NCBI GenBank assembly: GCA_963762115.1 | Contig: CAVXJH010000003.1 | Span: 480,001-544,000, forward strand | Source of the DNA: Candidatus Babeliales bacterium | Lineage (GTDB): Bacteria > Babelota > Babeliae > Babelales > JANWKD01 | Direction: 5' to 3' | Length of the DNA: 64,000 nucleotides | Shown here: positions 1-64,000 of the stretch, one piece after another | Position numbering within the stretch: the stretch's first letter is position 1 | How the letters are laid out: the number at the start of each line of letters is the position of its first letter | Program-made: the position numbers and the translations under genes | Notes under the pieces: generated by a model | Seen by the model: the letters and a program-made list of their open reading frames with translations, nothing else | What the model was told of the DNA's origin: nothing | Database searches by the model: none

Positions 1-579
1 AATAAGTCCAGGTGTTCCATCATCAGTACAAATAACTTCTGATTCAGTTCTAACAAATGGATTTAAATTTGATTCTAAATCACAGCATGAATCCAATTGT
101 GTTTTAATATCACGGAATGGAATACGAAGACGTAAACCAACATGCCATTGCTCTTCACAACCAAAACGTTTTTCAAGGTTTAAACCAAACCATGCAACGT
201 TTTCTGTGTAATCAAAATTAGGCGTAATATTAATAAAACCTGCTAAAGGAAATGCTGCGGTGCTTGCACCTGGTGCAATAAGGTTCGTTAAATTAAATGA
301 AGGTAATCCAAAACAACGTGCTGCCAAAGATTCTTTTTTTGTTGAATCATTAATGTATGCCGCATTTGCATGACGGAATTCACCAGCCATCCAAGGGTTA
401 ATCATATCAAACCACCAGCACTTGTTGCATTCATTTTCATCAATTGGCGGTAGAAATGGATAATGATTATAAGCATACCCATAGGATAATGGGCTTGGTA
501 TGCGCCATTCTCGTGCATCAAGCTGGCTAAACCCAAGCGCACTCAGCAGGCCCCAAAATAAAAGATTTTGTTTGTTCAT
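1..579 (-). CDS. Secreted/outer-membrane protein, 3' end outside window (not in ORF track)
   Basis: ATG at 579-577 preceded by AAAGGAG; frame open to window edge: MNKQKSFILGLLSALGFSQLDAREWRIPSP...; signal peptide; directly downstream of the 1369-aa gene. Confidence 0.8.
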   Translation of the reverse strand, partial: MNKQNLLFWGLLSALGFSQLDAREWRIPSPLSYGYAYNHYPFLPPIDENECNKCWWFDMINPWMAGEFRHANAAYINDSTKKESLAARCFGLPSFNLTNLIAPGASTAAFPLAGFINITPNFDYTENVAWFGLNLEKRFGCEEQWHVGLRLRIPFRDIKTQLDSCCDLESNLNPFVRTESEVICTDDGTPGLI

Positions 580-610
580 AATTCTCCTTTATGAAGATTC
601 GTATGCATTC

Positions 611-641
611 CCGGAGAACATGGGACCACCATGCCCTCCGG
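611..641. terminator. Intergenic GC-rich stem-loop (terminator or mRNA-stabilising hairpin)
   Basis: CCGGAGAACATGG-GACCA-CCATGCCCTCCGG; the T-run follows on + only, while the flanking genes are on -. Confidence 0.5.
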
Positions 642-656
642 CTTTTTTACTCTCTT

Positions 657-3600
657 TTAAACTGCACCTGCACCAATAATTTCTGTTGGTAATGCTAATG
701 AATCAGTATCCGGATCAATAAGAATATCAACCGCGCCGATTGCAAATGAATGTGTCGATTCAGTAGGATTATTTTGTCTGCTCAATAACAGTCCTTGCTG
801 GAATTCAATTCTATTGATCAATGAACCATCACTGACAAAACCAGCGACCCCAACATTCAACACACCAGGTGCAAAGTTAGCACGTTTATTACTTGGTGCT
901 ACTCCTAATAATGAAGGTCCTGCATAGTTATCAGTTTTCAAGTAATTGAACAAGTTCAAGGCACTTACTCCAGCAGGTTGTGCACCTTTTGAAGGATCAA
1001 CAAGCAAGTATTCGCCCGCCATCATACCAGAAACCAAGAATGCGCCTGTTGCACCAGCAAACGTTGAAACGGTTGGTGTTAATGATGTTGGAACCACAGC
1101 TCTCAATGCTACATCAAGACCACTTTGGAAACAATTAATCTTCACCATGTTACCACCGCCTTGAATAACGGAAGTAAGCGGATTAAAGAGGAACGTGTAA
1201 AGGCCTTGTGTGCCGATTGCTAATAATGATGCATTAAAATCACTGCCATTGAAAATCTTGTTGTGAACGAAAGTACCTTCTTCAACAAGCACTGATAAGG
1301 TTGTGATATTTGATAAACAAGTTACTAACCAATCATTTGGATTGGTGTTTGGTTTGTTAACTATACCAACACCTAAGCCAAAGAATCCTTCGCGATCAAT
1401 ATTGAAGGTAGCACCTGAACCTTGGAGGAACAATTGGAATGAAACGCTACGACCTGTATTGGAATCAATATCACCAACTTGGAACACACCGCCAGGCAAT
1501 GCTGCGTTACCAATTTCAATGCGTGCTTCATTAAGCAATTGGAAACTAATGTTGGTGTTTGTTGTGCAAGTTGGATACGTTTCAACACCAAAATAAGCAC
1601 CAACACCAACAAGCATTGAAGCTGCTTGTGTCATTTGAACGGTACCCAAACCACTCAAAACAACACGGGCATTATCAGTGCTATGTAATGTTGTGCCAAC
1701 AACTGGCGCAACAACTGGTTCAATATAGAATTCAGCTTGATCGCTGAACAATAATGTTCCGCCGCCCAAGATAATACGCGCACCTGGTTCACAAACAAGA
1801 CGAACTTGACCACCAATTTCTAATACTTGATCAGCGGTGGTGAATTGTGAAAGATCTAATACGCCGGGAGCTTTAATGCGAAGTTCTTTTGGTGATGTTG
1901 AATCAATAGTAAGAACATTTTGACCATTAACACCGAATGCAGTACCACTCAAAATATGACACACATTGTTGATGATAATATCTTCATTCAAGATCACGCG
2001 ACCATCACCATTTGGTACTAAGGTTACGCCATTAACACCAAGAACAACTGAACCTTGTAATGCATCAAGATCTTTATGCGTTGTGCCCAAACCGACAATA
2101 CCATTGTTTTGTAACACAATGAATCCGGTAGCAGCTTCAGCTGAATTAAAGCCTTGAATGAATACTAATTCACGAACCAAACCACCATCAACAAGTAAGT
2201 TAGCTGAATCACAAATGCGTGCACGTAAAATTTGCAATTGATCAACATCACCTTGTACTGTTGGTAGTGCATTTAAATTATTGTTGATAACTGCTGGAGC
2301 TGCACATGGCGCTGGTGTTTCTTCAAGTTCATAAGGAATAAAACATGTTGAAGGGAATATGGTTGAATCACAACAATATGCTTTTATTGCCGCACCCCAA
2401 TCTAAGGTGTAATCTGAAAGATGTTGTCCTGCAGGAACGATCACTCGTTGTGTAGGATCAGTAAGATCGAGATTCCATTGAGCAATACCGATTTCTGGAT
2501 CAAAGTATACGCTGTTATATGGTAAATCAATGATACCACCACGGCTCATTGCAACCATTGCGCCCATATTTGCAATTCTATTATGCAACACTCTGAATTG
2601 ACCAAGCGCATCAACAAAGATACCGCCTTGACCGGTAGTTGCACTTGAAGCAGGGTATGCTAATTCACCACCACGTGACATAAATGAAATACAAGCACCA
2701 TCAACTAATAATGCGCCGGTGACTGTTAGAACAAATGTACCACCATCTTCATCAACACCAATTGCACCATTAGTACCAATTGAAATGTTCGTTTCGTTGT
2801 TCAAATAAATTGTTTGAACAGCGAACTGACCAGAAATATCACTAGTGATACCTTCTGTTGTGCAATTGCTATTGGTTGCGGTTAAAATATATAAATCAAG
2901 AAGTCCTGGATTTGGATCAGCAACTTCTTGGAACACATTAAGATGTGATGCCATATCAGTTGTCGTAATACATGTATCAAAACAAATATCGGTACCCAAA
3001 ATCATATTGCGGCCATAACCATCATCTTCGCAACGACCATTGTTATAGAACACAAAAGCACTGATGTTATTGCCACCAACTAAGTTTGGCACTAACCAAT
3101 CAACACCGGTTGATGCAACGCTGGTTTGAATTCTGAATGCACTATTATAGAATGCAATTGTTGGTCTTGGCTCACCTAAATGGCAGAAGAACAAGTAGCT
3201 GTCGCCGCCAATATAGGTAGGCTCTGAACCCAAGTTTGGATTACCAAGATTGAATTCTTCATATACCGCATGATTTTCATCATTGTGTTGCAAGGTAGCA
3301 TTAATAATATTCATTCTATTGTTTACTAAGAATGCGCCACTGTTATAACGAAGATATACACCATTAACATCACGTGCAAAAGTACGTTTTGGGAAAAGAA
3401 GTAATGGCGATTCTTCAGTCACTGGACAACCAGTTGGATCAACTTGCAATGAAAGAATATTAATAGCATTCGTATGACTTGAAGTACCAACAACATTTAA
3501 TGCGCCTTCAACATCAAGTACAATATTTCCTGCACATAGAGTTCGCAATTTTGGATCGATGGTGAAATCATTTGAAACATTGCCACAATTATCAACCCCT

Positions 3601-4766
3601 GAAAGGAAATAAATTGCTGACGTTCCAAGCAGATTAATTGTTGCAGGAATATCATCATCCACACCATCAACAATAAATGCTGAGCCATTTCTTAATCTTT
3701 CAAATGGTTGTGGATTACCACAATCATCAGGAAGGGTAAAGACACAACAAGTATTTGTTGCTGTACCAACGTATTCAATATAGGTAAGATTAGCGACATT
3801 TAATACTGAAGGTGCAACTAAAATAAATCCTGTTTGAACGCCACTAAAAGGAGCTCTTGTAAGAAAATGTTGACAGAAAGGATCTGCTAATAAATCTGTG
3901 CAACCATTATTAGCGTTAACAATTTGCAATGCACCCGAATTTCCTGGTGTTAATAAACTATTATCAACTTCAAAGATTGCTTGGCCACCCGCTTGGACTC
4001 CCAAATCAATATCACTAATCATTAAATTTGGATTATCCAAACCAAGACCAGTAACCGCATGACCACCAATAATCACTGCACCAGTATTTTCAATGGTAAG
4101 TATTGCATTAATACTTGCATTGTTAGCAGGACTGAATTCAATCGCACCAATCGCCGTTGTATTAAATTCATCTGCAATATAACTCATAATTGAATGTGGA
4201 CCGACATTAACCGTGAATGGAACGGTAGGATTTACCAATGAAGCTCTGAATTGCACGAGAGGATCGTTTGGAATATCACCCATACCAACATAAAACTGTG
4301 TGCCGCCTACCGCAGTACTACTTTGAGTAAAGCTTACCGTCTCGCCACCATCGATTAAAAAGATAACATCTCCACCACCAGTTACCGTCACTAATAAATC
4401 AAGACGCGTTGCGCCATTCGCTGAACCGGTAAATTCTAAATTATCTGTAAGCTGAAATGTAATGGTACGACCAACATCAGCAAAAAGATAAAGTTCTGCT
4501 AAACTATTCGTACTCGTAATAATTGAATCACCATTATCTACGGTAATTAAAATATCACAAGTACGGGCTTCAACATGAATACCTCCAACTAAAACGTTGG
4601 TACCAATAATATCAATATTTTGATTAACAACACTATTTGTAATAGTTGAATTATGCCAATTGACGGTTGGTCCACCACATGGTGCTGCAAATGCTGATGG
4701 CATCACTACCAAAAGGCCTGCTAAAATTGCTTGACTAAAACCACCTTGGAGAAATTTTTTCCTCAT
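657..4766 (-). CDS. Large secreted Cys-rich, beta-rich surface protein (1369 aa)
   Basis: Signal peptide ending ...PSAFA; rich in G/N/T/V/I, poor in K; many Cys including CC pairs; SD AGAGG. Confidence 0.8.
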   Translation of the reverse strand: MRKKFLQGGFSQAILAGLLVVMPSAFAAPCGGPTVNWHNSTITNSVVNQNIDIIGTNVLVGGIHVEARTCDILITVDNGDSIITSTNSLAELYLFADVGRTITFQLTDNLEFTGSANGATRLDLLVTVTGGGDVIFLIDGGETVSFTQSSTAVGGTQFYVGMGDIPNDPLVQFRASLVNPTVPFTVNVGPHSIMSYIADEFNTTAIGAIEFSPANNASINAILTIENTGAVIIGGHAVTGLGLDNPNLMISDIDLGVQAGGQAIFEVDNSLLTPGNSGALQIVNANNGCTDLLADPFCQHFLTRAPFSGVQTGFILVAPSVLNVANLTYIEYVGTATNTCCVFTLPDDCGNPQPFERLRNGSAFIVDGVDDDIPATINLLGTSAIYFLSGVDNCGNVSNDFTIDPKLRTLCAGNIVLDVEGALNVVGTSSHTNAINILSLQVDPTGCPVTEESPLLLFPKRTFARDVNGVYLRYNSGAFLVNNRMNIINATLQHNDENHAVYEEFNLGNPNLGSEPTYIGGDSYLFFCHLGEPRPTIAFYNSAFRIQTSVASTGVDWLVPNLVGGNNISAFVFYNNGRCEDDGYGRNMILGTDICFDTCITTTDMASHLNVFQEVADPNPGLLDLYILTATNSNCTTEGITSDISGQFAVQTIYLNNETNISIGTNGAIGVDEDGGTFVLTVTGALLVDGACISFMSRGGELAYPASSATTGQGGIFVDALGQFRVLHNRIANMGAMVAMSRGGIIDLPYNSVYFDPEIGIAQWNLDLTDPTQRVIVPAGQHLSDYTLDWGAAIKAYCCDSTIFPSTCFIPYELEETPAPCAAPAVINNNLNALPTVQGDVDQLQILRARICDSANLLVDGGLVRELVFIQGFNSAEAATGFIVLQNNGIVGLGTTHKDLDALQGSVVLGVNGVTLVPNGDGRVILNEDIIINNVCHILSGTAFGVNGQNVLTIDSTSPKELRIKAPGVLDLSQFTTADQVLEIGGQVRLVCEPGARIILGGGTLLFSDQAEFYIEPVVAPVVGTTLHSTDNARVVLSGLGTVQMTQAASMLVGVGAYFGVETYPTCTTNTNISFQLLNEARIEIGNAALPGGVFQVGDIDSNTGRSVSFQLFLQGSGATFNIDREGFFGLGVGIVNKPNTNPNDWLVTCLSNITTLSVLVEEGTFVHNKIFNGSDFNASLLAIGTQGLYTFLFNPLTSVIQGGGNMVKINCFQSGLDVALRAVVPTSLTPTVSTFAGATGAFLVSGMMAGEYLLVDPSKGAQPAGVSALNLFNYLKTDNYAGPSLLGVAPSNKRANFAPGVLNVGVAGFVSDGSLINRIEFQQGLLLSRQNNPTESTHSFAIGAVDILIDPDTDSLALPTEIIGAGAV

Positions 4767-5000
4767 ATTCCTCTTCCTTTTTTTTTGAGGTTAACAGTTT
4801 TTTCTCAATAATAAACCAGCTAATTGCTTGATTATTGTTATTTTCTTATTGCCGCTTTTCACCTCCGTATATCGCAAAGTAATAGACCATTAACTTCATT
4901 TAATCAGTCTTTTTTTATTATTATTTTTATAATTATGCTTCACAAAGACCTGTGCAACAGTATTAAAATGCTTAGCAAGAAAAGTCAAGGCTTTTTTAAA

Positions 5001-6089
5001 CTAAGATGCTTTTAAAGATATCCAAATGTCATTAATAGCAGCTTTAGAAATAACATTTCTGAAAAAATCTAATGAGAAAGATTCATCGAAATGTGCCTTA
5101 TAAATTGAGGAGCTAAATTGGCCTTGTTGCAACAACGAAACAAGATCAAGAGTAGCCGGAAAAAAAGTAAAGGAATCAAAATGAAAAGAAATTGTTTCCG
5201 GTTGATACAAAAAATTTAACAATTCATAAACAAGTTCAGGTTTTTTACTCGCCTTGGGAATAACCCAATTGTCTGTTACCATAAAACTTCCTTGTTTAGG
5301 AATAATAAATTCAACCGATGGTTTCACCGCCATCAAACGTGAAACAAAAGGAGTGGTAATAACCACGACAGGACATGCTTTTGAAATGAGTAGATAATCA
5401 GCACGAAATTCAGTATATGCTTCGACCCATGTTTTTTGTTTAATGAGTAACGCCTTAATCGCTTCTTTTTTTTCTTCAGTTAAAGTATCGATACTTTTAA
5501 ACAAATACTGCGCCGTCAATAATATTGCTTCTCGCGGCGTATCAAGCATAGCAATTTTAGCATGAGCGGATAATGGATTAAAGAGTAAATCCCATGATGC
5601 TTCAGGAACAATGCCACCAAAAAACTCAGTGTCAATACCAAGACCATAAATCCCCCAATAGTAGGGAATTGAAAAAAGATTTCCTGGATCAAAATAACAA
5701 TCTAACAACCGTGGAATGATACGTTCCCATGCCAAGAACTTTTTTTTATCCAAAGGCTGTAATAAATCTTCTTGTATTAACTGCTGAACAGCATAATCTG
5801 AGGGAATAATAAGATCGTACCCTTCACCCTGCGTTGCTCGCATTTTCACTAACAGTTCATCATTGTTATCAAAATAACTCATATTGACTACAATGCCGGT
5901 ACGCTCTTGAAATTTTTGTAACATTTCTTCATCAATCATATCAGTCCATGTTGCAACATTAATAGATCGATCTGTTCGCGTAAAATGAAAAAAATAAGGC
6001 ATGTATAAAAATGCAAAAAACACCGTCAACCAAAAAATGATAATCAAGCATTTAAAAAAAAATTGTTTGAGATGAAAGCTTATTGGCAT
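5001..6089 (-). CDS. potD: Spermidine/putrescine ABC transporter substrate-binding protein
   Basis: PotD-like motifs (GYDLIIPSDY, PYYWG, DNWVIPK); last gene of pot operon. Confidence 0.9.
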   Translation of the reverse strand: MPISFHLKQFFFKCLIIIFWLTVFFAFLYMPYFFHFTRTDRSINVATWTDMIDEEMLQKFQERTGIVVNMSYFDNNDELLVKMRATQGEGYDLIIPSDYAVQQLIQEDLLQPLDKKKFLAWERIIPRLLDCYFDPGNLFSIPYYWGIYGLGIDTEFFGGIVPEASWDLLFNPLSAHAKIAMLDTPREAILLTAQYLFKSIDTLTEEKKEAIKALLIKQKTWVEAYTEFRADYLLISKACPVVVITTPFVSRLMAVKPSVEFIIPKQGSFMVTDNWVIPKASKKPELVYELLNFLYQPETISFHFDSFTFFPATLDLVSLLQQGQFSSSIYKAHFDESFSLDFFRNVISKAAINDIWISLKAS

Positions 6090-6090
6090 A

Positions 6091-6864
6091 CTAAAAAATC
6101 CTAATTTTTGATTTTAATGAGCAAAATATAAGCACTCCTACACTACTTATCACTAATAACAACGTTGAAAGTGCATTAATCACGGGAGAAATACCCGTAC
6201 GAATAAGCGCAAAAATATAAAGCGGCAATGTTTGTGCTGAAGTTCCCGCACAAAAAAATGCCAACAAAAAATCATCAAAAGAAATCACAAAAACCAATAA
6301 TCCTGCAGCAATAAGCGCAGGAAATAAAAGAGGAATAACAATACGAAAAAATGTTTGATTAAGCGATGCGCCAAGATCTAACGAAGCTTCAATAATACTA
6401 TAATCAAGTTCTTTAAAACGTGCAGCAAGAATAGGCACCACATACCCAAATCCTAACACCGTGTGAGCAGCTGTTAACGCTAATAAACCAGTTGGAATAG
6501 CAAAAAAAGTAAACAAAGCGAGCAAACTTACTGCCAATATTATTTCGGGAAAAACTAAATTACCATAAAAAAATGGAATGAGCCGTTCATATTTACTGCG
6601 CGCTATATAAAAAATAAAAGTGATACTCATCGTTAACGACAAGAAAACTGAACTCATCGCTACGATTAATGAATTTTTTACCGCATGCCAAATCTCAGTT
6701 GAATGAAGTAATTCTTGATACCACTCCAGCGAGAAGCCTACCCAACGATAAGGAAATGCTATTTTATTACAAGAAAAAACAATCAACACAATAATGGGAA
6801 GATAGATAAAAGCAAAAACAGAAAAAACAAAAAAAGGAAGTAACATTCTTTTGAGAAAATTCAT
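6091..6864 (-). CDS. potC: Polyamine ABC transporter permease
   Basis: YLPIIVLIVFS...GFSLEWY; EAA loop EASLDLGA; SFDDF. Confidence 0.9.
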   Translation of the reverse strand: MNFLKRMLLPFFVFSVFAFIYLPIIVLIVFSCNKIAFPYRWVGFSLEWYQELLHSTEIWHAVKNSLIVAMSSVFLSLTMSITFIFYIARSKYERLIPFFYGNLVFPEIILAVSLLALFTFFAIPTGLLALTAAHTVLGFGYVVPILAARFKELDYSIIEASLDLGASLNQTFFRIVIPLLFPALIAAGLLVFVISFDDFLLAFFCAGTSAQTLPLYIFALIRTGISPVINALSTLLLVISSVGVLIFCSLKSKIRIF

Positions 6865-7700
6865 TGCTCAGTCTCCTTTTGTGCAGGAAAAATTTTTTGC
6901 ACAAATATACTGAATAAAAAAACAATAACAAACAAAACACAACTACTCAGTACGGTAAATGCTGATCCTGCAAATTTATTTTGCCCTATCAAAAAATAAT
7001 GGGATATAAGCGTGCCAACAAACATATATTTATCACCACCAACGAGCAAAGGAATCACAAATTCTCCAAATGCTGGCACAAAAACAAGCAAAAAACCTGC
7101 CTTAATTCCTGGCATCGTAATAGGAACAATGACATTCCATAATGTTTGCCATTGATTAGCACCAAGATCTTTTGAAGCTTCAATCAAATTCAAATCAATT
7201 TTTTCCAATACGCTAAAAAGCGGCATAATCATGAATGGCAAATAACAATAAAACATGACAATCATAATCGCAAAAAAATTATTAATAAGCTCAACTGGTT
7301 GGGAAAGAATCCCCATGCTCATTAATAATGAATTCAATAAGCCATCACGATCTAAAATAAAAAACCATGCATAGGTCAAAACCAACAGATTTGTCCAAAA
7401 TGGCAAAATAATAAAAAACAAAAAAATATTTTTGTAAGCGCGCTTTCTTAAAGCAATAAAATAAGCGAGAGGATAACCGACTACAAGACATACTATGGCG
7501 GTTAAAAATGCAAGAATTAACGAACGAACGAAAATAGAACCATATATGACATCAAATAAAAGAGAATAATTTTTTAAGGTAAAACCTGTTGTTGCCGCAT
7601 CAGTAAAACTAAGCACAATAACAAATAAAAGAGGGATATAAAAAAATAACAATTGCCACAATAAAGCAGGAACTGCTTTGAAAAAAGATGAATTATTCAT
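6861..7700 (-). CDS. potB: Polyamine ABC transporter permease
   Basis: ILPFWTN, YLPFMIMP, EASKDLGA; start set to ATG 7700 (ATGA overlap with potA stop). Confidence 0.9.
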   Translation of the reverse strand: MNNSSFFKAVPALLWQLLFFYIPLLFVIVLSFTDAATTGFTLKNYSLLFDVIYGSIFVRSLILAFLTAIVCLVVGYPLAYFIALRKRAYKNIFLFFIILPFWTNLLVLTYAWFFILDRDGLLNSLLMSMGILSQPVELINNFFAIMIVMFYCYLPFMIMPLFSVLEKIDLNLIEASKDLGANQWQTLWNVIVPITMPGIKAGFLLVFVPAFGEFVIPLLVGGDKYMFVGTLISHYFLIGQNKFAGSAFTVLSSCVLFVIVFLFSIFVQKIFPAQKETEQ

Positions 7701-8782
7701 TTCTCTAATAACACCGCATTTTCTTTTTGCCAATACACATTTACCGTTGAACCGTAATCAATCACTTGACGAGGAAAGTGTTCTTCATTTTGTTCAAAAA
7801 TACTTAATAAATGATCATTCTTCAAGCGAACGTTATATTGCGTTGATCGTCCCTGATATACAATTGACTCAACAACACCAGTAAGATGATTCGAAAATCC
7901 TGGCGTTTCGGGTATGCTGATCCAAATTTTTTCAGGTCGCAAACTAATATACATTGATGTTCCTTCAACAAGTTCTTTATTTTCAGGAACAGCAAGTTGA
8001 AAAAAACCTAACCCTGATAATTCAATATGTGGTGTCGCCCCATTATGAAAGATTCCTTTGAGAATATTTGTTGTTCCCACAAATTTTGCAACAAAAATAG
8101 AAACGGGAAATTCATAAATTTCTTTAGGAGTGCCAATTTGCTCAATCATGCCATCTTGATTCATAATTGCCATTTGATCAGCAACGGTAAGAGCTTCAAA
8201 CTGATCATGAGTAACATAGACAAAAGTAGTTTGTAACTTACTTTGCAAATCAATCAGCTCAATGAGTACTTTTTCTCGCAACTTCAAATCTAATGCGGTA
8301 AGTGGCTCATCTAACAACAAAACATCTGGCTCATTAATGATTGCTCTTGCAAGAGCAACACGTTGTTTCTGACCACCAGAAAGTTGATTAATAAATTTAT
8401 TCTTGTGATATTCCAAATGAACTGTCTTAAGCACTTTGGTTACTTTTTCTTCAATAATTGCTCGAGAAAGGCCTTTTATTTTTTGACTATAAGCAACATT
8501 ATCAAACACATTAAGATGCGGAAAAAGTGCATAATTTTGAAAGACAGTATTTATATGGCGCTTATTACTCGGCAAATGAGTAATATTTTCGTCACCCAAA
8601 AATATTTCTCCGCCATTTGCGTCCTCAAATCCACCAATCAAACGAAGCACCGTTGTTTTTCCACAACCGCTTGGTCCTAAAAGAGCAAAAAATTGTCCTG
8701 CCGGAATAGTGAGATTAAGATTTTCAAGAATAATATCCCCATTATAGGACTTCTTGATATTCTCGAGCCTTATACTTTTCAT
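7697..8782 (-). CDS. potA: Polyamine ABC transporter ATP-binding protein
   Basis: Walker A GPSGCGKT, VFQNYALFPH, LSGGQ, LLLDEP; start set to ATG 8782 (MKSIRLENIKK). Confidence 0.92.
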   Translation of the reverse strand: MKSIRLENIKKSYNGDIILENLNLTIPAGQFFALLGPSGCGKTTVLRLIGGFEDANGGEIFLGDENITHLPSNKRHINTVFQNYALFPHLNVFDNVAYSQKIKGLSRAIIEEKVTKVLKTVHLEYHKNKFINQLSGGQKQRVALARAIINEPDVLLLDEPLTALDLKLREKVLIELIDLQSKLQTTFVYVTHDQFEALTVADQMAIMNQDGMIEQIGTPKEIYEFPVSIFVAKFVGTTNILKGIFHNGATPHIELSGLGFFQLAVPENKELVEGTSMYISLRPEKIWISIPETPGFSNHLTGVVESIVYQGRSTQYNVRLKNDHLLSIFEQNEEHFPRQVIDYGSTVNVYWQKENAVLLEK

Positions 8783-9491
8783 TATTTTTTCTCGATTTTG
8801 CAAAAAACATAGGAACAACAACATCAGCCAAAGTGCATGGTACCACAACAGCAATCACCAAAAAGACATATAATAAACCCATTTGGGGATACCAATTGCT
8901 AAATCCTTCAGAAACTAAATAGAATAATGAAGCTAAAGAACTTATCAAAATATGGCCAAAATGCGAACCAACTGAATAAAAAGTCTTCAGCGATGATGCA
9001 TGCTTGCTCATAACAATGCCATTCAAAAGACCGATGCAAAAGAAGGGAATAATATTATGAAGTTCCGAATAAAAACAAAGATGAAAATTCATATGAACAC
9101 CAAGCATTAACCCAGCAATATAGGGCAAAATGACGTCTGATAGCGTACAGAAAAACATTGATGATACTAAAGCAACTATAACGCCTTTAAATAAATTAGA
9201 AGAAAACCGTGAAAACATTATTAATGAACCGGTCATTGCAAAAATAATATGTAAAAAGTGAAAACTATGAAACAGTAAATGAGCCCCATTTGCTGCATGA
9301 TGATGGTCACCATGAGCAATCTCGCCATGGCCATGACTTAAGCCAAAAACATCCAACAAACTCAAAATAATCAACCCAAGAGCAACCGAAAAGATTGCAT
9401 AGGGTAAATGATGTACTAACTCACCAATAACACTATGATCGTGATGATGTTCATGATCATGCTTATGACAATTATTTAATTCTTTTTCCAT
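8742..9491 (-). CDS. His-rich multi-pass membrane protein, possible metal permease
   Basis: ATG 9491 with GGAG; HKHDHEHHHDH N-terminus, HGHG..HHH loop, several TM segments. Confidence 0.7.
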   Translation of the reverse strand: MEKELNNCHKHDHEHHHDHSVIGELVHHLPYAIFSVALGLIILSLLDVFGLSHGHGEIAHGDHHHAANGAHLLFHSFHFLHIIFAMTGSLIMFSRFSSNLFKGVIVALVSSMFFCTLSDVILPYIAGLMLGVHMNFHLCFYSELHNIIPFFCIGLLNGIVMSKHASSLKTFYSVGSHFGHILISSLASLFYLVSEGFSNWYPQMGLLYVFLVIAVVVPCTLADVVVPMFFAKSRKNNEKYKAREYQEVL

Positions 9492-9620
9492 AACTCCAAA
9501 TTCCTTATTAAAAAATAGTATTTTTAACACCAAATATCTCTCTTTTTTACTATAAAGATTTTTCTCAAATAAAGCAAAAAAAGCAGGGAAACAAATTTCA
9601 TTTTGAATAAAAAGAAAAGG

Positions 9621-12527
9621 CTAAAATGGATGCCCCAGGGTCAAAAACCAGGCAAAGGACGATTCCTCAGGAACACATTTCTTCCATTTCCAGCCAATAT
9701 CAAAGCGTAAAGGACCGACAGGAGTATAATACCTGAGACCAAAACCTGTTGCCACGAGCACATGACCTTCGAAAACCTGAGTTAATGATTTTTCAACCAA
9801 CATACCAACATCCTGGAAAAGAACGCCACCCAAACTCCACAATAAAGGAAATCTACATTCAACATTCCCATTAATCATCGATTTACCTCCTTGCGGCACC
9901 AGTTTTGGCTTTCCTTTTTTGCTAAAATAAAGCCCCAAGGGTGGGCCCTGGTTGGCCTCATAACTCCTAATCGAATTTTGCCCACCCAGATAAAATCGCT
10001 CTGGGGGCATAATCGTTGAGAATTCTTGATTAAAAATATGACCAAAACGAATACGAAACCCCAAAACAAAGGGCATAATGGGGAAAAATACTGACTGTTC
10101 ACACACAATTTTTACGAAATAAGGCACTTTTTTGTTCGTCGGCACCATAGCCTTACATGAAATTGCTGTCAATGAACCTTGTGTAGGATTAACTTGATTA
10201 TCAAGATAATCAATAACAACACTCGGTTCAGTGTATAAATAGGGAATTTTTTTATCGATTAAAGCAGGCTCAAAATTTATAGCCCGTGCTAAACGAATTG
10301 ATAAATGATTTGTTTCCATAACTTCCAAGCCACCCTGCAAACCCAAATCACAGTGCAACCAAGAACGACTTAATCCCAACAAAAATCCTTGTTGAATTGC
10401 TTGATAAAGAGGCTTGTCACTTCCTATAAAAACAGGTTGTATATATTTGTTACTATATCCTTTTACCACCGTTGTAATTGGTTGCGAAAAAAGCCACGGC
10501 CGTTGATAAACCATAGAAACATTACGATAGAAACGAGTAAAATCAGTATCAATACTAATACAATCACCCGCATTAAATGGATTACGATATAAAACAGAAC
10601 CACCAAGTTTATACGTGCTGCCACTCCGAAACGTTAAATTTCTGCTGACTTGTTGAAATCCTACTCTTGTCCTTATTTCAAAAGGATCATCTTCAACTAA
10701 TTTCAAAACAACATCTTGCTCATTTGTTTCATCTAAAAAACTATAAGGATATAAATGTATTTTTTCAAAAATTCCTAACCGACGCAAATTCTGCAATGAC
10801 TTCTCTAATTTTTCTTGAGACCATACATCACCTTGGCAAAACGCCAATTCACGTTTTACATTTTCGAAAGGAAATGTTGTACTTCCTTGCACTATAATTT
10901 TGCCAAATTTTACGATCCGCTGATCACCCGTCACGGTCCATAGCACATCAACATTATTTGCATCATCGCTTAATTCGGGTTTAATTTGTGCGTGTAACAT
11001 ACCCTGTTTATGATAATATTTCTGCAGCGCCTGTCGCTGTTCTTGTAAGGTGCGCATATCAAAAGGCATTAACGATGGTATATGATCAACCATAGCCAAA
11101 AGAATTTTATTATCTATAACAATATCCTGGGCAAATTTCATTGATCGAAGAAAACGTCGCCTGCCTTCTTTTATCGTAATGTGTATTTGTGCGGCATTAT
11201 TATCTTGCAAAATGCATTCTTGCTTCGTTATTTCTGCATCCCAAAAACCTTCCTTATGATACCAAGAGATAAGTTCATAACATGCTTGTTGCATCAAATC
11301 TTCATCAAGGTAACGCGCTTTAATACACGGTTTAAAAAATGAATTCATCAAAACAACATCCATCGTTGAACCTCGTAAAATCACATTTTTTAAGGTAATT
11401 CGAGGACCTTCTTTGATTAAAAAAAATTTTCTTTGTTGTTCATGCTTCACCTCTACCTCAACAAATCTGAAGCCTTTTTTTGCATACATGCGCACAATTT
11501 CTTCACTTATTAATGATTCTGGTAATAATTCTGCTGAGCGCCCAAATGCCAAAATCGTGTCCAAAAGTTGTTGATTGGTATAAAAAATGTTTCCAAAAAA
11601 TACAAAGTTTTTTTTATGCGATAATTGAATATCAAAATGTAAATCTACTTTACCAGTGGCATAATGAACCGTCTGTTTTAAGCTAATTTTTGCATTCAAA
11701 AATCCTTTTCTTGTTAAATAGGTATGTATGCTAGAAGTTTTTTGATTTAATAGTTCTTGGGAATAATAAACTCCCTGCAATAAAAAACGAAATCGTTCAA
11801 CTATTTTTTTTTGGAGCATCAATTTTTTTTTAGCATCCGCTTGATCATCCTGATGCAATGAAAAACTTACCGCATCAATAACAAAACGTTGTCCTTTATC
11901 AAACGTTAGCACCGTTGTTACTGTTTTTGTTTTTATATCAAACTCAAAATAATCTATAACATTCCCTTGCAAAAAACCTTCGGCTTTAAAAGCATCTTTA
12001 AATTTTTTTAGTGAATGTTTGTGTTTAGTATAATTAAAAATTTCTCCCGGCTCTAAGAGATAATAATAACGATAATTTTCAATGCCATGCAACATACCAC
12101 CTAACTTCAATGCACGAAAAGTCCACATGCCACGACATTCAAAAAAAAGATGTTTTTTCCCCTGTTCATCTTCACGCACTATGATATCAATTGAAGAAAA
12201 TTTATTCTTTTTTATCAGCAATGAACATGCTCTGGTCAAAGTTTCAGGCAAGACTAATGCTCCCGATTGCAACGCGACAAGATGCGTAAATTCATGAGGA
12301 TCAACATATACATCACTATGATATTCAACTGAATGCGCTATAAAGGGACAAGGAATCTTGGCCAATAATTCCTCATATGAAATCTCATCCTGCAAAAAAT
12401 CTATAGTCACTCTTGTTTTTTTCAAATCTTTACTATCAGCAAGAGATTTGAAAAAAACAAAACAAGACAGAAGCAATAAAACATGAAAAAAGCGTATTTT
12501 GTCAGTCACTCTAATCCTACCGCACAA
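9621..12527 (-). CDS. Omp85/BamA-TamA family outer-membrane protein with POTRA repeats
   Basis: RFYLGGQNSIRSY, GFGLRYYTPVGPLRFDIG, terminal F; exact start uncertain. Confidence 0.85.
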   Translation of the reverse strand: MCGRIRVTDKIRFFHVLLLLSCFVFFKSLADSKDLKKTRVTIDFLQDEISYEELLAKIPCPFIAHSVEYHSDVYVDPHEFTHLVALQSGALVLPETLTRACSLLIKKNKFSSIDIIVREDEQGKKHLFFECRGMWTFRALKLGGMLHGIENYRYYYLLEPGEIFNYTKHKHSLKKFKDAFKAEGFLQGNVIDYFEFDIKTKTVTTVLTFDKGQRFVIDAVSFSLHQDDQADAKKKLMLQKKIVERFRFLLQGVYYSQELLNQKTSSIHTYLTRKGFLNAKISLKQTVHYATGKVDLHFDIQLSHKKNFVFFGNIFYTNQQLLDTILAFGRSAELLPESLISEEIVRMYAKKGFRFVEVEVKHEQQRKFFLIKEGPRITLKNVILRGSTMDVVLMNSFFKPCIKARYLDEDLMQQACYELISWYHKEGFWDAEITKQECILQDNNAAQIHITIKEGRRRFLRSMKFAQDIVIDNKILLAMVDHIPSLMPFDMRTLQEQRQALQKYYHKQGMLHAQIKPELSDDANNVDVLWTVTGDQRIVKFGKIIVQGSTTFPFENVKRELAFCQGDVWSQEKLEKSLQNLRRLGIFEKIHLYPYSFLDETNEQDVVLKLVEDDPFEIRTRVGFQQVSRNLTFRSGSTYKLGGSVLYRNPFNAGDCISIDTDFTRFYRNVSMVYQRPWLFSQPITTVVKGYSNKYIQPVFIGSDKPLYQAIQQGFLLGLSRSWLHCDLGLQGGLEVMETNHLSIRLARAINFEPALIDKKIPYLYTEPSVVIDYLDNQVNPTQGSLTAISCKAMVPTNKKVPYFVKIVCEQSVFFPIMPFVLGFRIRFGHIFNQEFSTIMPPERFYLGGQNSIRSYEANQGPPLGLYFSKKGKPKLVPQGGKSMINGNVECRFPLLWSLGGVLFQDVGMLVEKSLTQVFEGHVLVATGFGLRYYTPVGPLRFDIGWKWKKCVPEESSFAWFLTLGHPF

Positions 12528-12619
12528 GTACCAATTATGTAGGAGCTAGTTTACCATACATAATAAATTATGAGCAGAACACTGATTCAAAATACGCATA
12601 AATTTTTTTTTCCAAGAGT

Positions 12620-12904
12620 TCATTCAATAATTCTAAAAACACCCCTAAAATCACGATCTTTAATAAAAGGTTCTATTTCTGCTGGCGAAAGAGCTTTGTC
12701 AGCAATTTCTGCATGCAAATAATCAATAAAATCATCAATAGAATCTTTGGAACCACAAACAACAATCCTGAGATCTGCATGATCATCTTGATGCATTGTT
12801 TGCACCGTTCCCTCTAAATCTAATTCCTTTGCTTTTTCATGAATATTATGGAGCAACTTTTTTGGTAAAATTATTGAAAGAAAAATTCGAAGACACTGGA
12901 CCAT
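12620..12904 (-). CDS. Acylphosphatase-like protein
   Basis: 94 aa; AKELDLEGTVQ...VVCGSKDSIDDFIDYL...FRII pattern; canonical VQGVGFR not conserved. Confidence 0.55.
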   Translation of the reverse strand: MVQCLRIFLSIILPKKLLHNIHEKAKELDLEGTVQTMHQDDHADLRIVVCGSKDSIDDFIDYLHAEIADKALSPAEIEPFIKDRDFRGVFRIIE

Positions 12905-13099
12905 TACTATTCTCCTTTTTTTACTAGGGCCATTATACTCTCAGCAAGAAGCTAACAAATCAGTTTTCATAATGTCAAAAACTTCAAACAATCATTTTTT
13001 GCTGGACTGTCGAATATGCAGAAAGTACACTATACATAAAAATGTACAACATTTTAGAACATTCTAAACAAAACAATTTCTTCTCTTTAAGGATCAACC

Positions 13100-14545
13100 A
13101 TGAGTAAAGACTCCTCAATTCGCGTCAGATTTGCTCCCTCGCCAACAGGAATTATGCACCTAGGTAACGTTCGCACCGCCTTATTAAATTACCTTTTTGC
13201 ACGTCAAAAAAATGGCAGCTGCATTTTGCGCATTGAAGATACCGATCCTGATAGAAATTTTGATCCTAATGCCGTTCGCTTGCAGGATGATCTTGCATGG
13301 CTTGGTTTTTCTTTCGATGAAGGTCCTCAAGGTGGTCCTCATACTCCTTACTTTCAATCACAAAGATCTGATTTGTATCAAAAGCAGTTAGAAATTTTAC
13401 AAGCAAAAAATACGGTATATCGTTGCTTTTGTTCTGCACAAGAACTTGAACGCAAACGTGAACGTGCATTAGCTTTACACACGGCACCACGTTATGATCG
13501 AACCTGTTTGCATTTATCCGAAAGTGCCATTGAAGAACAATTAACAAAGGGTACCCCTTACATTTGGCGATTCAAAATCCCCGATGACCACACTGTTGAA
13601 GTCAATGATCTTGCTCATGGCATTATTAAATTTGATTTAAATCATTTTTCAGACTTTCCCGTAAGTCGCTCTGATGGATCATTTACCTTTTTGTTTGCCA
13701 ATTGTGTTGATGACATGCTTATGAATATTACCTATGTTCTGCGCGGCGAAGATCATCTTTCAAATACTGCCAACCAAGTTTTATTATTTGCTACTTTCGG
13801 CAAAAAAGCGCCGATGTTTTGGCATTTACCCATTCTTTGTAACATTGATGGTAAAAAATTATCAAAACGTGATTTCGGTTTTGCCTTAGCAGATTTAAGA
13901 AATGAAGGTTTTTTGCCCGAAGCAATTATCAATTATTTAGCAATACTTGGCGGTTCATTCACCCAAGAAATTATGGATGTACCTACCCTTATTAAAACAT
14001 TAAATTTTGATGCAATAAAACCAACACGAAACATAAAATATGATGTAGAAAAATTGCGCTGGATTAACCAAAGTTGGATTCAACGTTATGAAATTTCTGC
14101 CCTATTAGATTTGGTAAAACCAATTATTTTCAAAGCCTATCCTCAATTAGAAGAATGTACCCATGATGTTCTCTTAAATTTGTTACAAGCCGTAAAATCA
14201 GAATTGGTTACCTTGTATGATATAGTGCCAGCATTACATTTTTATTGCGTTGAACCTACGGTAACTCATGATACAATCAGTGAGCACCTTCCTGCAGAAT
14301 TACAAGAACAATTTTTTGCTTTGCTCAAAAAACATTTACCATTACTCAGCAATCATGAAACATTTCTTGCAACAACAAAAAAAGATGCACAAACACTTGG
14401 TGTTAATGCTAAGGCCTTTTTTACGATAATGCGTATTATTATTTCAGGATCAATAAAAGGACCTGCACTAAAAGACATTATCACCTTGCTGGGTGAAGAA
14501 AAAACCGCACAAAGAATTATGAAAATTGCTGAATACAATAAATAA
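13100..14545 (+). CDS. gltX: Glutamate--tRNA ligase
   Basis: RFAPSPTG.MHLG (HIGH), LRIEDTD, RGEDH, KKLSKR (KMSKS). Confidence 0.95.
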   Translation: MSKDSSIRVRFAPSPTGIMHLGNVRTALLNYLFARQKNGSCILRIEDTDPDRNFDPNAVRLQDDLAWLGFSFDEGPQGGPHTPYFQSQRSDLYQKQLEILQAKNTVYRCFCSAQELERKRERALALHTAPRYDRTCLHLSESAIEEQLTKGTPYIWRFKIPDDHTVEVNDLAHGIIKFDLNHFSDFPVSRSDGSFTFLFANCVDDMLMNITYVLRGEDHLSNTANQVLLFATFGKKAPMFWHLPILCNIDGKKLSKRDFGFALADLRNEGFLPEAIINYLAILGGSFTQEIMDVPTLIKTLNFDAIKPTRNIKYDVEKLRWINQSWIQRYEISALLDLVKPIIFKAYPQLEECTHDVLLNLLQAVKSELVTLYDIVPALHFYCVEPTVTHDTISEHLPAELQEQFFALLKKHLPLLSNHETFLATTKKDAQTLGVNAKAFFTIMRIIISGSIKGPALKDIITLLGEEKTAQRIMKIAEYNK

Positions 14546-14555
14546 GAAAAATCAT

Positions 14556-15296
14556 ATGAAAAAACACAGCTTGTTATTAACACTCATGGTTATTAATCTC
14601 CTCAATGGCATGGAAGGAAAAAAAAGAAACCGTACTACGTATGAAAATGATAATAAAAAGAACATTGTAAGAAAAAATCCATCACGGGCGTGTAAAAAAG
14701 AGAAAATTGTATGGAGCTCTGATGAAGAACAAGAAGATACATTCGATTCCAATCAAAAATATAGCGATTTAGATAAAAGTGCTTTTTCAGACTCTCCTCA
14801 TTATTCAAATGCAAAACAAAAAGAAATAATCCCAAAAATCACCGAAGATGGAAATTTTCTTATCTGTGCCTGTGGCTATCTCACCACTAAAAAACGCATG
14901 GATTTAATAGATATGCACTTAAAAACTCCACATACAGCAAAACGAAAGTGTAATCGAGGTACCTGTAAAGAAATATTCATATCTATTGGCGCTTTAACGC
15001 AACACCGGCAAAAGATGCATCCAGCCACAACAAATGACAATAGCCTTGCATGTTCATTATGTAAATTCAAAACAAAAAATCCTCAATCGCTCAAGAACCA
15101 TGAGAAAAAACCCCATGACTTAGATATAATATGTGCAACATGCGATAAACATTTTATATCTAAGGGCGCTAAAAGACAGCATGCAATACAAAAGAAACAT
15201 TATGGCAATTTACATGAATGTTCATGCGGGTATGAAACAGCGAGTAGCAAAGCCATGAAAAAACATAAAAAGCGCTATAAGAACCATTCATCTTAA
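14556..15296 (+). CDS. Secreted C2H2 zinc-finger protein (eukaryote-like)
   Basis: Signal peptide MKKHSLLLTLMVINLLNG-ME; about five C-x1-4-C...H-x4-6-H units; basic clusters. Confidence 0.75.
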   Translation: MKKHSLLLTLMVINLLNGMEGKKRNRTTYENDNKKNIVRKNPSRACKKEKIVWSSDEEQEDTFDSNQKYSDLDKSAFSDSPHYSNAKQKEIIPKITEDGNFLICACGYLTTKKRMDLIDMHLKTPHTAKRKCNRGTCKEIFISIGALTQHRQKMHPATTNDNSLACSLCKFKTKNPQSLKNHEKKPHDLDIICATCDKHFISKGAKRQHAIQKKHYGNLHECSCGYETASSKAMKKHKKRYKNHSS

Positions 15297-15544
15297 AAGA
15301 TTTCACCATTTTGTAATCGATTAGGGAGTTGTACAAAATCAGTAACAATTCCTTCTTTTTTAAAATAGTCTACAAGAGTTAAAAAGTGCGTTTCGAGAGA
15401 TTTGGGCACAAAAAATTCAAAACGAGAACTGCTTTTTTCCAAAGTACGGTCAAATGCTAAATGTTCATAGCTGCGTAAAACAGCAACTAAAAACCAGGCA
15501 TCTGATTTGCGAATGGTTGCTTGATAATAATTACAATAGGGCAT
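15293..15544 (-). CDS. Small conserved protein (DUF4911-like)
   Basis: 83 aa; LRSYEHLAFDRTL...FEFFVP pattern recalled from DUF4911. Confidence 0.55.
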   Translation of the reverse strand: MPYCNYYQATIRKSDAWFLVAVLRSYEHLAFDRTLEKSSSRFEFFVPKSLETHFLTLVDYFKKEGIVTDFVQLPNRLQNGEIF

Positions 15545-15638
15545 ATACTTTTTTTTTATGATAATTTGATGGTTACATTTTGTTTAAACTCTTTATCATT
15601 CTACTATTTTTTATTTTTTTTCATATATTTAGGAAAGT

Positions 15639-16844
15639 ATGGCTACTCATTCAACAAAAACTATTGGGGTTATTACAGCAACTATCGTCGGCATGAATGC
15701 AATGATAGGCGCAGGAATATTTAGTGTTCCCGCAGCACTTGGTGCTTATGTTGGCCCAGCAGGTCTTTTAACCTATGCTTTTGTTATCCTTGCCGTTTGG
15801 TTTATGGGAAGTTCAATGGCGCGTCTTGCGCAAATGTATCCAGAAGAAGGATCATTCTATACGTATGCTTATCAATGGGGTGGTCACACTGCCGGACTTT
15901 TAGCTGCCGGTGCTTATCTTGTTGGTCTTATTATTGCCATGGGACTTTTAATACAAATTACCGGTGATTATTTGCATGTTACCTTTCCTCAACTATCACC
16001 ATTTATATTAAGTGTTATTGCTTTACTCTTATTAATTATTCTTAACAGCGTTGGCGTTAGCCTCTCGCAAGCTGGCCAGATGATATTAATTTGTTGCACC
16101 GTGTTACCAATATTACTCACCACTATTATGTGCTTATTAAAGGGAAATAGTGCAAATTTTTCACCCTTTATGCCTTATGGGTGGACAAATGTTTTTACCG
16201 CAAGCAAGCAAGTTATTTTTGGTTTTTTTGGCTTTGAATGTGCAGCATCTTTATTTAAAGTCGTTGAGAACCCAAAAAAAAATGTTCCTCGTGCTCTTAT
16301 GTATGCTATAGCTTTAGTTGGCACTTTATACATGTTGTTTGTCGGCTCAATCATTTTTGCCGTACCTTTAGCATATTTTACCGACCCAAAAATTCCTTTA
16401 TCACAAATTTTGGGAATAATTTTTCCAGACAACCCTTGGCTATTGAAAGTAATTCACTTTTCAATTCTTTCAGCAATACTGGGAACCGTACATTCGATGA
16501 TATGGTCATCAAGTGAATTATTAGTTGCCTATTTAACAAAATTCAAAAATAAATCATTGCAACAGCTGATCAAGACAAATGCAATTAATCAACGAATTGG
16601 CGTTATAATCATTGGTACCTGCATTTTCATTACCTTTGCAACAGTAAAAAGCATGAATCTCTTTTTTAGCTTTACTGATACTTTTATTGTTTTTGCTTTC
16701 ATTATGTCCATGATTACTTTACTCAAAAACAAAGAATCTTGGTTCTCCGCACAAACAATAAAAACAGTAGCAGGCCTCGTAACCGCTTGCATTATTTTTT
16801 ATATTGCAACTAAAGGGGTTTTTATAGAATTAGGAATTTTGTAA
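15639..16844 (+). CDS. APC-family amino acid permease
   Basis: MIGAGIF, EGSFYTY, FFGFE, NPKKNVPRA; about 12 TM. Confidence 0.9.
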   Translation: MATHSTKTIGVITATIVGMNAMIGAGIFSVPAALGAYVGPAGLLTYAFVILAVWFMGSSMARLAQMYPEEGSFYTYAYQWGGHTAGLLAAGAYLVGLIIAMGLLIQITGDYLHVTFPQLSPFILSVIALLLLIILNSVGVSLSQAGQMILICCTVLPILLTTIMCLLKGNSANFSPFMPYGWTNVFTASKQVIFGFFGFECAASLFKVVENPKKNVPRALMYAIALVGTLYMLFVGSIIFAVPLAYFTDPKIPLSQILGIIFPDNPWLLKVIHFSILSAILGTVHSMIWSSSELLVAYLTKFKNKSLQQLIKTNAINQRIGVIIIGTCIFITFATVKSMNLFFSFTDTFIVFAFIMSMITLLKNKESWFSAQTIKTVAGLVTACIIFYIATKGVFIELGIL

Positions 16845-16853
16845 AATCCCTGA

Positions 16854-16883
16854 TTGACGTATCAGTGATAAAGATGCTATAAG
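16854..16883 (+). promoter_or_regulatory. Sigma70-like promoter
   Basis: TTGACG-18 bp-TATAAG with TGn extension, upstream of 16915. Confidence 0.45.
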
Positions 16884-16914
16884 ATATCAAAATTGCTATC
16901 AAGAAAGGAAAGTA

Positions 16915-18537
16915 ATGACGCGGTCAATAAAGGTATTTCTTATTGTCATCCTTACATACATATTCTTACCACAAGTAACCTATGGTATTAGTATGCTCAC
17001 CAAAAATGATCCCTATCCCATGTATAGTACGGTGTATGATCCCTATTTAACAACATGGACCCAAGAATGGTTTAAAGGTTTCAATGATGAATGCTATAAC
17101 TATGAAGGTTTTGCATTTTCAATAACACCATTCACCCAGAAAGCAAGCACTGGCAGAAATTTTGAACATCAACGCAGATTATTAGGTGACTTGCAAGGAT
17201 ATTGGAACATGCTCGGCATGCTTTATGGTCCCGATAACGTCGGTGCCACAAGTTCTGTGCCGCCAACAGCAACAAATATTACTTCATTAGTTAATACGCA
17301 GTTAGGTTTTGCAAAGCAAACTATTTTCGCAGATTTTTTTGGTGCAGGCCAACCAGCAGGTAATCCTAATACTGTTTTTTCTGAAGCAAATTCCGCAACA
17401 GCGCCTTTTATCCTCACTGATAACACTGAACAAATTGGTTTTTTTTCAGTACCAATTAAATATCGCAAAGTGGGCGTTAGAGCAGAATTTCAAGCACAAC
17501 TGTTTTGTGATTTTGGTGTTACCCTACAAATTGGTGTGAGTGAAATCAGACAAACATTCACCGGATTAGTAAACAGGGCAGCAAATCTTCCTGCAAGTAC
17601 CGGTGGCGACACAAGCGCAGGAAGTTGTCCTTTTGTTGCTTGTTGCCCAACACCTGATAGCGCCGGCCTTCTCGTTGTTCAGTCTTTTCCAAATAACTTT
17701 TGTAGAAATATTCCTCTCTTGGAAAATGGCACCTATGCCCTTTGCACTCCAGCATTACCAAATGTGGATACTTGCACAACGCCACTTACACAAATTCAAG
17801 CAGAACTCATGCAACAAGATAAAGCTGAACTCATTTTCAGACAACTCGGCCTGAAAACGTGCAATTTCGAAGAAACATCATTTGAAGATGTTCGTGTTAT
17901 TGCTTGGTGGCGGCATATTTATGATATCAATCACGATCGTTATTGTTGGCCAGAATTTTTACTCATACCCGCTGCAAGCTTTAACATCATCATCCCATCA
18001 GCGAAAAAACAAAACCGCAATCTCATACAAGCACTGCCATTTGGCAACGATGGTCACTTCTCATTTGGTTTTGATGCAGGACTTGCGCTCGACTTTGTTG
18101 AAACTATTGAGGTCGCCTTCAACGGTGGCTTAAACTATTTTAGCCCAAAAAACAAACACAACTATCGCCTTCCCACTGATACTGAACAAAGTGGCATTTT
18201 CCCCTATGCAACGAATGTTAGAGTTAAACCGGGTCTCAATTTTAACTTTAATGCAACGTTTAATGCGTATCATTTTTATGATCGCTTCACTGCTTACGCT
18301 GAATGGGTTTATGTCAAACATGAAGCGGATACAATCACTCTTAAAGTTGCTGATCCAACATTTTTACCCGACATTGCTGCATGTTTGACTAAATTTATGT
18401 CACAATTTGTTAATGCGGCCATTAATTATGATATTTCACCAAATATCACGATAGGGCTCATGGGGCAATTTCCCGTTGCACAGCGAAATGCCTATCGTTC
18501 AACAACGTATTTGGGGACCTTTAGAGCAGTGTTTTAA
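16915..18537 (+). CDS. Secreted, probable outer-membrane beta-barrel protein with Cys-rich loop
   Basis: Signal peptide; alternating-hydrophobic C-terminal strands ending YLGTFRAVF. Confidence 0.7.
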   Translation: MTRSIKVFLIVILTYIFLPQVTYGISMLTKNDPYPMYSTVYDPYLTTWTQEWFKGFNDECYNYEGFAFSITPFTQKASTGRNFEHQRRLLGDLQGYWNMLGMLYGPDNVGATSSVPPTATNITSLVNTQLGFAKQTIFADFFGAGQPAGNPNTVFSEANSATAPFILTDNTEQIGFFSVPIKYRKVGVRAEFQAQLFCDFGVTLQIGVSEIRQTFTGLVNRAANLPASTGGDTSAGSCPFVACCPTPDSAGLLVVQSFPNNFCRNIPLLENGTYALCTPALPNVDTCTTPLTQIQAELMQQDKAELIFRQLGLKTCNFEETSFEDVRVIAWWRHIYDINHDRYCWPEFLLIPAASFNIIIPSAKKQNRNLIQALPFGNDGHFSFGFDAGLALDFVETIEVAFNGGLNYFSPKNKHNYRLPTDTEQSGIFPYATNVRVKPGLNFNFNATFNAYHFYDRFTAYAEWVYVKHEADTITLKVADPTFLPDIAACLTKFMSQFVNAAINYDISPNITIGLMGQFPVAQRNAYRSTTYLGTFRAVF

Positions 18538-18619
18538 ATAGCCGCCTTCATATACTTTTTGACAAAAGGTACTAAAAACTACATTCTTTTTGATAAACAC
18601 TAGTACGTTTATTTCGTAT

Positions 18620-19180
18620 GACAGAAAACCCCAGGGTTTTAAACCTGGGGATGAATGTCATCAAATGCGCGAGCGAAGCAAAAATGTAAATTTTTGCGAA
18701 GTGAGGTTAGTTTTGTCATACTAATTGACATGACAAAGAAATATTGGCACGGAGCGCATACAACTCATAGGCATATGTATCATATAGTTTGGTTACCTAA
18801 ATATAGAAAAAAAGTATTAGAAGGCAAAGTTAAGAGCAGGTTAGAAGAACTTTTGCGAGAATGTGCGGAAATTAATGCATGGGAAATTCAAGAACTAAAT
18901 ATTCAGATAGACCATGTGCATCTTGTAATACAATTACCACCAAGTGTGAGTGTGAGCAAGGCCGTTCAATTACTCAAGGGAATTTCAAGTAAAATGCTCA
19001 GAGCTGAATTACCTGAAATAAAGAAATTTTTGTGGGGTAACGATTTTTGGGCAGATGGATATTTCTCTGAAACATTTGGACAATGTTCAGAAGAGACAAT
19101 TCTCAATTATGTTAGAAATCAATAAAAAGCTTTCATCTCGTGCTTCTAAATCCACGGCTTTTAAGCCGTGTGTTGTTTAA
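18620..19180 (+). mobile_element. IS200/IS605-family element (tnpA only)
   Basis: Left hairpin CCCCAGG-GTTTTAAA-CCTGGGG (18629-18650), right hairpin CACGGCTT-TT-AAGCCGTG (19153-19170) around a Y1 transposase; ends approximate. Confidence 0.85.
18730..19125 (+). CDS. tnpA: IS200-type HUH (Y1) transposase
   Basis: YHIVWLPKYR, DHVHL (HUH), KGISS, FWADGYF, YVRNQ; start set to ATG 18730. Confidence 0.92.
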   Translation: MTKKYWHGAHTTHRHMYHIVWLPKYRKKVLEGKVKSRLEELLRECAEINAWEIQELNIQIDHVHLVIQLPPSVSVSKAVQLLKGISSKMLRAELPEIKKFLWGNDFWADGYFSETFGQCSEETILNYVRNQ

Positions 19181-19195
19181 TAAAAAGAGTTTTAT

Positions 19196-19555
19196 ATGCA
19201 AAAAAAATTTCTAAAATATGTTTTAGCTGCAAGCATCGTAACATCTCCCATAATCACACCAACGAAATCTTTTAACGGAGAAGATGTTGGTTATGCAGCT
19301 TTTGGTGGCTTAGTTATTGGTACAATTATTAGCTGGGCCAGCACTTATCTTTATCTCAACAAGCGCTGTGAAAAAAAAATGACAGAAAACGACAAAAAAC
19401 ATCAAGCAACTCTTGACGAATTTAATGCCCGCATTGATAAGTTGAAGAAAAAATTGGCAGCAAAAAAAGAAGAAAATAATACTCGAACTCAAAAAATTAC
19501 ACCCGACAATAAAATGCACAATCTCCAATTTTACCATAAAATACAGCCAATTTAG
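19196..19555 (+). CDS. Hypothetical exported protein with TM and coiled coil
   Basis: Signal peptide, one TM, K/E-rich tail. Confidence 0.6.
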   Translation: MQKKFLKYVLAASIVTSPIITPTKSFNGEDVGYAAFGGLVIGTIISWASTYLYLNKRCEKKMTENDKKHQATLDEFNARIDKLKKKLAAKKEENNTRTQKITPDNKMHNLQFYHKIQPI

Positions 19556-19658
19556 TCACATTAAAAAAATACTATTTTGACAATAATCATTAAATCTTTA
19601 TATTTTACCGAAATAATATTTAAATTTTTAACACAAATAATTACAAGAGGAATCATCC

Positions 19659-20375
19659 ATGTCTCACGCAAAATTATCATTATTTGCATTACTTTTCTTT
19701 CTTGTTGGCAGCAGCGCTCTAATAGCAGGTAAAAACGATACGGTTTTTACAATGAAGCAAGTGCGCAAACTTATTTCGCCAACAGATGACATGGAAGAAT
19801 ATCAAGAAGAAGAAAACAATGAGACAACAACGACAGAAAAGAGAAAAATTATAAAACCCGAAGTAAAAGCAGAAAAATATAAAAAAGTATACGTTAAGCA
19901 TTTTCAAAAACAAGAATTGTATTATCCCAAATTACTTATCAAAGATGCAAAAGCTCAAGCAAAAAAAGATCCAGAAGAAATACAAACAAAGAAATTCTCT
20001 TGGGGGCGCACAAAAGCACTCATTGGCTTTGGAACCTTATGTCTCGGATTGCCAGGTTTGTGGTTCGCATACCATGAAGAAAATGTAAGACATTTTTTAC
20101 CTTTGGCACTAACAGGAGGAGGCTTATTTGTTGCCGGAGGTCTTACTGCCTATAAAGGTGCAAATCAAGTTAGAAAAAATTGGAAACCCGACAATGCTAA
20201 ACATCTTCTAGAAAGACGCCAATTGAAAAATGTTGAAGTAAAAGATTATTTTAACAAAATTTATGACAAAGATGCGCACAAGCTATTCATAGCCAGAATG
20301 AGTGTCGTTTTTAATGAAAAAGAGACGGACCAGGCTTCTCGTTGGGAGAGTGATTTTAGTTATGGCAACAAATAG
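19659..20375 (+). CDS. Hypothetical exported protein with hydrophobic hairpin
   Basis: SD AGAGG; signal peptide; two adjacent TM segments. Confidence 0.65.
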   Translation: MSHAKLSLFALLFFLVGSSALIAGKNDTVFTMKQVRKLISPTDDMEEYQEEENNETTTTEKRKIIKPEVKAEKYKKVYVKHFQKQELYYPKLLIKDAKAQAKKDPEEIQTKKFSWGRTKALIGFGTLCLGLPGLWFAYHEENVRHFLPLALTGGGLFVAGGLTAYKGANQVRKNWKPDNAKHLLERRQLKNVEVKDYFNKIYDKDAHKLFIARMSVVFNEKETDQASRWESDFSYGNK

Positions 20376-20404
20376 TAACTCTAATCATTTTTAGTATTTT
20401 ATCA

Positions 20405-20443
20405 CAAAAAGAGTGCATCTCTATTGATCAGTGCGCTCTTTTG
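20405..20443 (+). terminator. Rho-independent terminator
   Basis: AAAAGAGTGCA...TGCGCTCTTTT then T-run. Confidence 0.6.
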
Positions 20444-20462
20444 ATTTTTTGCTTGCATTTAA

Positions 20463-20491
20463 TAGACAGAAATCAAATAAAATCGTATACT
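20463..20491 (+). promoter_or_regulatory. Sigma70 promoter of rpsU-rbfA-pilD
   Basis: TAGACA-17 bp-TATACT. Confidence 0.55.
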
Positions 20492-20531
20492 TTAGATAAA
20501 TTTAACGTAATCCACCCAATAAAAGGTCATT

Positions 20532-20741
20532 ATGAGCAAAAGTTTCAATATTAAGATTTTCGTCAACAATAACGTTGAACGAGCTTTAAAGCAATTAAAG
20601 AAGAAAATGGAACGCGAAGGCGTTAGTCGTGATATGAAGCGTATCGTTTATTACGAACCACCTACACAAAAACGTCGCAAAAGCTTGATGCGCGCACAAA
20701 AACAAAATGCAATCCGTATGGCAACTCAAAGGCCTAGCTAA
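20532..20741 (+). CDS. rpsU: 30S ribosomal protein S21
   Basis: VERALKQLKKK..REG...YYEPPTQKRR. Confidence 0.9.
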   Translation: MSKSFNIKIFVNNNVERALKQLKKKMEREGVSRDMKRIVYYEPPTQKRRKSLMRAQKQNAIRMATQRPS

Positions 20742-20765
20742 ACCACTGATAGGCACAACCTCCTT

Positions 20766-21137
20766 ATGTTTGATAACCGCGCTAGAGATATAAAAAAAGC
20801 ACAAAAAGAACGATTACTCTTGAGAGAGATCTCAGGTTTGTTGTTACAAACAGGAACTGATGACCCACGCTTGCAAAAAGTTGTGGTGAGTCGGGTTTCT
20901 CTTTCTCCTGATAAAGGTTCCTGCACGGTGTTTTTTTATACCACTGAAGGAAAAGAAGCATTTGATGAAGCCTTAGAGGTTTTAAAGCTCTACAAACCAT
21001 CCCTTCGATCTGCATTGGCCGCAAAAATTCGTTCTCGCTATACCCCAAATCTAATTTTTCGCTTTGATGAACAACATGAAAAATCGGAAAAAATGAATGC
21101 GATCTTTGAACGTCTTAAAGAAAAAGGTGATGTATAA
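20766..21137 (+). CDS. rbfA: Ribosome-binding factor A
   Basis: DPRL..V.VSRVSLSPD, RYTPNLIFRFD. Confidence 0.9.
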   Translation: MFDNRARDIKKAQKERLLLREISGLLLQTGTDDPRLQKVVVSRVSLSPDKGSCTVFFYTTEGKEAFDEALEVLKLYKPSLRSALAAKIRSRYTPNLIFRFDEQHEKSEKMNAIFERLKEKGDV

Positions 21138-21148
21138 TTATTAAGGTA

Positions 21149-21883
21149 TTGATACCCTTTTTTTTAGCATGGGGTTCATTCCTCAATATGCTTGGGTACC
21201 GACTCATTTCACAAGAAAGCCTTCTGATTCCTCGTTCATTTTGCCCCCATTGCAAATCGATTATTGCTTGGTATGATAACATTCCTCTCATTTCATGGAT
21301 TTTGCTCAAGCACAAATGCCGAAACTGTTCTGCTCAAATCTCTTGGCTATATCCATTCATTGAATTAACAACAACAATCATCTTTTGTGCATTGCTTATC
21401 TCTATTCCCTCACATTATTGGGCAGCTTATGCCTGTTTTTTTTCAGCACTACTCATTACCATTCGCACTGACCTAGAGACAATGCTCATTTCACGCTATG
21501 CAACACTTTTTTTAATCCCCGTCGGATTCCTGTTAAGTTATTTTGAATTTTTGCCCATTTCACTTCTTGATAGTTTTTGCGGCGCATTAACTGCCTATGC
21601 ATGGCTTTATATAATTGGTTATCTTTTTTATAGAATTACCGGCAAAATAGGCCTTGGGCAAGGTGATTATGAATTAATGGCTTTTGTTGGTTCATTTTTA
21701 GGAATAATTGGCTGGTGGTTAACTTTATTAATCGGATCATTATTTGGTTCAATTGTTGGCTTAACCTATCTTGCAATCAGTGGAAAAAGTAAAGGGACCA
21801 AAATTCCTTTTGGCCCCTTTTTAGCTTTTGGTGCAATAATCTTTGTTTTTTTCGAAAAAATAATTACCAATTTCTTGTTCTAA
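21149..21883 (+). CDS. pilD: Type IV prepilin peptidase
   Basis: GSFLN, SFCPHC, YDNIPLISW, CRNC, GQGD, IPFGPFL; TTG start. Confidence 0.9.
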   Translation: MIPFFLAWGSFLNMLGYRLISQESLLIPRSFCPHCKSIIAWYDNIPLISWILLKHKCRNCSAQISWLYPFIELTTTIIFCALLISIPSHYWAAYACFFSALLITIRTDLETMLISRYATLFLIPVGFLLSYFEFLPISLLDSFCGALTAYAWLYIIGYLFYRITGKIGLGQGDYELMAFVGSFLGIIGWWLTLLIGSLFGSIVGLTYLAISGKSKGTKIPFGPFLAFGAIIFVFFEKIITNFLF

Positions 21884-21980
21884 CTTATTATTGATTCAAT
21901 CTATACTACAAAAAAAAATTTTTATTATTAAATTGCTTTATGCAGGCCAGATGCAAAATTATTTTTGTTTTTATAGTTTT

Positions 21981-22301
21981 GGCCCTATGCGGGCCAGGCA
22001 TCCTCCTACGCTTATCCACGCCTTCCGGCTTGGCAAGCTACGAAGGACAGGCAAACCTTCGCAAAGGTGCTGCAGATCGTTTAACGATTGAGATCCTAGG
22101 GAATATTTATAGATGTTTCATGGTGAAATTTTTATAAATAAGTTAGTCCGGTAGTGCGACGTGCACCTGGAATTTTGATGCTGAAGGCATCAATAATGGA
22201 ATGGTGCATATTCGCGCGGGAGAGACAATCCAACGGAACGTTGGGGCCCTTGTATCAAAGGTATTGGGCAAACAATACCTTTGTGCTGCCCGCATAGGGC
22301 C
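21981..22301. repeat. Modular hairpin repeat (family B) copy 1, MITE-like, with terminal inverted repeats
   Basis: GGCCCTATGCGGG...CCCGCATAGGGCC; largely the reverse complement of 47644-48051. Confidence 0.85.
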
Positions 22302-22328
22302 GAATGATATAAAAATAATAATAACTTA

Positions 22329-22817
22329 TCACGCAAGATCGTCTGTTACAATCTGAATATCATTATTTTGATTAACCGTCAGCACGTCAGCAACTCCATC
22401 ACCATCAATATCACCTGCCGCGGCAATAACAAAACCATCTTTATCAGCCCTTGTCCCCATTAAAGCTGAAGCTGGTGTGGCCAATTTACCGGTAAAATGG
22501 TGCTGACCTTCTTGGCCCTCACTAAAACCATAGGTATAATAAAACCGCTCTTTTTCTCCGCCACCAGAATAACCATCTGGTTTCCATCCTATGCCATTGT
22601 TACCATTTAATATGGTTGCATAGGTTCCATGTTCTGCCCAATGAGCTTTTTGAGCAACATATAAAGAACTAAGGTTCATATACGCTTCTGCACGTTTTGC
22701 TTTTGAAAAAAACCGTAAAAAGCTTGGAATTGATACCATTGAAAGAAATGCAATAATGGCAACAACAATCATTAATTCGATCAGGGTAAAACCCGACCTA
22801 TCCTTACACCTATCCAT
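22329..22817 (-). CDS. Type IV pilin
   Basis: G|FTLIELMIVVAIIAFL class III signal; AKRAEA; C-terminal GDIDGDGVADV. Confidence 0.9.
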   Translation of the reverse strand: MDRCKDRSGFTLIELMIVVAIIAFLSMVSIPSFLRFFSKAKRAEAYMNLSSLYVAQKAHWAEHGTYATILNGNNGIGWKPDGYSGGGEKERFYYTYGFSEGQEGQHHFTGKLATPASALMGTRADKDGFVIAAAGDIDGDGVADVLTVNQNNDIQIVTDDLA

Positions 22818-23174
22818 ATTTCCCCCTAACCCTAATAATCCCTATCCAGGTTAAATCTATCATACAAGCATGAGACCCTCTTTGGTCAAGAGTTACTTAA
22901 AAATAGCTTTTTTCAAACTAAAATTAATCAGTAATTATCGGATTAACATGAACAAAAACCTCACTATTTTTAATCTTTTGTAAATAAAAACAAGGGTTTT
23001 TTGATATATAATTCATAATTTGACTTTTTTAAAAATGCTAATAAAATTAAATAGTGAAGAGCAGAGTTGCTTTAAAAGGCCCAAAAAACCGTTTTTCAGG
23101 TTTAATGGTGAATTTTATCAGCTGGCTTTCTTGAGAGAGGTTTAAAAAATATAGCTATTTATGGAGAAATAAAA

Positions 23175-24599
23175 ATGGCAACACTTAACAAACAAACGAG
23201 TTCAGACAAAAGGTCTGGTCCGTTAGGGTCACAAAAAAATTACAATGAGATAATTGAGCTTCTCGATTCTTCTTGGTCATATACACCTTCAACAGAAAAA
23301 ACAATTGCAACCATGAAGGCTCTTGATCAAGCACTTGATTGCCCATCTAAAAAAATAGATGCAATTTTGGTAAGTGGTACAAATGGTAAAGGTTTAACGA
23401 TCCATTTTGCTACCAAATTATTACAAGAAGAAAAGATTTCATTCGGTGCTTTCTATTCACCTCATATTTTAAGCTACAACGAGCACTTTATCTTAAATAA
23501 TGAAACTATTTCAAACAAAACGTTCACCGAACTTGCTAATGAAGTAATCAATATTGCTCAGTCAAATGAGATTGCCGTAACGTCATACGAAATTCTCACC
23601 ATGATGGCAGTTTTATATTTTGCTCAAAACAATGTTGAAGTTGCTCTTCTTGAAATGAGAGAAGATAGTCCTTTTGATGCAACAGCAATTTGTCATCCAC
23701 AAGTTATTGCCGTTACCAGAATTACTGAAGAAGAATTAACACAAAAAAATGATCTTTCTGCTACCGTAATTAACAACTTACTACAATTAGTAAAACCTGG
23801 TACTCATGTTATTTCAGGTGATCAAAGCAAACTTAATTTACAATTGATGGCTGAAGCAGTCAAAAAAAATAACGGTACTTGGGCTATGCCTATCCGTAAA
23901 TTAGCTGCTCTTAAATATCCGTTTGAACAATTACACGGACGATGTGCCGCAATTGCTGAACGAATTTGTCAGATCTATGTTGATAAATTTGCTAAAGATG
24001 CAACAATTCTTGCAAATAGCTTATTAGCAAAACAAAAAGGTCAACGTGGTAGACCAACCCTAGAAGCAAAACGTGAAACTGAATTAAATCCTAAGAAAAC
24101 ATTAGAACAATTTTGGAAAGAAGAAGCAAGCACCTTGCCTGCACGCTTCCAAATTCTTGATAAAGAAAAACCAAGCATTCTTTTGGATAACGCAAGCAAT
24201 GTTGATGCGTTTACCAACCTTTTACTTGGCATCCGTCTTTTGCATTACCAACGCCCACTTAAAGGTTTAACCTTCATCTTTGGTTGTGATGCTCAGCAAA
24301 TGAACACTGAAGAGTTCTTACGACTCTTACGTTATTTCTCTAAAAAGAACTCAGGACAAATTATTTTCTGTCCTATTGAAGAACATGTTCCTGGCATTAA
24401 CGAAACATCATGGAATGTTGAACAAATAACCAATGATGTAAAAAGTCTCAAAATTAAAGCAAAATCAGCAAAAAGCTTTGAAGAAGCATTTGAGATTGCC
24501 AAAAAATCTGTTGATGAACGACATGGCCTTGTGGTTATTTCCGGTTCAAAAACAATTATTACTCAGTATTGGAAACTTAAGGGAATAAAAAAGATTTAA
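23175..24599 (+). CDS. Divergent FolC/Mur-ligase-like protein
   Basis: VSGTNGKG, FYSPH, PARFQ, LLDNASN, VVISGS; several FolC motifs degenerate. Confidence 0.7.
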   Translation: MATLNKQTSSDKRSGPLGSQKNYNEIIELLDSSWSYTPSTEKTIATMKALDQALDCPSKKIDAILVSGTNGKGLTIHFATKLLQEEKISFGAFYSPHILSYNEHFILNNETISNKTFTELANEVINIAQSNEIAVTSYEILTMMAVLYFAQNNVEVALLEMREDSPFDATAICHPQVIAVTRITEEELTQKNDLSATVINNLLQLVKPGTHVISGDQSKLNLQLMAEAVKKNNGTWAMPIRKLAALKYPFEQLHGRCAAIAERICQIYVDKFAKDATILANSLLAKQKGQRGRPTLEAKRETELNPKKTLEQFWKEEASTLPARFQILDKEKPSILLDNASNVDAFTNLLLGIRLLHYQRPLKGLTFIFGCDAQQMNTEEFLRLLRYFSKKNSGQIIFCPIEEHVPGINETSWNVEQITNDVKSLKIKAKSAKSFEEAFEIAKKSVDERHGLVVISGSKTIITQYWKLKGIKKI

Positions 24600-24602
24600 T
24601 CG

Positions 24603-24869
24603 ATGTATGTACCATCAATTATTATCGGACTCCTTTTAGGTTATAGTTATTGGCTCTCTTTGTTATTCGTAACAAAGAGAGCTTCTTTATGTACACAATC
24701 AAAAGCAAACAACATCATTATCATTACTGCACTAAGTTCCTTTGTGCGAATAGTACTCTTTGCAGGAATTTTTTATTATTTGTTGCGGCAAACAAATCTT
24801 CATCCTATACTAATACTACTTGTGTTTTTAAGCTCATTTTGGCTATTACTCTTGTTAAAGAAAGATTAA
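24603..24869 (+). CDS. atpI: ATP synthase protein I-like membrane protein
   Basis: Small 3-TM protein with SFVR motif immediately upstream of atpB. Confidence 0.55.
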   Translation: MYVPSIIIGLLLGYSYWLSLLFVTKRASLCTQSKANNIIIITALSSFVRIVLFAGIFYYLLRQTNLHPILILLVFLSSFWLLLLLKKD

Positions 24870-24875
24870 ATAGAA

Positions 24876-25622
24876 ATGGAAGGCCTCGAACTTCTTGCTG
24901 TTGAACTATGGAATCCGCTTGGTTATTTTGGCATTGATAATGAGATGCTTAAAATAAATGCTGTAACCCTTATTAATACATGGGCTGTCTTACTAATTTT
25001 ATTAATCAGCATTTTAATAGTACGAATATTTGTAACAAAGAAGAAAACATTATTCCATTTTATAGTAAAATCTGGCATACAATCTTTTATTGATCTGACC
25101 ACACAATCTCTTGGTAGTTTTTCTTATCAACATTTTGCTTTTATCACCGCACTTTTTATTTTTATAGCATATTGCAACCTCATAGCACTCATTCCTTGGC
25201 TTGAAGAGCCAACAAAAGATTTAAATACTGCATTCGCCTTAGGATGCATTTCATTTTTTTATAAAGATTATTATGCCATTAAAGTTCATGGTTTGGGCAG
25301 CTATATTAAAGAATTTTTCCAGCCTTTCTTTCTCACATTCCCCTTAAACGTTGTCGGCCATTTTTCAAAAATTGTTTCTATATCATTCCGACTTTTTGGT
25401 AATATTTTTGGCGGTTCAGTTATTGTACATATTTATAACAATGCAATCGCAGGATCCATTATCTTTGAAACATTGGGTATTATTTCTGGCCTTAATCTTC
25501 TCACCACGCTATTTTTTATTGTTTTTGAAGGTACCATCCAAGCATTTGTTTTCACCATGCTCTCATTAACCTATTTAGCAATTGCTATTCAACCGGAAGA
25601 GTCTGAAGGAGAAATAATCTAA
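24876..25622 (+). CDS. atpB: F0 ATP synthase subunit a
   Basis: PTKDLN, SISFRLFGNIFGG (essential Arg), IQAFVFTML..TY. Confidence 0.93.
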   Translation: MEGLELLAVELWNPLGYFGIDNEMLKINAVTLINTWAVLLILLISILIVRIFVTKKKTLFHFIVKSGIQSFIDLTTQSLGSFSYQHFAFITALFIFIAYCNLIALIPWLEEPTKDLNTAFALGCISFFYKDYYAIKVHGLGSYIKEFFQPFFLTFPLNVVGHFSKIVSISFRLFGNIFGGSVIVHIYNNAIAGSIIFETLGIISGLNLLTTLFFIVFEGTIQAFVFTMLSLTYLAIAIQPEESEGEII

Positions 25623-26587
25623 TGCAAGAATTCGGCGCAGCATTACATGCTCTCAGCATTCTATTTTCTGTTGGTGTCACCTCATTAGGCGTTGGCCTTG
25701 GTGGTGGCATTGCTGCTAGAGGCGCATTACATGCTCTCAACATTGCACCACAAAGTGGTCCTGAAATTTTACGCGCCATTATTATTGGTTTGGCATTAAT
25801 TGAAACAGGTGGCATTCTTGGCGTTGTTATGGGCCTCATCCTTTTACTCGGTCAATCAATGAGTGATCCTTCATTATTGTATATTGGCATCAGCGAATGT
25901 GGCATTGCATTTGCCTTGGGCATTACCGGATGCATGGTTGGCATTTATTCAGCATTGCCAGCACGGCAAGCAGCATTATCAATTGCACGACAACCGTTTT
26001 TTAGTTCAAAAGTTATTAACATTATGCTTTTAACACAATCAATTATTCAAACACCCGTTATTTTTGGCTTTCTCATTTCACTTTTCATCAAAGCACAACT
26101 TATACAAGTACATGATTTTACTCATAGTTTAAAATTGCTGGCAAGCGGTTTATGTTTGGGCATTGGCAGCATCGGCCCTGTTATCGGTCTTGCACGGTTT
26201 GCACAAGTTGCTGTTGAAAGTATTGGTAAAAACCGTGATTCATATGGTAAAGTTATGCCATTCACCTTTATTAGTCAGGCAATTATTGAAACGCCAATCA
26301 TTTTTGCTTTTGTAATTGCTATCATTTTATTAGTTTCACCTGTTGATTTTCATCATATGTCACTGTATGGCATAGGCTTTATAACAGCTGCACTTGCTAT
26401 CGGCATCGGCACCTTTGGCCCTGGTATCAGTTCAGGGAAAATAGCTTCAGCTGCATGCAAAGAAATTGCTGTTGACCCAAAAAATTCTTCATTACTCATG
26501 AAAACAAGTATTCTAGGCCAAGGAATTGTTGATGCAGCAGCAATTTATGCTTTACTCGTTTCTCTCTTGTTACTCTTGTTAAAATAG
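25622..26587 (+). CDS. atpE: F0 ATP synthase subunit c, four fused hairpins (321 aa)
   Basis: Four Gly-rich helix/loop/helix units with LIETG, IIQTP, IIETP, IVDAA; ARQP loop in unit 2; TAATG overlap with atpB. Confidence 0.85.
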   Translation: MQEFGAALHALSILFSVGVTSLGVGLGGGIAARGALHALNIAPQSGPEILRAIIIGLALIETGGILGVVMGLILLLGQSMSDPSLLYIGISECGIAFALGITGCMVGIYSALPARQAALSIARQPFFSSKVINIMLLTQSIIQTPVIFGFLISLFIKAQLIQVHDFTHSLKLLASGLCLGIGSIGPVIGLARFAQVAVESIGKNRDSYGKVMPFTFISQAIIETPIIFAFVIAIILLVSPVDFHHMSLYGIGFITAALAIGIGTFGPGISSGKIASAACKEIAVDPKNSSLLMKTSILGQGIVDAAAIYALLVSLLLLLLK

Positions 26588-26617
26588 AAATAACATTAAT
26601 GCGTTATAGGAAAAAAA

Positions 26618-27079
26618 ATGAATGCACTCATAAGGCCCAAAGTTGGCGTTGGCATCCTGATTATCAAAGATGATAAACTTCTTATGGGAAAAAGAAAAAA
26701 TGCTCACGGGCAAGGTACATGGGCCCCGCCAGGCGGCCATTTAGAATTTAATGAAACACCAGAAGAATGTGCAAAACGAGAAGTTTTAGAAGAAACCGGT
26801 TTACTCATTAAAAATGTTCACCGACTCACCTTCACTAATGATATTTTCTTTGACGAAAGCAAACATTATATTACTTTATATTATATTTCAGAATATTCTT
26901 CAGGCACACCTCACGTGTTAGAACCTGATAAATGCGAATCATGGGAATGGTTTTCACTTTCAAATTTGCCTACTCCTCTTTTTCTTTCATTCGAAAATTT
27001 ACTCAAACAACATGCAATACATTCCTTTGATTATCATGAAATCGCTCAAGCTTGTTATCTAAAAGATATCTCATTTTAA
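26618..27079 (+). CDS. Nudix hydrolase (MutT/NUDT15-like)
   Basis: Nudix box GGHLEFNETPEECAKREVLEETG; EPDKCESWEW. Confidence 0.9.
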   Translation: MNALIRPKVGVGILIIKDDKLLMGKRKNAHGQGTWAPPGGHLEFNETPEECAKREVLEETGLLIKNVHRLTFTNDIFFDESKHYITLYYISEYSSGTPHVLEPDKCESWEWFSLSNLPTPLFLSFENLLKQHAIHSFDYHEIAQACYLKDISF

Positions 27080-27147
27080 CACAAATTTAATGAGCAACAT
27101 TTTTTAAAATAAAAAGTATTGAACTTACAACAAAAACATTAAAACCG

Positions 27148-27328
27148 AAATGTCATTGCGAGGCACATTGTGCCGTGGCAACCCAGATTATAAAATTCTT
27201 TCTTTATTTTTTCTAATTTTAATTTGCTTAAATTTACTGATTCAATAAGCTTTTTATTTTTATGGATTTTATTAATAGAACATTATAATCTGGGTTGCCA
27301 CGGCACAATGTGCCTCGCAATGACATTT
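27148..27328. repeat. Family A inverted-repeat doublet (REPIN-like), no cargo
   Basis: 46-bp perfect arms 27148-27193 / 27283-27328 (AAATGTCATTGCGAGGCACATTGTGCCGTGGCAACCCAGATTATAA) around an AT-rich spacer. Confidence 0.9.
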
Positions 27329-27400
27329 TGGCATATATTGTAATCTCGAAGCAGTGCATTATAATTATTATCTAAAAAACTAGAGAAAAGAGTAAATACA

Positions 27401-28537
27401 ATGGAAAAAAAGGAGCTCCAGGTACTTTATATTATCACCAAATTAGAATTGGGCGGCGCACAAAAAGTATGTTTATCACTGTTTGAAAAACTTCAAAATC
27501 TTGGCAATGCAGCCTATCTTATTTCTGGCAATGAAGGAACTTTAGTCGATCAGGTAAAAAACAAAAATAATGTTCATTTACTGCCTAATTTTAAACGTGA
27601 AATGTCTTTAAAAATAGTTTGGTCAGAACTAAAAAACTTCTTTCAACTCATCTGGCATATTCGTAATCTGCGCAAAGAAAATCCTCGACTTATTGTACAC
27701 ACCCATAGCACAAAAGCAGGCTTAATTGGCCGCTGGGCAGCATTTTTTGCACGAGTGCCAACACGCATACACACCGTGCATGGGTACCATTTTCATGATC
27801 ATCAATCATGGCCATTATGGCTTATTTCTTATCTTCTTGAATTCATTACGAGCTTTATTACGACACATTATGTGTGTGTTTCATCAGCTGACATTAACTA
27901 CGGCATCAAGTTATTACCTTTTTTTAAGAAAAAAAGCTCAATCATCCGCGCAGCCGTTGCTTGGGAACAATTTTATTTGTCTGCCAAAGTCACCACCATA
28001 CAAGATAAAAAACCTTTTGTAATCGGTACGGTTGCTTGCTTCAAAAAACAAAAAAATATTGATGAATTGTTACAAGCTTTTACTCATGCATATCAAAAAA
28101 ATAATTTGCTCAGACTTGAAATCTTAGGTGATGGCATTTTAAGAAACAGTTTTGAAGAATGGATTAATAAGCATAATCTTTCAGCGGTCATAACCCTCCA
28201 TGGTTGGCAAAAAGATGTCAGTTCATTTATGAAAATATGGCACGCTTTTGCTTTAACATCACTCTGGGAAGGATTACCATGCGCTATTATTGAAGCACGC
28301 CTTATGAAATTACCAATTCTTGCTTATAATACTGGCGGCATTCATGATGTTGTTTTTAACAATCAAAATGGCTTTTTATATGCCCAACATGATTGGCAAA
28401 CCATGGCCGATGATATGCTTAAAATAAGCAACAATAAAGAGTTATACAACCGCTTAAGTAATCACCAAGAAGATCTATTAGCGTTTCATGATAACAATAT
28501 GGTTCAAGCACATGTTGCTTTATATGCATCGTATTAA
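27401..28537 (+). CDS. Glycosyltransferase family 4
   Basis: GGAQK, HTHSTKAG, HTVHG, SLWEGLPCAIIEA. Confidence 0.9.
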   Translation: MEKKELQVLYIITKLELGGAQKVCLSLFEKLQNLGNAAYLISGNEGTLVDQVKNKNNVHLLPNFKREMSLKIVWSELKNFFQLIWHIRNLRKENPRLIVHTHSTKAGLIGRWAAFFARVPTRIHTVHGYHFHDHQSWPLWLISYLLEFITSFITTHYVCVSSADINYGIKLLPFFKKKSSIIRAAVAWEQFYLSAKVTTIQDKKPFVIGTVACFKKQKNIDELLQAFTHAYQKNNLLRLEILGDGILRNSFEEWINKHNLSAVITLHGWQKDVSSFMKIWHAFALTSLWEGLPCAIIEARLMKLPILAYNTGGIHDVVFNNQNGFLYAQHDWQTMADDMLKISNNKELYNRLSNHQEDLLAFHDNNMVQAHVALYASY

Positions 28538-28600
28538 CACTAATTCAATATAAAAAATTTAAAAACTTAATAATCAAAAATAACTACCAATACATCGAAT

Positions 28601-28781
28601 TGTCATTGCGAGGCACATTGTGCCGTGGCAACCCAGATTATAATGTTTTAATAAATAAGAGTTCATAAAAAAAACTAAAAAATTATTAGATGAACAAATC
28701 TTTTTTAATTAAATTATAAGGGAAAATGATAGAATTTTATAGGCTGGGTTGCCACGGCAACAATGTTGCCTCGCAATGACA
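28601..28781. repeat. Family A inverted-repeat doublet (REPIN-like), no cargo
   Basis: TGTCATTGCGAGGCACATTGTGCCGTGGCAACCCAG...CTGGGTTGCCACGGCAACAATGTTGCCTCGCAATGACA. Confidence 0.9.
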
Positions 28782-28843
28782 TTCCTAGTTATTTTATTCA
28801 TCATAAACTCGTTTTGTTTATCAAGCATAGTAACTTTGGCCAA

Positions 28844-29629
28844 CTAATATTGGCCCAATTTGCCACGTTTTTTTGCAATTTTTTCACAATACATAAAAAG
28901 CAAAAGACCGCCCATAAAATATAATCCAGAATTCATTAACAATGAAAACAATTGACCATTTTTTACCAACATCGTTAATGACTTTGATTCAAACAATACT
29001 GCACGCAAGACAATGATGCCTTCTGCTGTTGGTAACGTGTGAGCAATTTTCTGAATCCAAACAGGCAACTGTTCAATAGGAAGCATTGAACCACTCAAAT
29101 AAAACAAAAGATTATCAATAAGATCAATTAACCCAGCCACATTTTTATACAGTAAAGCCATACCTGCTATACACAAGCCAAAACCGATAAGGCCAACAAG
29201 AATAATAAGCAAAACAGGAATTGCAGCAATATGTAAGGGAATATGGATAGAACATACGTACATAATAATAACACTCATTGCCGCAATCATCATTGTTGAA
29301 GAAACAATTGTTGAAATGCTTGCCCCTATAAAAATTAATGCCGGATGAACGGGGCTCATATACATTTGCTCAAGAGTCCCACTCCGCCCTTCAAGCGTTA
29401 AAATAAGACTTACTTTTAAAATATAGGATGAATATACCCAAACAATATAACCAATTAAAGACGGGCCAAATTCTTCAAGATTAGTATTACCATAATTCAT
29501 GAGTAATGCCGTTCCCAAAAAATAAATGCCCAAGGTAATGAGTTCACTAATGACATTAAATTTATAATGCCACGTTACCAATAACCCTTTTCGAATCTCA
29601 TTAAGAATAACTAAAAATGCCGTCTTCAT
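28844..29629 (-). CDS. ABC-2 type exporter permease
   Basis: EGRSGTLEQ, LSGSMLPIEQLP; six TM. Confidence 0.85.
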   Translation of the reverse strand: MKTAFLVILNEIRKGLLVTWHYKFNVISELITLGIYFLGTALLMNYGNTNLEEFGPSLIGYIVWVYSSYILKVSLILTLEGRSGTLEQMYMSPVHPALIFIGASISTIVSSTMMIAAMSVIIMYVCSIHIPLHIAAIPVLLIILVGLIGFGLCIAGMALLYKNVAGLIDLIDNLLFYLSGSMLPIEQLPVWIQKIAHTLPTAEGIIVLRAVLFESKSLTMLVKNGQLFSLLMNSGLYFMGGLLLFMYCEKIAKKRGKLGQY

Positions 29630-29633
29630 ACTA

Positions 29634-30575
29634 TTAATTTTGATTCATGAGTAACACAAATACCTCTTCCAAATTATTATTAACCTTTGAAGCTGAAAGT
29701 AACGCCAAACCATTTTCCTTAATTTTTTCAATTAATACATATAATTCTTGAGAACTTGATAACGTACCTGAAAGTATCGTTTTGTTATCCTGTTGATTAA
29801 TGATAAAGTTTGGAAACAAATCGGATTGCGTCTGATTTAATGCTCCATCAAGCTTTATTTGATAACTCGTATGAGAACAAAGATTCAAAAATTCACTCAC
29901 AGGCTTTTGAGCAATTAATTTCCCTTTATTCATGATGCCAACATAATCACACAATTGTTCGGCAATATCGAGTTGATGCGTTGTCAAAACGATAGTTTTT
30001 CCTTCATCGCGAGCAAGCTTGGTAATCCATTTCTTCACCGTTCGCGCTGCTTGCACATCAAGACCCAATGTTGGCTCATCAAAAAGGATAATTGGCGGAT
30101 TAGCAACTAATGCACAAGCAATAGCAACTTTTTGTTGCGTACCACGGGAAAAATCACCAACCAGTTCATAACGACAATCCCATAATTCCAAATCATGCAA
30201 CAACATGGTAGCACGATCATGTAATTCTTGCCCCGAAAACCCTTTCAATCTGCCATAATATAAAAGATTCTCTAACGTGCTGAGTTGCCAATAAATATTA
30301 CGAGCACCTTCTAAAACCACGCCAATTTGCCGCATGGCGTTATGACGATCAGCAGTAATATCATAGCCGTTTAATTTAATAGTTCCTTGTGTTTGGGTAA
30401 TAAGACCGCAAATCAATTTCAACATAGTCGTTTTGCCCGCGCCATTTGGTCCTAAAAAACCAAAAACCTCGCCTGCTTGAATAGACAAATCTATGGAATC
30501 AACTGCCTGAAACTGTTCTTTGTTACCTTGCTCAAAGATCTTGCTTAATTTCTTTAACTCTATGGCAATAGCCAC
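29634..30575 (-). CDS. ABC exporter ATP-binding protein
   Basis: GPNGAGKT, FSRGTQQK, LFDEPT; GTG start with AGGGG. Confidence 0.9.
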   Translation of the reverse strand: MAIAIELKKLSKIFEQGNKEQFQAVDSIDLSIQAGEVFGFLGPNGAGKTTMLKLICGLITQTQGTIKLNGYDITADRHNAMRQIGVVLEGARNIYWQLSTLENLLYYGRLKGFSGQELHDRATMLLHDLELWDCRYELVGDFSRGTQQKVAIACALVANPPIILFDEPTLGLDVQAARTVKKWITKLARDEGKTIVLTTHQLDIAEQLCDYVGIMNKGKLIAQKPVSEFLNLCSHTSYQIKLDGALNQTQSDLFPNFIINQQDNKTILSGTLSSSQELYVLIEKIKENGLALLSASKVNNNLEEVFVLLMNQN

Positions 30576-30872
30576 ATTTCCCCCTACAGGTTAAAAAAAT
30601 GAAAATACTTAAGGCATATAATCATTAAGTATATAACCACCCTTAGTATGCTTTGTTCATGATAGATAAAACAATAGTAATGACATCTGCATTGTAATGA
30701 TTAAGTAAACTACTCTACATAAGCTTTCTAAAAACAAGAATTGGTTAAGAATTTTTAGATATTTATTAATAAAACATTGTCAGAGTATAACAAAAAAAAG
30801 TTTTATCGCTAGCAATACTCTCTTTATTAAACAAAATTTTAAAAATAATGCAAAAAATAATAAAAATAATGC

Positions 30873-31709
30873 TTAATTCACCTGGTTATACGTATCAATT
30901 CTATTATACCAGCCCGGTAACCACCGTGCTTCATTACGCTCAGGCGGTGCATGCTGCACACGAACCGTCAACACCCGTTTGGCGCAACGAGAAAATTCAT
31001 CTAAAGCTTCAGCGCCTATACTCGTTCCTTTCATGCCTTCCAAAACCTGTAAAAGCCCCCAACGATGCCCTGCATATGAACAAGAAGGATCACTCCCTTC
31101 CCCCTTGAAATTAAGATAATCAATGAGCACATACAAACCATTCTTGCTTCGAGCAATTCTATAAAATTGCTGTCTAATATGATTCTTTTGTGTTTCTTTT
31201 TGCACAGAACGTAAAAGCTTTGGCAATGATTTTTCTAATCGCTGTATAACAAAGGCAACCTGAATATCGATAGTTTCCAATAAAAAAGAGCGCAATTTCT
31301 GCATTTTTTCACTCTGCATAGCCGCCATAAATTCAGACCGTGATCGCCAAGGACAGGACCTTTTTTTATCAATAATTCCTTCAGGCAATTTTTTTCCTCG
31401 AGACTCAATAAAATGCAATAATGCTGGAAATGTCTCTCTAAATTTTTGTGTAACTCCCTCAGGGTACCAAATAGCATGGATCGCTCCCATTGAAGCAAAC
31501 TCTTCACCTTCATTCCACCATGTTAATTTTTGGTAATCGCTGCCACATTCATTCCGTAAAATTTTTTGGCCAATTTTTTGAGCTTCTTGCTTTGTTATTT
31601 TTAACTGAGAAAGAGCGCGTCTTTGCGCAGGAACTTTTTTTTTAGAAAGAACCCCATACAATGAAAAATTGCTCAATAACAAGAAAAAAAAGAATAAAAA
31701 AAAAGTCAT
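30873..31709 (-). CDS. Exported conserved hypothetical protein
   Basis: GGAGG SD, signal peptide; WNEGEEFASMG..H.IWYP, DYLNFKGEG, WGLLQVL blocks. Confidence 0.7.
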   Translation of the reverse strand: MTFFLFFFFLLLSNFSLYGVLSKKKVPAQRRALSQLKITKQEAQKIGQKILRNECGSDYQKLTWWNEGEEFASMGAIHAIWYPEGVTQKFRETFPALLHFIESRGKKLPEGIIDKKRSCPWRSRSEFMAAMQSEKMQKLRSFLLETIDIQVAFVIQRLEKSLPKLLRSVQKETQKNHIRQQFYRIARSKNGLYVLIDYLNFKGEGSDPSCSYAGHRWGLLQVLEGMKGTSIGAEALDEFSRCAKRVLTVRVQHAPPERNEARWLPGWYNRIDTYNQVN

Positions 31710-31779
31710 GCCTTACCTCCGTCATACTTACTTGGAGATTTAAGCATAGCTATTCTTATATCTTGAGGTAAAGATTACC

Positions 31780-32631
31780 TTAAAAAACATCCAAATGCTT
31801 TAATAGTTTTTTTAGTTCTTTTGATCCAGCATAATGAATACAACGCAAATGTTTTTTACCAAGACGCATTGCTGCTTCAATATTGGCATACTCATCATCA
31901 ATATAAATAGTAAATTCAGTGTCCGGATTAATGCCAAACTCTTTAAAAGCCAATTCAAAAATTTGAGGATCTGGTTTAATTAAATATACTTTTCCTGAAA
32001 CAATAATGCCATCAAAATAGCCAAAAAGTAGTTTAAAATTTTTATCATTCTTAATTATTTCAAATGTTTTTTCATCAAAATTCGTCAAAAGAAAGATTTT
32101 ATGTAGCCGTTGACCAGAATAATTTTTTTGACTATGACATTTTTTTAGAATTTTTATTACTGAATGCTTAGGAATAGTTACCGCCGCCAAACGCGCAGGA
32201 GTAAACATGAAATTAGTAATGGCTGTCCACAATTTAGCTTTTCTTTTACCAATTGAAGATCTAACCTCTTTTATTTTTGCCAAGATGATTGCTTTTACTT
32301 CCTCGGGTGTTTTTAACCCTTGTAGCCAATCGCACATAATTTTAGGCAAAATTCTATCTTCATTAGAGGCCACTATTTGACCAGATCTATATGGTTCAAT
32401 CGTACAGAGAAAATCCATATATTCTTCTTCAATGCGCAAAGGATTAGAAAAAATATTGGCAAATATATTACCGATTCCTATTTCTGATAAAACACTTCTG
32501 GTTTGTTGTTCACCAAGAACACTGCCAAAGTCAAAAATTATATTTGTTGGCACGACAGCTAAAGAAGTTGCTTGAAAAAAAAGACATAACCCCATGAATA
32601 CAACTTTTGTTATTTTGAATCTAATAATCAT
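31780..32631 (-). CDS. HAD-family hydrolase with N-terminal signal peptide
   Basis: IIFDFGSVL, LLTN, KPDPQIF, YIDD. Confidence 0.8.
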   Translation of the reverse strand: MIIRFKITKVVFMGLCLFFQATSLAVVPTNIIFDFGSVLGEQQTRSVLSEIGIGNIFANIFSNPLRIEEEYMDFLCTIEPYRSGQIVASNEDRILPKIMCDWLQGLKTPEEVKAIILAKIKEVRSSIGKRKAKLWTAITNFMFTPARLAAVTIPKHSVIKILKKCHSQKNYSGQRLHKIFLLTNFDEKTFEIIKNDKNFKLLFGYFDGIIVSGKVYLIKPDPQIFELAFKEFGINPDTEFTIYIDDEYANIEAAMRLGKKHLRCIHYAGSKELKKLLKHLDVF

Positions 32632-32726
32632 TGATAATCCCTCTAAAAAAAATCCTACTTATAAGATCTACATGCTTACTCTTGAAAAATTATATCATAG
32701 TCAACCAAAAAAATCTTATCTCCATT

Positions 32727-33491
32727 TTATGCCATTAACCCATATTTCCGTAACAGCGATCCTAATTTTGAAGCTTTTAAACATAAAAGAGTCATCATAC
32801 CAAATTCTTCTGCCGTAGCCAGATTTTCTCTTTGATCATCAATATAACAACATTCTTGAGGGTCAAGTTCAAAGGCATCAATAAGATAATTAAAAATTTC
32901 AGGATCAGGTTTCAATAATTGCGTTTCATATGAGGTGACAATACCATCAAAAAGGTCAAAAAAGCTCTTATATTTTGGCTGAATTCCTTCATAGGTTTCC
33001 TGATCAATATTGGAAAGAATATATAATTTATAACTACTATTTTTCTTCAGTTTTTTTATCATATTTTCGACCGTAGAAACTGGCTTGAATATCTCAGCAC
33101 CTACAGCAGAATCTAACATTATATGGGCTAAACTAATCAAAGTTTTCTTTTGCCGTTTATCACTAAAAAAGTTTTGTCCGTCCAACATATCATAAAAAGC
33201 TAATACCCTGCCTAATGCTTCTTTGCTGGTGATTGTTCCTCGTTGCCACTCCAACATACACGATGGCAAGCGCACGCCTTTATAGGTAACTTTATCTTGA
33301 AACTCCCCTGGAATCTCTAAACGCATTTTATTCAATAAAGCCAAACTATCTTCAATAGGATCTTTACGATGTTTTAAATAATAAAAAATAATATTAACCA
33401 AACCTATTTTTCGTAATGCTTTTGCTTTATCAACAATAAATAAGACGCCAACTAAATCAAAGACAATCGTTTTAATAGGATTTTGCGACAT
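32727..33491 (-). CDS. HAD-family hydrolase (YihX-like)
   Basis: IVFDLVGVL, ILSN, KPDPEIF, YIDD. Confidence 0.85.
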   Translation of the reverse strand: MSQNPIKTIVFDLVGVLFIVDKAKALRKIGLVNIIFYYLKHRKDPIEDSLALLNKMRLEIPGEFQDKVTYKGVRLPSCMLEWQRGTITSKEALGRVLAFYDMLDGQNFFSDKRQKKTLISLAHIMLDSAVGAEIFKPVSTVENMIKKLKKNSSYKLYILSNIDQETYEGIQPKYKSFFDLFDGIVTSYETQLLKPDPEIFNYLIDAFELDPQECCYIDDQRENLATAEEFGMMTLLCLKASKLGSLLRKYGLMA

Positions 33492-33674
33492 GTATTCTTT
33501 CTTTTATGGAGAAATCGGTTGTTTTGCACAAATAAGCTTGACACCATATCTTCGAAAATACAATAGGTGCTTTTTTAAAAGCAAGAAAAAGACCTTAACT
33601 TTAAACTAAACGAATTATAAGATAAATTTTTCATTTTTAATTTGGCCTAAAGCAAAAAACTTATAAACAAGAAT

Positions 33675-33715
33675 TGTCATTGCGAGCGCATGCGTGGCAA
33701 CCCAGTCTATAAAAT
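33675..33715 (+). repeat. Family A solo arm
   Basis: TGTCATTGCGAG-CGCATGCG-TGGCAACCCAGTCTATAAAAT; no partner arm seen. Confidence 0.8.
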
Positions 33716-33888
33716 AAATTCCATATATTATTGATACCATTTCCACATCTTTGTTTTTAGTATTTTTTAATATTATACGGCCCTATGCGGGCAGCACAAA
33801 GGTATTGCGTGCCCAATACCTTTGATACAAGGGCCTCCCCCTTCGCTTATCCACGCCTTCCGGCTTGGCAAGCTTGTATGTTAAATCA

Positions 33889-34092
33889 AAATGATTTTAA
33901 AGCTAAATTTTGTTAATTTATGATCAGTTGTTTTGAAATTAATTGTTTGAGAAGCTGATAGATCTCGTGTCAAGCTTGGTCTCAAAGGACCGTGTCATAG
34001 TTTGAGACTATCAGCTTATACAAAAATGACCTCGAACAATCACTAGAGACGTATCAAGTACATACGATCTCGCATGTCTACAAGCCAGAGGT
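33889..34092 (+). ncRNA. Predicted IS110 bridge RNA (target- and donor-binding loops)
   Basis: Stem 33952-33966/34004-34017 encloses TGTCAAGCT and CATAG (target guides); stem 34029-34033/34088-34092 encloses ACAATCACT and TACAAG (donor guides); 5' end inferred from junction promoter. Confidence 0.85.
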
Positions 34093-34096
34093 ATTT

Positions 34097-35038
34097 ATGA
34101 AAAATATATCAAAAGTATTTATAGGTGTCGATATTTCAAAAAACACTTTAGATGTTTATATCCATCCAATAGGAAAATCTTTAAAAGTATCAAACTCAGA
34201 AGTTGGAATAACGGAGATCATTAAAGAATTAGTTAAATATGATATCGAACAAATTGCATGCGAAGCAACTGGTGGGTATGAAAAATTACTTGCTCGAATA
34301 TTAAAAAAAAATTGTTATTATCTTTGGATCATCGATCCAAGAAGAATAAAAGGCTATATTGTTGCTAGTGGCTGCAAAAGCAAAACGGATAAAATTGATG
34401 CTCGAAAAATTGCTGAATTTGCTTCTAAAAATTCTCCTGATTATGAGATAATGAACAAAAGCGAAAATCAAGAAAAATTACAAGCTTTGGTCAATCGTAA
34501 AAATGACTTGGTAAAATTTTTAGTTGCCGAAAAAACAAGATCTAAACATCCATCTCATGCATTATATGCATCAAGTATAAAGAAATTTATCAAAATCTTA
34601 GAGTGCGAAATCAAATCAATTGATTTAAAGATACAAGATTTAATTCAGCAAGATGAAAAATTAAATACAAAATCAAAAATTTTGGAGTCAATTCCAGGAA
34701 TAGGCAAAACTTCAGCTGCAACATTATTATCATTCGTTCCTGAACTTGGTCAAATAAGTAATAAAAAAGTATCAGCACTCATTGGTGTTTGTCCTTATGA
34801 GAATGAAAGTGGAAGTTATAAGGGTAAAAAATTCATCAGAGGTGGAAGAACTATTCCAAGAAATATGCTTTATATGTGTGCATTAACAACTATTAAATAT
34901 CATCTCCCATTAAAGGAACTTTACGATCGTTTAATAACTTCTAAAAAACCTTTTAAAATAGCTATCGTAGCTATTATGCATAAACTTATTGTGATTGCTA
35001 ATTCTTTACTAAAAAAAGGTGAATTATGTAAAGCTTAA
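34097..35038 (+). CDS. IS110-family DEDD recombinase/transposase
   Basis: GVDISK, CEATGGY, KTDKIDA (DEDD), SIPGIG, NESG (catalytic Ser position), GGR. Confidence 0.95.
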   Translation: MKNISKVFIGVDISKNTLDVYIHPIGKSLKVSNSEVGITEIIKELVKYDIEQIACEATGGYEKLLARILKKNCYYLWIIDPRRIKGYIVASGCKSKTDKIDARKIAEFASKNSPDYEIMNKSENQEKLQALVNRKNDLVKFLVAEKTRSKHPSHALYASSIKKFIKILECEIKSIDLKIQDLIQQDEKLNTKSKILESIPGIGKTSAATLLSFVPELGQISNKKVSALIGVCPYENESGSYKGKKFIRGGRTIPRNMLYMCALTTIKYHLPLKELYDRLITSKKPFKIAIVAIMHKLIVIANSLLKKGELCKA

Positions 35039-35249
35039 TATTGTTTAGCTTTATTAAAAAATATTTGACTTTTAACACAATCACTATGGCGGACAGGCCA
35101 ACCCTTCGAAGCGTTAGCGTAGTAGGGCCGCGCGAAAACGTGAATTCTAAATCTTGATGCAGAATGCATCAAGATTTAGAATTCACATCGCCACTACCGG
35201 ACTAACCTATATTTATAAATTTTCTTTAGAATTTCATTTATTTGGGCAA

Positions 35250-35290
35250 TGAAAAAGGGCTTGCTCAATATTTGGACAGGCCCTTTTTCA
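35250..35290 (-). terminator. Rho-independent terminator (could act both ways)
   Basis: TGAAAAAGGGCTTG...CAGGCCCTTTTTCA. Confidence 0.65.
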
Positions 35291-35306
35291 TTTTTAAAAA
35301 TCAATA

Positions 35307-35450
35307 TTATTTATTTTTGCTGCCAAAATAATAAACTACCGGGGCTACAACAGCAGCCGTAACAACCATAGCTCCTGCAATAATTTTTTTTGAATGTGTT
35401 TGGCAAAAGGTTTGATGAGAAATAGCAGCATCATATCCCTCCTTATGACC
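35307..35450 (-). pseudogene. 3' remnant of a gene with C-terminal TM anchor
   Basis: Reads GHKEGYDAAISHQTFCQTHSKKIIAGAMVVTAAVVAPVVYYFGSKNK*, followed by a terminator; 5' part replaced by the tnpA relic. Confidence 0.5.
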
Positions 35451-35452
35451 AG

Positions 35453-35590
35453 ATCAAAGGAAAAAGTGCTATTAAAGTTGCACGGCAATTTGAGGTAAAA
35501 CTAAAAACTTTAATGGCAAACGATTTTTGGGCTAGAGGTTATGTCATTTCGACCGTTGATTTTAAAATTGGGCAAATATACAATTTCTAA
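35453..35590 (+). pseudogene. IS200 tnpA C-terminal fragment
   Basis: Reads IKGKSAIKVARQF...FWARGYVISTV; no start or HUH motif. Confidence 0.75.
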
Positions 35591-35705
35591 TTTTTTCTAT
35601 GTTAAATAAATTCCAGTTGTATTTTTTTTGATATGTGCTATTATTGAATTATATTCAAATTGATATTTTTACTATTTTTCAGGTTCAAAACAAAGGAGAA
35701 CCCCC

Positions 35706-38288
35706 GTGAAGAAACATATTATTTTCTTAACCATTTTTCTTATCATTGCCAATTCATTACCCATGTATTCAATGGAAACTGATGAGTTAGATATACGAGC
35801 AAAAGTTGAAAAATTAATAATCGAAGATGATCTTGATGCGCTCATTGATGATGTCACACCATTAATTTTTGCCGTTCAACAAAATGACCTTGATCTTATG
35901 CATCGACTTATTGCATTTGGTGCTAATGTTAATGCGCAAGCTTTAAATGGTTCAACGGCATTATTAGAAGCAGTAAAAATGTATGAGACAGCCAATAATT
36001 TCAATGTTATTAACTATTTGGTTAGTTGTGGTGCTCGAAATGATATTGAAGATGAAAAAGGGGAAACTGCTCTTTTTGTTGCTCGAGATTCTGGGTTTAA
36101 TGAAGTTGTAGAATTTTTGTTACCTCAAAACAATGTGAGTGTTCAAGGAAATGCAACACCATTGATACATGATGATTCGGAAGAAACAGAAAAACAATCT
36201 GATATAAAACAGACTGAAAAAGGAAAAGAAAAAGAGTCTCAAGAAGATAAAAAATCTAAAAAGACAAAAAAGCAAATTTTAGCAACTATGATTAAAAAAC
36301 CGATAAGGGTTATTGAATCAGGGGTAAAAGCTAGTTATTATGCTTCTCTTCATTATCTTCATCAAAAAAATGCTGATTATCAAAAAAGAGCATTAAGAAA
36401 ATATCTTAAAAATATAAAAAAACAATCGCAAATTAATGATAGATATTCACCATTGATAGCGGCAGTTAAAAATAATGATCTTGAAACGGTAATAACATTA
36501 CTTAGTGACCCAATGACAGATGTTAATATGAAAGATCATACAGAATGGACGGCCTTAGCAACTGCAATACATCAAGGTAATTTAAAAATTGTAGAAGTAT
36601 TGGTTAATCATAAAGGAATAATTCTTGATGCGCCAAGTTCTTCTAGATGCTGGACAGCATTAATGGAAGCTATTTTTACTCAAAATGTTGAAATTGTAAA
36701 ACTTTTAATAGAAAAAGGAGCCAATATCAATGCTGTAAACAATCTTGGAGTAACAGTTTTGATACTTGCTGTTTGGCATGGAACTCCTGAAATAATTGAC
36801 TTACTTTTAAGTTTTAATGCCGATGAAGATAAAAAATTAAATATTAATAATAAAAACACTTCAGGCTATACTGCTTTATTTTATGCAGCTCAAAGAAATA
36901 ATTTAGATTTGGTCAAGAAATTAATAAATCTTGGTGCAATTATTGAAAATGAATCTATGGAAACTAGCCCTCTAAATCCGATTCATAAAAGTAATAAAAA
37001 TACTAATCAAGAAATTAATAAAGAAATAGTAGAGTTTTTGAGAGAAGCATTTGAAGAAAGAAGTAAAAAAGAATCTGCTCAAAATATTTTTGAAGGAAAA
37101 ATTGAGGAAAAACAAGAAATTTCTCAAGCAAAACCTAAAAAAGTAATGCAATCTGAGCTTGCATCAAAGCTTTTACGTGCACTGAAAAATGGTGATCTTG
37201 CTACGATTCAAGATGCAATTGCAAAAGGTGTTGATATTAATCTTGCATTAAATGAATATGGTGACACTTTATTTATTCTTGCAATTGATAATAAAAAAAT
37301 TAATATTGCTCAATGGTTAATTGAAGCAGGTTCTGATATTAATAAAAGTAATAATGATGAGATAACACCATTGCTATTGGCTATGGCAAATGAAGAGCCT
37401 AAAATTATTCAATGGTTACTTGAAATTCCTGGTATTGATGCTAATAAACCTACTGATGAAGGAGTTACCCCATTGATAGCGGCTATAGCAAATAAAAAGT
37501 ATAAAATTGTTCAATGGTTACTTGAGACTCCTGGTATTGATGTTAATAAAGCCCATAGCAATGGAGTTACTCCATTGTTAAGGGCTATAGCAGATAAAGA
37601 GCATAAAATTGTTCAATGGTTACTTGAAACTCCTGGTATTGATGTTAATAAAGCCAATAATAATGGAGTAACTCCATTGCTATGGGCTATAGCAAATAAA
37701 GAGTTTAAAATTGTTCAGTGGTTACTTGAAACTCCTGGTATTGATGTTAATAAAGCCAATAATAATGGAGTAACTCCATTGCTATGGGCTATAGCAAATA
37801 AAGAGTTTAAAATTGTTCAGTGGTTACTTGAAACTCCTGGTATTGATGTTAATAAAGCTAATAATAATGGAGTAACTCCATTAATGAAAGCTATAGTTAT
37901 TGAAGAATTTGTGATTGCGCGCTTATTAATTACTAAGGGTGCAAATGTCAACGCTCTAAATAATTATGAAGCCTCAGCCCTAGTATGTGCTTTTTGTCAC
38001 ATAAACAATATTGGATTTTGCAATGACCATATATCTTTCATCTTCTTATTGATTGCACATGGGGCTGATGTAAACATTTCATGTATAATTAATGATAAAA
38101 AAACAACAATATTACAATGTGTGGTTGAAAATGGATGGATTAGCCTGCTCGAAAGTATTCTTAATTGCCAAACAGTTGATAAAATGAAAATTCGCGAATG
38201 GGCAATAGCAAGCAATAATAGAAAAGTAATCAATTTTTTAGATAAAAAAGAGGATTTAGATAAAAAAGAACGTTGTATAATAAGTTAA
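35706..38288 (+). CDS. Secreted ankyrin-repeat protein with C-terminal CaaX (860 aa)
   Basis: GTG start with AAGGAG; signal peptide ...PMYS-ME; many TPL..A repeats; ends KKERCIIS. Confidence 0.9.
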   Translation: MKKHIIFLTIFLIIANSLPMYSMETDELDIRAKVEKLIIEDDLDALIDDVTPLIFAVQQNDLDLMHRLIAFGANVNAQALNGSTALLEAVKMYETANNFNVINYLVSCGARNDIEDEKGETALFVARDSGFNEVVEFLLPQNNVSVQGNATPLIHDDSEETEKQSDIKQTEKGKEKESQEDKKSKKTKKQILATMIKKPIRVIESGVKASYYASLHYLHQKNADYQKRALRKYLKNIKKQSQINDRYSPLIAAVKNNDLETVITLLSDPMTDVNMKDHTEWTALATAIHQGNLKIVEVLVNHKGIILDAPSSSRCWTALMEAIFTQNVEIVKLLIEKGANINAVNNLGVTVLILAVWHGTPEIIDLLLSFNADEDKKLNINNKNTSGYTALFYAAQRNNLDLVKKLINLGAIIENESMETSPLNPIHKSNKNTNQEINKEIVEFLREAFEERSKKESAQNIFEGKIEEKQEISQAKPKKVMQSELASKLLRALKNGDLATIQDAIAKGVDINLALNEYGDTLFILAIDNKKINIAQWLIEAGSDINKSNNDEITPLLLAMANEEPKIIQWLLEIPGIDANKPTDEGVTPLIAAIANKKYKIVQWLLETPGIDVNKAHSNGVTPLLRAIADKEHKIVQWLLETPGIDVNKANNNGVTPLLWAIANKEFKIVQWLLETPGIDVNKANNNGVTPLLWAIANKEFKIVQWLLETPGIDVNKANNNGVTPLMKAIVIEEFVIARLLITKGANVNALNNYEASALVCAFCHINNIGFCNDHISFIFLLIAHGADVNISCIINDKKTTILQCVVENGWISLLESILNCQTVDKMKIREWAIASNNRKVINFLDKKEDLDKKERCIIS
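37401..37882 (+). repeat. 102-bp tandem repeat, about 4.7 copies (34-aa ankyrin unit)
   Basis: AAAATT(A/G)TTCA(A/G)TGGTTACTTGA at 37401, 37503, 37605, 37707, 37809. Confidence 0.95.
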
Positions 38289-38308
38289 TTGGTTAATTTT
38301 AGATATTT

Positions 38309-38352
38309 TATTAAAGAGAGAAGTAATATTTTCTTGATTTCTCTCTTTAATA
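38309..38352 (+). terminator. Terminator-like hairpin
   Basis: TATTAAAGAGAGAA...TTCTCTCTTTAATA. Confidence 0.55.
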
Positions 38353-38448
38353 ATTATAGAACCTATCTGAAAACTCAGGGCAGTTAAAAAAATAAAAATC
38401 TCTTTCTTGAGTTGAGCTTTATTATAAGCAACATTATACTAAAATATT

Positions 38449-38835
38449 ATGAATCTCTACCAAGCCCTCTTAATGGACCATTATCAAAACCCCCGCAACT
38501 ATGGAACCCTCGAAAACCCTGACTTCAGTTCAGGAGAACATAACCCTTCTTGTGGCGATATAATCACTATTCAAGGAAACATCGAAAACGATCGCCTCAC
38601 AAAAATATGTTTCACCGCACAAGGATGCGTCATTAGCGTTGCATCAGCATCACTCCTTACTGAATATGCCCACCAAAAAACCTTAGAAACCATCACCGCA
38701 ATTACCCCCCAACAGATGCAAGAAATTATAGGTATCACCTTAGGGCCTCTACGCATCAAATGCGCACTTCTTTCCCTTATCGCTTTACAAAAAGGCATTC
38801 AAAATTACACCCAAACTCATCTCAAAGGCTCCTAA
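38449..38835 (+). CDS. sufU: SufU/IscU-type Fe-S assembly protein
   Basis: DHYQNPRNYG, NPSCGD, GCVISVASAS, RIKCA. Confidence 0.88.
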   Translation: MNLYQALLMDHYQNPRNYGTLENPDFSSGEHNPSCGDIITIQGNIENDRLTKICFTAQGCVISVASASLLTEYAHQKTLETITAITPQQMQEIIGITLGPLRIKCALLSLIALQKGIQNYTQTHLKGS

Positions 38836-39962
38836 TGCTTGATAAACCAAAAGTTTTACAAGCACTCCAAAATGTAGCCCAAACCCTTTTCCTTGATCTT
38901 TCTGATGAACTTGCTTTAGCACAAAAAGTATGGCTTGAAATTCAAAATGACAGCACCTTTGCTTATAAAGTTCAACAAGCTCACGCACCTTGGCTGATTC
39001 CTTCATGGTTCGATGCACTGGCAAATACCTATGCCATAGAACCTCAAACAGAAAATTATCATATTCTTTCCGTTGATGGTTCACAAATTTACCCTGATCG
39101 CCATCAAGGAACCTCTTGCTATTTAATCAATATTGGATCAGTGCACATTCATTATAATGGTGAACGTGCACGCATAAACTTAACATCACAACCGCATGTT
39201 TTTGTACCACAAAATGAACAAGAAGCTCTTGAAAGTTCACTTGATCATGTTAATTGTAAAAGACAAGATTTTGAACTTCGTGATAGTTTTCATTTAATAG
39301 AATCGCTCGCTCAAAACGCTGATAATGATCAAAAAGTGCTTCTTTTTGATGGATCACTCATTTTTTGGCATTTAGAAGGTAAAGAGCAAACTATGAAAGA
39401 AGAATATGTAAATAAATACATACTTTCACTGTATAAAATCTATCAAGCTAAAACGCTCATGGCCGGTTACATTAGCATGCCAAAAAGCAAAGAGCTCGTT
39501 AATCTCATTAAACTTTCGTTATCTGATTTTGATCCAATCAATAATGATACTCATAAAAAAGTTGAACATATTCTTGATGCACATATTGCACGATTTTTTC
39601 TTCCTCCTTTTCATCATTCAATCGTTTTCAAAAGTCATTCACTTATTACTGAACATTATCCTCATATATTAAAACCTTATTTTTTTTATATTAATACAGG
39701 ACACGAAATTGCACGTATCGAAATTCCTCAATGGATCGCCTTCAATCATGATCATATAAAAAAACTTGCAAGCATTATTCTTGATCAAACACAAAAAGGT
39801 CACGGTTATCCAGTGTGCTTAGCTGAAGCACATGAACAAGCGGTGGTAAAAGGACCTGATAGAGAATTCTTTTATCATCTCATTCAAAAGATTGGTTTTG
39901 ATCAACAACAACGATTAATTTTTTCTCAAAAAAGCATGAAAAAACGCGGCATTGGTATTTAA
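38835..39962 (+). CDS. nurA: NurA-family nuclease
   Basis: SVDGSQ, LFDGSL, ARIEIP, GYPVCLAEAHEQAVV; start ATG 38835 (TAATG overlap). Confidence 0.85.
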   Translation: MLDKPKVLQALQNVAQTLFLDLSDELALAQKVWLEIQNDSTFAYKVQQAHAPWLIPSWFDALANTYAIEPQTENYHILSVDGSQIYPDRHQGTSCYLINIGSVHIHYNGERARINLTSQPHVFVPQNEQEALESSLDHVNCKRQDFELRDSFHLIESLAQNADNDQKVLLFDGSLIFWHLEGKEQTMKEEYVNKYILSLYKIYQAKTLMAGYISMPKSKELVNLIKLSLSDFDPINNDTHKKVEHILDAHIARFFLPPFHHSIVFKSHSLITEHYPHILKPYFFYINTGHEIARIEIPQWIAFNHDHIKKLASIILDQTQKGHGYPVCLAEAHEQAVVKGPDREFFYHLIQKIGFDQQQRLIFSQKSMKKRGIGI

Positions 39963-40059
39963 ATACTTACGCATCACCTCATGTATTATCATTGCTTTTT
40001 TACGGTGCTTGCTATAGAATTGGGTAAAAAATAATTTCATTCATATTGTAATAAGCAAA

Positions 40060-41031
40060 GTGAAAACGATGAAAAATAAAACATTATTATCAACAGTAAC
40101 ATTATTTTTGTTGTTACAGACACAATCAATAGTAGCGATGGATCTGAGAAATTATTTTAATCCATCTAACCTACTCACAAACAATTTGAATTTTTTAAAA
40201 TACAGCCCACTTGCAATTGTAGCTGTTTTATCAATCTCAATGCAAAATTATTTTGCATCAACAGCTTTGAAAGCTCTGCGCAAAGAAGAAAAAAAGGATC
40301 GCGAAGTTGAGATGGAAGTTACCATTCAATCAGAAGCTGCATTAGTTACATTGGTAACCGAAGAAGTCACTGTAATCTCTAATAACGTAAGTGATGGCAG
40401 ACAAGACTTAAAAGAATACCAACATCTCAGACAAATTAAAAACAAAAAAATGAAAAATATTTTTGAACAAAATCAAGCTGCTCAATTAGACTATTGTAAA
40501 AAAAGAACAAATAAAATAATTGCACGCCTTGAAACAGGGGAAAAGGAGCGCGAAATATCCACACAAAGAGCTTTACATAATTTATTTGAAATACAAGAAA
40601 AAGAATTCGGAGAAATAAGCTGCAAGGCTAAATTATTCGTTGAAAAAGAAGATAAACAACATGCAAAGTTACAAGCAGAATTTTTTGAGACTAATGAAAG
40701 AGCGCAAGAACAACTATATAATCAAACCGAACAAATGCAAAGTCAATTAACCCGTATTAAACAAGCAGTTCATCGTCTTAATAATGAATCACAAAAAAAC
40801 AATGCAAAGTTACAAAAAAAAGAAAGAAAAACTAAGGAACAGCATAAAAAACAAGAACAATTAAAAAGTATATGTAGCAATTTCAAGCAACAATTTGCAC
40901 ATCTCAAACAGAAATTAGAATCTCAACAATCTAGAAGACAAATAAATCAACAAAATTTATATCGTAGTAATAGACCTCAATTGTCTAGGGAAGATCTTAA
41001 AAACGCTATATTTGTTGTTTCCAATAATTAA
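40060..41031 (+). CDS. Secreted coiled-coil protein
   Basis: Signal peptide ...SIVA-MD; Q/K/E-rich helical body. Confidence 0.7.
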   Translation: MKTMKNKTLLSTVTLFLLLQTQSIVAMDLRNYFNPSNLLTNNLNFLKYSPLAIVAVLSISMQNYFASTALKALRKEEKKDREVEMEVTIQSEAALVTLVTEEVTVISNNVSDGRQDLKEYQHLRQIKNKKMKNIFEQNQAAQLDYCKKRTNKIIARLETGEKEREISTQRALHNLFEIQEKEFGEISCKAKLFVEKEDKQHAKLQAEFFETNERAQEQLYNQTEQMQSQLTRIKQAVHRLNNESQKNNAKLQKKERKTKEQHKKQEQLKSICSNFKQQFAHLKQKLESQQSRRQINQQNLYRSNRPQLSREDLKNAIFVVSNN

Positions 41032-41062
41032 TATTAATAACAATTTTGACGGGGAATTTATC

Positions 41063-42034
41063 ATGAGTAAGGGATGGTTTTATTTATCGGGAATTATATT
41101 TTTAATTACCAGTTCATTAAACGCAATGGATGTCAGTAAAAAAGCAATGATTAAAATAATCATAGATGGAAAAGAATCTTTAGTACCGCTCATTGATACA
41201 ATTCAAGAATATGCTGTTGATACACAACAAATACAAAAAAAATCATCGAGTTTATTAAGATCAACCTTTAATTTTATTTGTAGTCATCCAAAAGAAACAT
41301 TAGAGTTTTTTGGATGTGCCACAATTATTGGTGGAATAATTTTTTTTGCAAAAAATAAACATGATAAAGAATTTGCAAAACATAAAACTAAAATTTTTCG
41401 AATAAGACAAAAACATAATGAATTAAAAACTACTATACAACAACAATCTCAAGCACACATTTCGAAATTATTGAATGTTGCTTCAATACTAGTAACAGAA
41501 TTATGTGAGGATATAAAAGCTGATAATACACAATCTCTTTTAGAGATTGATCAAATAACTAAAGAAATCGAAGAACGTAATACAATATTGCATAAATTTC
41601 AAAAAAAACATTTTGCTAATGTTGATCAAGCAATAGAACAATTAGACCAACACGAAAAAGAACATCTTGCAAAAGTTATTTTTGAGGCTAGAAAACGCCT
41701 TGAAGGATCGTTTAATTCATTTAACAGCGAATTTGATACATTCGGAAATCATTTAAGTCACAACAGAGAAAAATTAAGAACACAAATCAATGAACAGTCA
41801 CAGCAAAATGCCAATCTTACTCAATATTGCGCAGCTCGAACGCAATCAAAAATTAGATCTATAACGCCTGTGCTTGAAGAAGCAGAAGAACTATCAAGAA
41901 ATTTTCAAGATTTATTAGATAATGATACATATGAACTACTAACTGAAGAAGCACTTAATGAAACACTTGAGCTAGCAAATTCTGGACAACAAATATTAAA
42001 CGAACTTGAAAGACTTTTAGATTCAAAAGATTAA
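41063..42034 (+). CDS. Secreted coiled-coil protein with one TM
   Basis: ATG 41063 with GGGG SD; signal peptide ...SLNA-MD. Confidence 0.7.
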   Translation: MSKGWFYLSGIIFLITSSLNAMDVSKKAMIKIIIDGKESLVPLIDTIQEYAVDTQQIQKKSSSLLRSTFNFICSHPKETLEFFGCATIIGGIIFFAKNKHDKEFAKHKTKIFRIRQKHNELKTTIQQQSQAHISKLLNVASILVTELCEDIKADNTQSLLEIDQITKEIEERNTILHKFQKKHFANVDQAIEQLDQHEKEHLAKVIFEARKRLEGSFNSFNSEFDTFGNHLSHNREKLRTQINEQSQQNANLTQYCAARTQSKIRSITPVLEEAEELSRNFQDLLDNDTYELLTEEALNETLELANSGQQILNELERLLDSKD

Positions 42035-42062
42035 CGTTAACATTTCTTTATAATCACTATTA

Positions 42063-42086
42063 AGGGAGATCAAAAATGATCTCTCT
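42063..42086 (+). terminator. Terminator hairpin
   Basis: AGGGAGATCA-AAAA-TGATCTCTCT then T-run. Confidence 0.65.
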
Positions 42087-42115
42087 ATTTTTTAAATTCA
42101 AAACACAAGGCTTCC

Positions 42116-45001
42116 ATGAAAAAACATAGTATGCTCTTCACCATTTTATTCACCATCGCAAGTTCATTACCCCTATATTCAATGGAAATGAGTGTTAATG
42201 AAATAAAGAAAAACATCCAAACTCGTATAGCTAAAGGCGATGATGATCTTGATATGCCTGATACCGTTGGCGTTATACCTTTAATTTTTGCAGCACAACA
42301 AAATGATGCTGATCTTACTCATGAACTTGTTGCATTTCGTGCCACTGTTGATGTTCAAGATATGCAAGGATCAACGCCATTGTTATGGGCAATACGTAAG
42401 GGTAATGTTACTCTTGCACACCATTTAATTGATTATGGTGCACGTGGTGATATTCAAGATAAAAGTGGCAATACACCCTATTCACTTGCTTGTGATTATT
42501 CTCTCAGTGATATTGTAAACCGTATTAAACCCGAAAAAACAACTCCAGAAAAGGGTAAAGAAATAGAAGAATCTTTAGAGCAACCTCAAACAACCGGAAA
42601 ACAAAAAGAATATAAGAAAAAATCCCAAAAAGCTTTCACGGTATTATGTCTTACAAATGCTCGTAAAAACAGTGTGGAAACTCAAAAAAAATTATTGACA
42701 ATGTTCACTGAAGAAAAAGCCCAGTTAAAATCTTCAGCAAAAAAATCATCAACAGCACAAGATGATTGGTATCAATTATTCACGGCAGTTTCTGAAAATA
42801 ATCTTGAAAAGGTAACACGCCTCCTTGAAGATAAAAATACTGATATCAATGCACAAACACCATCAGATTGGACAGCACTTACCCGTGCTTGTGATCAACT
42901 CAATGTTGAAATGGTAGAAAAATTAATTGAACACAATTCTATCATTGTTGATCTTCCCCTTAAAAGAGGTACCACTCCTTTAATGATTGTAGCATCAAAA
43001 GTTGCACCCGCTTCACAAGATGATAAAACCGGAAAAAACGCTTTTAAGATTGTAAAATTATTGCTTGAACATGGTGCTCATATTGATGCCCAAGATAATG
43101 ATGGCGCAACCGCATTAATCAAGTCTCTTATGAGTGGCAACATTAAAACTGCCAAGCTTCTCATTAAGCTTGGAGCTGATACAACAATAAAAGATAAACA
43201 TGGGTTTAATGCTCTTTTTTATGCTGCAGGAAAAGGACATCTACCTATTGTTGAAAAATTAATCAAACGTGGCACACCTGTTGATGCAACAACAAAACAA
43301 TGGAATCCTGTTACTCAGACAATTTCAGAAAGTCATTATGAAATTGCACAATTGTTACAAGCAGAAGCAGCAAAATTATTAGATGAAGTAGAAGAATCTC
43401 TTAAAAATCAAGAAACAGAACAAACGGTTTCTAAAAAAAATAATAATCAAAACAATGTAAGCCTTTGGGAACGATTCAAAAAAAGTATTACAGATTCAAC
43501 AAAACCGGTAACAAAAGATTTTCTCTTTGCGAAAGATCAAAAAAACTTAAAAAAATGGTTAAAAAAGACTACATCAAAATTAAGATACATTCATGCTCAT
43601 GATATGCAAAATGCAATAGAAATAGGCAATGCATTATTATCTAGAAGTTATGAACAAACAAATGAATGGTATTGGGTGACCATTGGGATTTATGAAAAAA
43701 TTTGTAATGATCATATTGAAATAATACGTATCTTGACTCAATGGTTATGTGCAAAAAATAGAGGCCTTCCAATGACACCCTTGCACATCGCCATAATGAA
43801 AGGTTCAACAAGAGTAGCTCAATGGTTAATTGAAACAAGCAAAGACATTGAATCGGATTCTTATTATGATGGATCCACACCTTTACTATTAGCAATACAA
43901 AAAAACGAATCTAAAATTGTTCAATTATTAATCGAAGCCAGTGTTGATTTAAACAAAAGTAATAATGATGGAATAACACCATTAATGACAACAATTGCAA
44001 ACAAGCAACCAGAAATTGCACGATTATTAATCGAAGCTGGAGTTGATGTAAATAAAGAACAAGATAATAATCTCTCTTTATTAATGTTAGCAATTGCACA
44101 TAAACAAACAGAAATTGTTCAATTATTAATTAAAGCCTGTGCTGACGTTAATAAAAGTTGTAATGGAATGCAACCATTAACACTAGCAATAAGCAATAAT
44201 GAACCAGAAATTACTCAATTGCTCATACAAACTGGTGCAGATATTGATAAAGAGGATAATAATGGACTTACACCATTATTATTGGCAATACTAAAGAATC
44301 AACCAGAAATTGCTCGATTATTAATTGAAGCTGGTGCCGATGTAAATAAACCTGATAATGATGATTGCACACCATTAATAAGTGCAATTGTAAATAACCA
44401 ATTAGAGATTGCTCAATTATTAATTAAAGCCAGGGCAAATGTTAACGTTAATCTTCCCGATAGAACAGGAATTGCCCACAAAAGCTTAAGTCTCTTAGAA
44501 TATATAGCTAAGCAACCAAAATTACTAGAAATTTTTTCCTGTATTCTTGTTCATAATGCTGACCTGAGTGAAGCAACAAAACTAAAAATGCGAGTATGGG
44601 CAATTGAGGAAAACAATCAAAAAGCAATTGAAACATTAGACGCTTTTAATATTGATTATGATCTTGGTGGTTTTTATAAAATTTCTAAAGATGATCAACA
44701 AAACAAACAAACTGCCAATAATCCAAGAAGGACGATTGTTCATGCCATTGAAAAATCAACAGGGAAACCGACTGATTTAATAGAATTAATTGAAGTACTT
44801 GATAAATACAATATGCTTAATCAAGAAGCTATGGAAGATATTGAAGAAGCAGCCAATCAAAAAGCATCCATAGCAGCAAACCAAAGGGCATTTTTATTAT
44901 CCAGGGTACGTGATAATTTAACCCGTTTAAATACTATGCAAGAACATATACATCAACTGCAGCAGTCTAAACAAAATCCACCTTCTAAAGGAGATAAATA
45001 G
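42116..45001 (+). CDS. Secreted ankyrin-repeat protein (961 aa), paralog of 35706
   Basis: MKKH...IASSLPLYS-ME N-terminus like 35706; three ankyrin blocks in the same arrangement. Confidence 0.9.
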   Translation: MKKHSMLFTILFTIASSLPLYSMEMSVNEIKKNIQTRIAKGDDDLDMPDTVGVIPLIFAAQQNDADLTHELVAFRATVDVQDMQGSTPLLWAIRKGNVTLAHHLIDYGARGDIQDKSGNTPYSLACDYSLSDIVNRIKPEKTTPEKGKEIEESLEQPQTTGKQKEYKKKSQKAFTVLCLTNARKNSVETQKKLLTMFTEEKAQLKSSAKKSSTAQDDWYQLFTAVSENNLEKVTRLLEDKNTDINAQTPSDWTALTRACDQLNVEMVEKLIEHNSIIVDLPLKRGTTPLMIVASKVAPASQDDKTGKNAFKIVKLLLEHGAHIDAQDNDGATALIKSLMSGNIKTAKLLIKLGADTTIKDKHGFNALFYAAGKGHLPIVEKLIKRGTPVDATTKQWNPVTQTISESHYEIAQLLQAEAAKLLDEVEESLKNQETEQTVSKKNNNQNNVSLWERFKKSITDSTKPVTKDFLFAKDQKNLKKWLKKTTSKLRYIHAHDMQNAIEIGNALLSRSYEQTNEWYWVTIGIYEKICNDHIEIIRILTQWLCAKNRGLPMTPLHIAIMKGSTRVAQWLIETSKDIESDSYYDGSTPLLLAIQKNESKIVQLLIEASVDLNKSNNDGITPLMTTIANKQPEIARLLIEAGVDVNKEQDNNLSLLMLAIAHKQTEIVQLLIKACADVNKSCNGMQPLTLAISNNEPEITQLLIQTGADIDKEDNNGLTPLLLAILKNQPEIARLLIEAGADVNKPDNDDCTPLISAIVNNQLEIAQLLIKARANVNVNLPDRTGIAHKSLSLLEYIAKQPKLLEIFSCILVHNADLSEATKLKMRVWAIEENNQKAIETLDAFNIDYDLGGFYKISKDDQQNKQTANNPRRTIVHAIEKSTGKPTDLIELIEVLDKYNMLNQEAMEDIEEAANQKASIAANQRAFLLSRVRDNLTRLNTMQEHIHQLQQSKQNPPSKGDK

Positions 45002-45044
45002 TTCCAAACAACTTTGATAAATTTCCAGGACATTAAAATTATTT

Positions 45045-45086
45045 AAGACGAGAGAGATCAATCATTTTTTTGATCTCCCTCGTCTT
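45045..45086 (+). terminator. Terminator hairpin
   Basis: AAGACGAGAGAGATCA...TGATCTCCCTCGTCTT-TTT. Confidence 0.7.
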
Positions 45087-45183
45087 TTTAGTATTGTCAT
45101 ATCAACTATAACCTTGCGCTTTATTCCCCCGTTATGTTTGTCTCATAAATGAATATCATCATTGTTAGTAATAAGGCTTTAAT

Positions 45184-45705
45184 ATGTTAAAAACAATAAT
45201 TTTTCGTACAATATTAGCAATTCATTCAGCGCTTGTATTTCACGAACTGAATGCTGTATGTCCCGTTTGTACTCTTGCCGTGGGAGCAGGAGTAAGTCTA
45301 TCAAAATGGTTAGGCATTGATGACACTATTACAGGCTTATGGATTGGCGCATTAACAGCATCAATGATAGCTTGGACCGTTACTCTTTTATCACGCTATA
45401 ACATTCGCTTTTATGGTAGAAAAATTTTAGTAACAACAAGCTACTTTGCTCTTACCCTTTGGCCCTTATATCACAAACATTTAATTGGCAATCCTTTAAA
45501 CACCTTATGGGGATTCGATAAACTTTTATTAGGCATAGTTATGGGTGTCATACTCTTTACTATAAGCTGCCTTTGGTATTATTACCTCAAATTAAAAAAC
45601 AAAGGGCATGCTTATTTTCCTTTCCAAAAAATTGCTATGCCTATCGGGTTTCTTTGTGTTGGCAGTATTATTTTTTACCTTATTGTGAGATGTAATGGAA
45701 AATAA
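45184..45705 (+). CDS. Membrane protein with CPVC motif
   Basis: Signal-like N-terminus, AVCPVCT, GIDD, FPFQK; about five TM. Confidence 0.7.
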   Translation: MLKTIIFRTILAIHSALVFHELNAVCPVCTLAVGAGVSLSKWLGIDDTITGLWIGALTASMIAWTVTLLSRYNIRFYGRKILVTTSYFALTLWPLYHKHLIGNPLNTLWGFDKLLLGIVMGVILFTISCLWYYYLKLKNKGHAYFPFQKIAMPIGFLCVGSIIFYLIVRCNGK

Positions 45706-46282
45706 AATTAAAGATTTAAATGAGTTAATTGCAAAAGTAGATCAGATGAAAAAAAAAGATAAAATGGATCTTTCATCTGATCAAGATCTCAGCATTGCCA
45801 TTATGAACCTCATCAGCATAGAAGAACATCTTTTCTTTTCCGGCGCAAAAACAGGCAAATCTGCCTATTACGATTTAATCTATGAAGTTCGCAACATGCG
45901 TAAGGAACTGTTAAAAAAAATGATTAAAGAGTATGAAGGCGAAGTTTGGTGTATATCAAAACATCTTTTGGCATCCTCAATGCGCCTCATGGAAGTAGGC
46001 ACAAAACAACTTGATATGGGCAATAAAAAAGAAGCCTATGATCTTTTTGGAAAAGCTTATGATCTTTATGCCCTTTTTTGGGGTCTTAATATGCAACTCA
46101 TTACTTCTGAAACCGTTAAAAAACATGCTATCGATCCAATTAATAACACTGCTGCCAATAATGATCCCCTTAAGAATGACCCCAATAACAATAGTTCATT
46201 GCATAACTCTGAAGAGAAAAAAGGGGTTATGAGATTGCTCGGAAAATTGGTAAAAATGGCGATTGATTGTTGTCTTGAATAA
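45695..46282 (+). CDS. Hypothetical helical protein with EEH / WCISKH / DCCLE motifs
   Basis: Overlaps previous gene by 11 bp; clustered His/Cys/Glu. Confidence 0.7.
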   Translation: MENKIKDLNELIAKVDQMKKKDKMDLSSDQDLSIAIMNLISIEEHLFFSGAKTGKSAYYDLIYEVRNMRKELLKKMIKEYEGEVWCISKHLLASSMRLMEVGTKQLDMGNKKEAYDLFGKAYDLYALFWGLNMQLITSETVKKHAIDPINNTAANNDPLKNDPNNNSSLHNSEEKKGVMRLLGKLVKMAIDCCLE

Positions 46283-46403
46283 TGTATATAGTATGTTTTA
46301 CTTAATCATGCAATAAATACCTATCTTGCACAGACGCCATTAAAGTAACCCAATTTTAATATTGATCATTGTATGATACTATAAAAGCATAAGAAAGGCT
46401 TTT

Positions 46404-47612
46404 ATGGATCACTTACGCAAAGATTTTCCCATTTTCTCATCATCGCCACAGCCGTTTATTTATTTTGATAATGCTGCAACAACTCAGAAACCTGAATCGG
46501 TTATTGAAGCAATGAGCAATTTCTACCGCACAGACTATGCCACCGTGAATCGCAGTATGTATGCACGAGCAGAAAAAGCTACCGAAAAATATGAAGCCGT
46601 GCGAGCACAAGTAGCTTCTTTTATTGGTGCAGAACCATCAGAAATTGTTTTCACCAAAGGGGCAACTGAAAGCATTAATATGGTTGCAACTGCATGGGGT
46701 AGAGAAAATATAAAAACAGGCGATGAAATTGTACTCAGTGAGCTGGAACATCATGCCAACTTATTGCCTTGGCAACAGATTGCACAAAAAACGGGGGCAA
46801 TGCTGAAATTTATTCCCATAACTTCAGATGGCACTTTAGCTTTAGACAAACTTACCGAAATTATAACGCCAAAAACCAAATTAGTGAGCATTATTCATGT
46901 CTCCAATGCTCTAGGAACTCATAATGACTTAGAACCCATTATAAAAGCTGCTCATAAAGTCGGCGCTCGAGTTCTTGTTGATGCAGCACAATCAATTGCC
47001 CATCAAAAAATTAATGTAAGCCTAATGAATCCCGATTTCTTAGTGTTTTCAGGGCACAAAATGCTTGGCCCAACCGGCGTTGGTGTTCTCTATATAAAAA
47101 AAATAATACAACCTGAGATGCCTCCTGCACAGTTTGGAGGCAGTATGGTTTTCCAAGCAACCTACACCGATGCTCAATGGTTACCAGCGCCAGCTTGTTA
47201 TGAAGCAGGAACTCCTCCCATTGCTGAAGTTATTGGCCTTGGAGCAGCATTAGAGTATTATATCAAAAACATTGATTTTACAGCGTTAAAAGCTCATGAA
47301 ACGGCATTAACCGCTCATACTATTGCTGGGCTAGAAAAATTCCCGGAAATACGAATTTTGGGCCCTATAAAGCAACTTAAAGAAATGGGTCATATGGTAA
47401 GTTTCACCGTTGAAGGGTATCACCCTCATGATATTGGCGCCTACCTTGATGCGAAGGGCATTGCGGTGCGGACTGGTCATTATTGTGCTCAGCCACTTGC
47501 TCAACGATTGGGAATTACTGGTTCAATTAGGGTCAGTTTTTCTTGTTATAATACGATTGAAGAAGTTGATTATTTCCTTGAAATAATGAGAAAATTGTTG
47601 GGTAAGTCTTAA
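46404..47612 (+). CDS. sufS: Cysteine desulfurase
   Basis: YFDNAATTQKP, EHHAN, SGHKMLGPTG (PLP Lys), RTGHYCA. Confidence 0.93.
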   Translation: MDHLRKDFPIFSSSPQPFIYFDNAATTQKPESVIEAMSNFYRTDYATVNRSMYARAEKATEKYEAVRAQVASFIGAEPSEIVFTKGATESINMVATAWGRENIKTGDEIVLSELEHHANLLPWQQIAQKTGAMLKFIPITSDGTLALDKLTEIITPKTKLVSIIHVSNALGTHNDLEPIIKAAHKVGARVLVDAAQSIAHQKINVSLMNPDFLVFSGHKMLGPTGVGVLYIKKIIQPEMPPAQFGGSMVFQATYTDAQWLPAPACYEAGTPPIAEVIGLGAALEYYIKNIDFTALKAHETALTAHTIAGLEKFPEIRILGPIKQLKEMGHMVSFTVEGYHPHDIGAYLDAKGIAVRTGHYCAQPLAQRLGITGSIRVSFSCYNTIEEVDYFLEIMRKLLGKS

Positions 47613-47643
47613 AATTTTATAAACATAAATTTTATTATCTCTC

Positions 47644-48051
47644 GGCCCTATGCGGGCAGCACAAAGGTATTGCGTGCCTCCGCCTACGCTTATCCAGGCC
47701 TTCAGGCTTGGCAAGCTTCGTCGGACAGGCAATATACCTTTGATACAAGGGCATCCGCCTTCGCCAAGGCTTCGGCGGACAGGCCAACCCTTCGAAGCGT
47801 TAGCGTAGTAGGGCCGCGCGAATATACACCACTCACTCATTGATGCCTTCAGCATCAAAATTCCAGGTGCACGTCGCACTACCGGACTAACTTATTTATA
47901 AAAATTTCGCCATGCAACATCTATAAATATTCCGTTGAGCAAGACTGTTAGACGATCTGCAACATCTTTGCGAAGGTTTTCCTGTCCTTCGTAGCTTGCC
48001 AAGCCGGAAGGCGTGGATAAGCGTAGGAGGATGCCTAGCCGGCACGAGGCT
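47644..48051. repeat. Family B repeat copy 3, with extra nested palindromic modules
   Basis: Reverse complement of 21981-22301 with added CC(G)CCT(A/T)CGC...GGACAGG modules; far TIR degenerate. Confidence 0.88.
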
Positions 48052-48148
48052 TATTTGACAAATTGACTAAAAGAGATTAATTTTAAAACATAATAGTTAT
48101 TAATAGTTATAATAATTACAATTCAGACTATCAGATATGGAGGTATCA

Positions 48149-49303
48149 ATGATTTTCTTTTCACTACAAAAACGATTTTTTACCCTGCTTTTAGGTGTTT
48201 GCCTTGTGGCAATGCCAATACTTCAAGCAACTGAACCGGTTGCCACACCCCCAATCACACAAGACACTTGGGGAACTGCTTTGAGTAAAGCATGGAATAC
48301 AACACTTTTAGTTGCACCCACTCTTATTAATACCTGTACAGAAGTAAGTAAATTGTCATCAAACATTCAAAAATATCAAATTGGTGATACAGCAGTTAAA
48401 CCTGAGATACAAACAGAAATCCAAAAATTAATGCATGAACAAAATATTCCCAATGCATGCGATATTGAAATAATTGCAATGCGAGGAGCACTCTATCAAA
48501 TGTCCTTTGCTCATGACACCGCATTACCAACGCCACAATGTGTTCAAGTACAATCAACATTCAAGCATAATGTTCTTGGTGTTTATGTAACTAATGCATG
48601 CATCTTTATTGATGAAGATATTATTAACTTTGAAAAAAGTCCGTTACTTTCAACATTTTTGATAAAGCATGCTTTAAAAAAATTTAAAAATAATGAGTAT
48701 AGAAATACCATTTTTGCAAAAATAGGCTTGGGGTTGGCAAGTGGTGCAGCATTATATAAAACAATACCACTCGTAAACAGCGGTATGCAAAAACTTACCA
48801 ATGCGGTTGGTTGGACATCTTTTAGTGATTCACAAAAAAGTGGCATCTTATTAAATACAGCACGCGTTGCCCTTAATGGGATCGTTTGCCCCATGATTGC
48901 ACAATCAATCGTTCAAAAACTTTCATCTCAGGCTTTTGCATGGTATAAACAAAGCACCCATGAAGAAATCGATGAAACATTAGTTGCACAAGATGACATT
49001 CTTCCCCTTATTGTTGAATTAGCAAAAATTGTTGCTTTCTACCGAGTTGATCCAATCCTTGAACATATTGAAGGACAATTCGCCGGACAAAGACAAGAAG
49101 AAGCTCTTGCATGTGCTTATATGAATGAATTGTGCATATTGGCAAACAAATTGTTCACCACAACAAGTATTATTACCTGGCTTGACAATGAAATGAGTAA
49201 TCAAGATAATGCCAAAACAGCATTTATCTTGAAGCATTATAAAATGAATTTTTTTTCAAAACATCTCAGTGATACAGTCATTGATACGGATGCTAAAAAA
49301 TAG
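48149..49303 (+). CDS. Exported hypothetical protein
   Basis: GGAGG before ATG 48149; signal peptide ...PILQA. Confidence 0.7.
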   Translation: MIFFSLQKRFFTLLLGVCLVAMPILQATEPVATPPITQDTWGTALSKAWNTTLLVAPTLINTCTEVSKLSSNIQKYQIGDTAVKPEIQTEIQKLMHEQNIPNACDIEIIAMRGALYQMSFAHDTALPTPQCVQVQSTFKHNVLGVYVTNACIFIDEDIINFEKSPLLSTFLIKHALKKFKNNEYRNTIFAKIGLGLASGAALYKTIPLVNSGMQKLTNAVGWTSFSDSQKSGILLNTARVALNGIVCPMIAQSIVQKLSSQAFAWYKQSTHEEIDETLVAQDDILPLIVELAKIVAFYRVDPILEHIEGQFAGQRQEEALACAYMNELCILANKLFTTTSIITWLDNEMSNQDNAKTAFILKHYKMNFFSKHLSDTVIDTDAKK

Positions 49304-49319
49304 TTAATACTAATACTAG

Positions 49320-49351
49320 ATAATGCTGATGGTTTGCTCCATCAGCATTAT
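49320..49351. terminator. Hairpin between convergent genes
   Basis: ATAATGCTGATGG-TTTGCT-CCATCAGCATTAT then T-run. Confidence 0.7.
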
Positions 49352-50352
49352 TTTTTTGCATCAGAAGCATCTTCTTTCTGACTATTTTCTTCCCAATACT
49401 GTATTAAAAAATTCCCAGCATCACTATTTTTATTCTTTTGTGCATAAAACAAGGGAGTCATTTGATAATCATCAAGGCTCAAACTTTCTGCATCAAAATT
49501 CAATAATAATTGCACCGATTTAACATTACCCGCTCGCATTACCTTATGCAGTGCCGTTTGCCCACACTTATTTTTTTCATTAACCGTTGCTTTGTTTTTT
49601 TCAAGCAATAACAATAACCCTTTATAAAAACCCCAATCTGCCGCATTATGCAAAGGAATATTGCCATATCGTCCTACACAGGTTTCCTGAGCACCATGAG
49701 CAAGCAACCGCGTCATAATCTCCACATACTCCTTTTTTGTGCCTCTTTTTGGTGCTTTATTTGGCGTGAATGATACTGAATTTGGCAAAGGGTCTTCCAT
49801 AAAAAAAGCATAATCATAATGCATAAAACCATTTTCAATAGTACCCTTTATTTCATGACAATAACCTCGTAACGCTGCTAAATGCAAAGGTGTATCACCA
49901 TGAATACTAACACATTGCACATCAGCATTGCGCTCAAGAAGTAATTTTGTAACATCAGAAAATCCCCATGTTGCAGCCTTATGAAGTGCCGTTTCTTGCA
50001 GGCAATCACCTTTGTTTATATCCATGGAAGGATAATAATCCAATAACTTCTTAACTGTTGGCAAGCTTAACGGGTTAGGATATAGCAACACAAAATAATG
50101 TAAAATACTCAAACGGTTCCAAGTTTGAGCAACATAATGATGATCAAGATATGCATAGAGTTCATTTGGCATTCTAATACGACATATATCAATAATTGAT
50201 TCATCACCTTTTTTCAAAGAAGTAATGATGACGTCAGTTACCATCTTTTTTAATGACGGCATCACCGGCTTTTTTTGATTCTCCATACCAAGAAGATTAT
50301 CAACAAACGCAACGAGGAAAAATAATAATAGATAGAATTCTGTTCTTTTCAT
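49348..50352 (-). CDS. Secreted ankyrin-repeat protein
   Basis: Signal peptide ...NLLG-ME; TALH/TPLH repeats; PSLK motif near N-terminus. Confidence 0.85.
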   Translation of the reverse strand: MKRTEFYLLLFFLVAFVDNLLGMENQKKPVMPSLKKMVTDVIITSLKKGDESIIDICRIRMPNELYAYLDHHYVAQTWNRLSILHYFVLLYPNPLSLPTVKKLLDYYPSMDINKGDCLQETALHKAATWGFSDVTKLLLERNADVQCVSIHGDTPLHLAALRGYCHEIKGTIENGFMHYDYAFFMEDPLPNSVSFTPNKAPKRGTKKEYVEIMTRLLAHGAQETCVGRYGNIPLHNAADWGFYKGLLLLLEKNKATVNEKNKCGQTALHKVMRAGNVKSVQLLLNFDAESLSLDDYQMTPLFYAQKNKNSDAGNFLIQYWEENSQKEDASDAKK

Positions 50353-50444
50353 TTCTTTAAAACAATAGTAAAATTAAAAAAAATAACCTAACAGTAATAA
50401 GTATAACAATCTCTTACTCTCACGTCATTAATTTCTAAACATTC

Positions 50445-50804
50445 ATGGGCACATATATGATAAAAAAAATACTCACTATACTCTTTTATATATGCTCTGC
50501 GACCTCACTATCATGCAGAACATTGCCTCAATTTACCAAAAATACCGAATTAACTTTTATTGATACGCTCACTATTTATTCAGAAGCAAAAGCACTTTTT
50601 GTTACCCGTTTAGCAGCAGTAAAATTATTTGAAATTAATGGTCACTGCTATGATTATGATACGATATTTACCGGTAAACCGCGGGAAATTCATTGGATAG
50701 ACAATACCCAACGTGGGTTTCCTCGTGGCTTTTTATATGATTTGGATAAAGATGATGCTCCTCTTATTGAACCGATAGGCTATAATAAAAACTTTATGCA
50801 ATAG
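50445..50804 (+). CDS. Small exported hypothetical protein
   Basis: MIKKIL... hydrophobic leader; start may be 50457. Confidence 0.5.
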   Translation: MGTYMIKKILTILFYICSATSLSCRTLPQFTKNTELTFIDTLTIYSEAKALFVTRLAAVKLFEINGHCYDYDTIFTGKPREIHWIDNTQRGFPRGFLYDLDKDDAPLIEPIGYNKNFMQ

Positions 50805-50908
50805 TAAGACTTCTTATTTTTTCATAAAAAATCAAAGTGTTCTTGCTTTCTTCAAAAAATCTTCTTTATACTCAAATTTGTGAGCACAATAAGGGTGAGG
50901 GGGAAGAT

Positions 50909-51601
50909 GTGGAAAAAAATAAGTATATACGGATTTGTATTGCCGTATTTTTTTTCCTTTTAATTATTACCGCTTATATCTTTAGAATTGATAAAAAAAT
51001 TTCCCTTACTTTTTTGCAAGAACATCATCAACGCATACAAGAATTTATTACGCAGAACTATTTTCTTTCTCTTATGGGGTATATAATTTTATATATAGCA
51101 TTTATCATAGTAATGCTGCCGATAACCATTTTGTTCAATATTGCTTCAGGATATTTCTTTGGTGTGGTACTAGGAACGGTGTATAGCGTTATTGGTTGCG
51201 TGATAGGCTCATTAGCTTCATTCTTAATTTTCAGGTATATTTTACGTGACTGGGCAACTAAACGATATCATAAAAGGCTTATACATGTTGAGCAAGAGTT
51301 TGATAAGCATGGTGCTTGGTATATTCTTTCGCTACAATTGTTTCCGATAACACCTTTTGCCATTATTAATACTATTGCAGGATTATCGCACATCCCCGCT
51401 TGGAAATTTATGGGCATTTCGTGTATCGGCGTTACGCCCTATATCTTTTTGAATGCTTTTGCAGGGAGAAAATTAGTAGAAATTAGAACTCTTAAAGATG
51501 TGCTATCGCCTTGGTTTATTGGAATTTTTGTGGGACTTTCATTATGTGCTCTTGCACCCACGTTGATACAATACATAAAAACAAAGTTAAAAAAACAATG
51601 A
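50909..51601 (+). CDS. DedA/TVP38 (VTT) membrane protein
   Basis: GTG 50909 with GGGGGA SD; SGYFFG, FPITPF..IN..AG. Confidence 0.85.
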   Translation: MEKNKYIRICIAVFFFLLIITAYIFRIDKKISLTFLQEHHQRIQEFITQNYFLSLMGYIILYIAFIIVMLPITILFNIASGYFFGVVLGTVYSVIGCVIGSLASFLIFRYILRDWATKRYHKRLIHVEQEFDKHGAWYILSLQLFPITPFAIINTIAGLSHIPAWKFMGISCIGVTPYIFLNAFAGRKLVEIRTLKDVLSPWFIGIFVGLSLCALAPTLIQYIKTKLKKQ

Positions 51602-52347
51602 CTATGACCTTACAGCAAAAACTTCTTTTTATTGTTAATAATCACAAAAAACAACTCTTTGGCGCTCTTATTTTTCTCATAAGCATCATACTGCTTAAAA
51701 TTTTTGGCATAACCGATTATTTTACCCTCGACTATCTACACACGAATATTGCCCATTTACATATGCTCATCCAAAATAACTATTTCAATGCCATTGCCGT
51801 TTATTTATTGTGCTACATCAGCGCTTCGGCATTATCCATTCCCGGATCAACCTTTTTTTTAACCGCATCTGGATTTTTATTTGGCACCATCATCGGCTTT
51901 TTTTTGGCGGTTATTGGCGCAACTACGGGCGGACTTATGCTTTTTTTTACTTCACGCTATATGATTGGCTCATGGGTTCAACGTTATTTTGGCCCACAAT
52001 TAACAAGATTTAATATAGAAATTGGCCATCATGGTTTTTATTATTTACTCATGATTCGCCTCATTGGCATACTACCCTTTTTTATCGTTAATTTGTTATC
52101 GGGGATTACCCTTATCCGACCATTCACTTTTGTATGGACAACCTGCATTGGCATGATGCCCTTTGCTTTAACCTATGCATTTATTGGTGCACAATTAGCA
52201 CAACTCGACACAATAACCTATACAGGATCACCTGCCATTATTGCAGCACTAATACTATTTTTTATTTTTAAGATAGTTCTCGTTCCCTTGTTTTATAAAA
52301 AAATAAAACAACGACGAGCACGCGTAAGAGCGAAAAAAGAAAGTTAG
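51598..52347 (+). CDS. DedA/TVP38 (VTT) membrane protein, tandem paralog
   Basis: ATGA overlap; SIPG, SGFLFG, IRL..LPFFIVN. Confidence 0.85.
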   Translation: MTMTLQQKLLFIVNNHKKQLFGALIFLISIILLKIFGITDYFTLDYLHTNIAHLHMLIQNNYFNAIAVYLLCYISASALSIPGSTFFLTASGFLFGTIIGFFLAVIGATTGGLMLFFTSRYMIGSWVQRYFGPQLTRFNIEIGHHGFYYLLMIRLIGILPFFIVNLLSGITLIRPFTFVWTTCIGMMPFALTYAFIGAQLAQLDTITYTGSPAIIAALILFFIFKIVLVPLFYKKIKQRRARVRAKKES

Positions 52348-52348
52348 A

Positions 52349-52675
52349 TTATCGCTGCACTGGTAATTTGCCATATTCATACAAAATACAAAATATAAAA
52401 CCAATGCCTAATAGAGCAATACTCGCGCTAATAAGGTGACCAGCAAATCTTATTCTTTTATCACAAAATTCGGCAATCTGAACATTAGTAATTTTACCGT
52501 CAGAATCTTTTGTTGTTATTTGAAAAGAAGGATATTCGGCACAAGGAATACCCAAAAAATAATCGGTTTGAACCGGAGCTAATTTAATAATTTTTGTCGA
52601 TGTTACACGTGGAACAGCCTCAAAAAAACTGCACATTAAAATCAGAATGGCCAATAATAGCCTATTTATTTTCAT
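52349..52675 (-). CDS. Small exported membrane-anchored protein
   Basis: GGAG SD, signal peptide, C-terminal TM. Confidence 0.55.
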   Translation of the reverse strand: MKINRLLLAILILMCSFFEAVPRVTSTKIIKLAPVQTDYFLGIPCAEYPSFQITTKDSDGKITNVQIAEFCDKRIRFAGHLISASIALLGIGFIFCILYEYGKLPVQR

Positions 52676-52921
52676 AATAACTCCATTTTACTGATAAGAT
52701 AACCTCAATATAACTATTTTATCAAAAATGGAAAAAATGACAATCAATATATGCTTATTTGTAAATAATAGGCAGAAAATGGTCACTTAACCCTGGTTAT
52801 TCATAAAATACAGGGTGTTTTATGCCTTAACCTATAAATGTGCTGCAAAACATTGTAAACTTACTATTAAGGCAAATTCGATAAAAACGTGCTGATAGCA
52901 AAAAAACGTAAAAAACAGAGG

Positions 52922-53336
52922 TGTCATTGCGAGCCAACATTGTTGGCGTGGCAACTCAGCCAATAAAATTCTATTAATGAGATCCCTATGAAACAACCCG
53001 CAGTGTACATTATAACAAATAAAAAAAATGGAGCTCTTTATACAGGAGTAACTTCTAGTCTACTGCAAAGAATTCATCAACATAAAAACAATATAATTGA
53101 AGGATTTACAAAACAACATGGTTGTAAATTACTTGTCTATTATGAGCTTTATGACAACATGTTAAAAGCAATTGAGCGTGAAAAACAAATAAAATCAGGA
53201 TCAAGAATAAAAAAATTAAAACTAATTGAATCAGCAAATCCTTGTTGGTTTGATTTGTTTGAGCAAATCAATAAAGAAAATTAATAGAATTTTATTGGCT
53301 GGGTTGCCACGCCAACAATGTTGGCTCGCAATGACA
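52922..53336 (+). mobile_element. Family A element carrying a GIY-YIG nuclease between 56-bp inverted repeats
   Basis: Arms 52922-52977 and 53281-53336 are reverse complements at 55/56 positions; ORF fills the interior; mobility is inferred. Confidence 0.75.
52988..53284 (+). CDS. GIY-YIG nuclease (stand-alone, 98 aa)
   Basis: AVYI...LYTGVT...QRIHQH...AIEREKQIK...NP.W.DL; catalytic Y/R/E/N pattern present. Confidence 0.9.
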   Translation: MKQPAVYIITNKKNGALYTGVTSSLLQRIHQHKNNIIEGFTKQHGCKLLVYYELYDNMLKAIEREKQIKSGSRIKKLKLIESANPCWFDLFEQINKEN

Positions 53337-53427
53337 TTTCCGACTATCTAAGTTACCGTTAAAATTGTTTATCACCTACATCGAGTTCGCATTATAACGT
53401 TATACACCAAATTCATTAGGTAAATTC

Positions 53428-54390
53428 ATGCAAAAAGAAAACATTAATAATAAAAATACGAATTTCCAACTCCTCAACACAAAAACAATTCTCGAGGTTA
53501 TTGGCAACACACCGTTAGTAAAAGTAGATTTTGGCACACCACCCACCATTTTGGCAAAATTAGAATACCTCAACCCTGGTGGCAGCATAAAAGATCGCGC
53601 AGCACTCTTTATGGTTGAAGAAGCTGAAAAAAAAGGCTTATTAAAACCTGGCGGCACCATTATCGAAGCATCTTCAGGCAATCAGGGCATTGCTGCTGCA
53701 ATGATTGGCGCTGCTAAAGGATATAAAGTCATTATCACAACCAACAAAAAATTTAGCCAAGAAAAAATAAATACCATCACCGCCTATGGCGCTGAGATTA
53801 TTATGTGTCCTTGCACTGAATTTGTAGAAGATCCACAAAGTTACCACAGTCAAGCAGTCACTCTGCACAAAAACACCCCTAATTCGTTCATGCTTAATCA
53901 ATATTATAATCTCGCCAATTCCCAAGGGCATTATCATTCACTCGGACCTGAAATATGGCAACAAACCCAAGGCGCAATAACTCATTTTTTTGCAGCTTCA
54001 GGAACCTGCGGCACCATCACTGGCGTCGGCAGATATTTAAAAGAACAAAATAATGCGGTAAAAGTCATTGCCGTTGATGCGGTGAATTCATATCGCAGCA
54101 CGCAAGGACACCCAAAACCTTACTCTTTAGAAGGCATTGGTGTCGATTTCGATGCACCGATTTTGAATGCTTATCAATCATGTATTGATGAATTTTTTTG
54201 CGTTTCAGATGATCAAGGCCTTGCAATGTTAAAAAATATGGCCCGAAATCATGCCATTTTAGGTGGGCCAAGCAGTGGCGCCGTCGCCCACGCTGCTTAT
54301 GAATATTCAAAAACCCTTTCTCCCCATGATATTGTTGTGATGATTATTGGCGATTCAGGACGAGCCTATTTGAGCAAAAATTATTATTAA
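53428..54390 (+). CDS. Cysteine synthase / cystathionine beta-synthase family PLP enzyme
   Basis: IGNTPLV, NPGGSIKDR, ASSGN, GTCGT, EGIG. Confidence 0.9.
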   Translation: MQKENINNKNTNFQLLNTKTILEVIGNTPLVKVDFGTPPTILAKLEYLNPGGSIKDRAALFMVEEAEKKGLLKPGGTIIEASSGNQGIAAAMIGAAKGYKVIITTNKKFSQEKINTITAYGAEIIMCPCTEFVEDPQSYHSQAVTLHKNTPNSFMLNQYYNLANSQGHYHSLGPEIWQQTQGAITHFFAASGTCGTITGVGRYLKEQNNAVKVIAVDAVNSYRSTQGHPKPYSLEGIGVDFDAPILNAYQSCIDEFFCVSDDQGLAMLKNMARNHAILGGPSSGAVAHAAYEYSKTLSPHDIVVMIIGDSGRAYLSKNYY

Positions 54391-54636
54391 AATATTCATA
54401 TTTTACTACATAATGATCTCATAAATGGAGGTCTTTCTTAAAAATATTCCCCTTCAAAAAAAGCCTGATTTCTATGGGTGTTATTCCCTTTTAATGTTAG
54501 TTTTTTATTTTATTTCTATATTTAATTTTTAAAAATATTATTAATAATATTGCAAATTGAATTTTATATATGCTATCTTATTAGTAACAATAGCGTTGAA
54601 GATAGAGTAAAAACCAAATACTAAAAGGGGAATCCT

Positions 54637-55071
54637 ATGAAAAAACAGTTATTATTTCTTGCACTTGTTGCCGGAATAGTTACTTCATCAGTTCAAGCAA
54701 TGAGCAGCGTCGAAAAAATTGATGCAGCAGAACAAAAATTTATGAGTCAATTTAGAGAACTACAACATGAAACCATAAATAAATTACAAAAGCTCTTTAA
54801 CGACAACAAGAATTATAAATTTAATATCGATAGAGAATGGAGCCAAATACAATCAAATCTTCAAACATACGCTGGTAAAGGTTCACTCGGTGTTCCTGCA
54901 AGGATGGGAATACTCGCAGAAAAAATTTATAACATTTTAAAAGAACCTTATAAGCAAATAATGAATGCACAAGCAACGGGAAATGTAGAACAAACAATGA
55001 GAAGCCAAAATGCTTATAATTTGACCGACCGCGCTTTAGTATTGGCTCACTTATACTATGATAAAAAATAA
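54637..55071 (+). CDS. Exported helical hypothetical protein
   Basis: Signal peptide ...SVQA-MS; AAGGGG SD. Confidence 0.7.
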   Translation: MKKQLLFLALVAGIVTSSVQAMSSVEKIDAAEQKFMSQFRELQHETINKLQKLFNDNKNYKFNIDREWSQIQSNLQTYAGKGSLGVPARMGILAEKIYNILKEPYKQIMNAQATGNVEQTMRSQNAYNLTDRALVLAHLYYDKK

Positions 55072-55094
55072 AACTAGATTTATACGCTAAAAAT

Positions 55095-55131
55095 AAAAAA
55101 CCCATTGCCCTCAAAAGCAGTGGGTTTTTTT
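55095..55131. terminator. Bidirectional terminator
   Basis: A6-CCCATTGC-CCTCAAAA-GCAGTGGG-T7 between convergent genes. Confidence 0.8.
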
Positions 55132-55181
55132 ATAAAAAGGAACAGCGTACCTTGTGCACTTTAAAAAAACAACAGTAAAAA

Positions 55182-56225
55182 TTAAAGTTCTTTATAAGAA
55201 GATTCAAGAATACGCGCACTTTTGCTTGATGCAGAATCAAAAAAAAGCTTTTGTCCCAACGGCGGCACATGCAAATGAGCATGATTAAGTTTATCACTAT
55301 TCAACTGCCACCAAGCATGTAACTGTTCAATCGGTGTATGAACTGCATCAAGGCCAAAATGAAACGTACCCCAATGCATAGGAATAAAATGCTTTGCCCC
55401 TAACGTTAAAAACGCTTCTCCTGCCTCTTGAGCATTAATATGAGAATGCTGCATCCACTTTCTTGGTTCACAAGGACCAACGGGCAATAATGCGATATCA
55501 ATAGAAGGGAATACTTTTGCAATATGCTCAAAATGATGCCAATTGGCTGTATCACCGCCAAAATAAAGGCGATAGCCCTTATATTCTATGAGCCAACTAC
55601 CCCATAATGATCGATTTCTATCAAACAATGAACGTTGTGACCAATGGTAAGCGGGTAAAAAATAAAAACGAATTATTTCATCAGATTGCCCAACACCGGC
55701 AATTTCTTGCCACCATTCAGCTTCATGTACTTTGTCAAAAGCACGTTTTTGGAACCATTTTTTATCACCTTTTGGCACAAGCACGCGAGGCTGCTGAACA
55801 CGCATATGCAATAAACTCTTGCTATCCATATGATCGCGATGATTATGAGAAAGCAACACATAATCTATAACCCCAAGATCAGACAACGAAATGCCTGGAG
55901 GAGCAATACGACGAAACAAAAGAGAGGCATCACCAAAAATAGGATCCGTGATTAACGTTATTGTGCCAAGCTTTATTAAAAAAGTTGAATGCCCAATCCA
56001 CGTAATTTCTATGTCACCTGAAGAAAAAAGTGGCCCTTTTTGGGTTTGCGGCACTAAAAAACTGCTTTTTTGCGCAAAAAAACGCCTTTTGGCCCACGAT
56101 TTCGTAAACATCAACAATGAATGAAGAAATACGCCTCTTGATTTTTCATGTTCAAGATTATAATAACGATTATTTTTTTTATAGGGAGTAAGAAAATGAG
56201 CATGAGCTTTGGATGAAATTACCAT
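55182..56225 (-). CDS. Metallo-beta-lactamase-fold hydrolase (NAPE-PLD/RomA-like)
   Basis: WIGHST, TDP, SHNHRDHMD, GDT, PMHWGTF; start uncertain. Confidence 0.85.
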   Translation of the reverse strand: MVISSKAHAHFLTPYKKNNRYYNLEHEKSRGVFLHSLLMFTKSWAKRRFFAQKSSFLVPQTQKGPLFSSGDIEITWIGHSTFLIKLGTITLITDPIFGDASLLFRRIAPPGISLSDLGVIDYVLLSHNHRDHMDSKSLLHMRVQQPRVLVPKGDKKWFQKRAFDKVHEAEWWQEIAGVGQSDEIIRFYFLPAYHWSQRSLFDRNRSLWGSWLIEYKGYRLYFGGDTANWHHFEHIAKVFPSIDIALLPVGPCEPRKWMQHSHINAQEAGEAFLTLGAKHFIPMHWGTFHFGLDAVHTPIEQLHAWWQLNSDKLNHAHLHVPPLGQKLFFDSASSKSARILESSYKEL

Positions 56226-56439
56226 TGCCGTTTCCAAAAAGAAACCCCCATCCAGACGCGAAGTCAAGGACAGGGGAAATGGAGGTTATCTATTTAAAAT
56301 TGTGCTTAAAACACTTAGTTAATGTACACTGAGTTTTAATAAAAAGCAAATTATTTATTGATATTATTCTCTTTTTTTGAATTCATCAAGTCAATAACAT
56401 AGCTTACATATCTAATTTTAATTACAAATGGCTAATTTG

Positions 56440-57561
56440 TCAATAGATTTTGTCAGAATATTTAATATTTCTCAAATAAATATTTTCATACCCATTTTTC
56501 ATAGCTTCCAGGGAAAGATCATTTTTTACCGTTTTATAGGCATTTTTACCCAATAAAAGAGCATTTTGCCTATCAAACATGAGTGATTTTAGGGCATCTT
56601 TTAAAGCTTTTGCATCCCCGGAAGGCACCAATAAACCATTCACCCCCTGTTGTATCACCTCATGGGTCATTTTTTCATGGGTAGAAACACAAGGAAGAGA
56701 AAAACTCATTGCCTCTAAAAGAGCAACTGATATGCCCTCTTTATATGATGAAAGAGCAAAACAATCAAAAAGAGGATAATAACCATATGATTGTTGACCA
56801 ATAATAAAAATAATTTTATGAGCTACACCCAATCTTGAGGCCAAAGCGCGCAAATGCTGTTCTTCAGGGCCAGAACCAAGAAGAACAAGTCGTGCATGCT
56901 CACTCTCACGAGCAAGGAGCGCAAAAGCTTCTAGCAAAAGACCATAATTTTTTAAAGCCACAAAGCGCCCAACAGATCCAATGACAAAATGATTTTCTTC
57001 TAATCCCAGACTCTCACGACTTTTAACGCAAAGCATACCGCGCTCTTTAATGCCCTGAGCAGGTACGCCATTTTTTATGGTGGTAATGGTGCCAATAGGC
57101 ACGTTATGATGTTCAACTAATGAAGACGCAACGCCATTGGAAACAGCAACCAACTCAGTGGCCATCCATTGTGAATAACGATCAAGCATGCCACGCATCA
57201 TGCCATCTTGATCAACATTATTATGAAAACTATTCAAAACAGGAATGCCAAGTAATTTTCCGATAATTCGTCCTGCTATGTTGGCCGACCAAAGCCAGGT
57301 ATGCAGCAACGAAGGCTTTAATGTTTTTATGCATGTGTATAACCGAAAGAAAAAAATAGGATCATATAAACACAAAGCCCCTTTAATAGGAAACAAAGGA
57401 ATTTTTAACTGCCGTAATCGCTCAACATTGGGTCCTTCATGAAAATAGATCACGGTAACATCATACTTTTCACGATCAACAGATGCTAAAAAATCACACA
57501 GAAGCGATTCAGCGCCACCCATTTTTAAACTCGTAATAAGATGCACTATCAACATTTTCAT
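56440..57561 (-). CDS. Glycosyltransferase family 4
   Basis: GGAE, VGRF..LKN, EGISVALLEAM. Confidence 0.9.
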   Translation of the reverse strand: MKMLIVHLITSLKMGGAESLLCDFLASVDREKYDVTVIYFHEGPNVERLRQLKIPLFPIKGALCLYDPIFFFRLYTCIKTLKPSLLHTWLWSANIAGRIIGKLLGIPVLNSFHNNVDQDGMMRGMLDRYSQWMATELVAVSNGVASSLVEHHNVPIGTITTIKNGVPAQGIKERGMLCVKSRESLGLEENHFVIGSVGRFVALKNYGLLLEAFALLARESEHARLVLLGSGPEEQHLRALASRLGVAHKIIFIIGQQSYGYYPLFDCFALSSYKEGISVALLEAMSFSLPCVSTHEKMTHEVIQQGVNGLLVPSGDAKALKDALKSLMFDRQNALLLGKNAYKTVKNDLSLEAMKNGYENIYLRNIKYSDKIY

Positions 57562-59138
57562 TATGCATGCCCTTTAAGCAACGCTTCCTGTTCTTTTTTT
57601 AATCTTTTTTTATCAACTTTGCCAAGTGCGGTCATAGGCAAATCAGGAAGACAAATAATATGACGGGGAATTTTATACGGTGCTAAATGTTGCTTGCATA
57701 ATGCCTTGAGTGCTTTTTCACAATCAGGGTTATTCTCTCGAACGGCAACAAAAGCAATAGGGATTTCTCCTGTTAATTCATCTTCTTTGCCAATCACACC
57801 AGCCTTAAAAACTGCCGGATGTGACATCAATACGTTCTCAATTTCAGGTGGATAAATATTAAATCCTTTATGAATAATAAGATCTTTAAAGCGACCTGAA
57901 ATAACCAAATTTCCACGTGTATCAAAATAAGCAAAATCGCCGGTATCCAACCAACCATCAACAAGCACTTGAGCGGTATGTTCTGGCGCATTATAATAGC
58001 CAAGCATAACATTATCACCCTTCACCCATAAGATGCCTATCTTTCCCTTTTGGACTTCTTTTCCCGTTGTTTCATCGCGCAAAGAAATGTGAACACCAAT
58101 TGCAGGCTTACCAATAGTATTGGTTGCTTGTACAATATCATCAACATCGCCGGCAATAAACGGTGAGCTTTCAGTCAATCCGTACCCATTACACATTTTT
58201 CGACGATAAATAAGTTCAAAACCAGCACGAATTTTATCAGGAAGTGCATCACCACCACAAATAACATACCGCACCGTTGAAAAATCTAAATGTTTCATCA
58301 TGCACAATAAACCATATAATGTTGGCACGCCCAGCATAATCGTTGGCGCATGACGAAATCCATCAAGAATCCATTTACGCTCAATTTTAGGCACAACAAT
58401 AACACTCGCACCAAGAAACATACTACTCCACACACATGAATTTTGTGCAAAACTATGGAATAACGGCAATATGCCAAATATGCGATCTTCATGACTTATT
58501 TCAATCGTCGCAGTAATTTGCGCAACATTCGTGAGCAGATTTCTTGAACTCAACATAACCCCTTTAGGCAATCCTGTGGTGCCAGAAGTGTATAATAATG
58601 CCGCCATCAGATCAGGATCAATCAGCGGTATTTCATATTCTTTTAATGGCGCTTCAGAAAACTCTTCAACATTTTTTAATACCGGTTCAATAAACACGAG
58701 CGGCAGCACCATACCATTGTGCTCCAATGCCGAAAGCTTATGAGAAAATTCTTCTGAAACCACGAGTGCAACAGGTTGTGAATCATTAATAACATGTGCC
58801 AATTCTTTTTCAGTAATAAAAGTATTCAATGGCGCTACAACAGCACCAGTCTGCCAAATACCAAAATACGCACTATAATATTCAATTGAATTTTCAAAAA
58901 GCAAACATACTCTATCATGCGGCTTAATTCCTTTTTCAAGCAAATCACGCGTTACTCGCAATGAATGATGATACAATTGTAAAAAAGTAATGCTCACATC
59001 CTTGCAAATTAATGCTGTTGCATGCGGAAATCGCTTTGCAGCACGTTGTAATAAGCACCCTGCAAAAATCATACGGTTATTTTCATGCATTGCTTTATAA
59101 TAATTATTAAAGCGTTCTTCCCGTGTTATTGTCGCCAT
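57561..59138 (-). CDS. Long-chain acyl-CoA ligase (FadD-like)
   Basis: YTSGTTGLPKG, GYGLTE, WLDTGD, GRFKD, GKVDK. Confidence 0.9.
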   Translation of the reverse strand: MATITREERFNNYYKAMHENNRMIFAGCLLQRAAKRFPHATALICKDVSITFLQLYHHSLRVTRDLLEKGIKPHDRVCLLFENSIEYYSAYFGIWQTGAVVAPLNTFITEKELAHVINDSQPVALVVSEEFSHKLSALEHNGMVLPLVFIEPVLKNVEEFSEAPLKEYEIPLIDPDLMAALLYTSGTTGLPKGVMLSSRNLLTNVAQITATIEISHEDRIFGILPLFHSFAQNSCVWSSMFLGASVIVVPKIERKWILDGFRHAPTIMLGVPTLYGLLCMMKHLDFSTVRYVICGGDALPDKIRAGFELIYRRKMCNGYGLTESSPFIAGDVDDIVQATNTIGKPAIGVHISLRDETTGKEVQKGKIGILWVKGDNVMLGYYNAPEHTAQVLVDGWLDTGDFAYFDTRGNLVISGRFKDLIIHKGFNIYPPEIENVLMSHPAVFKAGVIGKEDELTGEIPIAFVAVRENNPDCEKALKALCKQHLAPYKIPRHIICLPDLPMTALGKVDKKRLKKEQEALLKGHA

Positions 59139-59222
59139 ACAAATACCTTTTTTTATATCTATAAAAACCTGAATTTTCTCAAAAATATAATAATATTGTG
59201 CAATGTAAATGATAGACTAGAA

Positions 59223-59334
59223 CGTCATTCTGAGGCAACTTGTTGCCGTAGGAATCCAGTCAATAAAGTTACTTCCTTAAGTAATTACATAATAAATTCT
59301 GGATTACTACGTCGCTACGCTCCTCATAATGACA
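59223..59334. repeat. Divergent family A-like inverted doublet
   Basis: CGTCATTCTGAGGCAACTTGTTGCCGTAGGAATCCAG ... CTGGATTACTACGTCGCTACGCTCCTCATAATGACA. Confidence 0.7.
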
Positions 59335-59464
59335 CTAAGGCATGCACACGCCACTTTTGCTAATGTATATTCATTTACATGCATCTATATCTTGCTATAC
59401 TAATACATACTAAAAATAATAGTTATATTTTTATTTTCTTAGCATACAATCAAAATAAATAATT

Positions 59465-60121
59465 ATGAAATTAACAAAAAGCGGCATGCTCATTGCGTGC
59501 GAAGGCATTGATGGATCTGGCAAATCAACGCTCGCAAAGGCATTATTCGCCCATTTTTCTGCTCAGCATATTCCCGTACTTTTAACAAAAGAACCGGGAG
59601 GAACTTTATTTGGCATGCAATTACGCAGTATCTTACAAGATCCTATGGTGAAACGATGCTCAAAAGCAGAATTTTTATTATTCGCCGCTGATCGCGCACA
59701 ACATTTTCAAGAAGTTATTATGCCGGCACTTGCTAGCGGAACACTCATTATTTCTGATAGACTTGCCGATTCTTCTTTGGTGTATCAAGGATTTGGTCGT
59801 GGACTTGATCATGCAATGATTGAACAGATCAACATGTGGGCAATGAATAATCATAAAGCTGATATCACCATCTATCTTCGCGTTACTGCGCAAACAGCTT
59901 TTGATCGTATTACGCAAAGAAATGAAAAAGCAACAGCGTTCGAACAAGAAAGCAAAGATTTTTTTAATCGACTCATTAACGGATTTGATACACTCTATGC
60001 AAATCGTTCTGATGTTCTTATTATCGATGGCGCCACAACACAAGAAGAAATTGCTCAAGAAACGAGTATGAAACTTACACACATGATAGCAAAAAAGCTC
60101 AAGGAACATGCACATGATTAA
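59465..60121 (+). CDS. tmk: Thymidylate kinase
   Basis: EGIDGSGKST, KEPGGT, ADRAQH, SDR...SS.VYQG. Confidence 0.95.
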   Translation: MKLTKSGMLIACEGIDGSGKSTLAKALFAHFSAQHIPVLLTKEPGGTLFGMQLRSILQDPMVKRCSKAEFLLFAADRAQHFQEVIMPALASGTLIISDRLADSSLVYQGFGRGLDHAMIEQINMWAMNNHKADITIYLRVTAQTAFDRITQRNEKATAFEQESKDFFNRLINGFDTLYANRSDVLIIDGATTQEEIAQETSMKLTHMIAKKLKEHAHD

Positions 60122-60839
60122 TGCTATCCCTCCTGCTCAACTATGGATTGGCAACGCAAGCACCTTACAAAAACAGGCAAAACAGTATTTGCAACAGCAC
60201 TTGTGTACCTTACATGCCTGCACCATATGCGCTCACTGTAAAAACATAGAACAAAAGCAACATGCATCATTGTTATGGCTAACACCAGAAAAAAACTACA
60301 CGCTTGAATTACTTGAACCAATAAAACGCGTTGTTGCTTTTTGCTTAGAAGATGATCAAAAGTATTTTATCATTATTGAACATGCTCACCTTTTGTCTCC
60401 CGCGTGTGCCAATAGTTTATTAAAAGTGCTTGAAGAACCGCCGCGCGGCTATCATTTTATTTTGCTCTCGCAGTCGCTTGATGCGCTATTACCCACAATT
60501 CAATCACGCTGTTTTATTGCAACTATTGCAACACACAGCAGTGACACTTTTACCCATGATATTGTTTATGCACTTACGGCACAAAAATTACCAACTGCTT
60601 TTGATTTTTTACAAATACTCGAAAAAACAGCACCAGATGACGTGACTTCGATAACGCTTGTTGAACAAATTTTGGCATATTGGCTCGAACAGTATAAAAT
60701 GAGTGTTGTAGAGAATAATAATGAGCAACAAAAAAAAGCTTCTTTAATGATTGGTGTTTTGCAAAAAGGATTGTTGCAACCACCCATGCCGGGAAGCAGT
60801 AAGATATTTTGGAAAAATGTTTTTTTACACTGTGTATAA
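60108..60839 (+). CDS. holB: DNA polymerase III delta' subunit-like
   Basis: C..C..C..C Zn motif, ANSLLKVLEEPP, LLPTIQSRC; follows tmk. Confidence 0.85.
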   Translation: MHMINAIPPAQLWIGNASTLQKQAKQYLQQHLCTLHACTICAHCKNIEQKQHASLLWLTPEKNYTLELLEPIKRVVAFCLEDDQKYFIIIEHAHLLSPACANSLLKVLEEPPRGYHFILLSQSLDALLPTIQSRCFIATIATHSSDTFTHDIVYALTAQKLPTAFDFLQILEKTAPDDVTSITLVEQILAYWLEQYKMSVVENNNEQQKKASLMIGVLQKGLLQPPMPGSSKIFWKNVFLHCV

Positions 60840-60862
60840 ACTTTTTATGTTAGGGAATTTTC

Positions 60863-61600
60863 ATGAATAAAAAATATTTTGTTTTAACTTTTGTGATGAT
60901 CTGTTCTACTGGAATTGTGCAAACAAGTTTTGGCATGGAGGGCGAAAGGGAAAAAAAAGACGCTACCATGCATGAGAATGGAACATTTTACACAGATAAT
61001 GATGACGATACAACGCCAATAGAAAAACCAATGACATCGTTTGATAAAATAAGTTTGCGTATGCATGTATTAAATAATAATTTTGAAGAAATCTTTAAAA
61101 GACAAGATCAAGAAAAAACTACTCTTGGTATAATTCAAGCATCTGCTCTACGTGGAGTTTCAAATGGTATAGCAACTGTTGTTTCTCATTATTTTGTAAA
61201 GACAATTGATAAGGGCGTTGGTTATCTTTTTCCCTCAAAAGAAGATCTTCTGGTTCAAGAACATACTAAAAATGCAGAGAAAGCTAATTTACTTTTTGAA
61301 AAAATGCAATTGCATGCGGGATTGCTACAATTAAAAAAACAACAATTGGATGCTACAAATGATCCGAGAAAGAAAGCAATATTACAAGAAGAATATCTTC
61401 GATTCAAAAAAGCAGAAAAAATATTAAAAAAAGAACTCAAAAATTGGGAAGAAGCTTATCTTAATTCAATTTTGCAACACAAAAAACATAAAGCAAAACA
61501 ATCAAAAACAATTTTCAACAATCAAAATGGTGAACTCACAAAAGTCCAAGAGCAAAATAATAATTTTGATTCTGAATTAACAATTCATGAACAAGAATAA
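60863..61600 (+). CDS. Secreted coiled-coil protein
   Basis: Signal peptide ...TSFG-ME; basic patch HKKHKAK. Confidence 0.7.
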   Translation: MNKKYFVLTFVMICSTGIVQTSFGMEGEREKKDATMHENGTFYTDNDDDTTPIEKPMTSFDKISLRMHVLNNNFEEIFKRQDQEKTTLGIIQASALRGVSNGIATVVSHYFVKTIDKGVGYLFPSKEDLLVQEHTKNAEKANLLFEKMQLHAGLLQLKKQQLDATNDPRKKAILQEEYLRFKKAEKILKKELKNWEEAYLNSILQHKKHKAKQSKTIFNNQNGELTKVQEQNNNFDSELTIHEQE

Positions 61601-61624
61601 AATAGAAGTATAAAAAATAATAAA

Positions 61625-61666
61625 AAACCAGAGAGATCATCAAATAAACAGTGATCTCTCTGGTTT
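61625..61666. terminator. Hairpin between convergent genes
   Basis: AAACCAGAGAGATCA...TGATCTCTCTGGTTT, 15-bp perfect stem. Confidence 0.75.
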
Positions 61667-61693
61667 AAAGATTATAAAAAAATATCCGCCATA

Positions 61694-64000
61694 TTATTTT
61701 TTTCTATGCTGCAAACTATCAAGAACTATATTTATTTCATTATTTAATTTTTCATGATTACTCTGTACTTGTTGTGCTGAAATAGATTGCGATATTTGTT
61801 CAGAAACAGGTGGTAATCCTGATAAAGAATTTTGTATCCCTAAACTGCTTACACTTCTAGTATGCTCAGAAAACAGCCCTACAAAAAGAGGTTCTATTTC
61901 TATTATCTTATTCTGACTATTGGTTATACTTTCTTTTTTTTGAGCAAAAGTACTTTTATCTTTTTGCTCGTCAATCACAGGTAATACAGGTGCAGTATTT
62001 GATTTCAAGTTAGAATAATTTTGACTGTCATTATCACTTATCTTAGTATTAAACATATCCTTAAAATTCCAAGGTTTTTGATCGGTAAACAAAATATGTC
62101 GATTATTTAATTCTTTAACAAAATATTTTTTTCCATTAACTTCTATGGGCTTTTTCTTTGCATTATTAAGATATTCTAATATTGTCATTTTATTACCAAT
62201 CTTATAAGGAACATTTAAATCTGCTCCTTGTTCAATCAGGAGTTTTACAATGTCAGGATCAAAATCAATAAATGCATATTGCAATGGGGACATCTTACCA
62301 TCACTTACATTAACGTCAGCCCAATACTTTAATAAAAGTACTATTGCAGGTATGGATTTAGCCTTAATTGCATTTATTAATGCTGTACCTCCTTTATTAC
62401 ATGCATTTTGATTTATTCCCAAATCAAGAAAAATTTTAAGGAGTTGCAAATCTTCAGTACGAGCAGCGATCATAAATGTTGCAGCACAACTAACATCATT
62501 AATATCAGCACCATTAACAATTAAAAATTTTGCCGCCAAATCATTATACTTTTCAATTGCATATACTAAAGGTGTTTTATTGTAACGATCGCAAGCATTA
62601 ATCAATGCTCCTTTACTAATCAAATAATCGATTATTTCAAGGCAACCAAAATTTGCCGCATACATTAACGGCGTTATTTTATCATTATTAGTTGCATTTG
62701 GATTAGCACCATAATCAAGCAATAATTTAACAAACTCAAAATTCTTAAAGGTAATTGCATGCATTAGCAATGTTGAACTATCTTTATAACGTGTATCAAT
62801 ACTATTAGTTTTGGTTAATAAAAATTTAATAGCTCTTTCCAAATCAATATTCTCTTTGCACAGAACATCATGTGCTGTTTTAAAGTTCCCATTTATTAAT
62901 GCAATAACAAATTTTTTAAGATGAATATTATTTTCATTTGGTTGTTGATTTTCAACAGGAGCAGAAGCTTGTTCTTCTAAAATAGGTTGCACATCCACTG
63001 CAAGAGCACCATCAAGCACTTCAAGCTGTTGATTTGATTGGTCTCCGGCTGTGAAAACATCGTCATCTTTTTTTTCTAATTCTTCTTCATCAGAAATTTT
63101 TAACTCTGCGTCTTCATGATAACTATCTTCATCTGAAAATTCTAAGGTAGGCATTTCTTCCTGAGCTAGTTGCTCAATTTCCTTTAATTTTGCTCGCAAG
63201 AAATTTTCAACCTCACGATCCAAGAAATTTTCAACCTCATTATCTATGGTTTTTTTTTTATTTGCATGTAAGGGACTTGTTATTACCGTTTCATCTTCAA
63301 TTATAGCTCCCTGACTTACCAAATATTCAACTATCATAAGCGCACCTTTTTTGGCAGCAGAAAAGAGTAACCCATAATTTCTATAATCTTTGACGTTAAC
63401 ATCTGCACCAAGCTCCACCAATTTTTTAACTATATTCAAAATATTAACATTTTCAGGGGCATTTTTATCTAATATTGAAACATAATTTTCTATAACATAA
63501 AATAATGCACTTTTTCCCCATTTATCTTGAAAATTAACATCCAATTCTTCATCATTAAGAAGCAAATCAACAATTTCTTTCGTGCTATAACAAAGGGCAG
63601 TTATTAAGGGCACCGTGCCTTCTTTAGTCGTAGCATTAATATTCGCACCTTTTTCTAACAAAAGTTTTACAATCTCAAAATGCTTGCTTGATATAGCGAT
63701 CATGAGTGGCGTAACACGTCCTAAAATCCATAAATCAATAGCTATATTTTTATGATTAATTAATGCTTTTACAATCTCAATATGACCATAACCAACTGCC
63801 TTTGCTAAAATGGTGTAACCAGCAACATCTCGCGCATTAACATCAACTTTTGGATCATTAATTAATGCAACGAAGGTTTCAAGGTCATTATTAAAAACTG
63901 CCATCATTAAAGATGACCATTCCTTACCAATTTGAGCTCGTTTTTTCCCTGCTGCTTTTTCTTGTAATTCTTTTTTTACTATTTCATCTAATATTCTTTT
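61694..64000 (-). CDS. Ankyrin-repeat protein, 5' end outside window
   Basis: Frame stays open 31 codons beyond the listed ATG to the window edge; two ankyrin blocks with acidic linker, similar to 35706. Confidence 0.88.
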   Translation of the reverse strand, partial: KRILDEIVKKELQEKAAGKKRAQIGKEWSSLMMAVFNNDLETFVALINDPKVDVNARDVAGYTILAKAVGYGHIEIVKALINHKNIAIDLWILGRVTPLMIAISSKHFEIVKLLLEKGANINATTKEGTVPLITALCYSTKEIVDLLLNDEELDVNFQDKWGKSALFYVIENYVSILDKNAPENVNILNIVKKLVELGADVNVKDYRNYGLLFSAAKKGALMIVEYLVSQGAIIEDETVITSPLHANKKKTIDNEVENFLDREVENFLRAKLKEIEQLAQEEMPTLEFSDEDSYHEDAELKISDEEELEKKDDDVFTAGDQSNQQLEVLDGALAVDVQPILEEQASAPVENQQPNENNIHLKKFVIALINGNFKTAHDVLCKENIDLERAIKFLLTKTNSIDTRYKDSSTLLMHAITFKNFEFVKLLLDYGANPNATNNDKITPLMYAANFGCLEIIDYLISKGALINACDRYNKTPLVYAIEKYNDLAAKFLIVNGADINDVSCAATFMIAARTEDLQLLKIFLDLGINQNACNKGGTALINAIKAKSIPAIVLLLKYWADVNVSDGKMSPLQYAFIDFDPDIVKLLIEQGADLNVPYKIGNKMTILEYLNNAKKKPIEVNGKKYFVKELNNRHILFTDQKPWNFKDMFNTKISDNDSQNYSNLKSNTAPVLPVIDEQKDKSTFAQKKESITNSQNKIIEIEPLFVGLFSEHTRSVSSLGIQNSLSGLPPVSEQISQSISAQQVQSNHEKLNNEINIVLDSLQHRKK

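Follow-up and report, generated by a model that had tools for sequence, protein, structure and literature searches.

Why does one copy of a dispersed palindrome harbor an IS110 element while other copies stand empty in the same stretch of DNA? The stretch, hereafter the window, comprises 64,000 nucleotides from a Candidatus Babeliales bacterium (assembly GCA_963762115.1, contig CAVXJH010000003.1, positions 480,001 to 544,000), for which a sequence-only reading had proposed that the element targets this host repeat as a safe haven and that its right guide may explain the choice of site. In our assessment, a predicted bridge RNA very probably steers insertion into palindromes that combine a long loop with the ATG allele. 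Legible in the DNA itself are the element ends, the CT core, four predicted guide segments matching either the donor junction or the target, and a three-base split between filled and empty sites (Table 1).

Table 1. Features of the occupied locus and of the empty palindromes, in window coordinates
Feature	Position	Strand	Basis or remark
Empty long-loop palindrome, ACG allele	22002..22051	+	
Occupied long-loop palindrome, left part	33837..33874	+	includes left target 33866-33872 and core
IS110 element, 1,211 bp with one CT core counted (35084-35085)	33875..35085	+	5 genome copies
Predicted bridge RNA, target-binding loop	33952..34017	+	consensus fold, 15 homologs, compensatory pairs
Left target guide TGTCAAG-CT	33968..33976	+	6/7 identity to left target TGGCAAG, 4 sites
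Right target guide TGTCATAG (reads CT-ATG-R-Y-R) and handshake bases TT	33993..34002	+	pairing at sites
Left donor guide ACAATCA-CT	34036..34044	+	identical to right end of element, 35077-35085
Right donor guide (CTACAAG) and handshake bases CC	34076..34086	+	complements core and left end (CT-TGTA)
IS110 DEDD recombinase, intact, 313 aa	34097..35038	+	PF01548 and PF02371 matches
Predicted -35 box TTGACT	35065..35070	+	sequence inspection
Occupied palindrome, right part, ATG allele	35086..35097	+	
Empty long-loop palindrome, TCG allele	47680..47729	+	
Empty short-loop palindrome, TCG allele	47755..47783	+	
Empty long-loop palindrome, ACG allele	47981..48030	-	

First, what is the element? Its five genome copies are either identical within the element or one base apart, and the second copy of its CT core lies at 33873-33874. 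The ends are fixed because three empty paralogs of an IS481-like gene, which equal the joined flanks of the C6 copy once the element is removed, show the flank without it; the same comparison, with the core at both junctions, shows insertion to be scarless. The recombinase scores 190 bits against NF033542 (cut-off 140) and matches the IS621 structure 8wt6 with E = 1e-32, and its residues D12, E56, D98, D101, and S238, whose catalytic roles are assigned from the alignment and family knowledge, are invariant in A1. Membership in the IS1111 group was rejected, as the predicted guide RNA sits in the 222-bp left end and the right end spans just 47 bp. Judged by sequence, the element likely belongs with the RNA-guided "bridge" recombinases already known, as a new relative in the IS621-type IS110 group. 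Seventeen bases separate TTGACT from TATGTT (33877-33882) across the predicted end-to-end circle junction, a layout like that in which IS621 forms its promoter (PMC11208160, available text); no circle junction was seen in low-depth DNA contigs of five of the six sequencing runs listed, none of which is an RNA run. No second IS110 or free bridge RNA that might act in trans was found in the genome (blastn with the element; PF02371; assembly 95% complete), and viral contigs hold no relative.

Second, does occupancy follow the sequence of the palindrome? The five modules of the window lie, to within about three bases, where they had first been read, and TGGCAAGCT occurs in four of them, at 22031, 33866, 47709, and 47993 (minus strand); as also read before, the three empty copies continue with ACG or TCG and the occupied one with ATG. 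An extra TGGCAAGCT at 50059, in no module, continues with TAA, and the short-loop palindrome shares its downstream 49 bp with the filled site. The 20-base loop motif has no match in 50 shuffles of the window with up to four mismatches allowed, and Rfam has none within the window itself. Taken alone, the window is underpowered for occupancy (one filled vs. three empty long-loop copies, Fisher p = 0.25). Genome-wide, every long-loop module with ATG is filled (4/4) and none of the 12 with other alleles is (p = 0.00055); among the 13 palindromes with the same left target, the counts are 4/4 and 0/9 (Fisher p = 1/715, about 0.001). Occupancy thus tracks the bases after the core, as had been anticipated, and the copies do not lie mostly outside the repeat: four of the five reside in it, all in long-loop modules, the exception being one inside an IS481-like gene. 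The earlier interpretation is upheld in part. That the right guide explains which copies are used is borne out by this allele split and by guide–target covariation in homologs; ATG, however, is needed yet insufficient, given three empty ATG relatives here, short-loop or partial, whose left target is poor, and the ATG found in 21 of 58 empty arms in G164, whose IS has an ATG-reading guide. The genome has no long-loop ATG copy left unoccupied; no orthologous empty site was found in G001 and G004, where synteny breaks past the upstream HAD gene, and no clean empty allele of the locus was seen in the low-depth contigs of the five runs. The palindrome sites are intergenic, and an abundant target alone would yield the same picture as a safe haven.

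Third, the predicted RNA in the left end offers a means of reading this allele. It is predicted to fold into two internal loops, target-binding and donor-binding, with a fold conserved in 15 homologs, and two-sided changes affect 10 of its 34 consensus pairs, a number that none of 500 shuffles reaches. The guide CATAG is indeed present, at 33996-34000, and the right target guide pairs with six bases beyond the core at all five sites, two G-U wobbles included. At the fifth site, the left target guide matches at one of seven positions, plus one wobble. At 24 of the 25 sites, the first handshake base complements position 7 of the target, with C-G, G-C, and U-A all represented, though the sites are not independent.

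Comparison with relatives extends this correspondence. Homologous proteins number 276; the guide table was drawn from homologs of at least 55% identity, with the duplicate L050 set aside; full flanks are absent in 4 of its 26 rows, a bulge is possible in the registers of L051 and L075, and L056, with a rearranged junction, enters the covariation test and stays out of the hairpin correlation test. The scan of genome contigs turned up only G058 once more, and the phylum-level search gave the same result as the order-level one. In a set of 15 distinct bridge RNAs, 42 of the 45 bases at right-guide positions 1-3 agree with the target, a level reached in 0/100,000 permutations; when only the same repeat family is considered, the match is exact in 7/8 (p = 0.0024). 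One base at these positions is missed in three of the 15 elements, one of which has a rearranged junction. The left guide matches less completely (59/91, p = 2e-5), and over 22 natural sites the matches per position are 9, 14, 10, 16, 14, 18, and 21 for the left guide and 21, 20, 21, 14, and 18 for the right. Readers of ATG, ACG, TCG, and CAG replace one another several times on the tree, with the occupied site following, and guides of one type lie dispersed over the recombinase tree (TCG, five changes in five rows; ATG, three in four; ACG, two in two). The left donor guide likewise changes along with the donor in L052/L055. The G220 element has a TCG-reading guide and a TCG site, yet ATG stands in 22 of the best 37 of 46 empty arms there. 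Among the 22 complete sites of the clade, seven have a left-guide match of at most 3/7. Natural insertions with left-guide pairs at just one to three of seven positions are an oddity; a perfect hairpin precedes one of them.

How, then, was the fifth, off-repeat site reached? It bears a perfect 8-bp inverted repeat whose end falls one base short of the core, and ranks second among 74 right-guide-compatible non-module sites at all five window sizes (z = -3.9); a stem-loop containing the left target is present at all five sites in the genome. It is conceivable that the recombinase first finds an extruded hairpin or cruciform, which the right guide and handshake base then check, left-guide pairing being largely dispensable in this clade. 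In keeping with this, the three copies of the element in G164 occupy three different loops with left matches of 3, 5, and 1 of 7, and a target stem-loop raises the activity of ISPpu10 in the available text of its preprint (bioRxiv 10.64898/2026.03.19.712850). However, the hairpin was spotted post hoc at a single site, the short-loop ATG hairpins of the genome are empty, left guides covary with their targets, and left-guide match does not correlate with pairing around the core in homologs (rho -0.03, n = 21, p = 0.89; counted per element, rho -0.37, n = 12, p = 0.23); nor, in that same text, can the ISPpu10 stem-loop replace lost pairing. We regard such structure-led recognition as unlikely. 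Just as doubtful is the proposal that pairing by the left guide can be replaced, in this Babeliales clade, by a hairpin in the target, leaving G-CT, a stem-loop spanning the left target, and five or six pairs with the right guide as the only requirements of a site. If true, this substitution would let the element reach many palindrome loop variants and chance hairpins, one-base changes of the right guide would retune it between repeat alleles, and the departure from the IS621 and ISPpu10 results would bear on off-target prediction for bridge recombinases. Because the 5′ arm of the hairpin resembles the usual left target, the fifth site might be read as having a left target that is looped out; 18 of the 74 control sites do equally well, and the resemblance was dismissed as chance.

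Alternatively, the element may have inserted into ACG copies whose mismatched base was then changed to the letter of the guide, making ATG the result and not the cause. Outside this genome, few long-loop copies have ATG (4/94 in 60 other genomes vs. 4/13 here, p = 0.002-0.007, related genomes not being independent; 0/11 in the same genus), yet it occurs in every filled copy here, and the empty paralog at C3:69,060 carries ACG in the same downstream context as the filled C6:169k site. This order of events nevertheless seems to us quite improbable. ATG must be part of the target, because it is native in the three empty IS481-like paralogs, and the fifth site thus had it beforehand; it is also common in empty arms of the wider family (25/42 in G087; 21/58 in G164, despite the ATG-reading guide of its IS; plus three here). 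Guide–target mismatches persist at the filled sites L014, L051, and L077, and in the IS621 structures, as given in the available text, the right target remains paired with the guide and cleavage occurs at the core (PMC11208158). Scarcely credible is an absence of targeting, through wide landing with only harmless copies surviving or block-copying of one filled module: each of the five insertions lies in a harmless place, be it an intergenic repeat or another IS, but four of the five copies sit at the same base of modules that, 16 in number, make up ~0.05% of the genome, both arms vary among the four filled modules, and base-exact register and the matching, covarying guides refute it in the main.

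Returning to guidance by the bridge RNA, a sequence of steps can be sketched by analogy with IS621. The element would excise as a circle whose joined ends create a promoter; at the CT core, the RNA–recombinase complex would open both the donor and the target; and strand exchange would follow, with a handshake pair formed at target position 7. Strict filtering of sites would fall to the right guide, ACG and TCG copies staying empty because of an A-C mismatch or two mismatches with it, respectively. The left guide would be lax far from the core, yet here would prefer long-loop over short-loop ATG copies, and relatives may gain other alleles or repeat families through changes of guide bases. Weighing against this account are the scant left-guide pairing at the fifth site and at seven of the 22 clade sites, the higher share of ATG among long-loop copies here than in other genomes, the lack of an unfilled long-loop ATG copy, and the three elements with a missed right-guide base.

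Much of this logic, a REP-like target read by a strict right guide and a lax left guide, is already published for IS621 and ISPpu10. IS621 of E. coli shares the DEDD and serine recombinase, the CT core, a left-end bridge RNA with target and donor loops, the junction-promoter layout, a handshake base at target position 7, a REP-type target, and one standing left-guide mismatch (PMC11208160, PMC11208158, PMC13626964). It is a distant protein (117 bits, ~300 aa) from a different phylum with an unrelated repeat, and the natural sites seen here tolerate far more left-guide mismatch than its screen suggests in the available text of the same papers. For ISPpu10 of Pseudomonas putida, the available preprint text describes a REP target, a strict right guide, a left guide lax save beside the core, and a stem-loop including the left target, the same guide asymmetry as in the per-position matches of our 22 sites (bioRxiv 10.64898/2026.03.19.712850). 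According to that text, its stem-loop does not rescue lost pairing and its right guide is hardly reprogrammable, whereas here a site with 1/7 left matches is used and natural right guides have switched repeatedly. A literature search whose coverage excluded most subscription journals found no paper on Dependentiae and IS110 together.

The nature of the repeat itself deserves comment. Enterobacterial and Pseudomonas REPs are GTAG-tagged and associated with RAYTs. The palindrome resembles them in being a dispersed, intergenic, imperfect palindrome found in composite repeats and targeted by an IS, and differs in having no Rfam match in the window and in its ties to tRNA 3′ ends, which it often follows (13/30 loci), and to small stand-alone GIY-YIG ORFs, which related arms flank at four loci. 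Although dispersed as first described, it may, given these links, be a mobile repeat itself. The genome has five intact Y1 transposases resembling IS200-type TnpA; the one inspected has no flanking module. On bacterial palindromes tied to GIY-YIG or tRNA genes, nothing relevant appeared among the literature matches listed.

Finally, the locus offers a clean natural example, from a phylum seldom studied, of the rules known for bridge RNAs: one base separates filled from empty sites within one genome, and close homologs display right guides reprogrammed in nature. Guide asymmetry could readily be tested on the element and its homologs, and the recombinase is a compact candidate.

The IS110 element targets a dispersed palindrome, as a sequence-only reading had proposed: of its five copies in the genome under study (G000), four occupy the identical base of the long-loop module. 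Within the element, these copies show at most one base of difference, and no further IS110 was found in that genome. An IS481-like transposase gene (a family label assigned by eye from the translation) is broken by the fifth. Because three empty paralogs of this gene read straight across an uninterrupted G-CT-ATG, the element can be delimited to 33875–35085 with a CT core, and the ATG belongs to the target DNA, not the element. The ORF at 34097–35038 is an IS110 recombinase with IS621 and ISCro4 as its closest solved structures and a 70% identical homolog, P0030, named Dependentiae/Babeliales, which makes this lineage the likely host. All five modules claimed for the window are present, displaced by at most about 3 bases, and TGGCAAGCT lies at 22031, 33866, 47709 and 47993 (minus strand), followed by ACG, the IS, TCG and ACG, respectively. 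The loop motif, absent from all 50 shuffled windows, is present in 61 of the 261 genomes of the order (a phylum-level search gives the identical 261, as fits Babeliales with a phylum of one order), in which the reversed motif used as a control has 0 matches. The module stems show paired changes between genomes, and the module is therefore a real structured repeat family.

The predicted bridge RNA lies at the left end of the element, which folds (z = -3.2) into two stems with internal loops that would hold the four guides (table). Across 15 homologs, two-sided changes occur at 10 of 34 pairs, a count attained by none of 500 shuffles, and the paired share drops from 96% to 29–40% in slid controls; the fold was derived from the alignment used for its test, which biases the comparison in its favour. 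Were the ends joined, a predicted -35 box at 35065 would stand 17 bases from a -10-like hexamer, the same junction-promoter layout that excerpts of PMC11208160 describe for IS621; neither circle nor RNA of the element was seen in the sequencing runs and low-depth contigs, among which no RNA run is listed. Judged from its sequence, with the testable IS110-group features found, the system probably works like IS621 and ISPpu10; a literature search yielded nothing on IS110 elements of Dependentiae among the papers covered.

The right target could be read for 15 distinct bridge RNAs of homologs, drawn from nine genomes and six metagenome contigs, and at right-guide positions 1–3, 42 of 45 bases match the occupied site. 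Eight elements use the repeat family targeted by the G000 element, seven of them with an exact right-guide match to ATG, ACG or TCG (p = 0.0024). These guide types are unclustered on the recombinase tree (good support for 8 of its 19 inner branches), and the guide–target match therefore does not stem from shared descent alone. In one relative, G220, a TCG-reading guide fills a TCG site, the commonest empty allele being ATG (22 of 37 among those listed). Other repeats are targeted by further relatives: the repeat used by one G001 element has 34 empty copies, that of the second G001 element 8, and that of the G232 element 3. Sequencing run X3 holds a sister element in a long-loop module, where a one-base change at 33997 makes the guide read ACG; on its right-end contig, 3 of the 13 bases past the core differ, but the depth there is below 5, and this is only a hint of an ACG-reading guide in a matching site. 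In G087 (locus L056), the right flank of the IS110 repeats a stretch about 70 bases upstream of the left junction and mismatches its own right guide, likely an IS-linked rearrangement; in G114 (L051), the first 19 bases of the left end are tandemly duplicated.

Over 22 complete sites, Watson–Crick matches number 9, 14, 10, 16, 14, 18 and 21 at left positions 1–7 and 21, 20, 21, 14 and 18 at right positions 1–5; wobble pairs account for most of the gaps at position 4. At 24 of 25 sites, the handshake base is complementary to target position 7, the same relation as in IS621 according to excerpts of PMC11208158. For ISPpu10, excerpts of an experimental study report that the right guide is strict and the left one lax, and that the target has a stem-loop (bioRxiv 10.64898/2026.03.19.712850). 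Left-guide matching falls to 3 of 7 or fewer at 7 of the 22 sites, two of which could adopt a bulged register. The IS481-like site, with a left match of 1 of 7, lies directly behind a perfect 8-bp inverted repeat, its hairpin strength ranking second among 74 compatible sites, which suggests that target structure can replace left-guide pairing; however, this is a single site with a hairpin found post hoc, there is no correlation across homologs, and the excerpted ISPpu10 study saw no such rescue.

Genome-wide lists of modules and IS copies in G000 bear out, in part, the proposal that the right guide explains site choice. All four filled long-loop modules carry ATG after the core, and none of the 12 empty ones does (n = 16; p = 0.00055); three of these 12 differ also beside the core, and among the 13 modules with an identical left target, 4 of 4 with ATG are filled versus 0 of 9 others (p = 1/715). 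ATG is nevertheless insufficient for occupancy: three short-loop or partial relatives (C3:206,280; C6:239,340; C6:about 308,530) are empty despite it, and both guides therefore shape site choice in G000. Conversion on insertion is an unlikely source of ATG in the filled modules, because the fifth site has ATG natively, empty arms elsewhere commonly carry it, and other guide–target mismatches persist at filled sites. Local spread of the ATG allele, then saturation, would better fit its excess (4 of 13 long-loop copies in G000 versus 4 of 94 in 60 other genomes). About 90 bases beyond the filled C6:169k site, a stretch on the opposite strand (C6:170,500–170,650) resembles the terminal part of a tRNA-like gene, which may be tmRNA; ARAGORN made no call there.

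Guides, mobile elements and repeats, with their locations
Feature	Location	Remark
Left target guide	33968–76	predicted, loop of left-end fold
Right target guide	33993–34000	predicted, loop of left-end fold
Left donor guide		predicted, loop of left-end fold; identical to the element's right end
Right donor guide		predicted, loop of left-end fold
IS481-like element	G000 C5:85,127–86,319; C3:347.5–348.9k; C3:197.5–198.8k; C6:253–256k	four copies, one inactivated by IS110
IS200-type Y1 transposase	window 18655–19125 and four other places	five copies, terminal hairpins
Decayed Y1 transposase fragment	35450–35560	shortly downstream of the window IS110
Composite repeats	window 33779–35206, 47644–47891, 21981–22210	interchangeable hairpin cassettes; paralogous composites hold the module, short or long, at differing slots
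Array of module right arms	G164 C19:8,513–9,110	tandem, 69-bp period
Small stand-alone GIY-YIG ORFs	G000 C5:10,664–11,113 (-), C5:155,858 (-), C5:148,358 (-); loci L025, L026, L037, L039	preceded by tRNA 3' end and/or arms of the target-module palindrome family
Second GIY-YIG type	window 53000–53206 (G000 C3:533,000), C3:558,505	long inverted repeats of the GTCATTGCGAG type on both flanks

Finally, 14 of the 16 modules lie outside ORFs of at least 100 aa, which cover 80–88% of the contigs, and the other two lie within such ORFs, which run across repeats or a tRNA, a distribution consistent with a putative safe haven that would spare genes. In relatives, 13 of 30 loci have the module beginning no more than about 45 bases from a tRNA 3' end, 4 loci have a small GIY-YIG ORF, and GIY-YIG ORFs in G000 are also flanked by related arms. 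The long-loop module often directly follows a tRNA CCA end (L017, L018, L027, L028, L032–L035, L039), to which its right arm, ending in TGG, could pair back. The GTCATTGCGAG-type repeat has many copies lacking a GIY-YIG ORF (e.g., window 33676–33715) and is targeted by one G001 IS110. The small stand-alone GIY-YIG ORFs are candidates for the enzyme spreading the module repeat; a literature search found no description of such repeat-linked ORFs among the papers listed. Both the targeting and the right-guide role put forward by the sequence-only reading stand, amended by the insufficiency of ATG and by the possible mobility of the repeat, which, from its association with tRNA 3' ends and GIY-YIG ORFs, may be a passenger that itself moves and not a signal of the host.

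What the first reader, a model, noticed from the sequence alone, without database searches (positions are those of the whole stretch)
25622..26587. F-type ATP synthase c subunit with four fused hairpins, one lacking the ion-binding carboxylate
Seen: 321 aa with four c repeats; the conserved acidic position reads E, Q, E, D. No single-hairpin atpE is adjacent. Established: bacterial c is normally one hairpin; fused c subunits with lost sites occur in V/A-type enzymes and Acetobacterium woodii c1 and lower the ion/ATP ratio. Inference: a ring of 8 or 12 hairpins with only 6 or 9 sites, favouring ATP-driven ion pumping, which would suit a parasite importing host ATP.
Basis: partly seen in the sequence, partly recalled or inferred. 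Interest (0 to 1): 0.75.

Follow-up and report, generated by a model that had tools for sequence, protein, structure and literature searches.

The report
Four-hairpin rotor subunit, mixed ring
This ATP-importing parasitic bacterium (Dependentiae) encodes an ATPase rotor protein made of four fused units, one lacking its ion-binding acid, which likely shares a mixed ring with an ordinary single-unit rotor protein whose gene likely sits in an assembly gap here, and its inner units may carry protons where the ordinary units are predicted to carry sodium.

Summary
Observation confirmed: 25622-26587 encodes 321 aa with four c-subunit hairpins, acid positions E61/Q143/E223/D304. The organism is a Dependentiae (Babelota) ATP parasite. 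The proposed 8- or 12-hairpin ring of this protein alone is not supported. A second, single-hairpin atpE heads the b'-b-delta-alpha operon in 65 of 65 relatives examined. In this genome it most likely falls in a ~0.9 kb gap between contigs C7 and C5, which an 84%-identical contig bridges and which there carries the gene. Best reading: an Acetobacterium woodii-like mixed ring run as an ATP-driven pump. The Gln is lineage-specific; one deep branch keeps Glu. New here: none of the three inner interfaces has a full sodium site (0 of 85 proteins). Two of them keep acids at Pro/Phe faces that are acid-free in 97 of 102 cases in related multi-hairpin proteins, so they may be proton sites in an otherwise sodium-type rotor. 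I found no paper describing it. The scan found this family before on other DNA.

The parts
25622..26587 (+). atpE1: four-hairpin F-type c subunit (c1), 321 aa
25661..25843 (+). Hairpin 1. E61 (codon 25802-25804) is the only acid kept in 85 of 85 proteins. Its Gln32-equivalent is Gly28 here (Q/E in 62 of 85). Predicted to pair with the preceding ring subunit.
25901..26089 (+). Hairpin 2. Q143 (26048-26050) replaces the carboxylate. Its partner face is T144, P145, F148.
26138..26329 (+). Hairpin 3. E223 (26288-26290), with Leu190 at the Gln32-equivalent. Its partner face is T224, P225, F228.
26381..26572 (+). Hairpin 4. D304 (26531-26533). Y309 is kept (81 of 85) on the outward face predicted to serve the next subunit's Glu.
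24876..25622 (+). atpB, subunit a (248 aa). R174 and Q224 are invariant in 84 of 84. Its stop overlaps the c1 start.
24603..24869 (+). 88-aa membrane ORF before atpB, AtpI/AtpR-like by position (weak TIGR03165 match, E 0.0018, below cut-off). A similar ORF was picked in 76 of 85 loci.

Best explanation
This gene encodes a four-hairpin c subunit (c1) of the organism's single F-type ATPase, which likely sits, probably as one copy, in a mixed ring with ordinary single-hairpin c subunits (c2) encoded in a second operon, and the enzyme likely burns imported ATP to pump ions out and energise the membrane. Shown: the four hairpins and their residues; one set of a, delta, alpha, beta and gamma; c2 in relatives; no respiratory oxidase found. 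Inferred: the mixed ring, the 1:n ratio and the direction. c1's two outward faces look like halves of a normal c-c site (hairpin 1 always keeps its acid, hairpin 4 keeps Tyr), so it can dock between c2 subunits. Its three inner interfaces lack a full Na+ site. One is blind in this lineage and two keep carboxylates that would most simply carry H+. The site count drops by about one per ring (for example 10 of 11 hairpins, about 3.3 ions per ATP), not to 6 of 8.
For: Two c loci occur in 242 of 251 phylum genomes; among the 189 that are >=90% complete, only this one shows a single locus. A single-hairpin c2 was found in 65 of 65 genomes examined; b' lies in 58 and delta in 63 of these 65 loci. C7 ends inside the dNK gene and C5 starts inside atpF. 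Contig L229 is 84% identical to both ends and carries c2 and b' between them. One alpha, one beta, one gamma and no V-type subunit I were found. atpB overlaps the c1 start in 47 of 84 loci, which fits 1:1 production with subunit a. The gene order atpI-like, a, c1 | c2, b', b, delta, alpha parallels the atpE1/atpE2 arrangement of A. woodii and C. aceticum (PMC7911925). Best sequence and fold match is A. woodii c1, 4bem_J. Outer faces are kept: hairpin 1 acid 85 of 85, hairpin 4 Tyr 81 of 85. c2 meets the Na+ motif fully in 33 and nearly in 13 of 65. Na+/alanine symporters are in 21 of 21 genomes and SSF transporters in 18 of 21.
Against: No binding or structure of c1 with c2 was obtained. Kept outer faces would also suit a c1-only ring. 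c1 and c2 are in separate operons, unlike A. woodii. c2 was not seen in this genome's own DNA. In this genome both outer faces have lost a Na+ ligand (G28, A305), and 19 of 65 c2 fail the Na+ motif, so the ion may be H+ throughout. Ring size is unknown. A hybrid ring can still synthesise ATP (PMC9171764), and a membrane pyrophosphatase is present that could drive it.
Confidence: 0.62

Rival explanations
1. One reading: c1 alone forms the ring from two or three copies (8 or 12 hairpins, 6 or 9 sites) as a steep-gear pump.
For: No single-hairpin atpE in the assembly. The faces of hairpins 1 and 4 could pair with each other. c1 is co-encoded with subunit a.
Against: c2 is in 65 of 65 relatives examined, heads the b'-b-delta-alpha operon and is the most conserved unit (51% between genomes vs 33-44% for c1 hairpins). 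The gap in this genome is bridged by a contig carrying c2. With one a and one F1 set, c2 would have no other use.
Confidence: 0.07
2. Two alternative homo-rings: a c1-only ring (H+, low ratio) and a c2-only ring (Na+), swapped on one stator, for example between intracellular and free stages.
For: The two genes are in separate operons and could be regulated apart. c1's inner sites lack Na+ ligands while c2's mostly have them.
Against: No such switching is known to me. The closest characterised relative is a fixed 9:1 heteromer (PMC9171764, PMC3604715). c1 is translationally tied to the single subunit a.
Confidence: 0.13
3. Mixed ring, but c1 is mainly a structural piece that nucleates the ring or fixes its size and curvature. 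All working sites carry H+, and c2's Na+ motif is a fading relic.
For: 16 of 85 c1 keep four acids and 5 keep only two, so the site count is not conserved while the fusion is. 19 of 65 c2 fail the Na+ motif. PMC6561590 assumes proton export. Na+ enzymes move H+ when Na+ is absent (PMC2359735).
Against: 46 of 65 c2 keep a full or near-full Na+ motif across families. Na+-coupled transporter families are widespread.
Confidence: 0.18

Closest known systems
Acetobacterium woodii c1 (AtpE1) in the F/V-hybrid Na+ ring c1(c2/3)9, PDB 4BEM; Clostridium aceticum c1/c2
   Same: F-type enzyme with a fused c gene after atpB plus a single-hairpin c gene before atpF; first hairpin Glu, second Gln; last hairpin keeps Tyr. 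Best hit by sequence (E 3e-13) and fold.
   Different: Four hairpins, not two. Hairpins are only 21-26% identical to each other vs 58% in C. aceticum (PMC7911925). Extra acids at inner interfaces without Na+ ligands. Genes split over several loci. The host is an ATP parasite, not an acetogen that needs the enzyme to make ATP.
Three- to six-hairpin F-type c subunits of Desulfobacterota-type bacteria (database proteins, e.g. MFN3534313.1; no characterisation found)
   Same: Multi-hairpin F-type c with a Gln-Thr-Pro...Phe blind hairpin, first hairpin mostly acidic (44 of 61) and last hairpin with Tyr (59 of 61).
   Different: There, acids follow Tyr-bearing faces (17 of 20) and almost never Pro faces (5 of 102). 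Dependentiae put acids after Pro faces (74 of 79 and 79 of 82). Common origin of the four-fold repeat is not resolved.
Archaeal A-type multi-hairpin c (Methanocaldococcus jannaschii 3, Methanopyrus kandleri 13) and V-type K/c (Enterococcus hirae, PDB 2BL2)
   Same: Hairpin multiplication, with loss of sites in several cases (PMC2359735, PMC9171764).
   Different: Those are A/V-type enzymes. This genome has F-type alpha, beta, gamma and a, and no V-type subunit I was found.

Membership tests
F-type ATP synthase subunit c (PF00137) | Helical hairpin unit(s) matching PF00137 | tested here: met
   4 stretches, E 2.6e-30; model with four hairpins
F-type ATP synthase subunit c (PF00137) | Genome holds F-type a with the essential Arg, b, delta, alpha, beta, gamma | tested here: met
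   the 5' end of b and all of b' fall in the contig gap
F-type ATP synthase subunit c (PF00137) | One hairpin with one carboxylate per polypeptide (canonical form) | tested here: not met
   Four hairpins, E/Q/E/D
A. woodii-type hybrid rotor c1 | Fused c gene directly after atpB in an F-type system | tested here: met
   84 of 85 loci; the other is cut by a contig end
A. woodii-type hybrid rotor c1 | A single-hairpin c gene in the same genome | tested here: met
   65 of 65 relatives. For this genome inferred from the bridged gap, not seen directly.
A. woodii-type hybrid rotor c1 | Exactly two hairpins with one Na+ site | tested here: not met
   Four hairpins, three acids
A. woodii-type hybrid rotor c1 | Both c genes in one operon | tested here: not met
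   Separate loci in the 65 genomes examined
A. woodii-type hybrid rotor c1 | c1 and c2 physically in one ring | not tested
Na+-coupled c-ring | Gln/Glu32 + Glu65 with Ser/Thr66, polar 67 and Tyr70 of the neighbour (PMC2359735, PMC3692424) | tested here: inconclusive
   c2: full 33, near-full 13, not met 19 of 65. c1 inner interfaces: 0 of 85 complete. This genome's c1 outer faces lack one ligand each.
A/V-type ATPase subunit K | Part of an A/V-type enzyme (subunit I, A, B) | tested here: not met
   No PF01496 match; F-type models score above V-type K models
N-type ATPase | Second ATPase operon lacking delta; alt_F1F0 models above cut-off | tested here: not met
   Single enzyme with delta present; TIGR03322, TIGR03306 and TIGR03324 below cut-off, TIGR00962 above

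The most novel reading that the evidence does not exclude
Dependentiae build a rotor with two kinds of ion site written into the genes: Na+ sites between the ordinary c2 subunits, and H+ sites re-armed inside the four-hairpin c1, where carboxylates sit at Pro/Phe faces that are blind spacers in related proteins. One ATP-driven motor would then export Na+ and H+ in a fixed ratio, giving a respiration-less parasite both gradients from stolen ATP, and lineages would tune the ratio by single Glu/Gln switches.
Probability: 0.22. Interest if true: 0.85.

Novelty: new variant of a known kind. Interest (0 to 1): 0.58.

Why it matters
The number and chemistry of ion sites on the c-ring set the gear ratio and ion choice of rotary ATPases. 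The only characterised mixed F-type ring I found has a two-hairpin partner (A. woodii). A four-hairpin partner fixed across a whole phylum of ATP parasites, with natural two-, three- and four-acid variants, is a ready-made series for testing how blind or remodelled sites turn a synthase into a pump, and whether one ring can hold sites of different selectivity. A cultured strain (Noda2021, AP025250, an amoeba parasite) has both genes, so the test is feasible.

Tried and rejected
1) c1-only ring: rejected as the main reading. 2) Frameshift or fusion artefact: rejected; the full-length form is in 85 genome loci and 120 homologues. 3) Origin by doubling a two-hairpin E,Q gene: no 1~3 / 2~4 signal in identities, and the trees do not show it. 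4) Shared four-fold origin with Desulfobacterota-type proteins: only hairpin 2 gives a partial position match (18 of 34), hairpin 4 scores are generic, and the tree gives no position-wise pairing; unresolved. 5) Recovering c2 from sequencing runs: no RNA holder listed. Contigs of 4 runs laid on the C5 start; one ran only about 37 nt past it. Uninformative. 6) Complex prediction of c1 with c2 was not available, so binding was not modelled. 7) Ion type from the pyrophosphatase: it passes both a 'sodium-translocating' and an H+ model and has Ala at the position I recall as marking K+ dependence; inconclusive. 8) The 88-aa ORF could not be assigned: only the window copy hit TIGR03165, weakly (1 of 7). 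9) Matthies 2014 and Brandt & Muller 2015 are not held. The latter surveys hybrid rotors and could mention such proteins; I know it only from recall. 10) Literature: no paper held both 'Dependentiae' and 'atpE'; two held 'Babelota' and 'ATPase', one checked by passages and irrelevant, the other seen as listing only. Supplements were not read and bioRxiv supplements are closed; that of 10.64898/2026.10.01.756066 may list these proteins.

Full report
OBSERVATION. The ORF at 25622-26587 (+) is 321 aa. It has four PF00137 domains and folds as four hairpins in AlphaFold2 (pLDDT 94.7, 42-sequence alignment). The acid position reads E61, Q143, E223, D304. Upstream are atpB, whose stop overlaps the start by 1 nt, and an 88-aa membrane ORF; downstream is a Nudix gene. 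The best solved relative by sequence and by fold is A. woodii c1, 4bem_J. Among the fold hits listed, the c/K subunits cover only about two of the four hairpins.

ORGANISM AND ENZYME. Named relatives are Candidatus Dependentiae / Babeliales. The genome (1.53 Mb, 7 contigs, 95% complete) has three TLC ATP/ADP translocase ORFs, one alpha (C5), one beta (C6) and one gamma (C7) (a third, weaker PF00006 match was not examined). No COX1, bd oxidase, Proton_antipo_M or V-type subunit I was found. It has a membrane pyrophosphatase. Passages of PMC4776705 and PMC6561590 already propose that this ATPase runs in reverse on imported ATP. The passages I saw, and those of PMC4378268, do not mention the c subunit.

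THE MISSING ORDINARY c GENE. In the assembly, all 4 PF00137 matches lie in this ORF. Searching 251 phylum genomes with the protein gave two or more loci in 242, one in 7 and none in 2; of the 189 genomes at least 90% complete, only this one has a single locus (counted from the table; one search agrees, mostly 5 domains). I fetched the loci for 65 genomes from all 21 family labels. All 65 have a single-hairpin c2 of 78-93 aa; 64 have a whole c1 and one is cut by a contig end. c2 loci hold b' in 58, delta in 63 and an upstream dNK gene in 43 of 65. Here, contig C7 ends inside dNK and C5 begins at about residue 45 of b, followed by delta and alpha. Metagenome contig L229 is 84% identical to both ends and carries c2 and b' in the ~0.9 kb between them. 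The cultured strain Noda2021 has both genes (PMC8812299, whole text read).

CONSERVATION. I aligned 85 c1 proteins: 64 from the spread set, 20 more best hits (biased to close kin) and this one. Hairpin 1 has E/D in 85; hairpin 2 has Q 61, E 19, other 5; hairpin 3 has E 80; hairpin 4 has D/E 82. EQED occurs in 46; four acids in 16, three in 64, two in 5. On a subunit-a tree, all 18 included rows with Glu in hairpin 2 lie on one side of a long branch (support 100, with one Gly row); the root is unknown. Hairpins are 21-26% identical to each other but 33-44% to the same position in other genomes. They cluster by position: h2 and h3 form single groups, and all four do (few columns, SH-aLRT only). 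The four-fold repeat is therefore older than the sampled order. Subunit a keeps its Arg in 84 of 84, and its stop overlaps the c1 start in 47 of 84.

SITE ANATOMY. In Na+ rings, Glu65 and Gln/Glu32 of one hairpin pair with Val63 O, Ser66, Thr67 and Tyr70 of the neighbour; in the two-hairpin E. hirae K subunit the partner is the preceding hairpin (passages of PMC2359735 and PMC3692424). Applied to c1, the outward faces look c2-compatible: hairpin 1 has Glu plus Q/E32 in 58 of 85, and hairpin 4 has S/T plus Tyr in 64 and Tyr in 81. None of the three inner interfaces has a full Na+ set (0 of 85 each). c2 meets the published motif (10.64898/2026.10.01.756066, passages) fully in 33, nearly in 13 and not in 19 of 65. 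In this genome both outer faces lack one ligand (G28, A305), which argues against a clean Na+ reading.

As a control I took multi-hairpin c proteins from outside the group, a lead from earlier findings. Of 97 proteins examined (85 new hits and 12), I kept 61 and dropped Dependentiae-like ones, two fragments, a 13-hairpin and a distinct 5-hairpin protein. Only a few have names (Desulfatiglandales, Desulfobacteraceae, Thermodesulfobacteriota). In these, an acid follows a Tyr face in 17 of 20 interfaces, a non-Tyr face in 8 of 152, and a Pro face in 5 of 102 (sequences are related, so the p-value overstates). Dependentiae break that rule: acids follow Pro faces in 74 of 79 (h2|h3) and 79 of 82 (h3|h4). 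Inference: these conserved carboxylates are not standard Na+ sites. An acid must be neutralised to enter the bilayer, so they are most simply H+ sites. The Pro would leave the residue-63 carbonyl free to accept a hydrogen bond from a Gln or a protonated acid (reasoning, not computed).

MECHANISM. Best reading (0.62): a mixed c1(c2)n ring, probably one c1 per enzyme, pumping ions with imported ATP. The known model is the 9:1 A. woodii ring with 10 sites in 11 hairpins (PMC9171764 and PMC3604715, passages); C. aceticum has the same atpE1/atpE2 order (PMC7911925, passages). The gear change is modest, and absent in four-acid lineages if all acids work. Na+-coupled transporter families give a use for a Na+ gradient (21 of 21 and 18 of 21 genomes). 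Against: the ring was not modelled or seen; hybrid rings can still make ATP (PMC9171764); the genes are not in one operon. Rivals: c1-only ring (0.07), alternative rings (0.13), structural c1 in an all-H+ ring (0.18).

NOVELTY. It works like A. woodii c1 but fails two defining features (two hairpins, one operon), so it is a variant, not a member. The multi-hairpin lists I saw name archaeal A-type subunits with 1, 2, 3 or 13 hairpins (PMC9171764, PMC2359735). Ten searches and passages of PMC10656485, PMC7594442 and the 2026 preprint gave no description of a four-hairpin F-type c or of this Dependentiae gene. Two key papers and all supplements were not seen. Four-hairpin F-type c subunits are not unique to this phylum. 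The scan has reported this family from other genomes.

VERDICT. Observation confirmed; interpretation partly supported; new variant of a known kind; interest 0.58. The mixed Na+/H+ rotor has probability 0.22 and would deserve 0.85.

Noticed in passing
G000 contigs C7 end and C5 start; L229:570-1502: The two contigs are probably adjacent, separated by a ~0.9 kb gap holding the end of dNK, atpE2, atpF' and the start of atpF.
   Followed up: yes
G000:C7:1-5000: The first 5 kb of C7 is 56-68% GC against about 35% for the genome and encodes rpoC-like text; probably foreign or chimeric sequence. The far end of C4 also looks GC-rich.
   Followed up: partly
G000:C3 end and C6 end: The last ~900 nt of C3 and C6 are 97.6% identical in opposite orientation: a duplicated gene or an assembly join.
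   Followed up: partly
window 24603-24869: Conserved small membrane ORF before atpB with a conserved Arg; AtpI/AtpR-like by position, family unassigned. AtpI is described as an assembly factor in A. woodii/C. aceticum (PMC7911925).
   Followed up: partly
window 23175-24599 and 27401-28537: A Mur-ligase-domain (FolC-like) gene upstream and a GT4 glycosyltransferase downstream recur in 58 and 57 of 85 c1 loci. The Nudix gene at 26618-27079 is a local insertion (2 of 85).
   Followed up: partly
P0324 (968 aa), P0304 (434 aa), P0171/P0173 (485-487 aa): Database c-subunit proteins with 13, 5 and 6 hairpins; the 13-hairpin one keeps Glu in every hairpin.
   Followed up: partly
P0211, P0217, P0239-P0254 (non-Dependentiae rows), P0209: Three- and four-hairpin c proteins with no carboxylate in any hairpin (patterns S/Q/Q, S/Q/H, G/Q/Q/Q): pure spacers.
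   Followed up: partly
L232:1423-1719 and L199: In strain Noda2021, c2 lacks the Tyr and polar residues after Glu-Thr, and c1 hairpin 1 has Gly after its Glu: this strain may be H+-coupled.
   Followed up: no
G000:C6:91739-92905: One of two Na+/alanine symporter matches has a TAA stop inside; the same flag appears in several relatives, so it may be an alignment overrun.
   Followed up: no
window 18655-19125, 34097-35038, 21149-22817, 35706-38288: IS200-like and IS110 transposases, a prepilin peptidase with an N-methyl pilin gene, and a long ankyrin-repeat-like ORF (by eye).
   Followed up: no

What the first reader, a model, noticed from the sequence alone, without database searches (positions are those of the whole stretch)
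33873..35085. Intact IS110 bridge-RNA system with all four guides readable and matching its own donor and target
Seen: removing the IS restores target TGGCAAG-CT-ATGG; circularising it gives donor ACAATCA-CT-TGTA. The 222-bp left end folds into two stem-internal loop-hairpin domains. Domain 1 (stem 33952-66/34004-17, inner hairpin GGTC..GACC) holds TGTCAAGCT (33968-76; 8/9 to left target plus core) and CATAG (33996-34000; reverse complement of CTATG). Domain 2 (stem ACCTC/GAGGT, inner hairpin GAGACGTAT..ATACGATCTC) holds ACAATCACT (34036-44; 9/9 to left donor plus core) and TACAAG (34079-84; reverse complement of CTTGTA). Established: this is the bispecific bridge-RNA layout of IS621, which also uses a CT core, a DEDD domain and a catalytic Ser. 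Inference: a compact 313-aa programmable recombinase ortholog from a little-studied lineage.
Basis: partly seen in the sequence, partly recalled or inferred. Interest (0 to 1): 0.93.

Follow-up and report, generated by a model that had tools for sequence, protein, structure and literature searches.

The report
Intact IS110 bridge-RNA jumping element
This is a five-copy mobile element whose predicted guide RNA matches both its own ends and the repeat it sits in, so it likely moves by the RNA-guided mechanism already known from IS621: an ordinary new member of that family, with one unusual predicted fold that would hide one of its guides.

Summary
Confirmed. An intact IS110-group element (DEDD/Ser recombinase, 313 aa; 222-nt left end) has 5 near-identical copies with identical ends in this genome. 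In 18 relatives the target guides change together with the flanks (right side 77 of 90 pairs against 35 permuted, 0 of 20,000), while donor and scaffold stay nearly fixed. Four copies fill all 4 copies of a hairpin repeat that match the right guide; 11 copies that mismatch it are empty. The fifth sits in an IS481-type gene and matches only the right guide; 3 empty copies of that gene show the target and exact ends. Refinements: the right target guide is likely 7 nt, the right donor guide likely bulged, and handshake bases and a junction promoter are present. No RNA or circle was seen. A new member of a known kind.

The parts
33844..33872 (+). Left arm of the target repeat (hairpin-forming intergenic repeat, 15 copies counted); its last 7 nt, 33866-33872, are the left target
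   Evidence: empty copies fold as DNA hairpins, z -3.0, -0.9, -3.2
33873..33874 (+). Left CT core
33875..33885 (+). Right donor TGTAT (33875-79), -10 hexamer TATGTT (33877-82) of the predicted circle-junction promoter, right arm GTTAAA (33880-85) of a 6-bp subterminal inverted repeat
33892..33941 (+). Predicted 5' stem-loop, variable in sequence among relatives and weak alone (z -0.56 for 33875-33950)
33942..33951 (+). Conserved strand complementary to 34031-34040 (start of the donor loop and left donor guide); predicted competing helix
33952..34017 (+). Target-binding loop: outer stem with invariant bulged A33962, invariant G33967, left target guide 33968-76, inner hairpin 33977-92, right target guide 33994-34000, handshake bases 34001-02
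34029..34092 (+). Donor-binding loop: closing stem 34029-33/34088-92, left donor guide 34036-44, inner hairpin 34046-71 with invariant bulged A34067, right donor guide 34074-84, handshake bases 34085-86; GAGG 34088-91 is also the likely ribosome-binding site
34097..35038 (+). IS110 recombinase, 313 aa; D12, E56, D98, D101 and S238-G239
35039..35083 (+). Right end: -35 hexamer TTGACT (35065-70), left arm TTTAAC (35071-76) of the inverted repeat, left donor ACAATCA (35077-83)
35084..35085 (+). Right CT core
35086..35098 (+). Right arm of the target repeat; 35086-90 (ATGGC) is the right target

Best explanation
This is an intact five-copy IS110-group insertion sequence that likely moves as IS621 does: its circular form would join the two ends into a promoter, the left end would give a bridge RNA, and the DEDD/Ser recombinase would use the RNA's two loops to pair its own junction with a genomic hairpin repeat and recombine them at CT. 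Shown: intact gene, common ends, single-core insertion, guide-to-DNA complementarity and its covariation in relatives. Inferred: circle, transcript, catalysis. In detail the target is read as 7 nt + CT + 5 nt, with the right guide and the handshake base weighing more than the far-left positions; that would explain why only the ATG version of the repeat is filled and why one copy sits at a right-half-only site.
For: Protein: PF01548 + PF02371 above cut-off; NF033542 190 bits against cut-off 140; only PDB matches are IS621 and ISCro4, E 1e-32, aligned over residues 8-308; D12, E56, D98, D101, S238, G239 invariant in the 54 aligned proteins. Ends. Guides against flanks in 18 of 21 distinct elements (those with both ends, protein identity 57-100%): left 77 of 126 Watson-Crick pairs (permuted mean 45.3), right 77 of 90 (34.9), 0 of 20,000 each; without this element and collapsed to 12 distinct right guides 53 of 84 (31.5) and 52 of 60 (22.2), 0 of 20,000. 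Handshake: donor-loop base pairs with target position 7 in 17 of 18 (C-G, G-C and U-A all occur; 22 of 20,000 permutations); target-loop base pairs with donor position 7 in 17 of 18 (429 of 20,000). Fold: 13 of 33 pairs with two-sided change, 0 of 500 shuffles. Three A..G pairs five bases apart are invariant in 20 of 20, as the flipped A and syn G in IS621 (PMC11208158, section 7). Junction promoter TTGACT-17-TATGTT, -35 exact in 17 of 20. Repeat census 4 of 4 against 0 of 11, Fisher p 7e-4.
Against: No transcript or circle was observed; every step after DNA anatomy is inferred. The fifth copy matches the left guide at 1 of 7 positions plus one wobble; 6 of 24 sites in the family have a fully paired right side but at most 3 Watson-Crick pairs on the left, looser than the 0-2 mismatches reported for most IS110 (PMC11208160, section 7). 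The usual target has a U-C mismatch at position 3. The donor loop's closing stem has no two-sided change and is predicted open in the full left end. The fourth A..G pair of IS621 (A67/G72) has no A at the matching place (33987 is G; A in 5 of 20). The second target-loop handshake base would pair with the target, not the donor. Relatives are kin, so permutation counts overstate significance; ends in relatives were found with motifs from this element, so end and -10 conservation is partly by construction.
Confidence: 0.9

Rival explanations
1. The working RNA is not one full-length bridge: the transcript is processed (or used in pieces, as the short seekRNA of ISEc21), because only a form that starts near 33952 can close the donor loop.
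For: Donor-loop closing probability 0.00-0.16 for RNAs that include 33942-51 against 0.64-0.95 for those starting at 33952. A 74-nt seekRNA co-purifies with the ISEc21 transposase (PMC11187229, passages). Split loops work for IS621 (PMC13626964, parts 1-2).
Against: Free-RNA energies ignore protein binding, which could supply the 4.2 kcal/mol difference. Extended IS621 transcripts still recombine (PMC13626964, part 2). It changes the RNA form, not the guide logic.
Confidence: 0.2
2. Target choice is made mainly by the protein reading the hairpin of the repeat; guide matches are secondary.
For: The target's left arm folds as a DNA hairpin; a target stem-loop is a second determinant for ISPpu10 (10.64898/2026.03.19.712850, abstract). 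Left-guide matches are loose.
Against: The 11 empty repeat copies share the left-arm sequence (9 with the identical left 7-mer) and differ at the right target; the fifth copy has no such repeat; guides covary with flanks across 14 distinct right guides. A supporting role for the hairpin is not excluded.
Confidence: 0.05
3. The element is a recently dead or passively duplicated copy that spread with its repeat.
For: No circle junction in the assembly and no direct sign of activity.
Against: All 5 frames are open with 0-1 base difference; the repeat arms around the four copies differ from one another and the fifth lies in an unrelated element, which points to separate insertions.
Confidence: 0.05

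Closest known systems
IS621 (E. coli; PDB 8WT6) and ISCro4/IS622 (PDB 9T56), IS110 group bridge recombinases
   Same: DEDD + Ser recombinase, CT core, RNA in the long left end, 5' stem-loop then target loop then donor loop, guide order and strands, handshake bases, A..G scaffold marks, junction promoter, repeat target.
   Different: Distant protein (E 1e-32; 313 against 326 aa); natural right target guide likely 7 nt rather than 4; right donor guide with a likely 4-nt bulge (2 nt in IS621 by the paper's 9-for-7 count); 6-bp subterminal repeat against 2-3 bp; a conserved strand complementary to the left donor guide, which I could not look for in IS621 (no IS621 locus was fetched).
ISEc21 seekRNA system (IS110 group, PMC11187229)
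   Same: Upstream non-coding region, junction promoter, bottom-strand match 5' of top-strand match; natural retargeting seen in a relative (ISMch6).
   Different: Described with a short 74-nt RNA; here both loops are readable and retargeting is seen across 21 elements.
ISPpu9 and ISPpu10 (Pseudomonas putida)
   Same: Multi-copy IS110 in intergenic repeats; in ISPpu9 the 5' UTR structure likely buries the ribosome-binding site (PMC8450116); in ISPpu10 a target stem-loop adds specificity.
   Different: ISPpu9 is opened by a separate antisense RNA; here the competing strand lies in the same RNA, and release of the ribosome site is not supported by the folding run.
IS1111 group
   Same: Same recombinase domains; subterminal inverted repeats 7 nt inside the left of the junction.
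   Different: IS1111 elements carry the RNA in the right end and repeats of 7-17 bp; here the left end is long (222 against 45 nt) and the repeat is 6 bp (3-9 in the clade).

Membership tests
IS110 family recombinase | PF01548 DEDD domain followed by PF02371 with catalytic Ser | tested here: met
IS110 family element | Ends defined by a short core; insertion without target duplication beyond the core | tested here: met
   5 of 5 copies; 3 empty sites with one CT
IS110 group (IS621-like) | Long non-coding left end carrying the RNA; short right end | tested here: met
   222 nt against 45 nt
IS110 group (IS621-like) | Subterminal repeat absent or 2-3 bp | tested here: inconclusive
   6 bp here, 3-9 bp in 20 elements: between the two groups, in A+T-rich promoter sequence; no chance control run
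Bridge RNA | Two stem-internal loop-hairpin domains | tested here: met
   13 of 33 pairs with two-sided change, 0 of 500; the closing stem of domain 2 is conserved but uncompensated and predicted to be out-competed in free full-length RNA
Bridge RNA | Left/right target guides complementary to bottom/top strand of the target and covarying with it | tested here: met
Bridge RNA | Left/right donor guides complementary to the circle junction | tested here: met
   9 of 9 here; left guide follows donor changes in L037, L042, L120, imperfect in L116 and L045; right side does not vary, so no covariation test
Bridge RNA | Handshake bases pairing with position 7 of the opposite DNA | tested here: met
   17 of 18 for each loop
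Bridge RNA | Promoter formed at the joined ends | tested here: met
   consensus match only: TTGACT-17-TATGTT
Bridge RNA | Match to the published IS621 covariance model | not testable with these tools
   Rfam gave no match in the left end; my own model finds the left end in 15 of 34 more distant loci and once in the window
Bridge RNA | RNA expressed, bound by the recombinase, and reprogrammable; circle formed | not testable with these tools
   no RNA holder listed; contigs only
IS1111 group | RNA in the right end and 7-17 bp subterminal repeats | tested here: not met

The most novel reading that the evidence does not exclude
This clade's bridge RNA carries a built-in latch: a conserved strand just upstream of the target loop pairs with the left donor guide, so the free or read-through transcript has no donor loop and cannot drive donor-only (donor-donor) excision or insertion until recombinase binding or processing closes the loop, whose closing strand is also the ribosome-binding site of the recombinase. 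One RNA would then switch between message and guide. With its natural 7-nt right guide and right-dominated target reading, the clade would be a regulatory variant not described in the papers I searched.
Probability: 0.3. Interest if true: 0.7.

Novelty: new member of a known kind. Interest (0 to 1): 0.45.

Why it matters
The mechanism is known, so the element itself is ordinary. Its value is as natural data: a scaffold retargeted to 14 different right guides, a genome in which one base of a repeat separates filled from empty sites, and a right-half-only insertion, a class that a recent re-analysis had to exclude because IS621's right guide is only 4 bp (10.64898/2026.08.31.748434, passages). 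As a tool candidate it is one of many: 18 of 72 orthologues showed activity in human cells by PCR and 1 by luciferase (10.1101/2025.05.14.653916, passages). If the latch is real it bears on how these elements limit donor-donor events and on where to trim the RNA when testing this clade.

Tried and rejected
Rfam: no family in the left end. Sequencing runs: no RNA holder listed; three DNA contig sets showed no joint that goes back from right end to left end, which is no evidence either way, and run X1 may be the source sample. A contig in X1 skips exactly 1211 nt at the fifth site (28+2 letters on the short side, under the tool's bar of 31); I first read it as an empty allele of that locus and rejected this when 3 empty copies of the host IS481-type gene turned up in the genome. 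The idea that the competing helix frees the ribosome-binding site was not supported: with 34 or more coding bases attached, 34089-92 stay mostly paired. One search used a wrong register for that helix and was rerun. The helix was not evident by eye in relatives of about 40% identity (not scored). No IS621 locus appeared among the 85 plasmid rows listed, so no direct RNA comparison. A Y1 transposase search gave IS200/IS605-type genes, below the REP-transposase cut-off, so the mover of the target repeat is unknown. The linear element has only weak promoter matches upstream of the RNA (9 of 12; 17 sites in the region against 11 by chance). Earlier scan findings: 3 look-ups, nothing. Literature: no listed paper paired IS110 with Dependentiae/Babeliales/TM6 (0 IS110 occurrences in the 20 listed of 108); searches for bridge RNA with ribosome-site or alternative-structure terms listed nothing on this helix; five terms were absent from 7 supplementary files of PMC11208160, one picture-only file unread. 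bioRxiv supplements (ortholog lists) were closed, so the clade may be in them.

Full report
Observation. The frame 34097-35038 encodes 313 aa with PF01548 and PF02371 above cut-off and NCBIfam 'IS110 family RNA-guided transposase' at 190 bits, cut-off 140. Its only two matches among solved structures are IS621 and ISCro4, E about 1e-32. D12, E56, D98, D101 and S238-G239 align with D11, E60, D102, D105 and S241-G242 of IS621 (residue roles from PMC11208158, passages) and are invariant in the 54 proteins aligned, 53 of the 120 listed relatives plus the query. In 20,000 dinucleotide shuffles of the left end all four guide matches never occurred together.

Ends and copies. The genome (1.53 Mb, 7 contigs) holds 5 copies, each 1211 nt plus one core, three identical and two with one base changed, all with the same ends; a family search finds no other IS110. 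Four lie in the same intergenic repeat with target TGGCAAG-CT-ATGG. The fifth lies at GCCTTTG-CT-ATGA inside an IS481-type transposase gene (each piece below the family cut-off), of which 3 uninterrupted copies exist in the genome and show the empty site with a single CT. This fixes both ends without any model.

A natural specificity test. A fuzzy census found 15 copies of the repeat (thresholds chosen by me after seeing the repeat). The 4 with ATG after the core are all filled; the 11 others all have C at the second position after the core, which would face A33997 of the right guide, and all are empty; 9 of the 11 have the identical left 7-mer (Fisher p 7e-4). The fifth site belongs to a class of 78 empty sites with G at position 7 and a paired right side; it is a rare event, 1 of 4 copies of its host gene.

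Relatives. A protein search gave 1097 relatives at E<=1e-30; 19 of 261 genomes of the phylum carry one at E<=1e-40. The closest loci with titles are Candidatus Babeliales or Dependentiae bins, others are titled only as uncultured bacteria; I infer a Babelota host. Of 192 loci held, those with at least 55% protein identity collapsed to 28 sites of 21 elements, 18 with both ends readable. Scaffold and donor are nearly constant while the target guides take 20 left and 14 right forms. Guides pair with their own flanks far above permutation: left 77 of 126 against 45.3, right 77 of 90 against 34.9, 0 of 20,000 each, with this element entered by its off-target site; the result holds without this element and after collapsing to 12 distinct right guides. 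Kinship inflates these counts, but the bases change in all four letters. The left side is looser: 45 of 168 positions unpaired against 8 of 120 on the right, and 6 of 24 sites are right-complete with at most 3 left pairs; my choice of register for 9- and 10-nt left loops may add to the far-left mismatches.

RNA anatomy. A33962/G33967, A34029/G34034 and A34067/G34072 are invariant and five apart, as A43/G48, A116/G121 and A150/G155 in IS621 (PMC11208158, section 7); the fourth pair does not map. The joined ends give TTGACT-17-TATGTT, with the -35 exact in 17 of 20, and a 6-bp inverted repeat around the 14-nt donor, 3-9 bp in the clade. A model built from the alignment finds the left end in 15 of 34 more distant loci and only once in the window.

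Against the simple picture. Folding 33889-34096 gives a 10-bp helix 33942-51/34031-40 in place of the donor loop's closing stem. It has probability 0.79-0.97 in all 12 transcripts tested that contain the strand; the closing stem reaches 0.64-0.95 only in the 3 that start at 33952. In 20 elements the helix is at least 7 bp in 17 (mean 7.9 against 5.1 shuffled) and has probability above 0.5 in 13. Its changes are mostly to G-U pairs, with one two-sided change shared by the two elements whose donor differs, but the score is weak, 26 of 500, and this element itself breaks that outer pair. The closing stem is conserved but uncompensated, and its 3' strand is GAGG a few bases before the start codon, so translation alone could explain part of its conservation. 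The fold does not show the ribosome site being freed. I keep a latch on the donor guide as a lead at 0.3. Precedent for 5' UTR control in the family is ISPpu9 (PMC8450116, abstract and passages); donor-loop-only reactions are documented (PMC13626964, parts 1-2 of 8; 10.64898/2026.08.31.748434, part 1 and passages).

Mechanism. Likely cycle, by analogy: low read-through yields RNA and protein; the ends are joined into a circle (cut or copy is unsettled even for IS621); the junction promoter makes bridge RNA; the target loop reads 7+CT+5 in the repeat, the donor loop reads the junction; top strands exchange 3' of CT helped by the handshake bases. Anatomy, ends and covariation are shown; all biochemical steps are inferred. 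No RNA run was listed and no circle joint seen, which is no evidence.

What I read: PMC11208160 abstract, sections 5, 6, 7, 12, passages, a term search of 7 supplementary files; PMC11208158 passages and section 7; PMC13626964 parts 1-2; 10.64898/2026.08.31.748434 part 1 and passages; 10.1101/2025.05.14.653916, PMC8450116, PMC11187229 passages; 10.64898/2026.03.19.712850 abstract and outline. bioRxiv supplements were closed; their ortholog tables may already hold this clade.

Verdict. Observation confirmed, interpretation supported, novelty overstated. New member of a known kind; interest 0.45, carried by the natural retargeting series, the filled/empty repeat test, the right-half insertion and the possible latch.

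Noticed in passing
G000:C6:253967-255177 (L026): The fifth copy interrupts an IS481-type transposase gene (open stretch of about 337 codons); three uninterrupted copies lie at C3:198352, C3:348397 and C5:85599.
   Followed up: yes
window 33773-33835: A second repeat family abuts the target repeat; 17 other blastn hits in the genome. Its origin is unknown.
   Followed up: no
window 35140-35188: A long near-perfect palindrome just right of the element; it draws only sub-threshold miRNA-type Rfam hits.
   Followed up: no
window 18763-19122: IS200/IS605-type Y1 transposase, one of 5 matches in the genome, 4 with the same score.
   Followed up: partly
window 22038, 47716, 47994: Three empty copies of the target repeat inside the window, each with C at the second base after the core.
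   Followed up: yes
run X3 laid on window 33778-34178: A close relative has G33969T in the left guide and A33997G in the right guide (one contig, depth 4); the new right guide would fit the ACG repeat version that is empty here. Its right target could not be read.
   Followed up: partly
L036, about 240 nt upstream of the gene: Tandem duplication of the first 18 nt or so of the left end.
   Followed up: no
L116 left end and junctions: Donor guide and core look shifted by one base, the one element that fails the donor-loop handshake.
   Followed up: no
L031-L034: One genome carries two elements of this clade (76% and 71% identical to the window protein) with the same donor but different target guides and targets, so cross-mobilisation is possible.
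   Followed up: partly
window 31780-33491 and 35706-38288: The element is intergenic between two HAD-type hydrolase genes on the minus strand and an 860-aa ankyrin-repeat gene on the plus strand.
   Followed up: no

Follow-up and report, generated by a model that had tools for sequence, protein, structure and literature searches.

The stretch of DNA analysed here (the window, 64,000 nt) belongs to the 1.53-Mb genome of a Candidatus Babeliales bacterium (G000); the genomes named beside it include G001 of the same genus, G004 of the same family and G051 of another family. At 52922–53336 the window holds a cassette in which two inward-facing arms enclose a small GIY-YIG nuclease gene (Table 1). 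The preliminary description had given this as a 415-bp unit of two arms and a 98-aa ORF with its stop codon in the right arm, and so it is, except that the arms are 57 nt long and not 56; they are complementary at 56 of 57 positions, and the TAA of the gene (53282–53284) falls inside the right one. All other elements on its list are present too: two gene-less units (27151, 28601), a solo arm (33675) and a divergent pair (59223). It did not include a second gene-carrying copy in G000, outside the window (G000:C3:558388–558798, 81% amino acid identity), or the IS982-type repeats at 52870–52884 and 53378–53392, which lie on both sides of the cassette and make it part of a 523-bp unit (52870–53392). 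Four gene-carrying copies occur in G001, each flanked by inward arms.

Table 1. Features of the nuclease cassette and of the related gene-less units in the window.
Feature	Position	Strand	Remarks
Gene-less dimer, 175 bp, with remnant of the KKLKLIES codons of the gene	27151..27325	-	local alignment score 38, p 0.010 vs shuffles
Gene-less dimer, 181 bp, with weak gene remnant (p 0.06)	28601..28781	+	weak outer repeat at 28537 (score 7.8)
Solo arm	33675..33705	+	second-family repeat follows at 33765
Left IS982-type terminal inverted repeat, decayed; outer end of the 523-bp composite	52870..52884	+	matrix score 13.4
AT-rich spacer, left terminal repeat to left arm	52885..52921	.	from sequence; spacers of this sort common to several copies
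Left arm: TGTC tag and bulged hairpin (52922-52959) plus 19-nt inner extension	52922..52978	+	
Gene for 98-aa single-domain GIY-YIG nuclease, Ssn family, KxGSR sub-clade	52988..53284	+	Y7, Y18, E65
Right arm, inverted; contains the stop codon of the nuclease gene	53280..53336	-	
Spacer, right arm to right terminal repeat	53337..53377	.	from sequence alignment
Right IS982-type terminal inverted repeat	53378..53392	-	matrix score 18.0
Gene-less dimer, 112 bp, of stem variants with compensatory changes	59223..59334	.	outer repeat not detected

In a profile search the window protein matched PF01541 above the cut-off (E 1.1e-15), its sole domain; matches to NCBIfam all stayed below threshold, and a sequence search yielded no relative in the PDB. 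Ssn proteins are described, in the accessible text of Chenal 2025 (PMC11893778), as single-domain GIY-YIG proteins that bind NTS/SRM hairpins on single-stranded DNA (ssDNA) and cut a few bases upstream; an SRM lies near 71% of Ssn homologs and on both sides of 42%, and SsnA of Neisseria meningitidis lowers the integration of transforming DNA that bears NTS. Like SsnA (CDD cd10448), the window protein is a single-domain GIY-YIG protein of about 95 aa (98 aa, under the Ssn limit of 150 aa), and its Y7, Y18 and E65 keep the spacing, 11 and 47, of SsnA residues Y6, Y17 and E64, which were mutated in that study. Its identity to NTS-flanked proteins, used as stand-ins for SsnA, is about 50% (37/37 aligned at E < 1e-10 over 75%, median 50.5%), and 45 of 90 residues are identical in the SRM-flanked protein of locus L009. 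We conclude that the pairing of nuclease and hairpin at this locus belongs to the already published Ssn system; the preliminary description had been unable to say whether such a link was in print. The IS-like layout of Ssn loci was also noted in PMC11893778 and domestication was proposed, but in its accessible text the layout stands as a hypothesis, cleavage and not transposition having been shown. The nuclease gene is under purifying selection (dN/dS 0.08–0.15 in six pairs), and the two G000 genes are old paralogs (dS about 0.94). A promoter scan gave a chance-level result (5 vs 4.8), and a search of sequencing runs returned none that shared half of the query words, with no RNA run among the matches listed.

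The arms proved to share a covarying hairpin. In lists gathered without a pairing rule, where the exact frame was kept in 93 of 114 G000 arms and 180 of 204 G001 arms, three stem pairs counted from the TGTC tag were Watson-Crick in 92, 92 and 90 of the 93 and in 178, 179 and 177 of the 180, with two to four pair types at each. The bulged G was found in 89/93 and 178/180 arms, respectively, and a G-T/A-G mismatch is nearly fixed, the inner stem-loop being free to vary. A hand-picked alignment of 24 arms held 35 two-sided changes against 12 in shuffles, and controls slid out of frame dropped. Since the folding of single arms surpasses that of shuffles by just a modest margin (z -1.3 to -2.2), our claim for the structure rests on covariation. 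A protein that binds ssDNA would presumably read the structure of the arm together with a few fixed bases.

The published SRM pattern gave no match in G000 and none at 79 KxGSR loci, because of the mismatch, the bulged G and the long variable inner stem. A bulged arm, facing inward, was present within 200 nt of 71 of 80 homologs fetched by protein and on both sides of 47 (control 7), so that nuclease and hairpin form a conserved pair, and on this the preliminary description was right. One of the 80 homologs has an SRM, and it is the only KxWxR-type protein among them; conversely, loci fetched by the NTS hairpin yield KxWxR proteins. From 200 loci we obtained 128 full proteins, the other 72, including all intended outgroups, having no full ORF under the filter. 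Among these 128, KxGSR proteins had a bulged arm in 72 cases, an SRM in none and neither in 7, whereas KxWxR proteins had an SRM in 40, a bulged arm in 2 and neither in 4, with three proteins of other kinds. In a quick unrooted tree, 82 rows, 74 of them bulged, split off with an SH-aLRT of 98. Both protein sets were chosen by motif and the result is thus a pairing of types, not a census: the hairpin that goes with the KxGSR sub-clade is bulged and covarying, and the published SRM pattern does not detect it. Two bulged-arm strings and the word IS982 are absent from 14 text supplements of PMC11893778, whose figures may show such arms, and a literature search, with subscription journals mostly outside its coverage, turned up no publication dealing with either the bulged sub-clade or Ssn units bounded by IS982.

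Ssn loci with NTS/SRM and those described here both have inward HGTC-tagged hairpins with a CCAG-type tail on either side, and many gene-less genomic repeats. They differ in the hairpin, which here has the G-T/A-G internal mismatch, the bulged G and a long variable inner stem, in the protein (KxGSR here, KxWxR in NTS-flanked proteins), and in the IS982 ends and gene remnants of the units here, neither of which is reported in the accessible text of PMC11893778. In the part of the survey of Di Nocera 2013 (PMC3733652) available to us, CGTC/TGTC-tagged repeats are mostly dimers with no linked transposase. These REP families (dRS3, RPE-4 and RPE-6 included) share with our arms the CGTC/TGTC tag, AT first pairs, a CCA tail, an intergenic position and a mostly inverted-dimer arrangement; they have stems of 8–9 bp with 4–5-nt loops and no linked enzyme, unlike the arms here. 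Bulged repeats may have escaped that survey, by its own account, and the arms could match its CGTC-3/4 (PMC3733652). REPtrons and REPINs with RAYT (TnpA-REP) also combine a small gene between REP hairpins with dispersed inverted dimers, but here the tag is TGTC and not GTAG, and target duplications lie at outer IS ends. Such a system was rejected for this locus, where the gene between the repeats encodes a GIY-YIG and not an HUH (Y1) enzyme and the inspected PF01797 copies have other ends.

Other small GIY-YIG genes were seen near other hairpins. Loci L015, L017, L019, L020, L021 and L023, of the same order, carry a YILKCSDGSYY-like type, which we take to be UPF0213/YhbQ-like, flanked on both sides by inverted hairpins of another family, which may constitute one more pairing of nuclease and repeat, separate from the Ssn clade. 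Seven small GIY-YIG genes, presumably SLX1-like (three from G000, four from G001), have GC-rich hairpins upstream, as judged by eye. A regular expression for the second repeat family of the window gave no match beside them and did not confirm the link.

Arms are abundant in both genomes: G000 has 92 and G001 has 182, whereas each genome yields just 1 when its sequence is reversed. The variant dimer at 59223–59334 has inward-facing arms in the same layout as other dimers, and the dimer at 27151–27325 shows no clear outer repeat (scores 2.6 and -0.9). Several gene-less dimers, when read, join the start region to the KKLKLIES codons and the 3' end of the gene. Alignment to the coding core reached p < 0.05 in 8 of 17 testable G000 dimers, 16 further ones being too short; six of the eight align at the same 3' stretch, the best with 27 of 29 identical. 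Remnants scored higher in sense than in antisense in 13 of 16 dimers (p 0.011), and a position test did not discriminate (11 vs 11). The preliminary description had regarded the gene-less units as derivatives of the cassette; because of that last result we uphold this for some dimers, which by their retained codons appear to be deletion derivatives, and not for all.

A second GC-rich hairpin repeat family is present in the window at 21988–22315, 33765–33889, 35088–35136 and 47630–48044, and hairpins like it sit within the loops of some first-family arms. Directly after a second-family repeat, a short perfect palindrome (35138–35190) opens with an IS982-like motif. Tandem arm arrays were seen in G006, in G051 and round one G001 cassette, a divergent copy (G001:C1:261421–261833) in whose array a 13-nt linker recurs and which lacks IS982 ends.

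The outer repeats were scored with a matrix built from 16 ends of PF13612 elements, all from sequences of other genomes and located with a first matrix; a score of 8 was the threshold for an IS982 end beside arms. Matches of at least 12 number seven in the whole window. An inward IS982-type motif lies 30–90 nt outside the arms in 31/92 cases in G000 and 49/182 in G001, with 0–5 in controls. It fits the IS982 consensus 5'-AC(N)6T given in the accessible part of PMC7335449, and in relatives it ends PF13612 (IS982) elements at 10 of the 12 strongest loci scanned, at both ends in 6; two-ended elements of this kind had 5–6-bp duplications in 5/5 tested. Among 100 dimers, both IS982 ends were found in 17, one in 28 and none in 55. 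Six of the 17 two-ended dimers are bounded by an exact target duplication of 5–7 bp (null mean 0.13, at most 2 in 5000 re-pairings). At the arm ends, duplications occurred in 0–3 of 100 dimers at any of eight offsets (null 0.1–1.5). Identity between a copy and its best partner fell from 0.84 in the stretch between repeat and arm to 0.25 immediately beyond the repeat (n = 69 of 80), and in a fair control 37/63 against 0/80 reached at least 0.8. Spacer families go with the same stem variant in 30/30 (expected 12.7) and 8/13 cases (expected 3.1), and the spacer at 53337–53377 resembles, by eye, those on the 3' side of two further cassettes that carry the gene and occupy unrelated sites. Repeat pairs without arms numbered about one, against 17–22 filled pairs. 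Collectively, these data show that the moving unit is larger than arm-to-arm, since copy homology and duplications stop at the outer IS982-type repeats and not at the arms. The 415-bp unit had been proposed as an autonomous, nuclease-driven mover; with these boundaries, and with two gene copies at dS 0.94 that are not recent and near-identical, that proposal is not supported. The nuclease may nevertheless have a role in making or keeping the hairpin family.

Many copies lack strong IS982 ends. Both ends exceed the threshold in one of the six gene-carrying cassettes of G000 and G001, and its duplication is not intact; the other five lack strong IS982 ends, and two thirds of arms have no end at score 8. 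The target duplication of the window cassette has decayed to 4 of 5 letters at best. No PF13612 match was found in G000 (95% complete), the single match in G001 has different ends, and a broken PF13612 element with matching ends is present in the same-family genome G004. A scan of viral sequences for the outer motif gave one locus. IS982-derived MITEs are known (PMC9769881, accessible text), and such elements (PMC7335449; MITECca01 of Cardinium, PMC9769881), as far as these sources could be consulted, share with the units here the 5'-AC(N)6T ends, the short direct repeats, the lack of a transposase and the dependence on a parent element. Unlike them, the units here carry as cargo either a nuclease gene together with its target hairpins or the derived hairpin dimer, have several spacer lengths, and have no parent with these ends that we could find in G000 or G001.

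Three sites were noted separately. At G001:C1:26200–27135 (L192), 80 nt from an arm dimer, is an intact-looking IS982-family element; its terminal repeat is a different one, and it has a direct repeat of 7 bp. In G000, two IS982-type ends about 85 bp apart enclose no arm (G000:C6:160443–160531), and at G000:C6:545659 a single end is followed by just the last bases of an arm; both are possible products of dimer excision.

Comparison of gene order supports movement. Among 464 syntenic gaps between G000 and G001, 394 are empty of arms, 16 are filled in G000 only, 44 in G001 only and 10 in both; at a median protein identity of 68% between the two genomes, gap junctions are not resolved to the single base. 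A filled gap exceeds its empty ortholog by the dimer plus a median of 90 nt (n = 30), against a median of 1 for arm-free gaps (n = 321). Dimers without a detected end show a like excess (median 82, n = 13), which either decayed ends or another mechanism would fit. The gap that holds the window cassette, between a VTT gene and cysteine synthase, is short and free of arms in G001, so the empty site in a relative that the preliminary description had looked to was found, and the cassette was not vertically inherited at this position; the G000 site also has an extra 108-aa ORF outside the unit. The six cassettes of the two genomes occupy six different gaps. One G001 cassette (G001:C1:974566–974979, 73% amino acid identity) is separated by about 2 kb from the G001 ortholog of the window site and stands on the far side of the two VTT genes, a placement that may be either a local hop or coincidence.

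Across 61 genomes of the order, bulged arms were found in 9, with the gene or a remnant in 8 of these; PF13612 matched in 2 of the 9 and in 18 of the other 52. Kin are not independent, so such genome tallies are descriptive. In the ninth genome, G006 (95% complete), 28 bulged arms are present and no nuclease homolog was found with the window query. Most of the 61 genomes yielded no close homolog of the window nuclease, five with KxWxR genes have no bulged arm, and broken gene copies occur in G003, G021 and G051. Strict repeat-plus-arm joins were found in four genomes (G000 5, G001 23, G003 1, G051 4), those of G051 flanking decayed gene remnants; five genomes with 170 arms in total gave no strict match. 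At homologous loci outside the genus, an inward IS982-like match was seen in 3/96 and an outward one in 1. These distributions, across the order and beyond the genus, indicate that the nuclease lineage is what the hairpin family depends on, the IS982 enclosure being local.

The reading that we favour, and consider probable, is that an Ssn cassette and its deletion derivatives are carried by IS982 ends and, in this genus, were likely mobilised in trans by an IS982 transposase. Such a transposase is the likelier mover here because copy boundaries and duplications lie at IS982 ends. The system would have two tiers. In the first, old and spread over many phyla, a gene stands between two inward hairpins; by homology with Neisseria SsnA, its product would recognise the bulged hairpin in ssDNA and place a nick upstream of the TGTC tag, a few bases away, an activity that probably seeds or maintains the hairpin family. 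In the second, seen in this genus and again in one other family, the cassette would have become enclosed by IS982 ends, internal deletions would have taken out most of the gene (as retained codons indicate for some dimers), and units of terminal repeat, spacer, dimer, spacer and terminal repeat would have been copied to new AT-rich intergenic sites with 5–7-bp duplications, by an enzyme that we infer. No matching transposase was found in the assembly, so the units are probably immobile now, their ends decaying. Against this reading, most arms have no detectable IS982 end, arms track the nuclease gene (8/9) and not IS982 (2/9), and purifying selection acts on the gene, something not required of passive cargo.

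A large Ssn sub-clade whose target hairpin is defined by structure would readily supply ssDNA cutters with new specificity, and a published motif search that is blind to the bulged hairpin is a sign that Ssn repeat counts are underestimates. The data also speak to the way in which CGTC-type repeats spread, the boundaries and duplications in this genus belonging to an ordinary IS982 system, and they warn that the symmetry of hairpin, gene and hairpin is no marker of the ends of a mobile unit.

Alternatively, the nuclease itself could move the cassette and dimers, as the preliminary description had inferred, through an ssDNA nick by the hairpin and host repair or strand invasion, with IS982-ended MITEs as a favoured landing place or occasional hitch-hikers. 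We regard this as possible, if doubtful. Arms do track the gene, across the order (8/9 genomes) and across phyla (71/80), and inward IS982-like matches are rare at homologous loci outside the genus (3/96 vs 1 outward), but arm ends have neither the duplication nor the homology break that are both found at IS982 ends. The five genomes with arms and no strict composite, the tandem arrays of G006, G051 and the G001 cassette, the recurrence of repeat-plus-arm joins in a second family (G051) and the selection on the gene all fit it, whereas the few arm-free repeat pairs and the co-segregation of spacer and stem variant fit composite copying better than repeated targeting. GIY-YIG domains are hydrolytic, and we know of no strand-transfer step in them. 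What the accessible text of PMC11893778 demonstrates is cleavage, not transposition. A bolder reading, which we think rather unlikely, is that an unrecognised half of Ssn, the KxGSR proteins with bulged, covarying hairpins in at least 10 phyla, multiplies its own REP-like repeats and that ssDNA nicks by the hairpin repeatedly fuse cassettes to IS982 termini; the units would then be mobile elements of two enzymes, the GIY-YIG nuclease making the cargo and a DDE transposase spreading it.

Improbable, in our judgement, is a third explanation, in which the gene is a domesticated ssDNA restriction factor kept by the host, as in Neisseria, while the cassette and repeats play no active part and owe their scatter to recombination and the traffic of decayed IS elements. 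The reduced integration of NTS-bearing transforming DNA by SsnA (PMC11893778, accessible text), the dN/dS of 0.08–0.15 and the old paralogs agree with such a role; six cassettes in six different gaps of two same-genus genomes, the broken copies in G003, G021 and G051, and the lack of a close homolog in most of the 61 genomes searched do not. Movement of the dimers by a resident IS200-type HUH transposase, as RAYT moves GTAG REPs, is highly improbable: five PF01797 copies are present in G000, one of them in the window, and matches occur in 5/5 genomes tested, but the three that were inspected end in hairpins of their own and lack arms, and target duplications were observed, which HUH transposition is not known to make. 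CGTC repeats, moreover, are tabulated without a link to such transposases in the accessible part of PMC3733652.

The IS200-type TnpA gene (PF01797) of the window lies at 18655–19125 (+) and is near-identical in the three inspected of the five copies. The window further holds coding repeats with a 102-nt period at 37227–37998 and a 99-nt period at 43863–44445, which from their period we take to be ankyrin-like.
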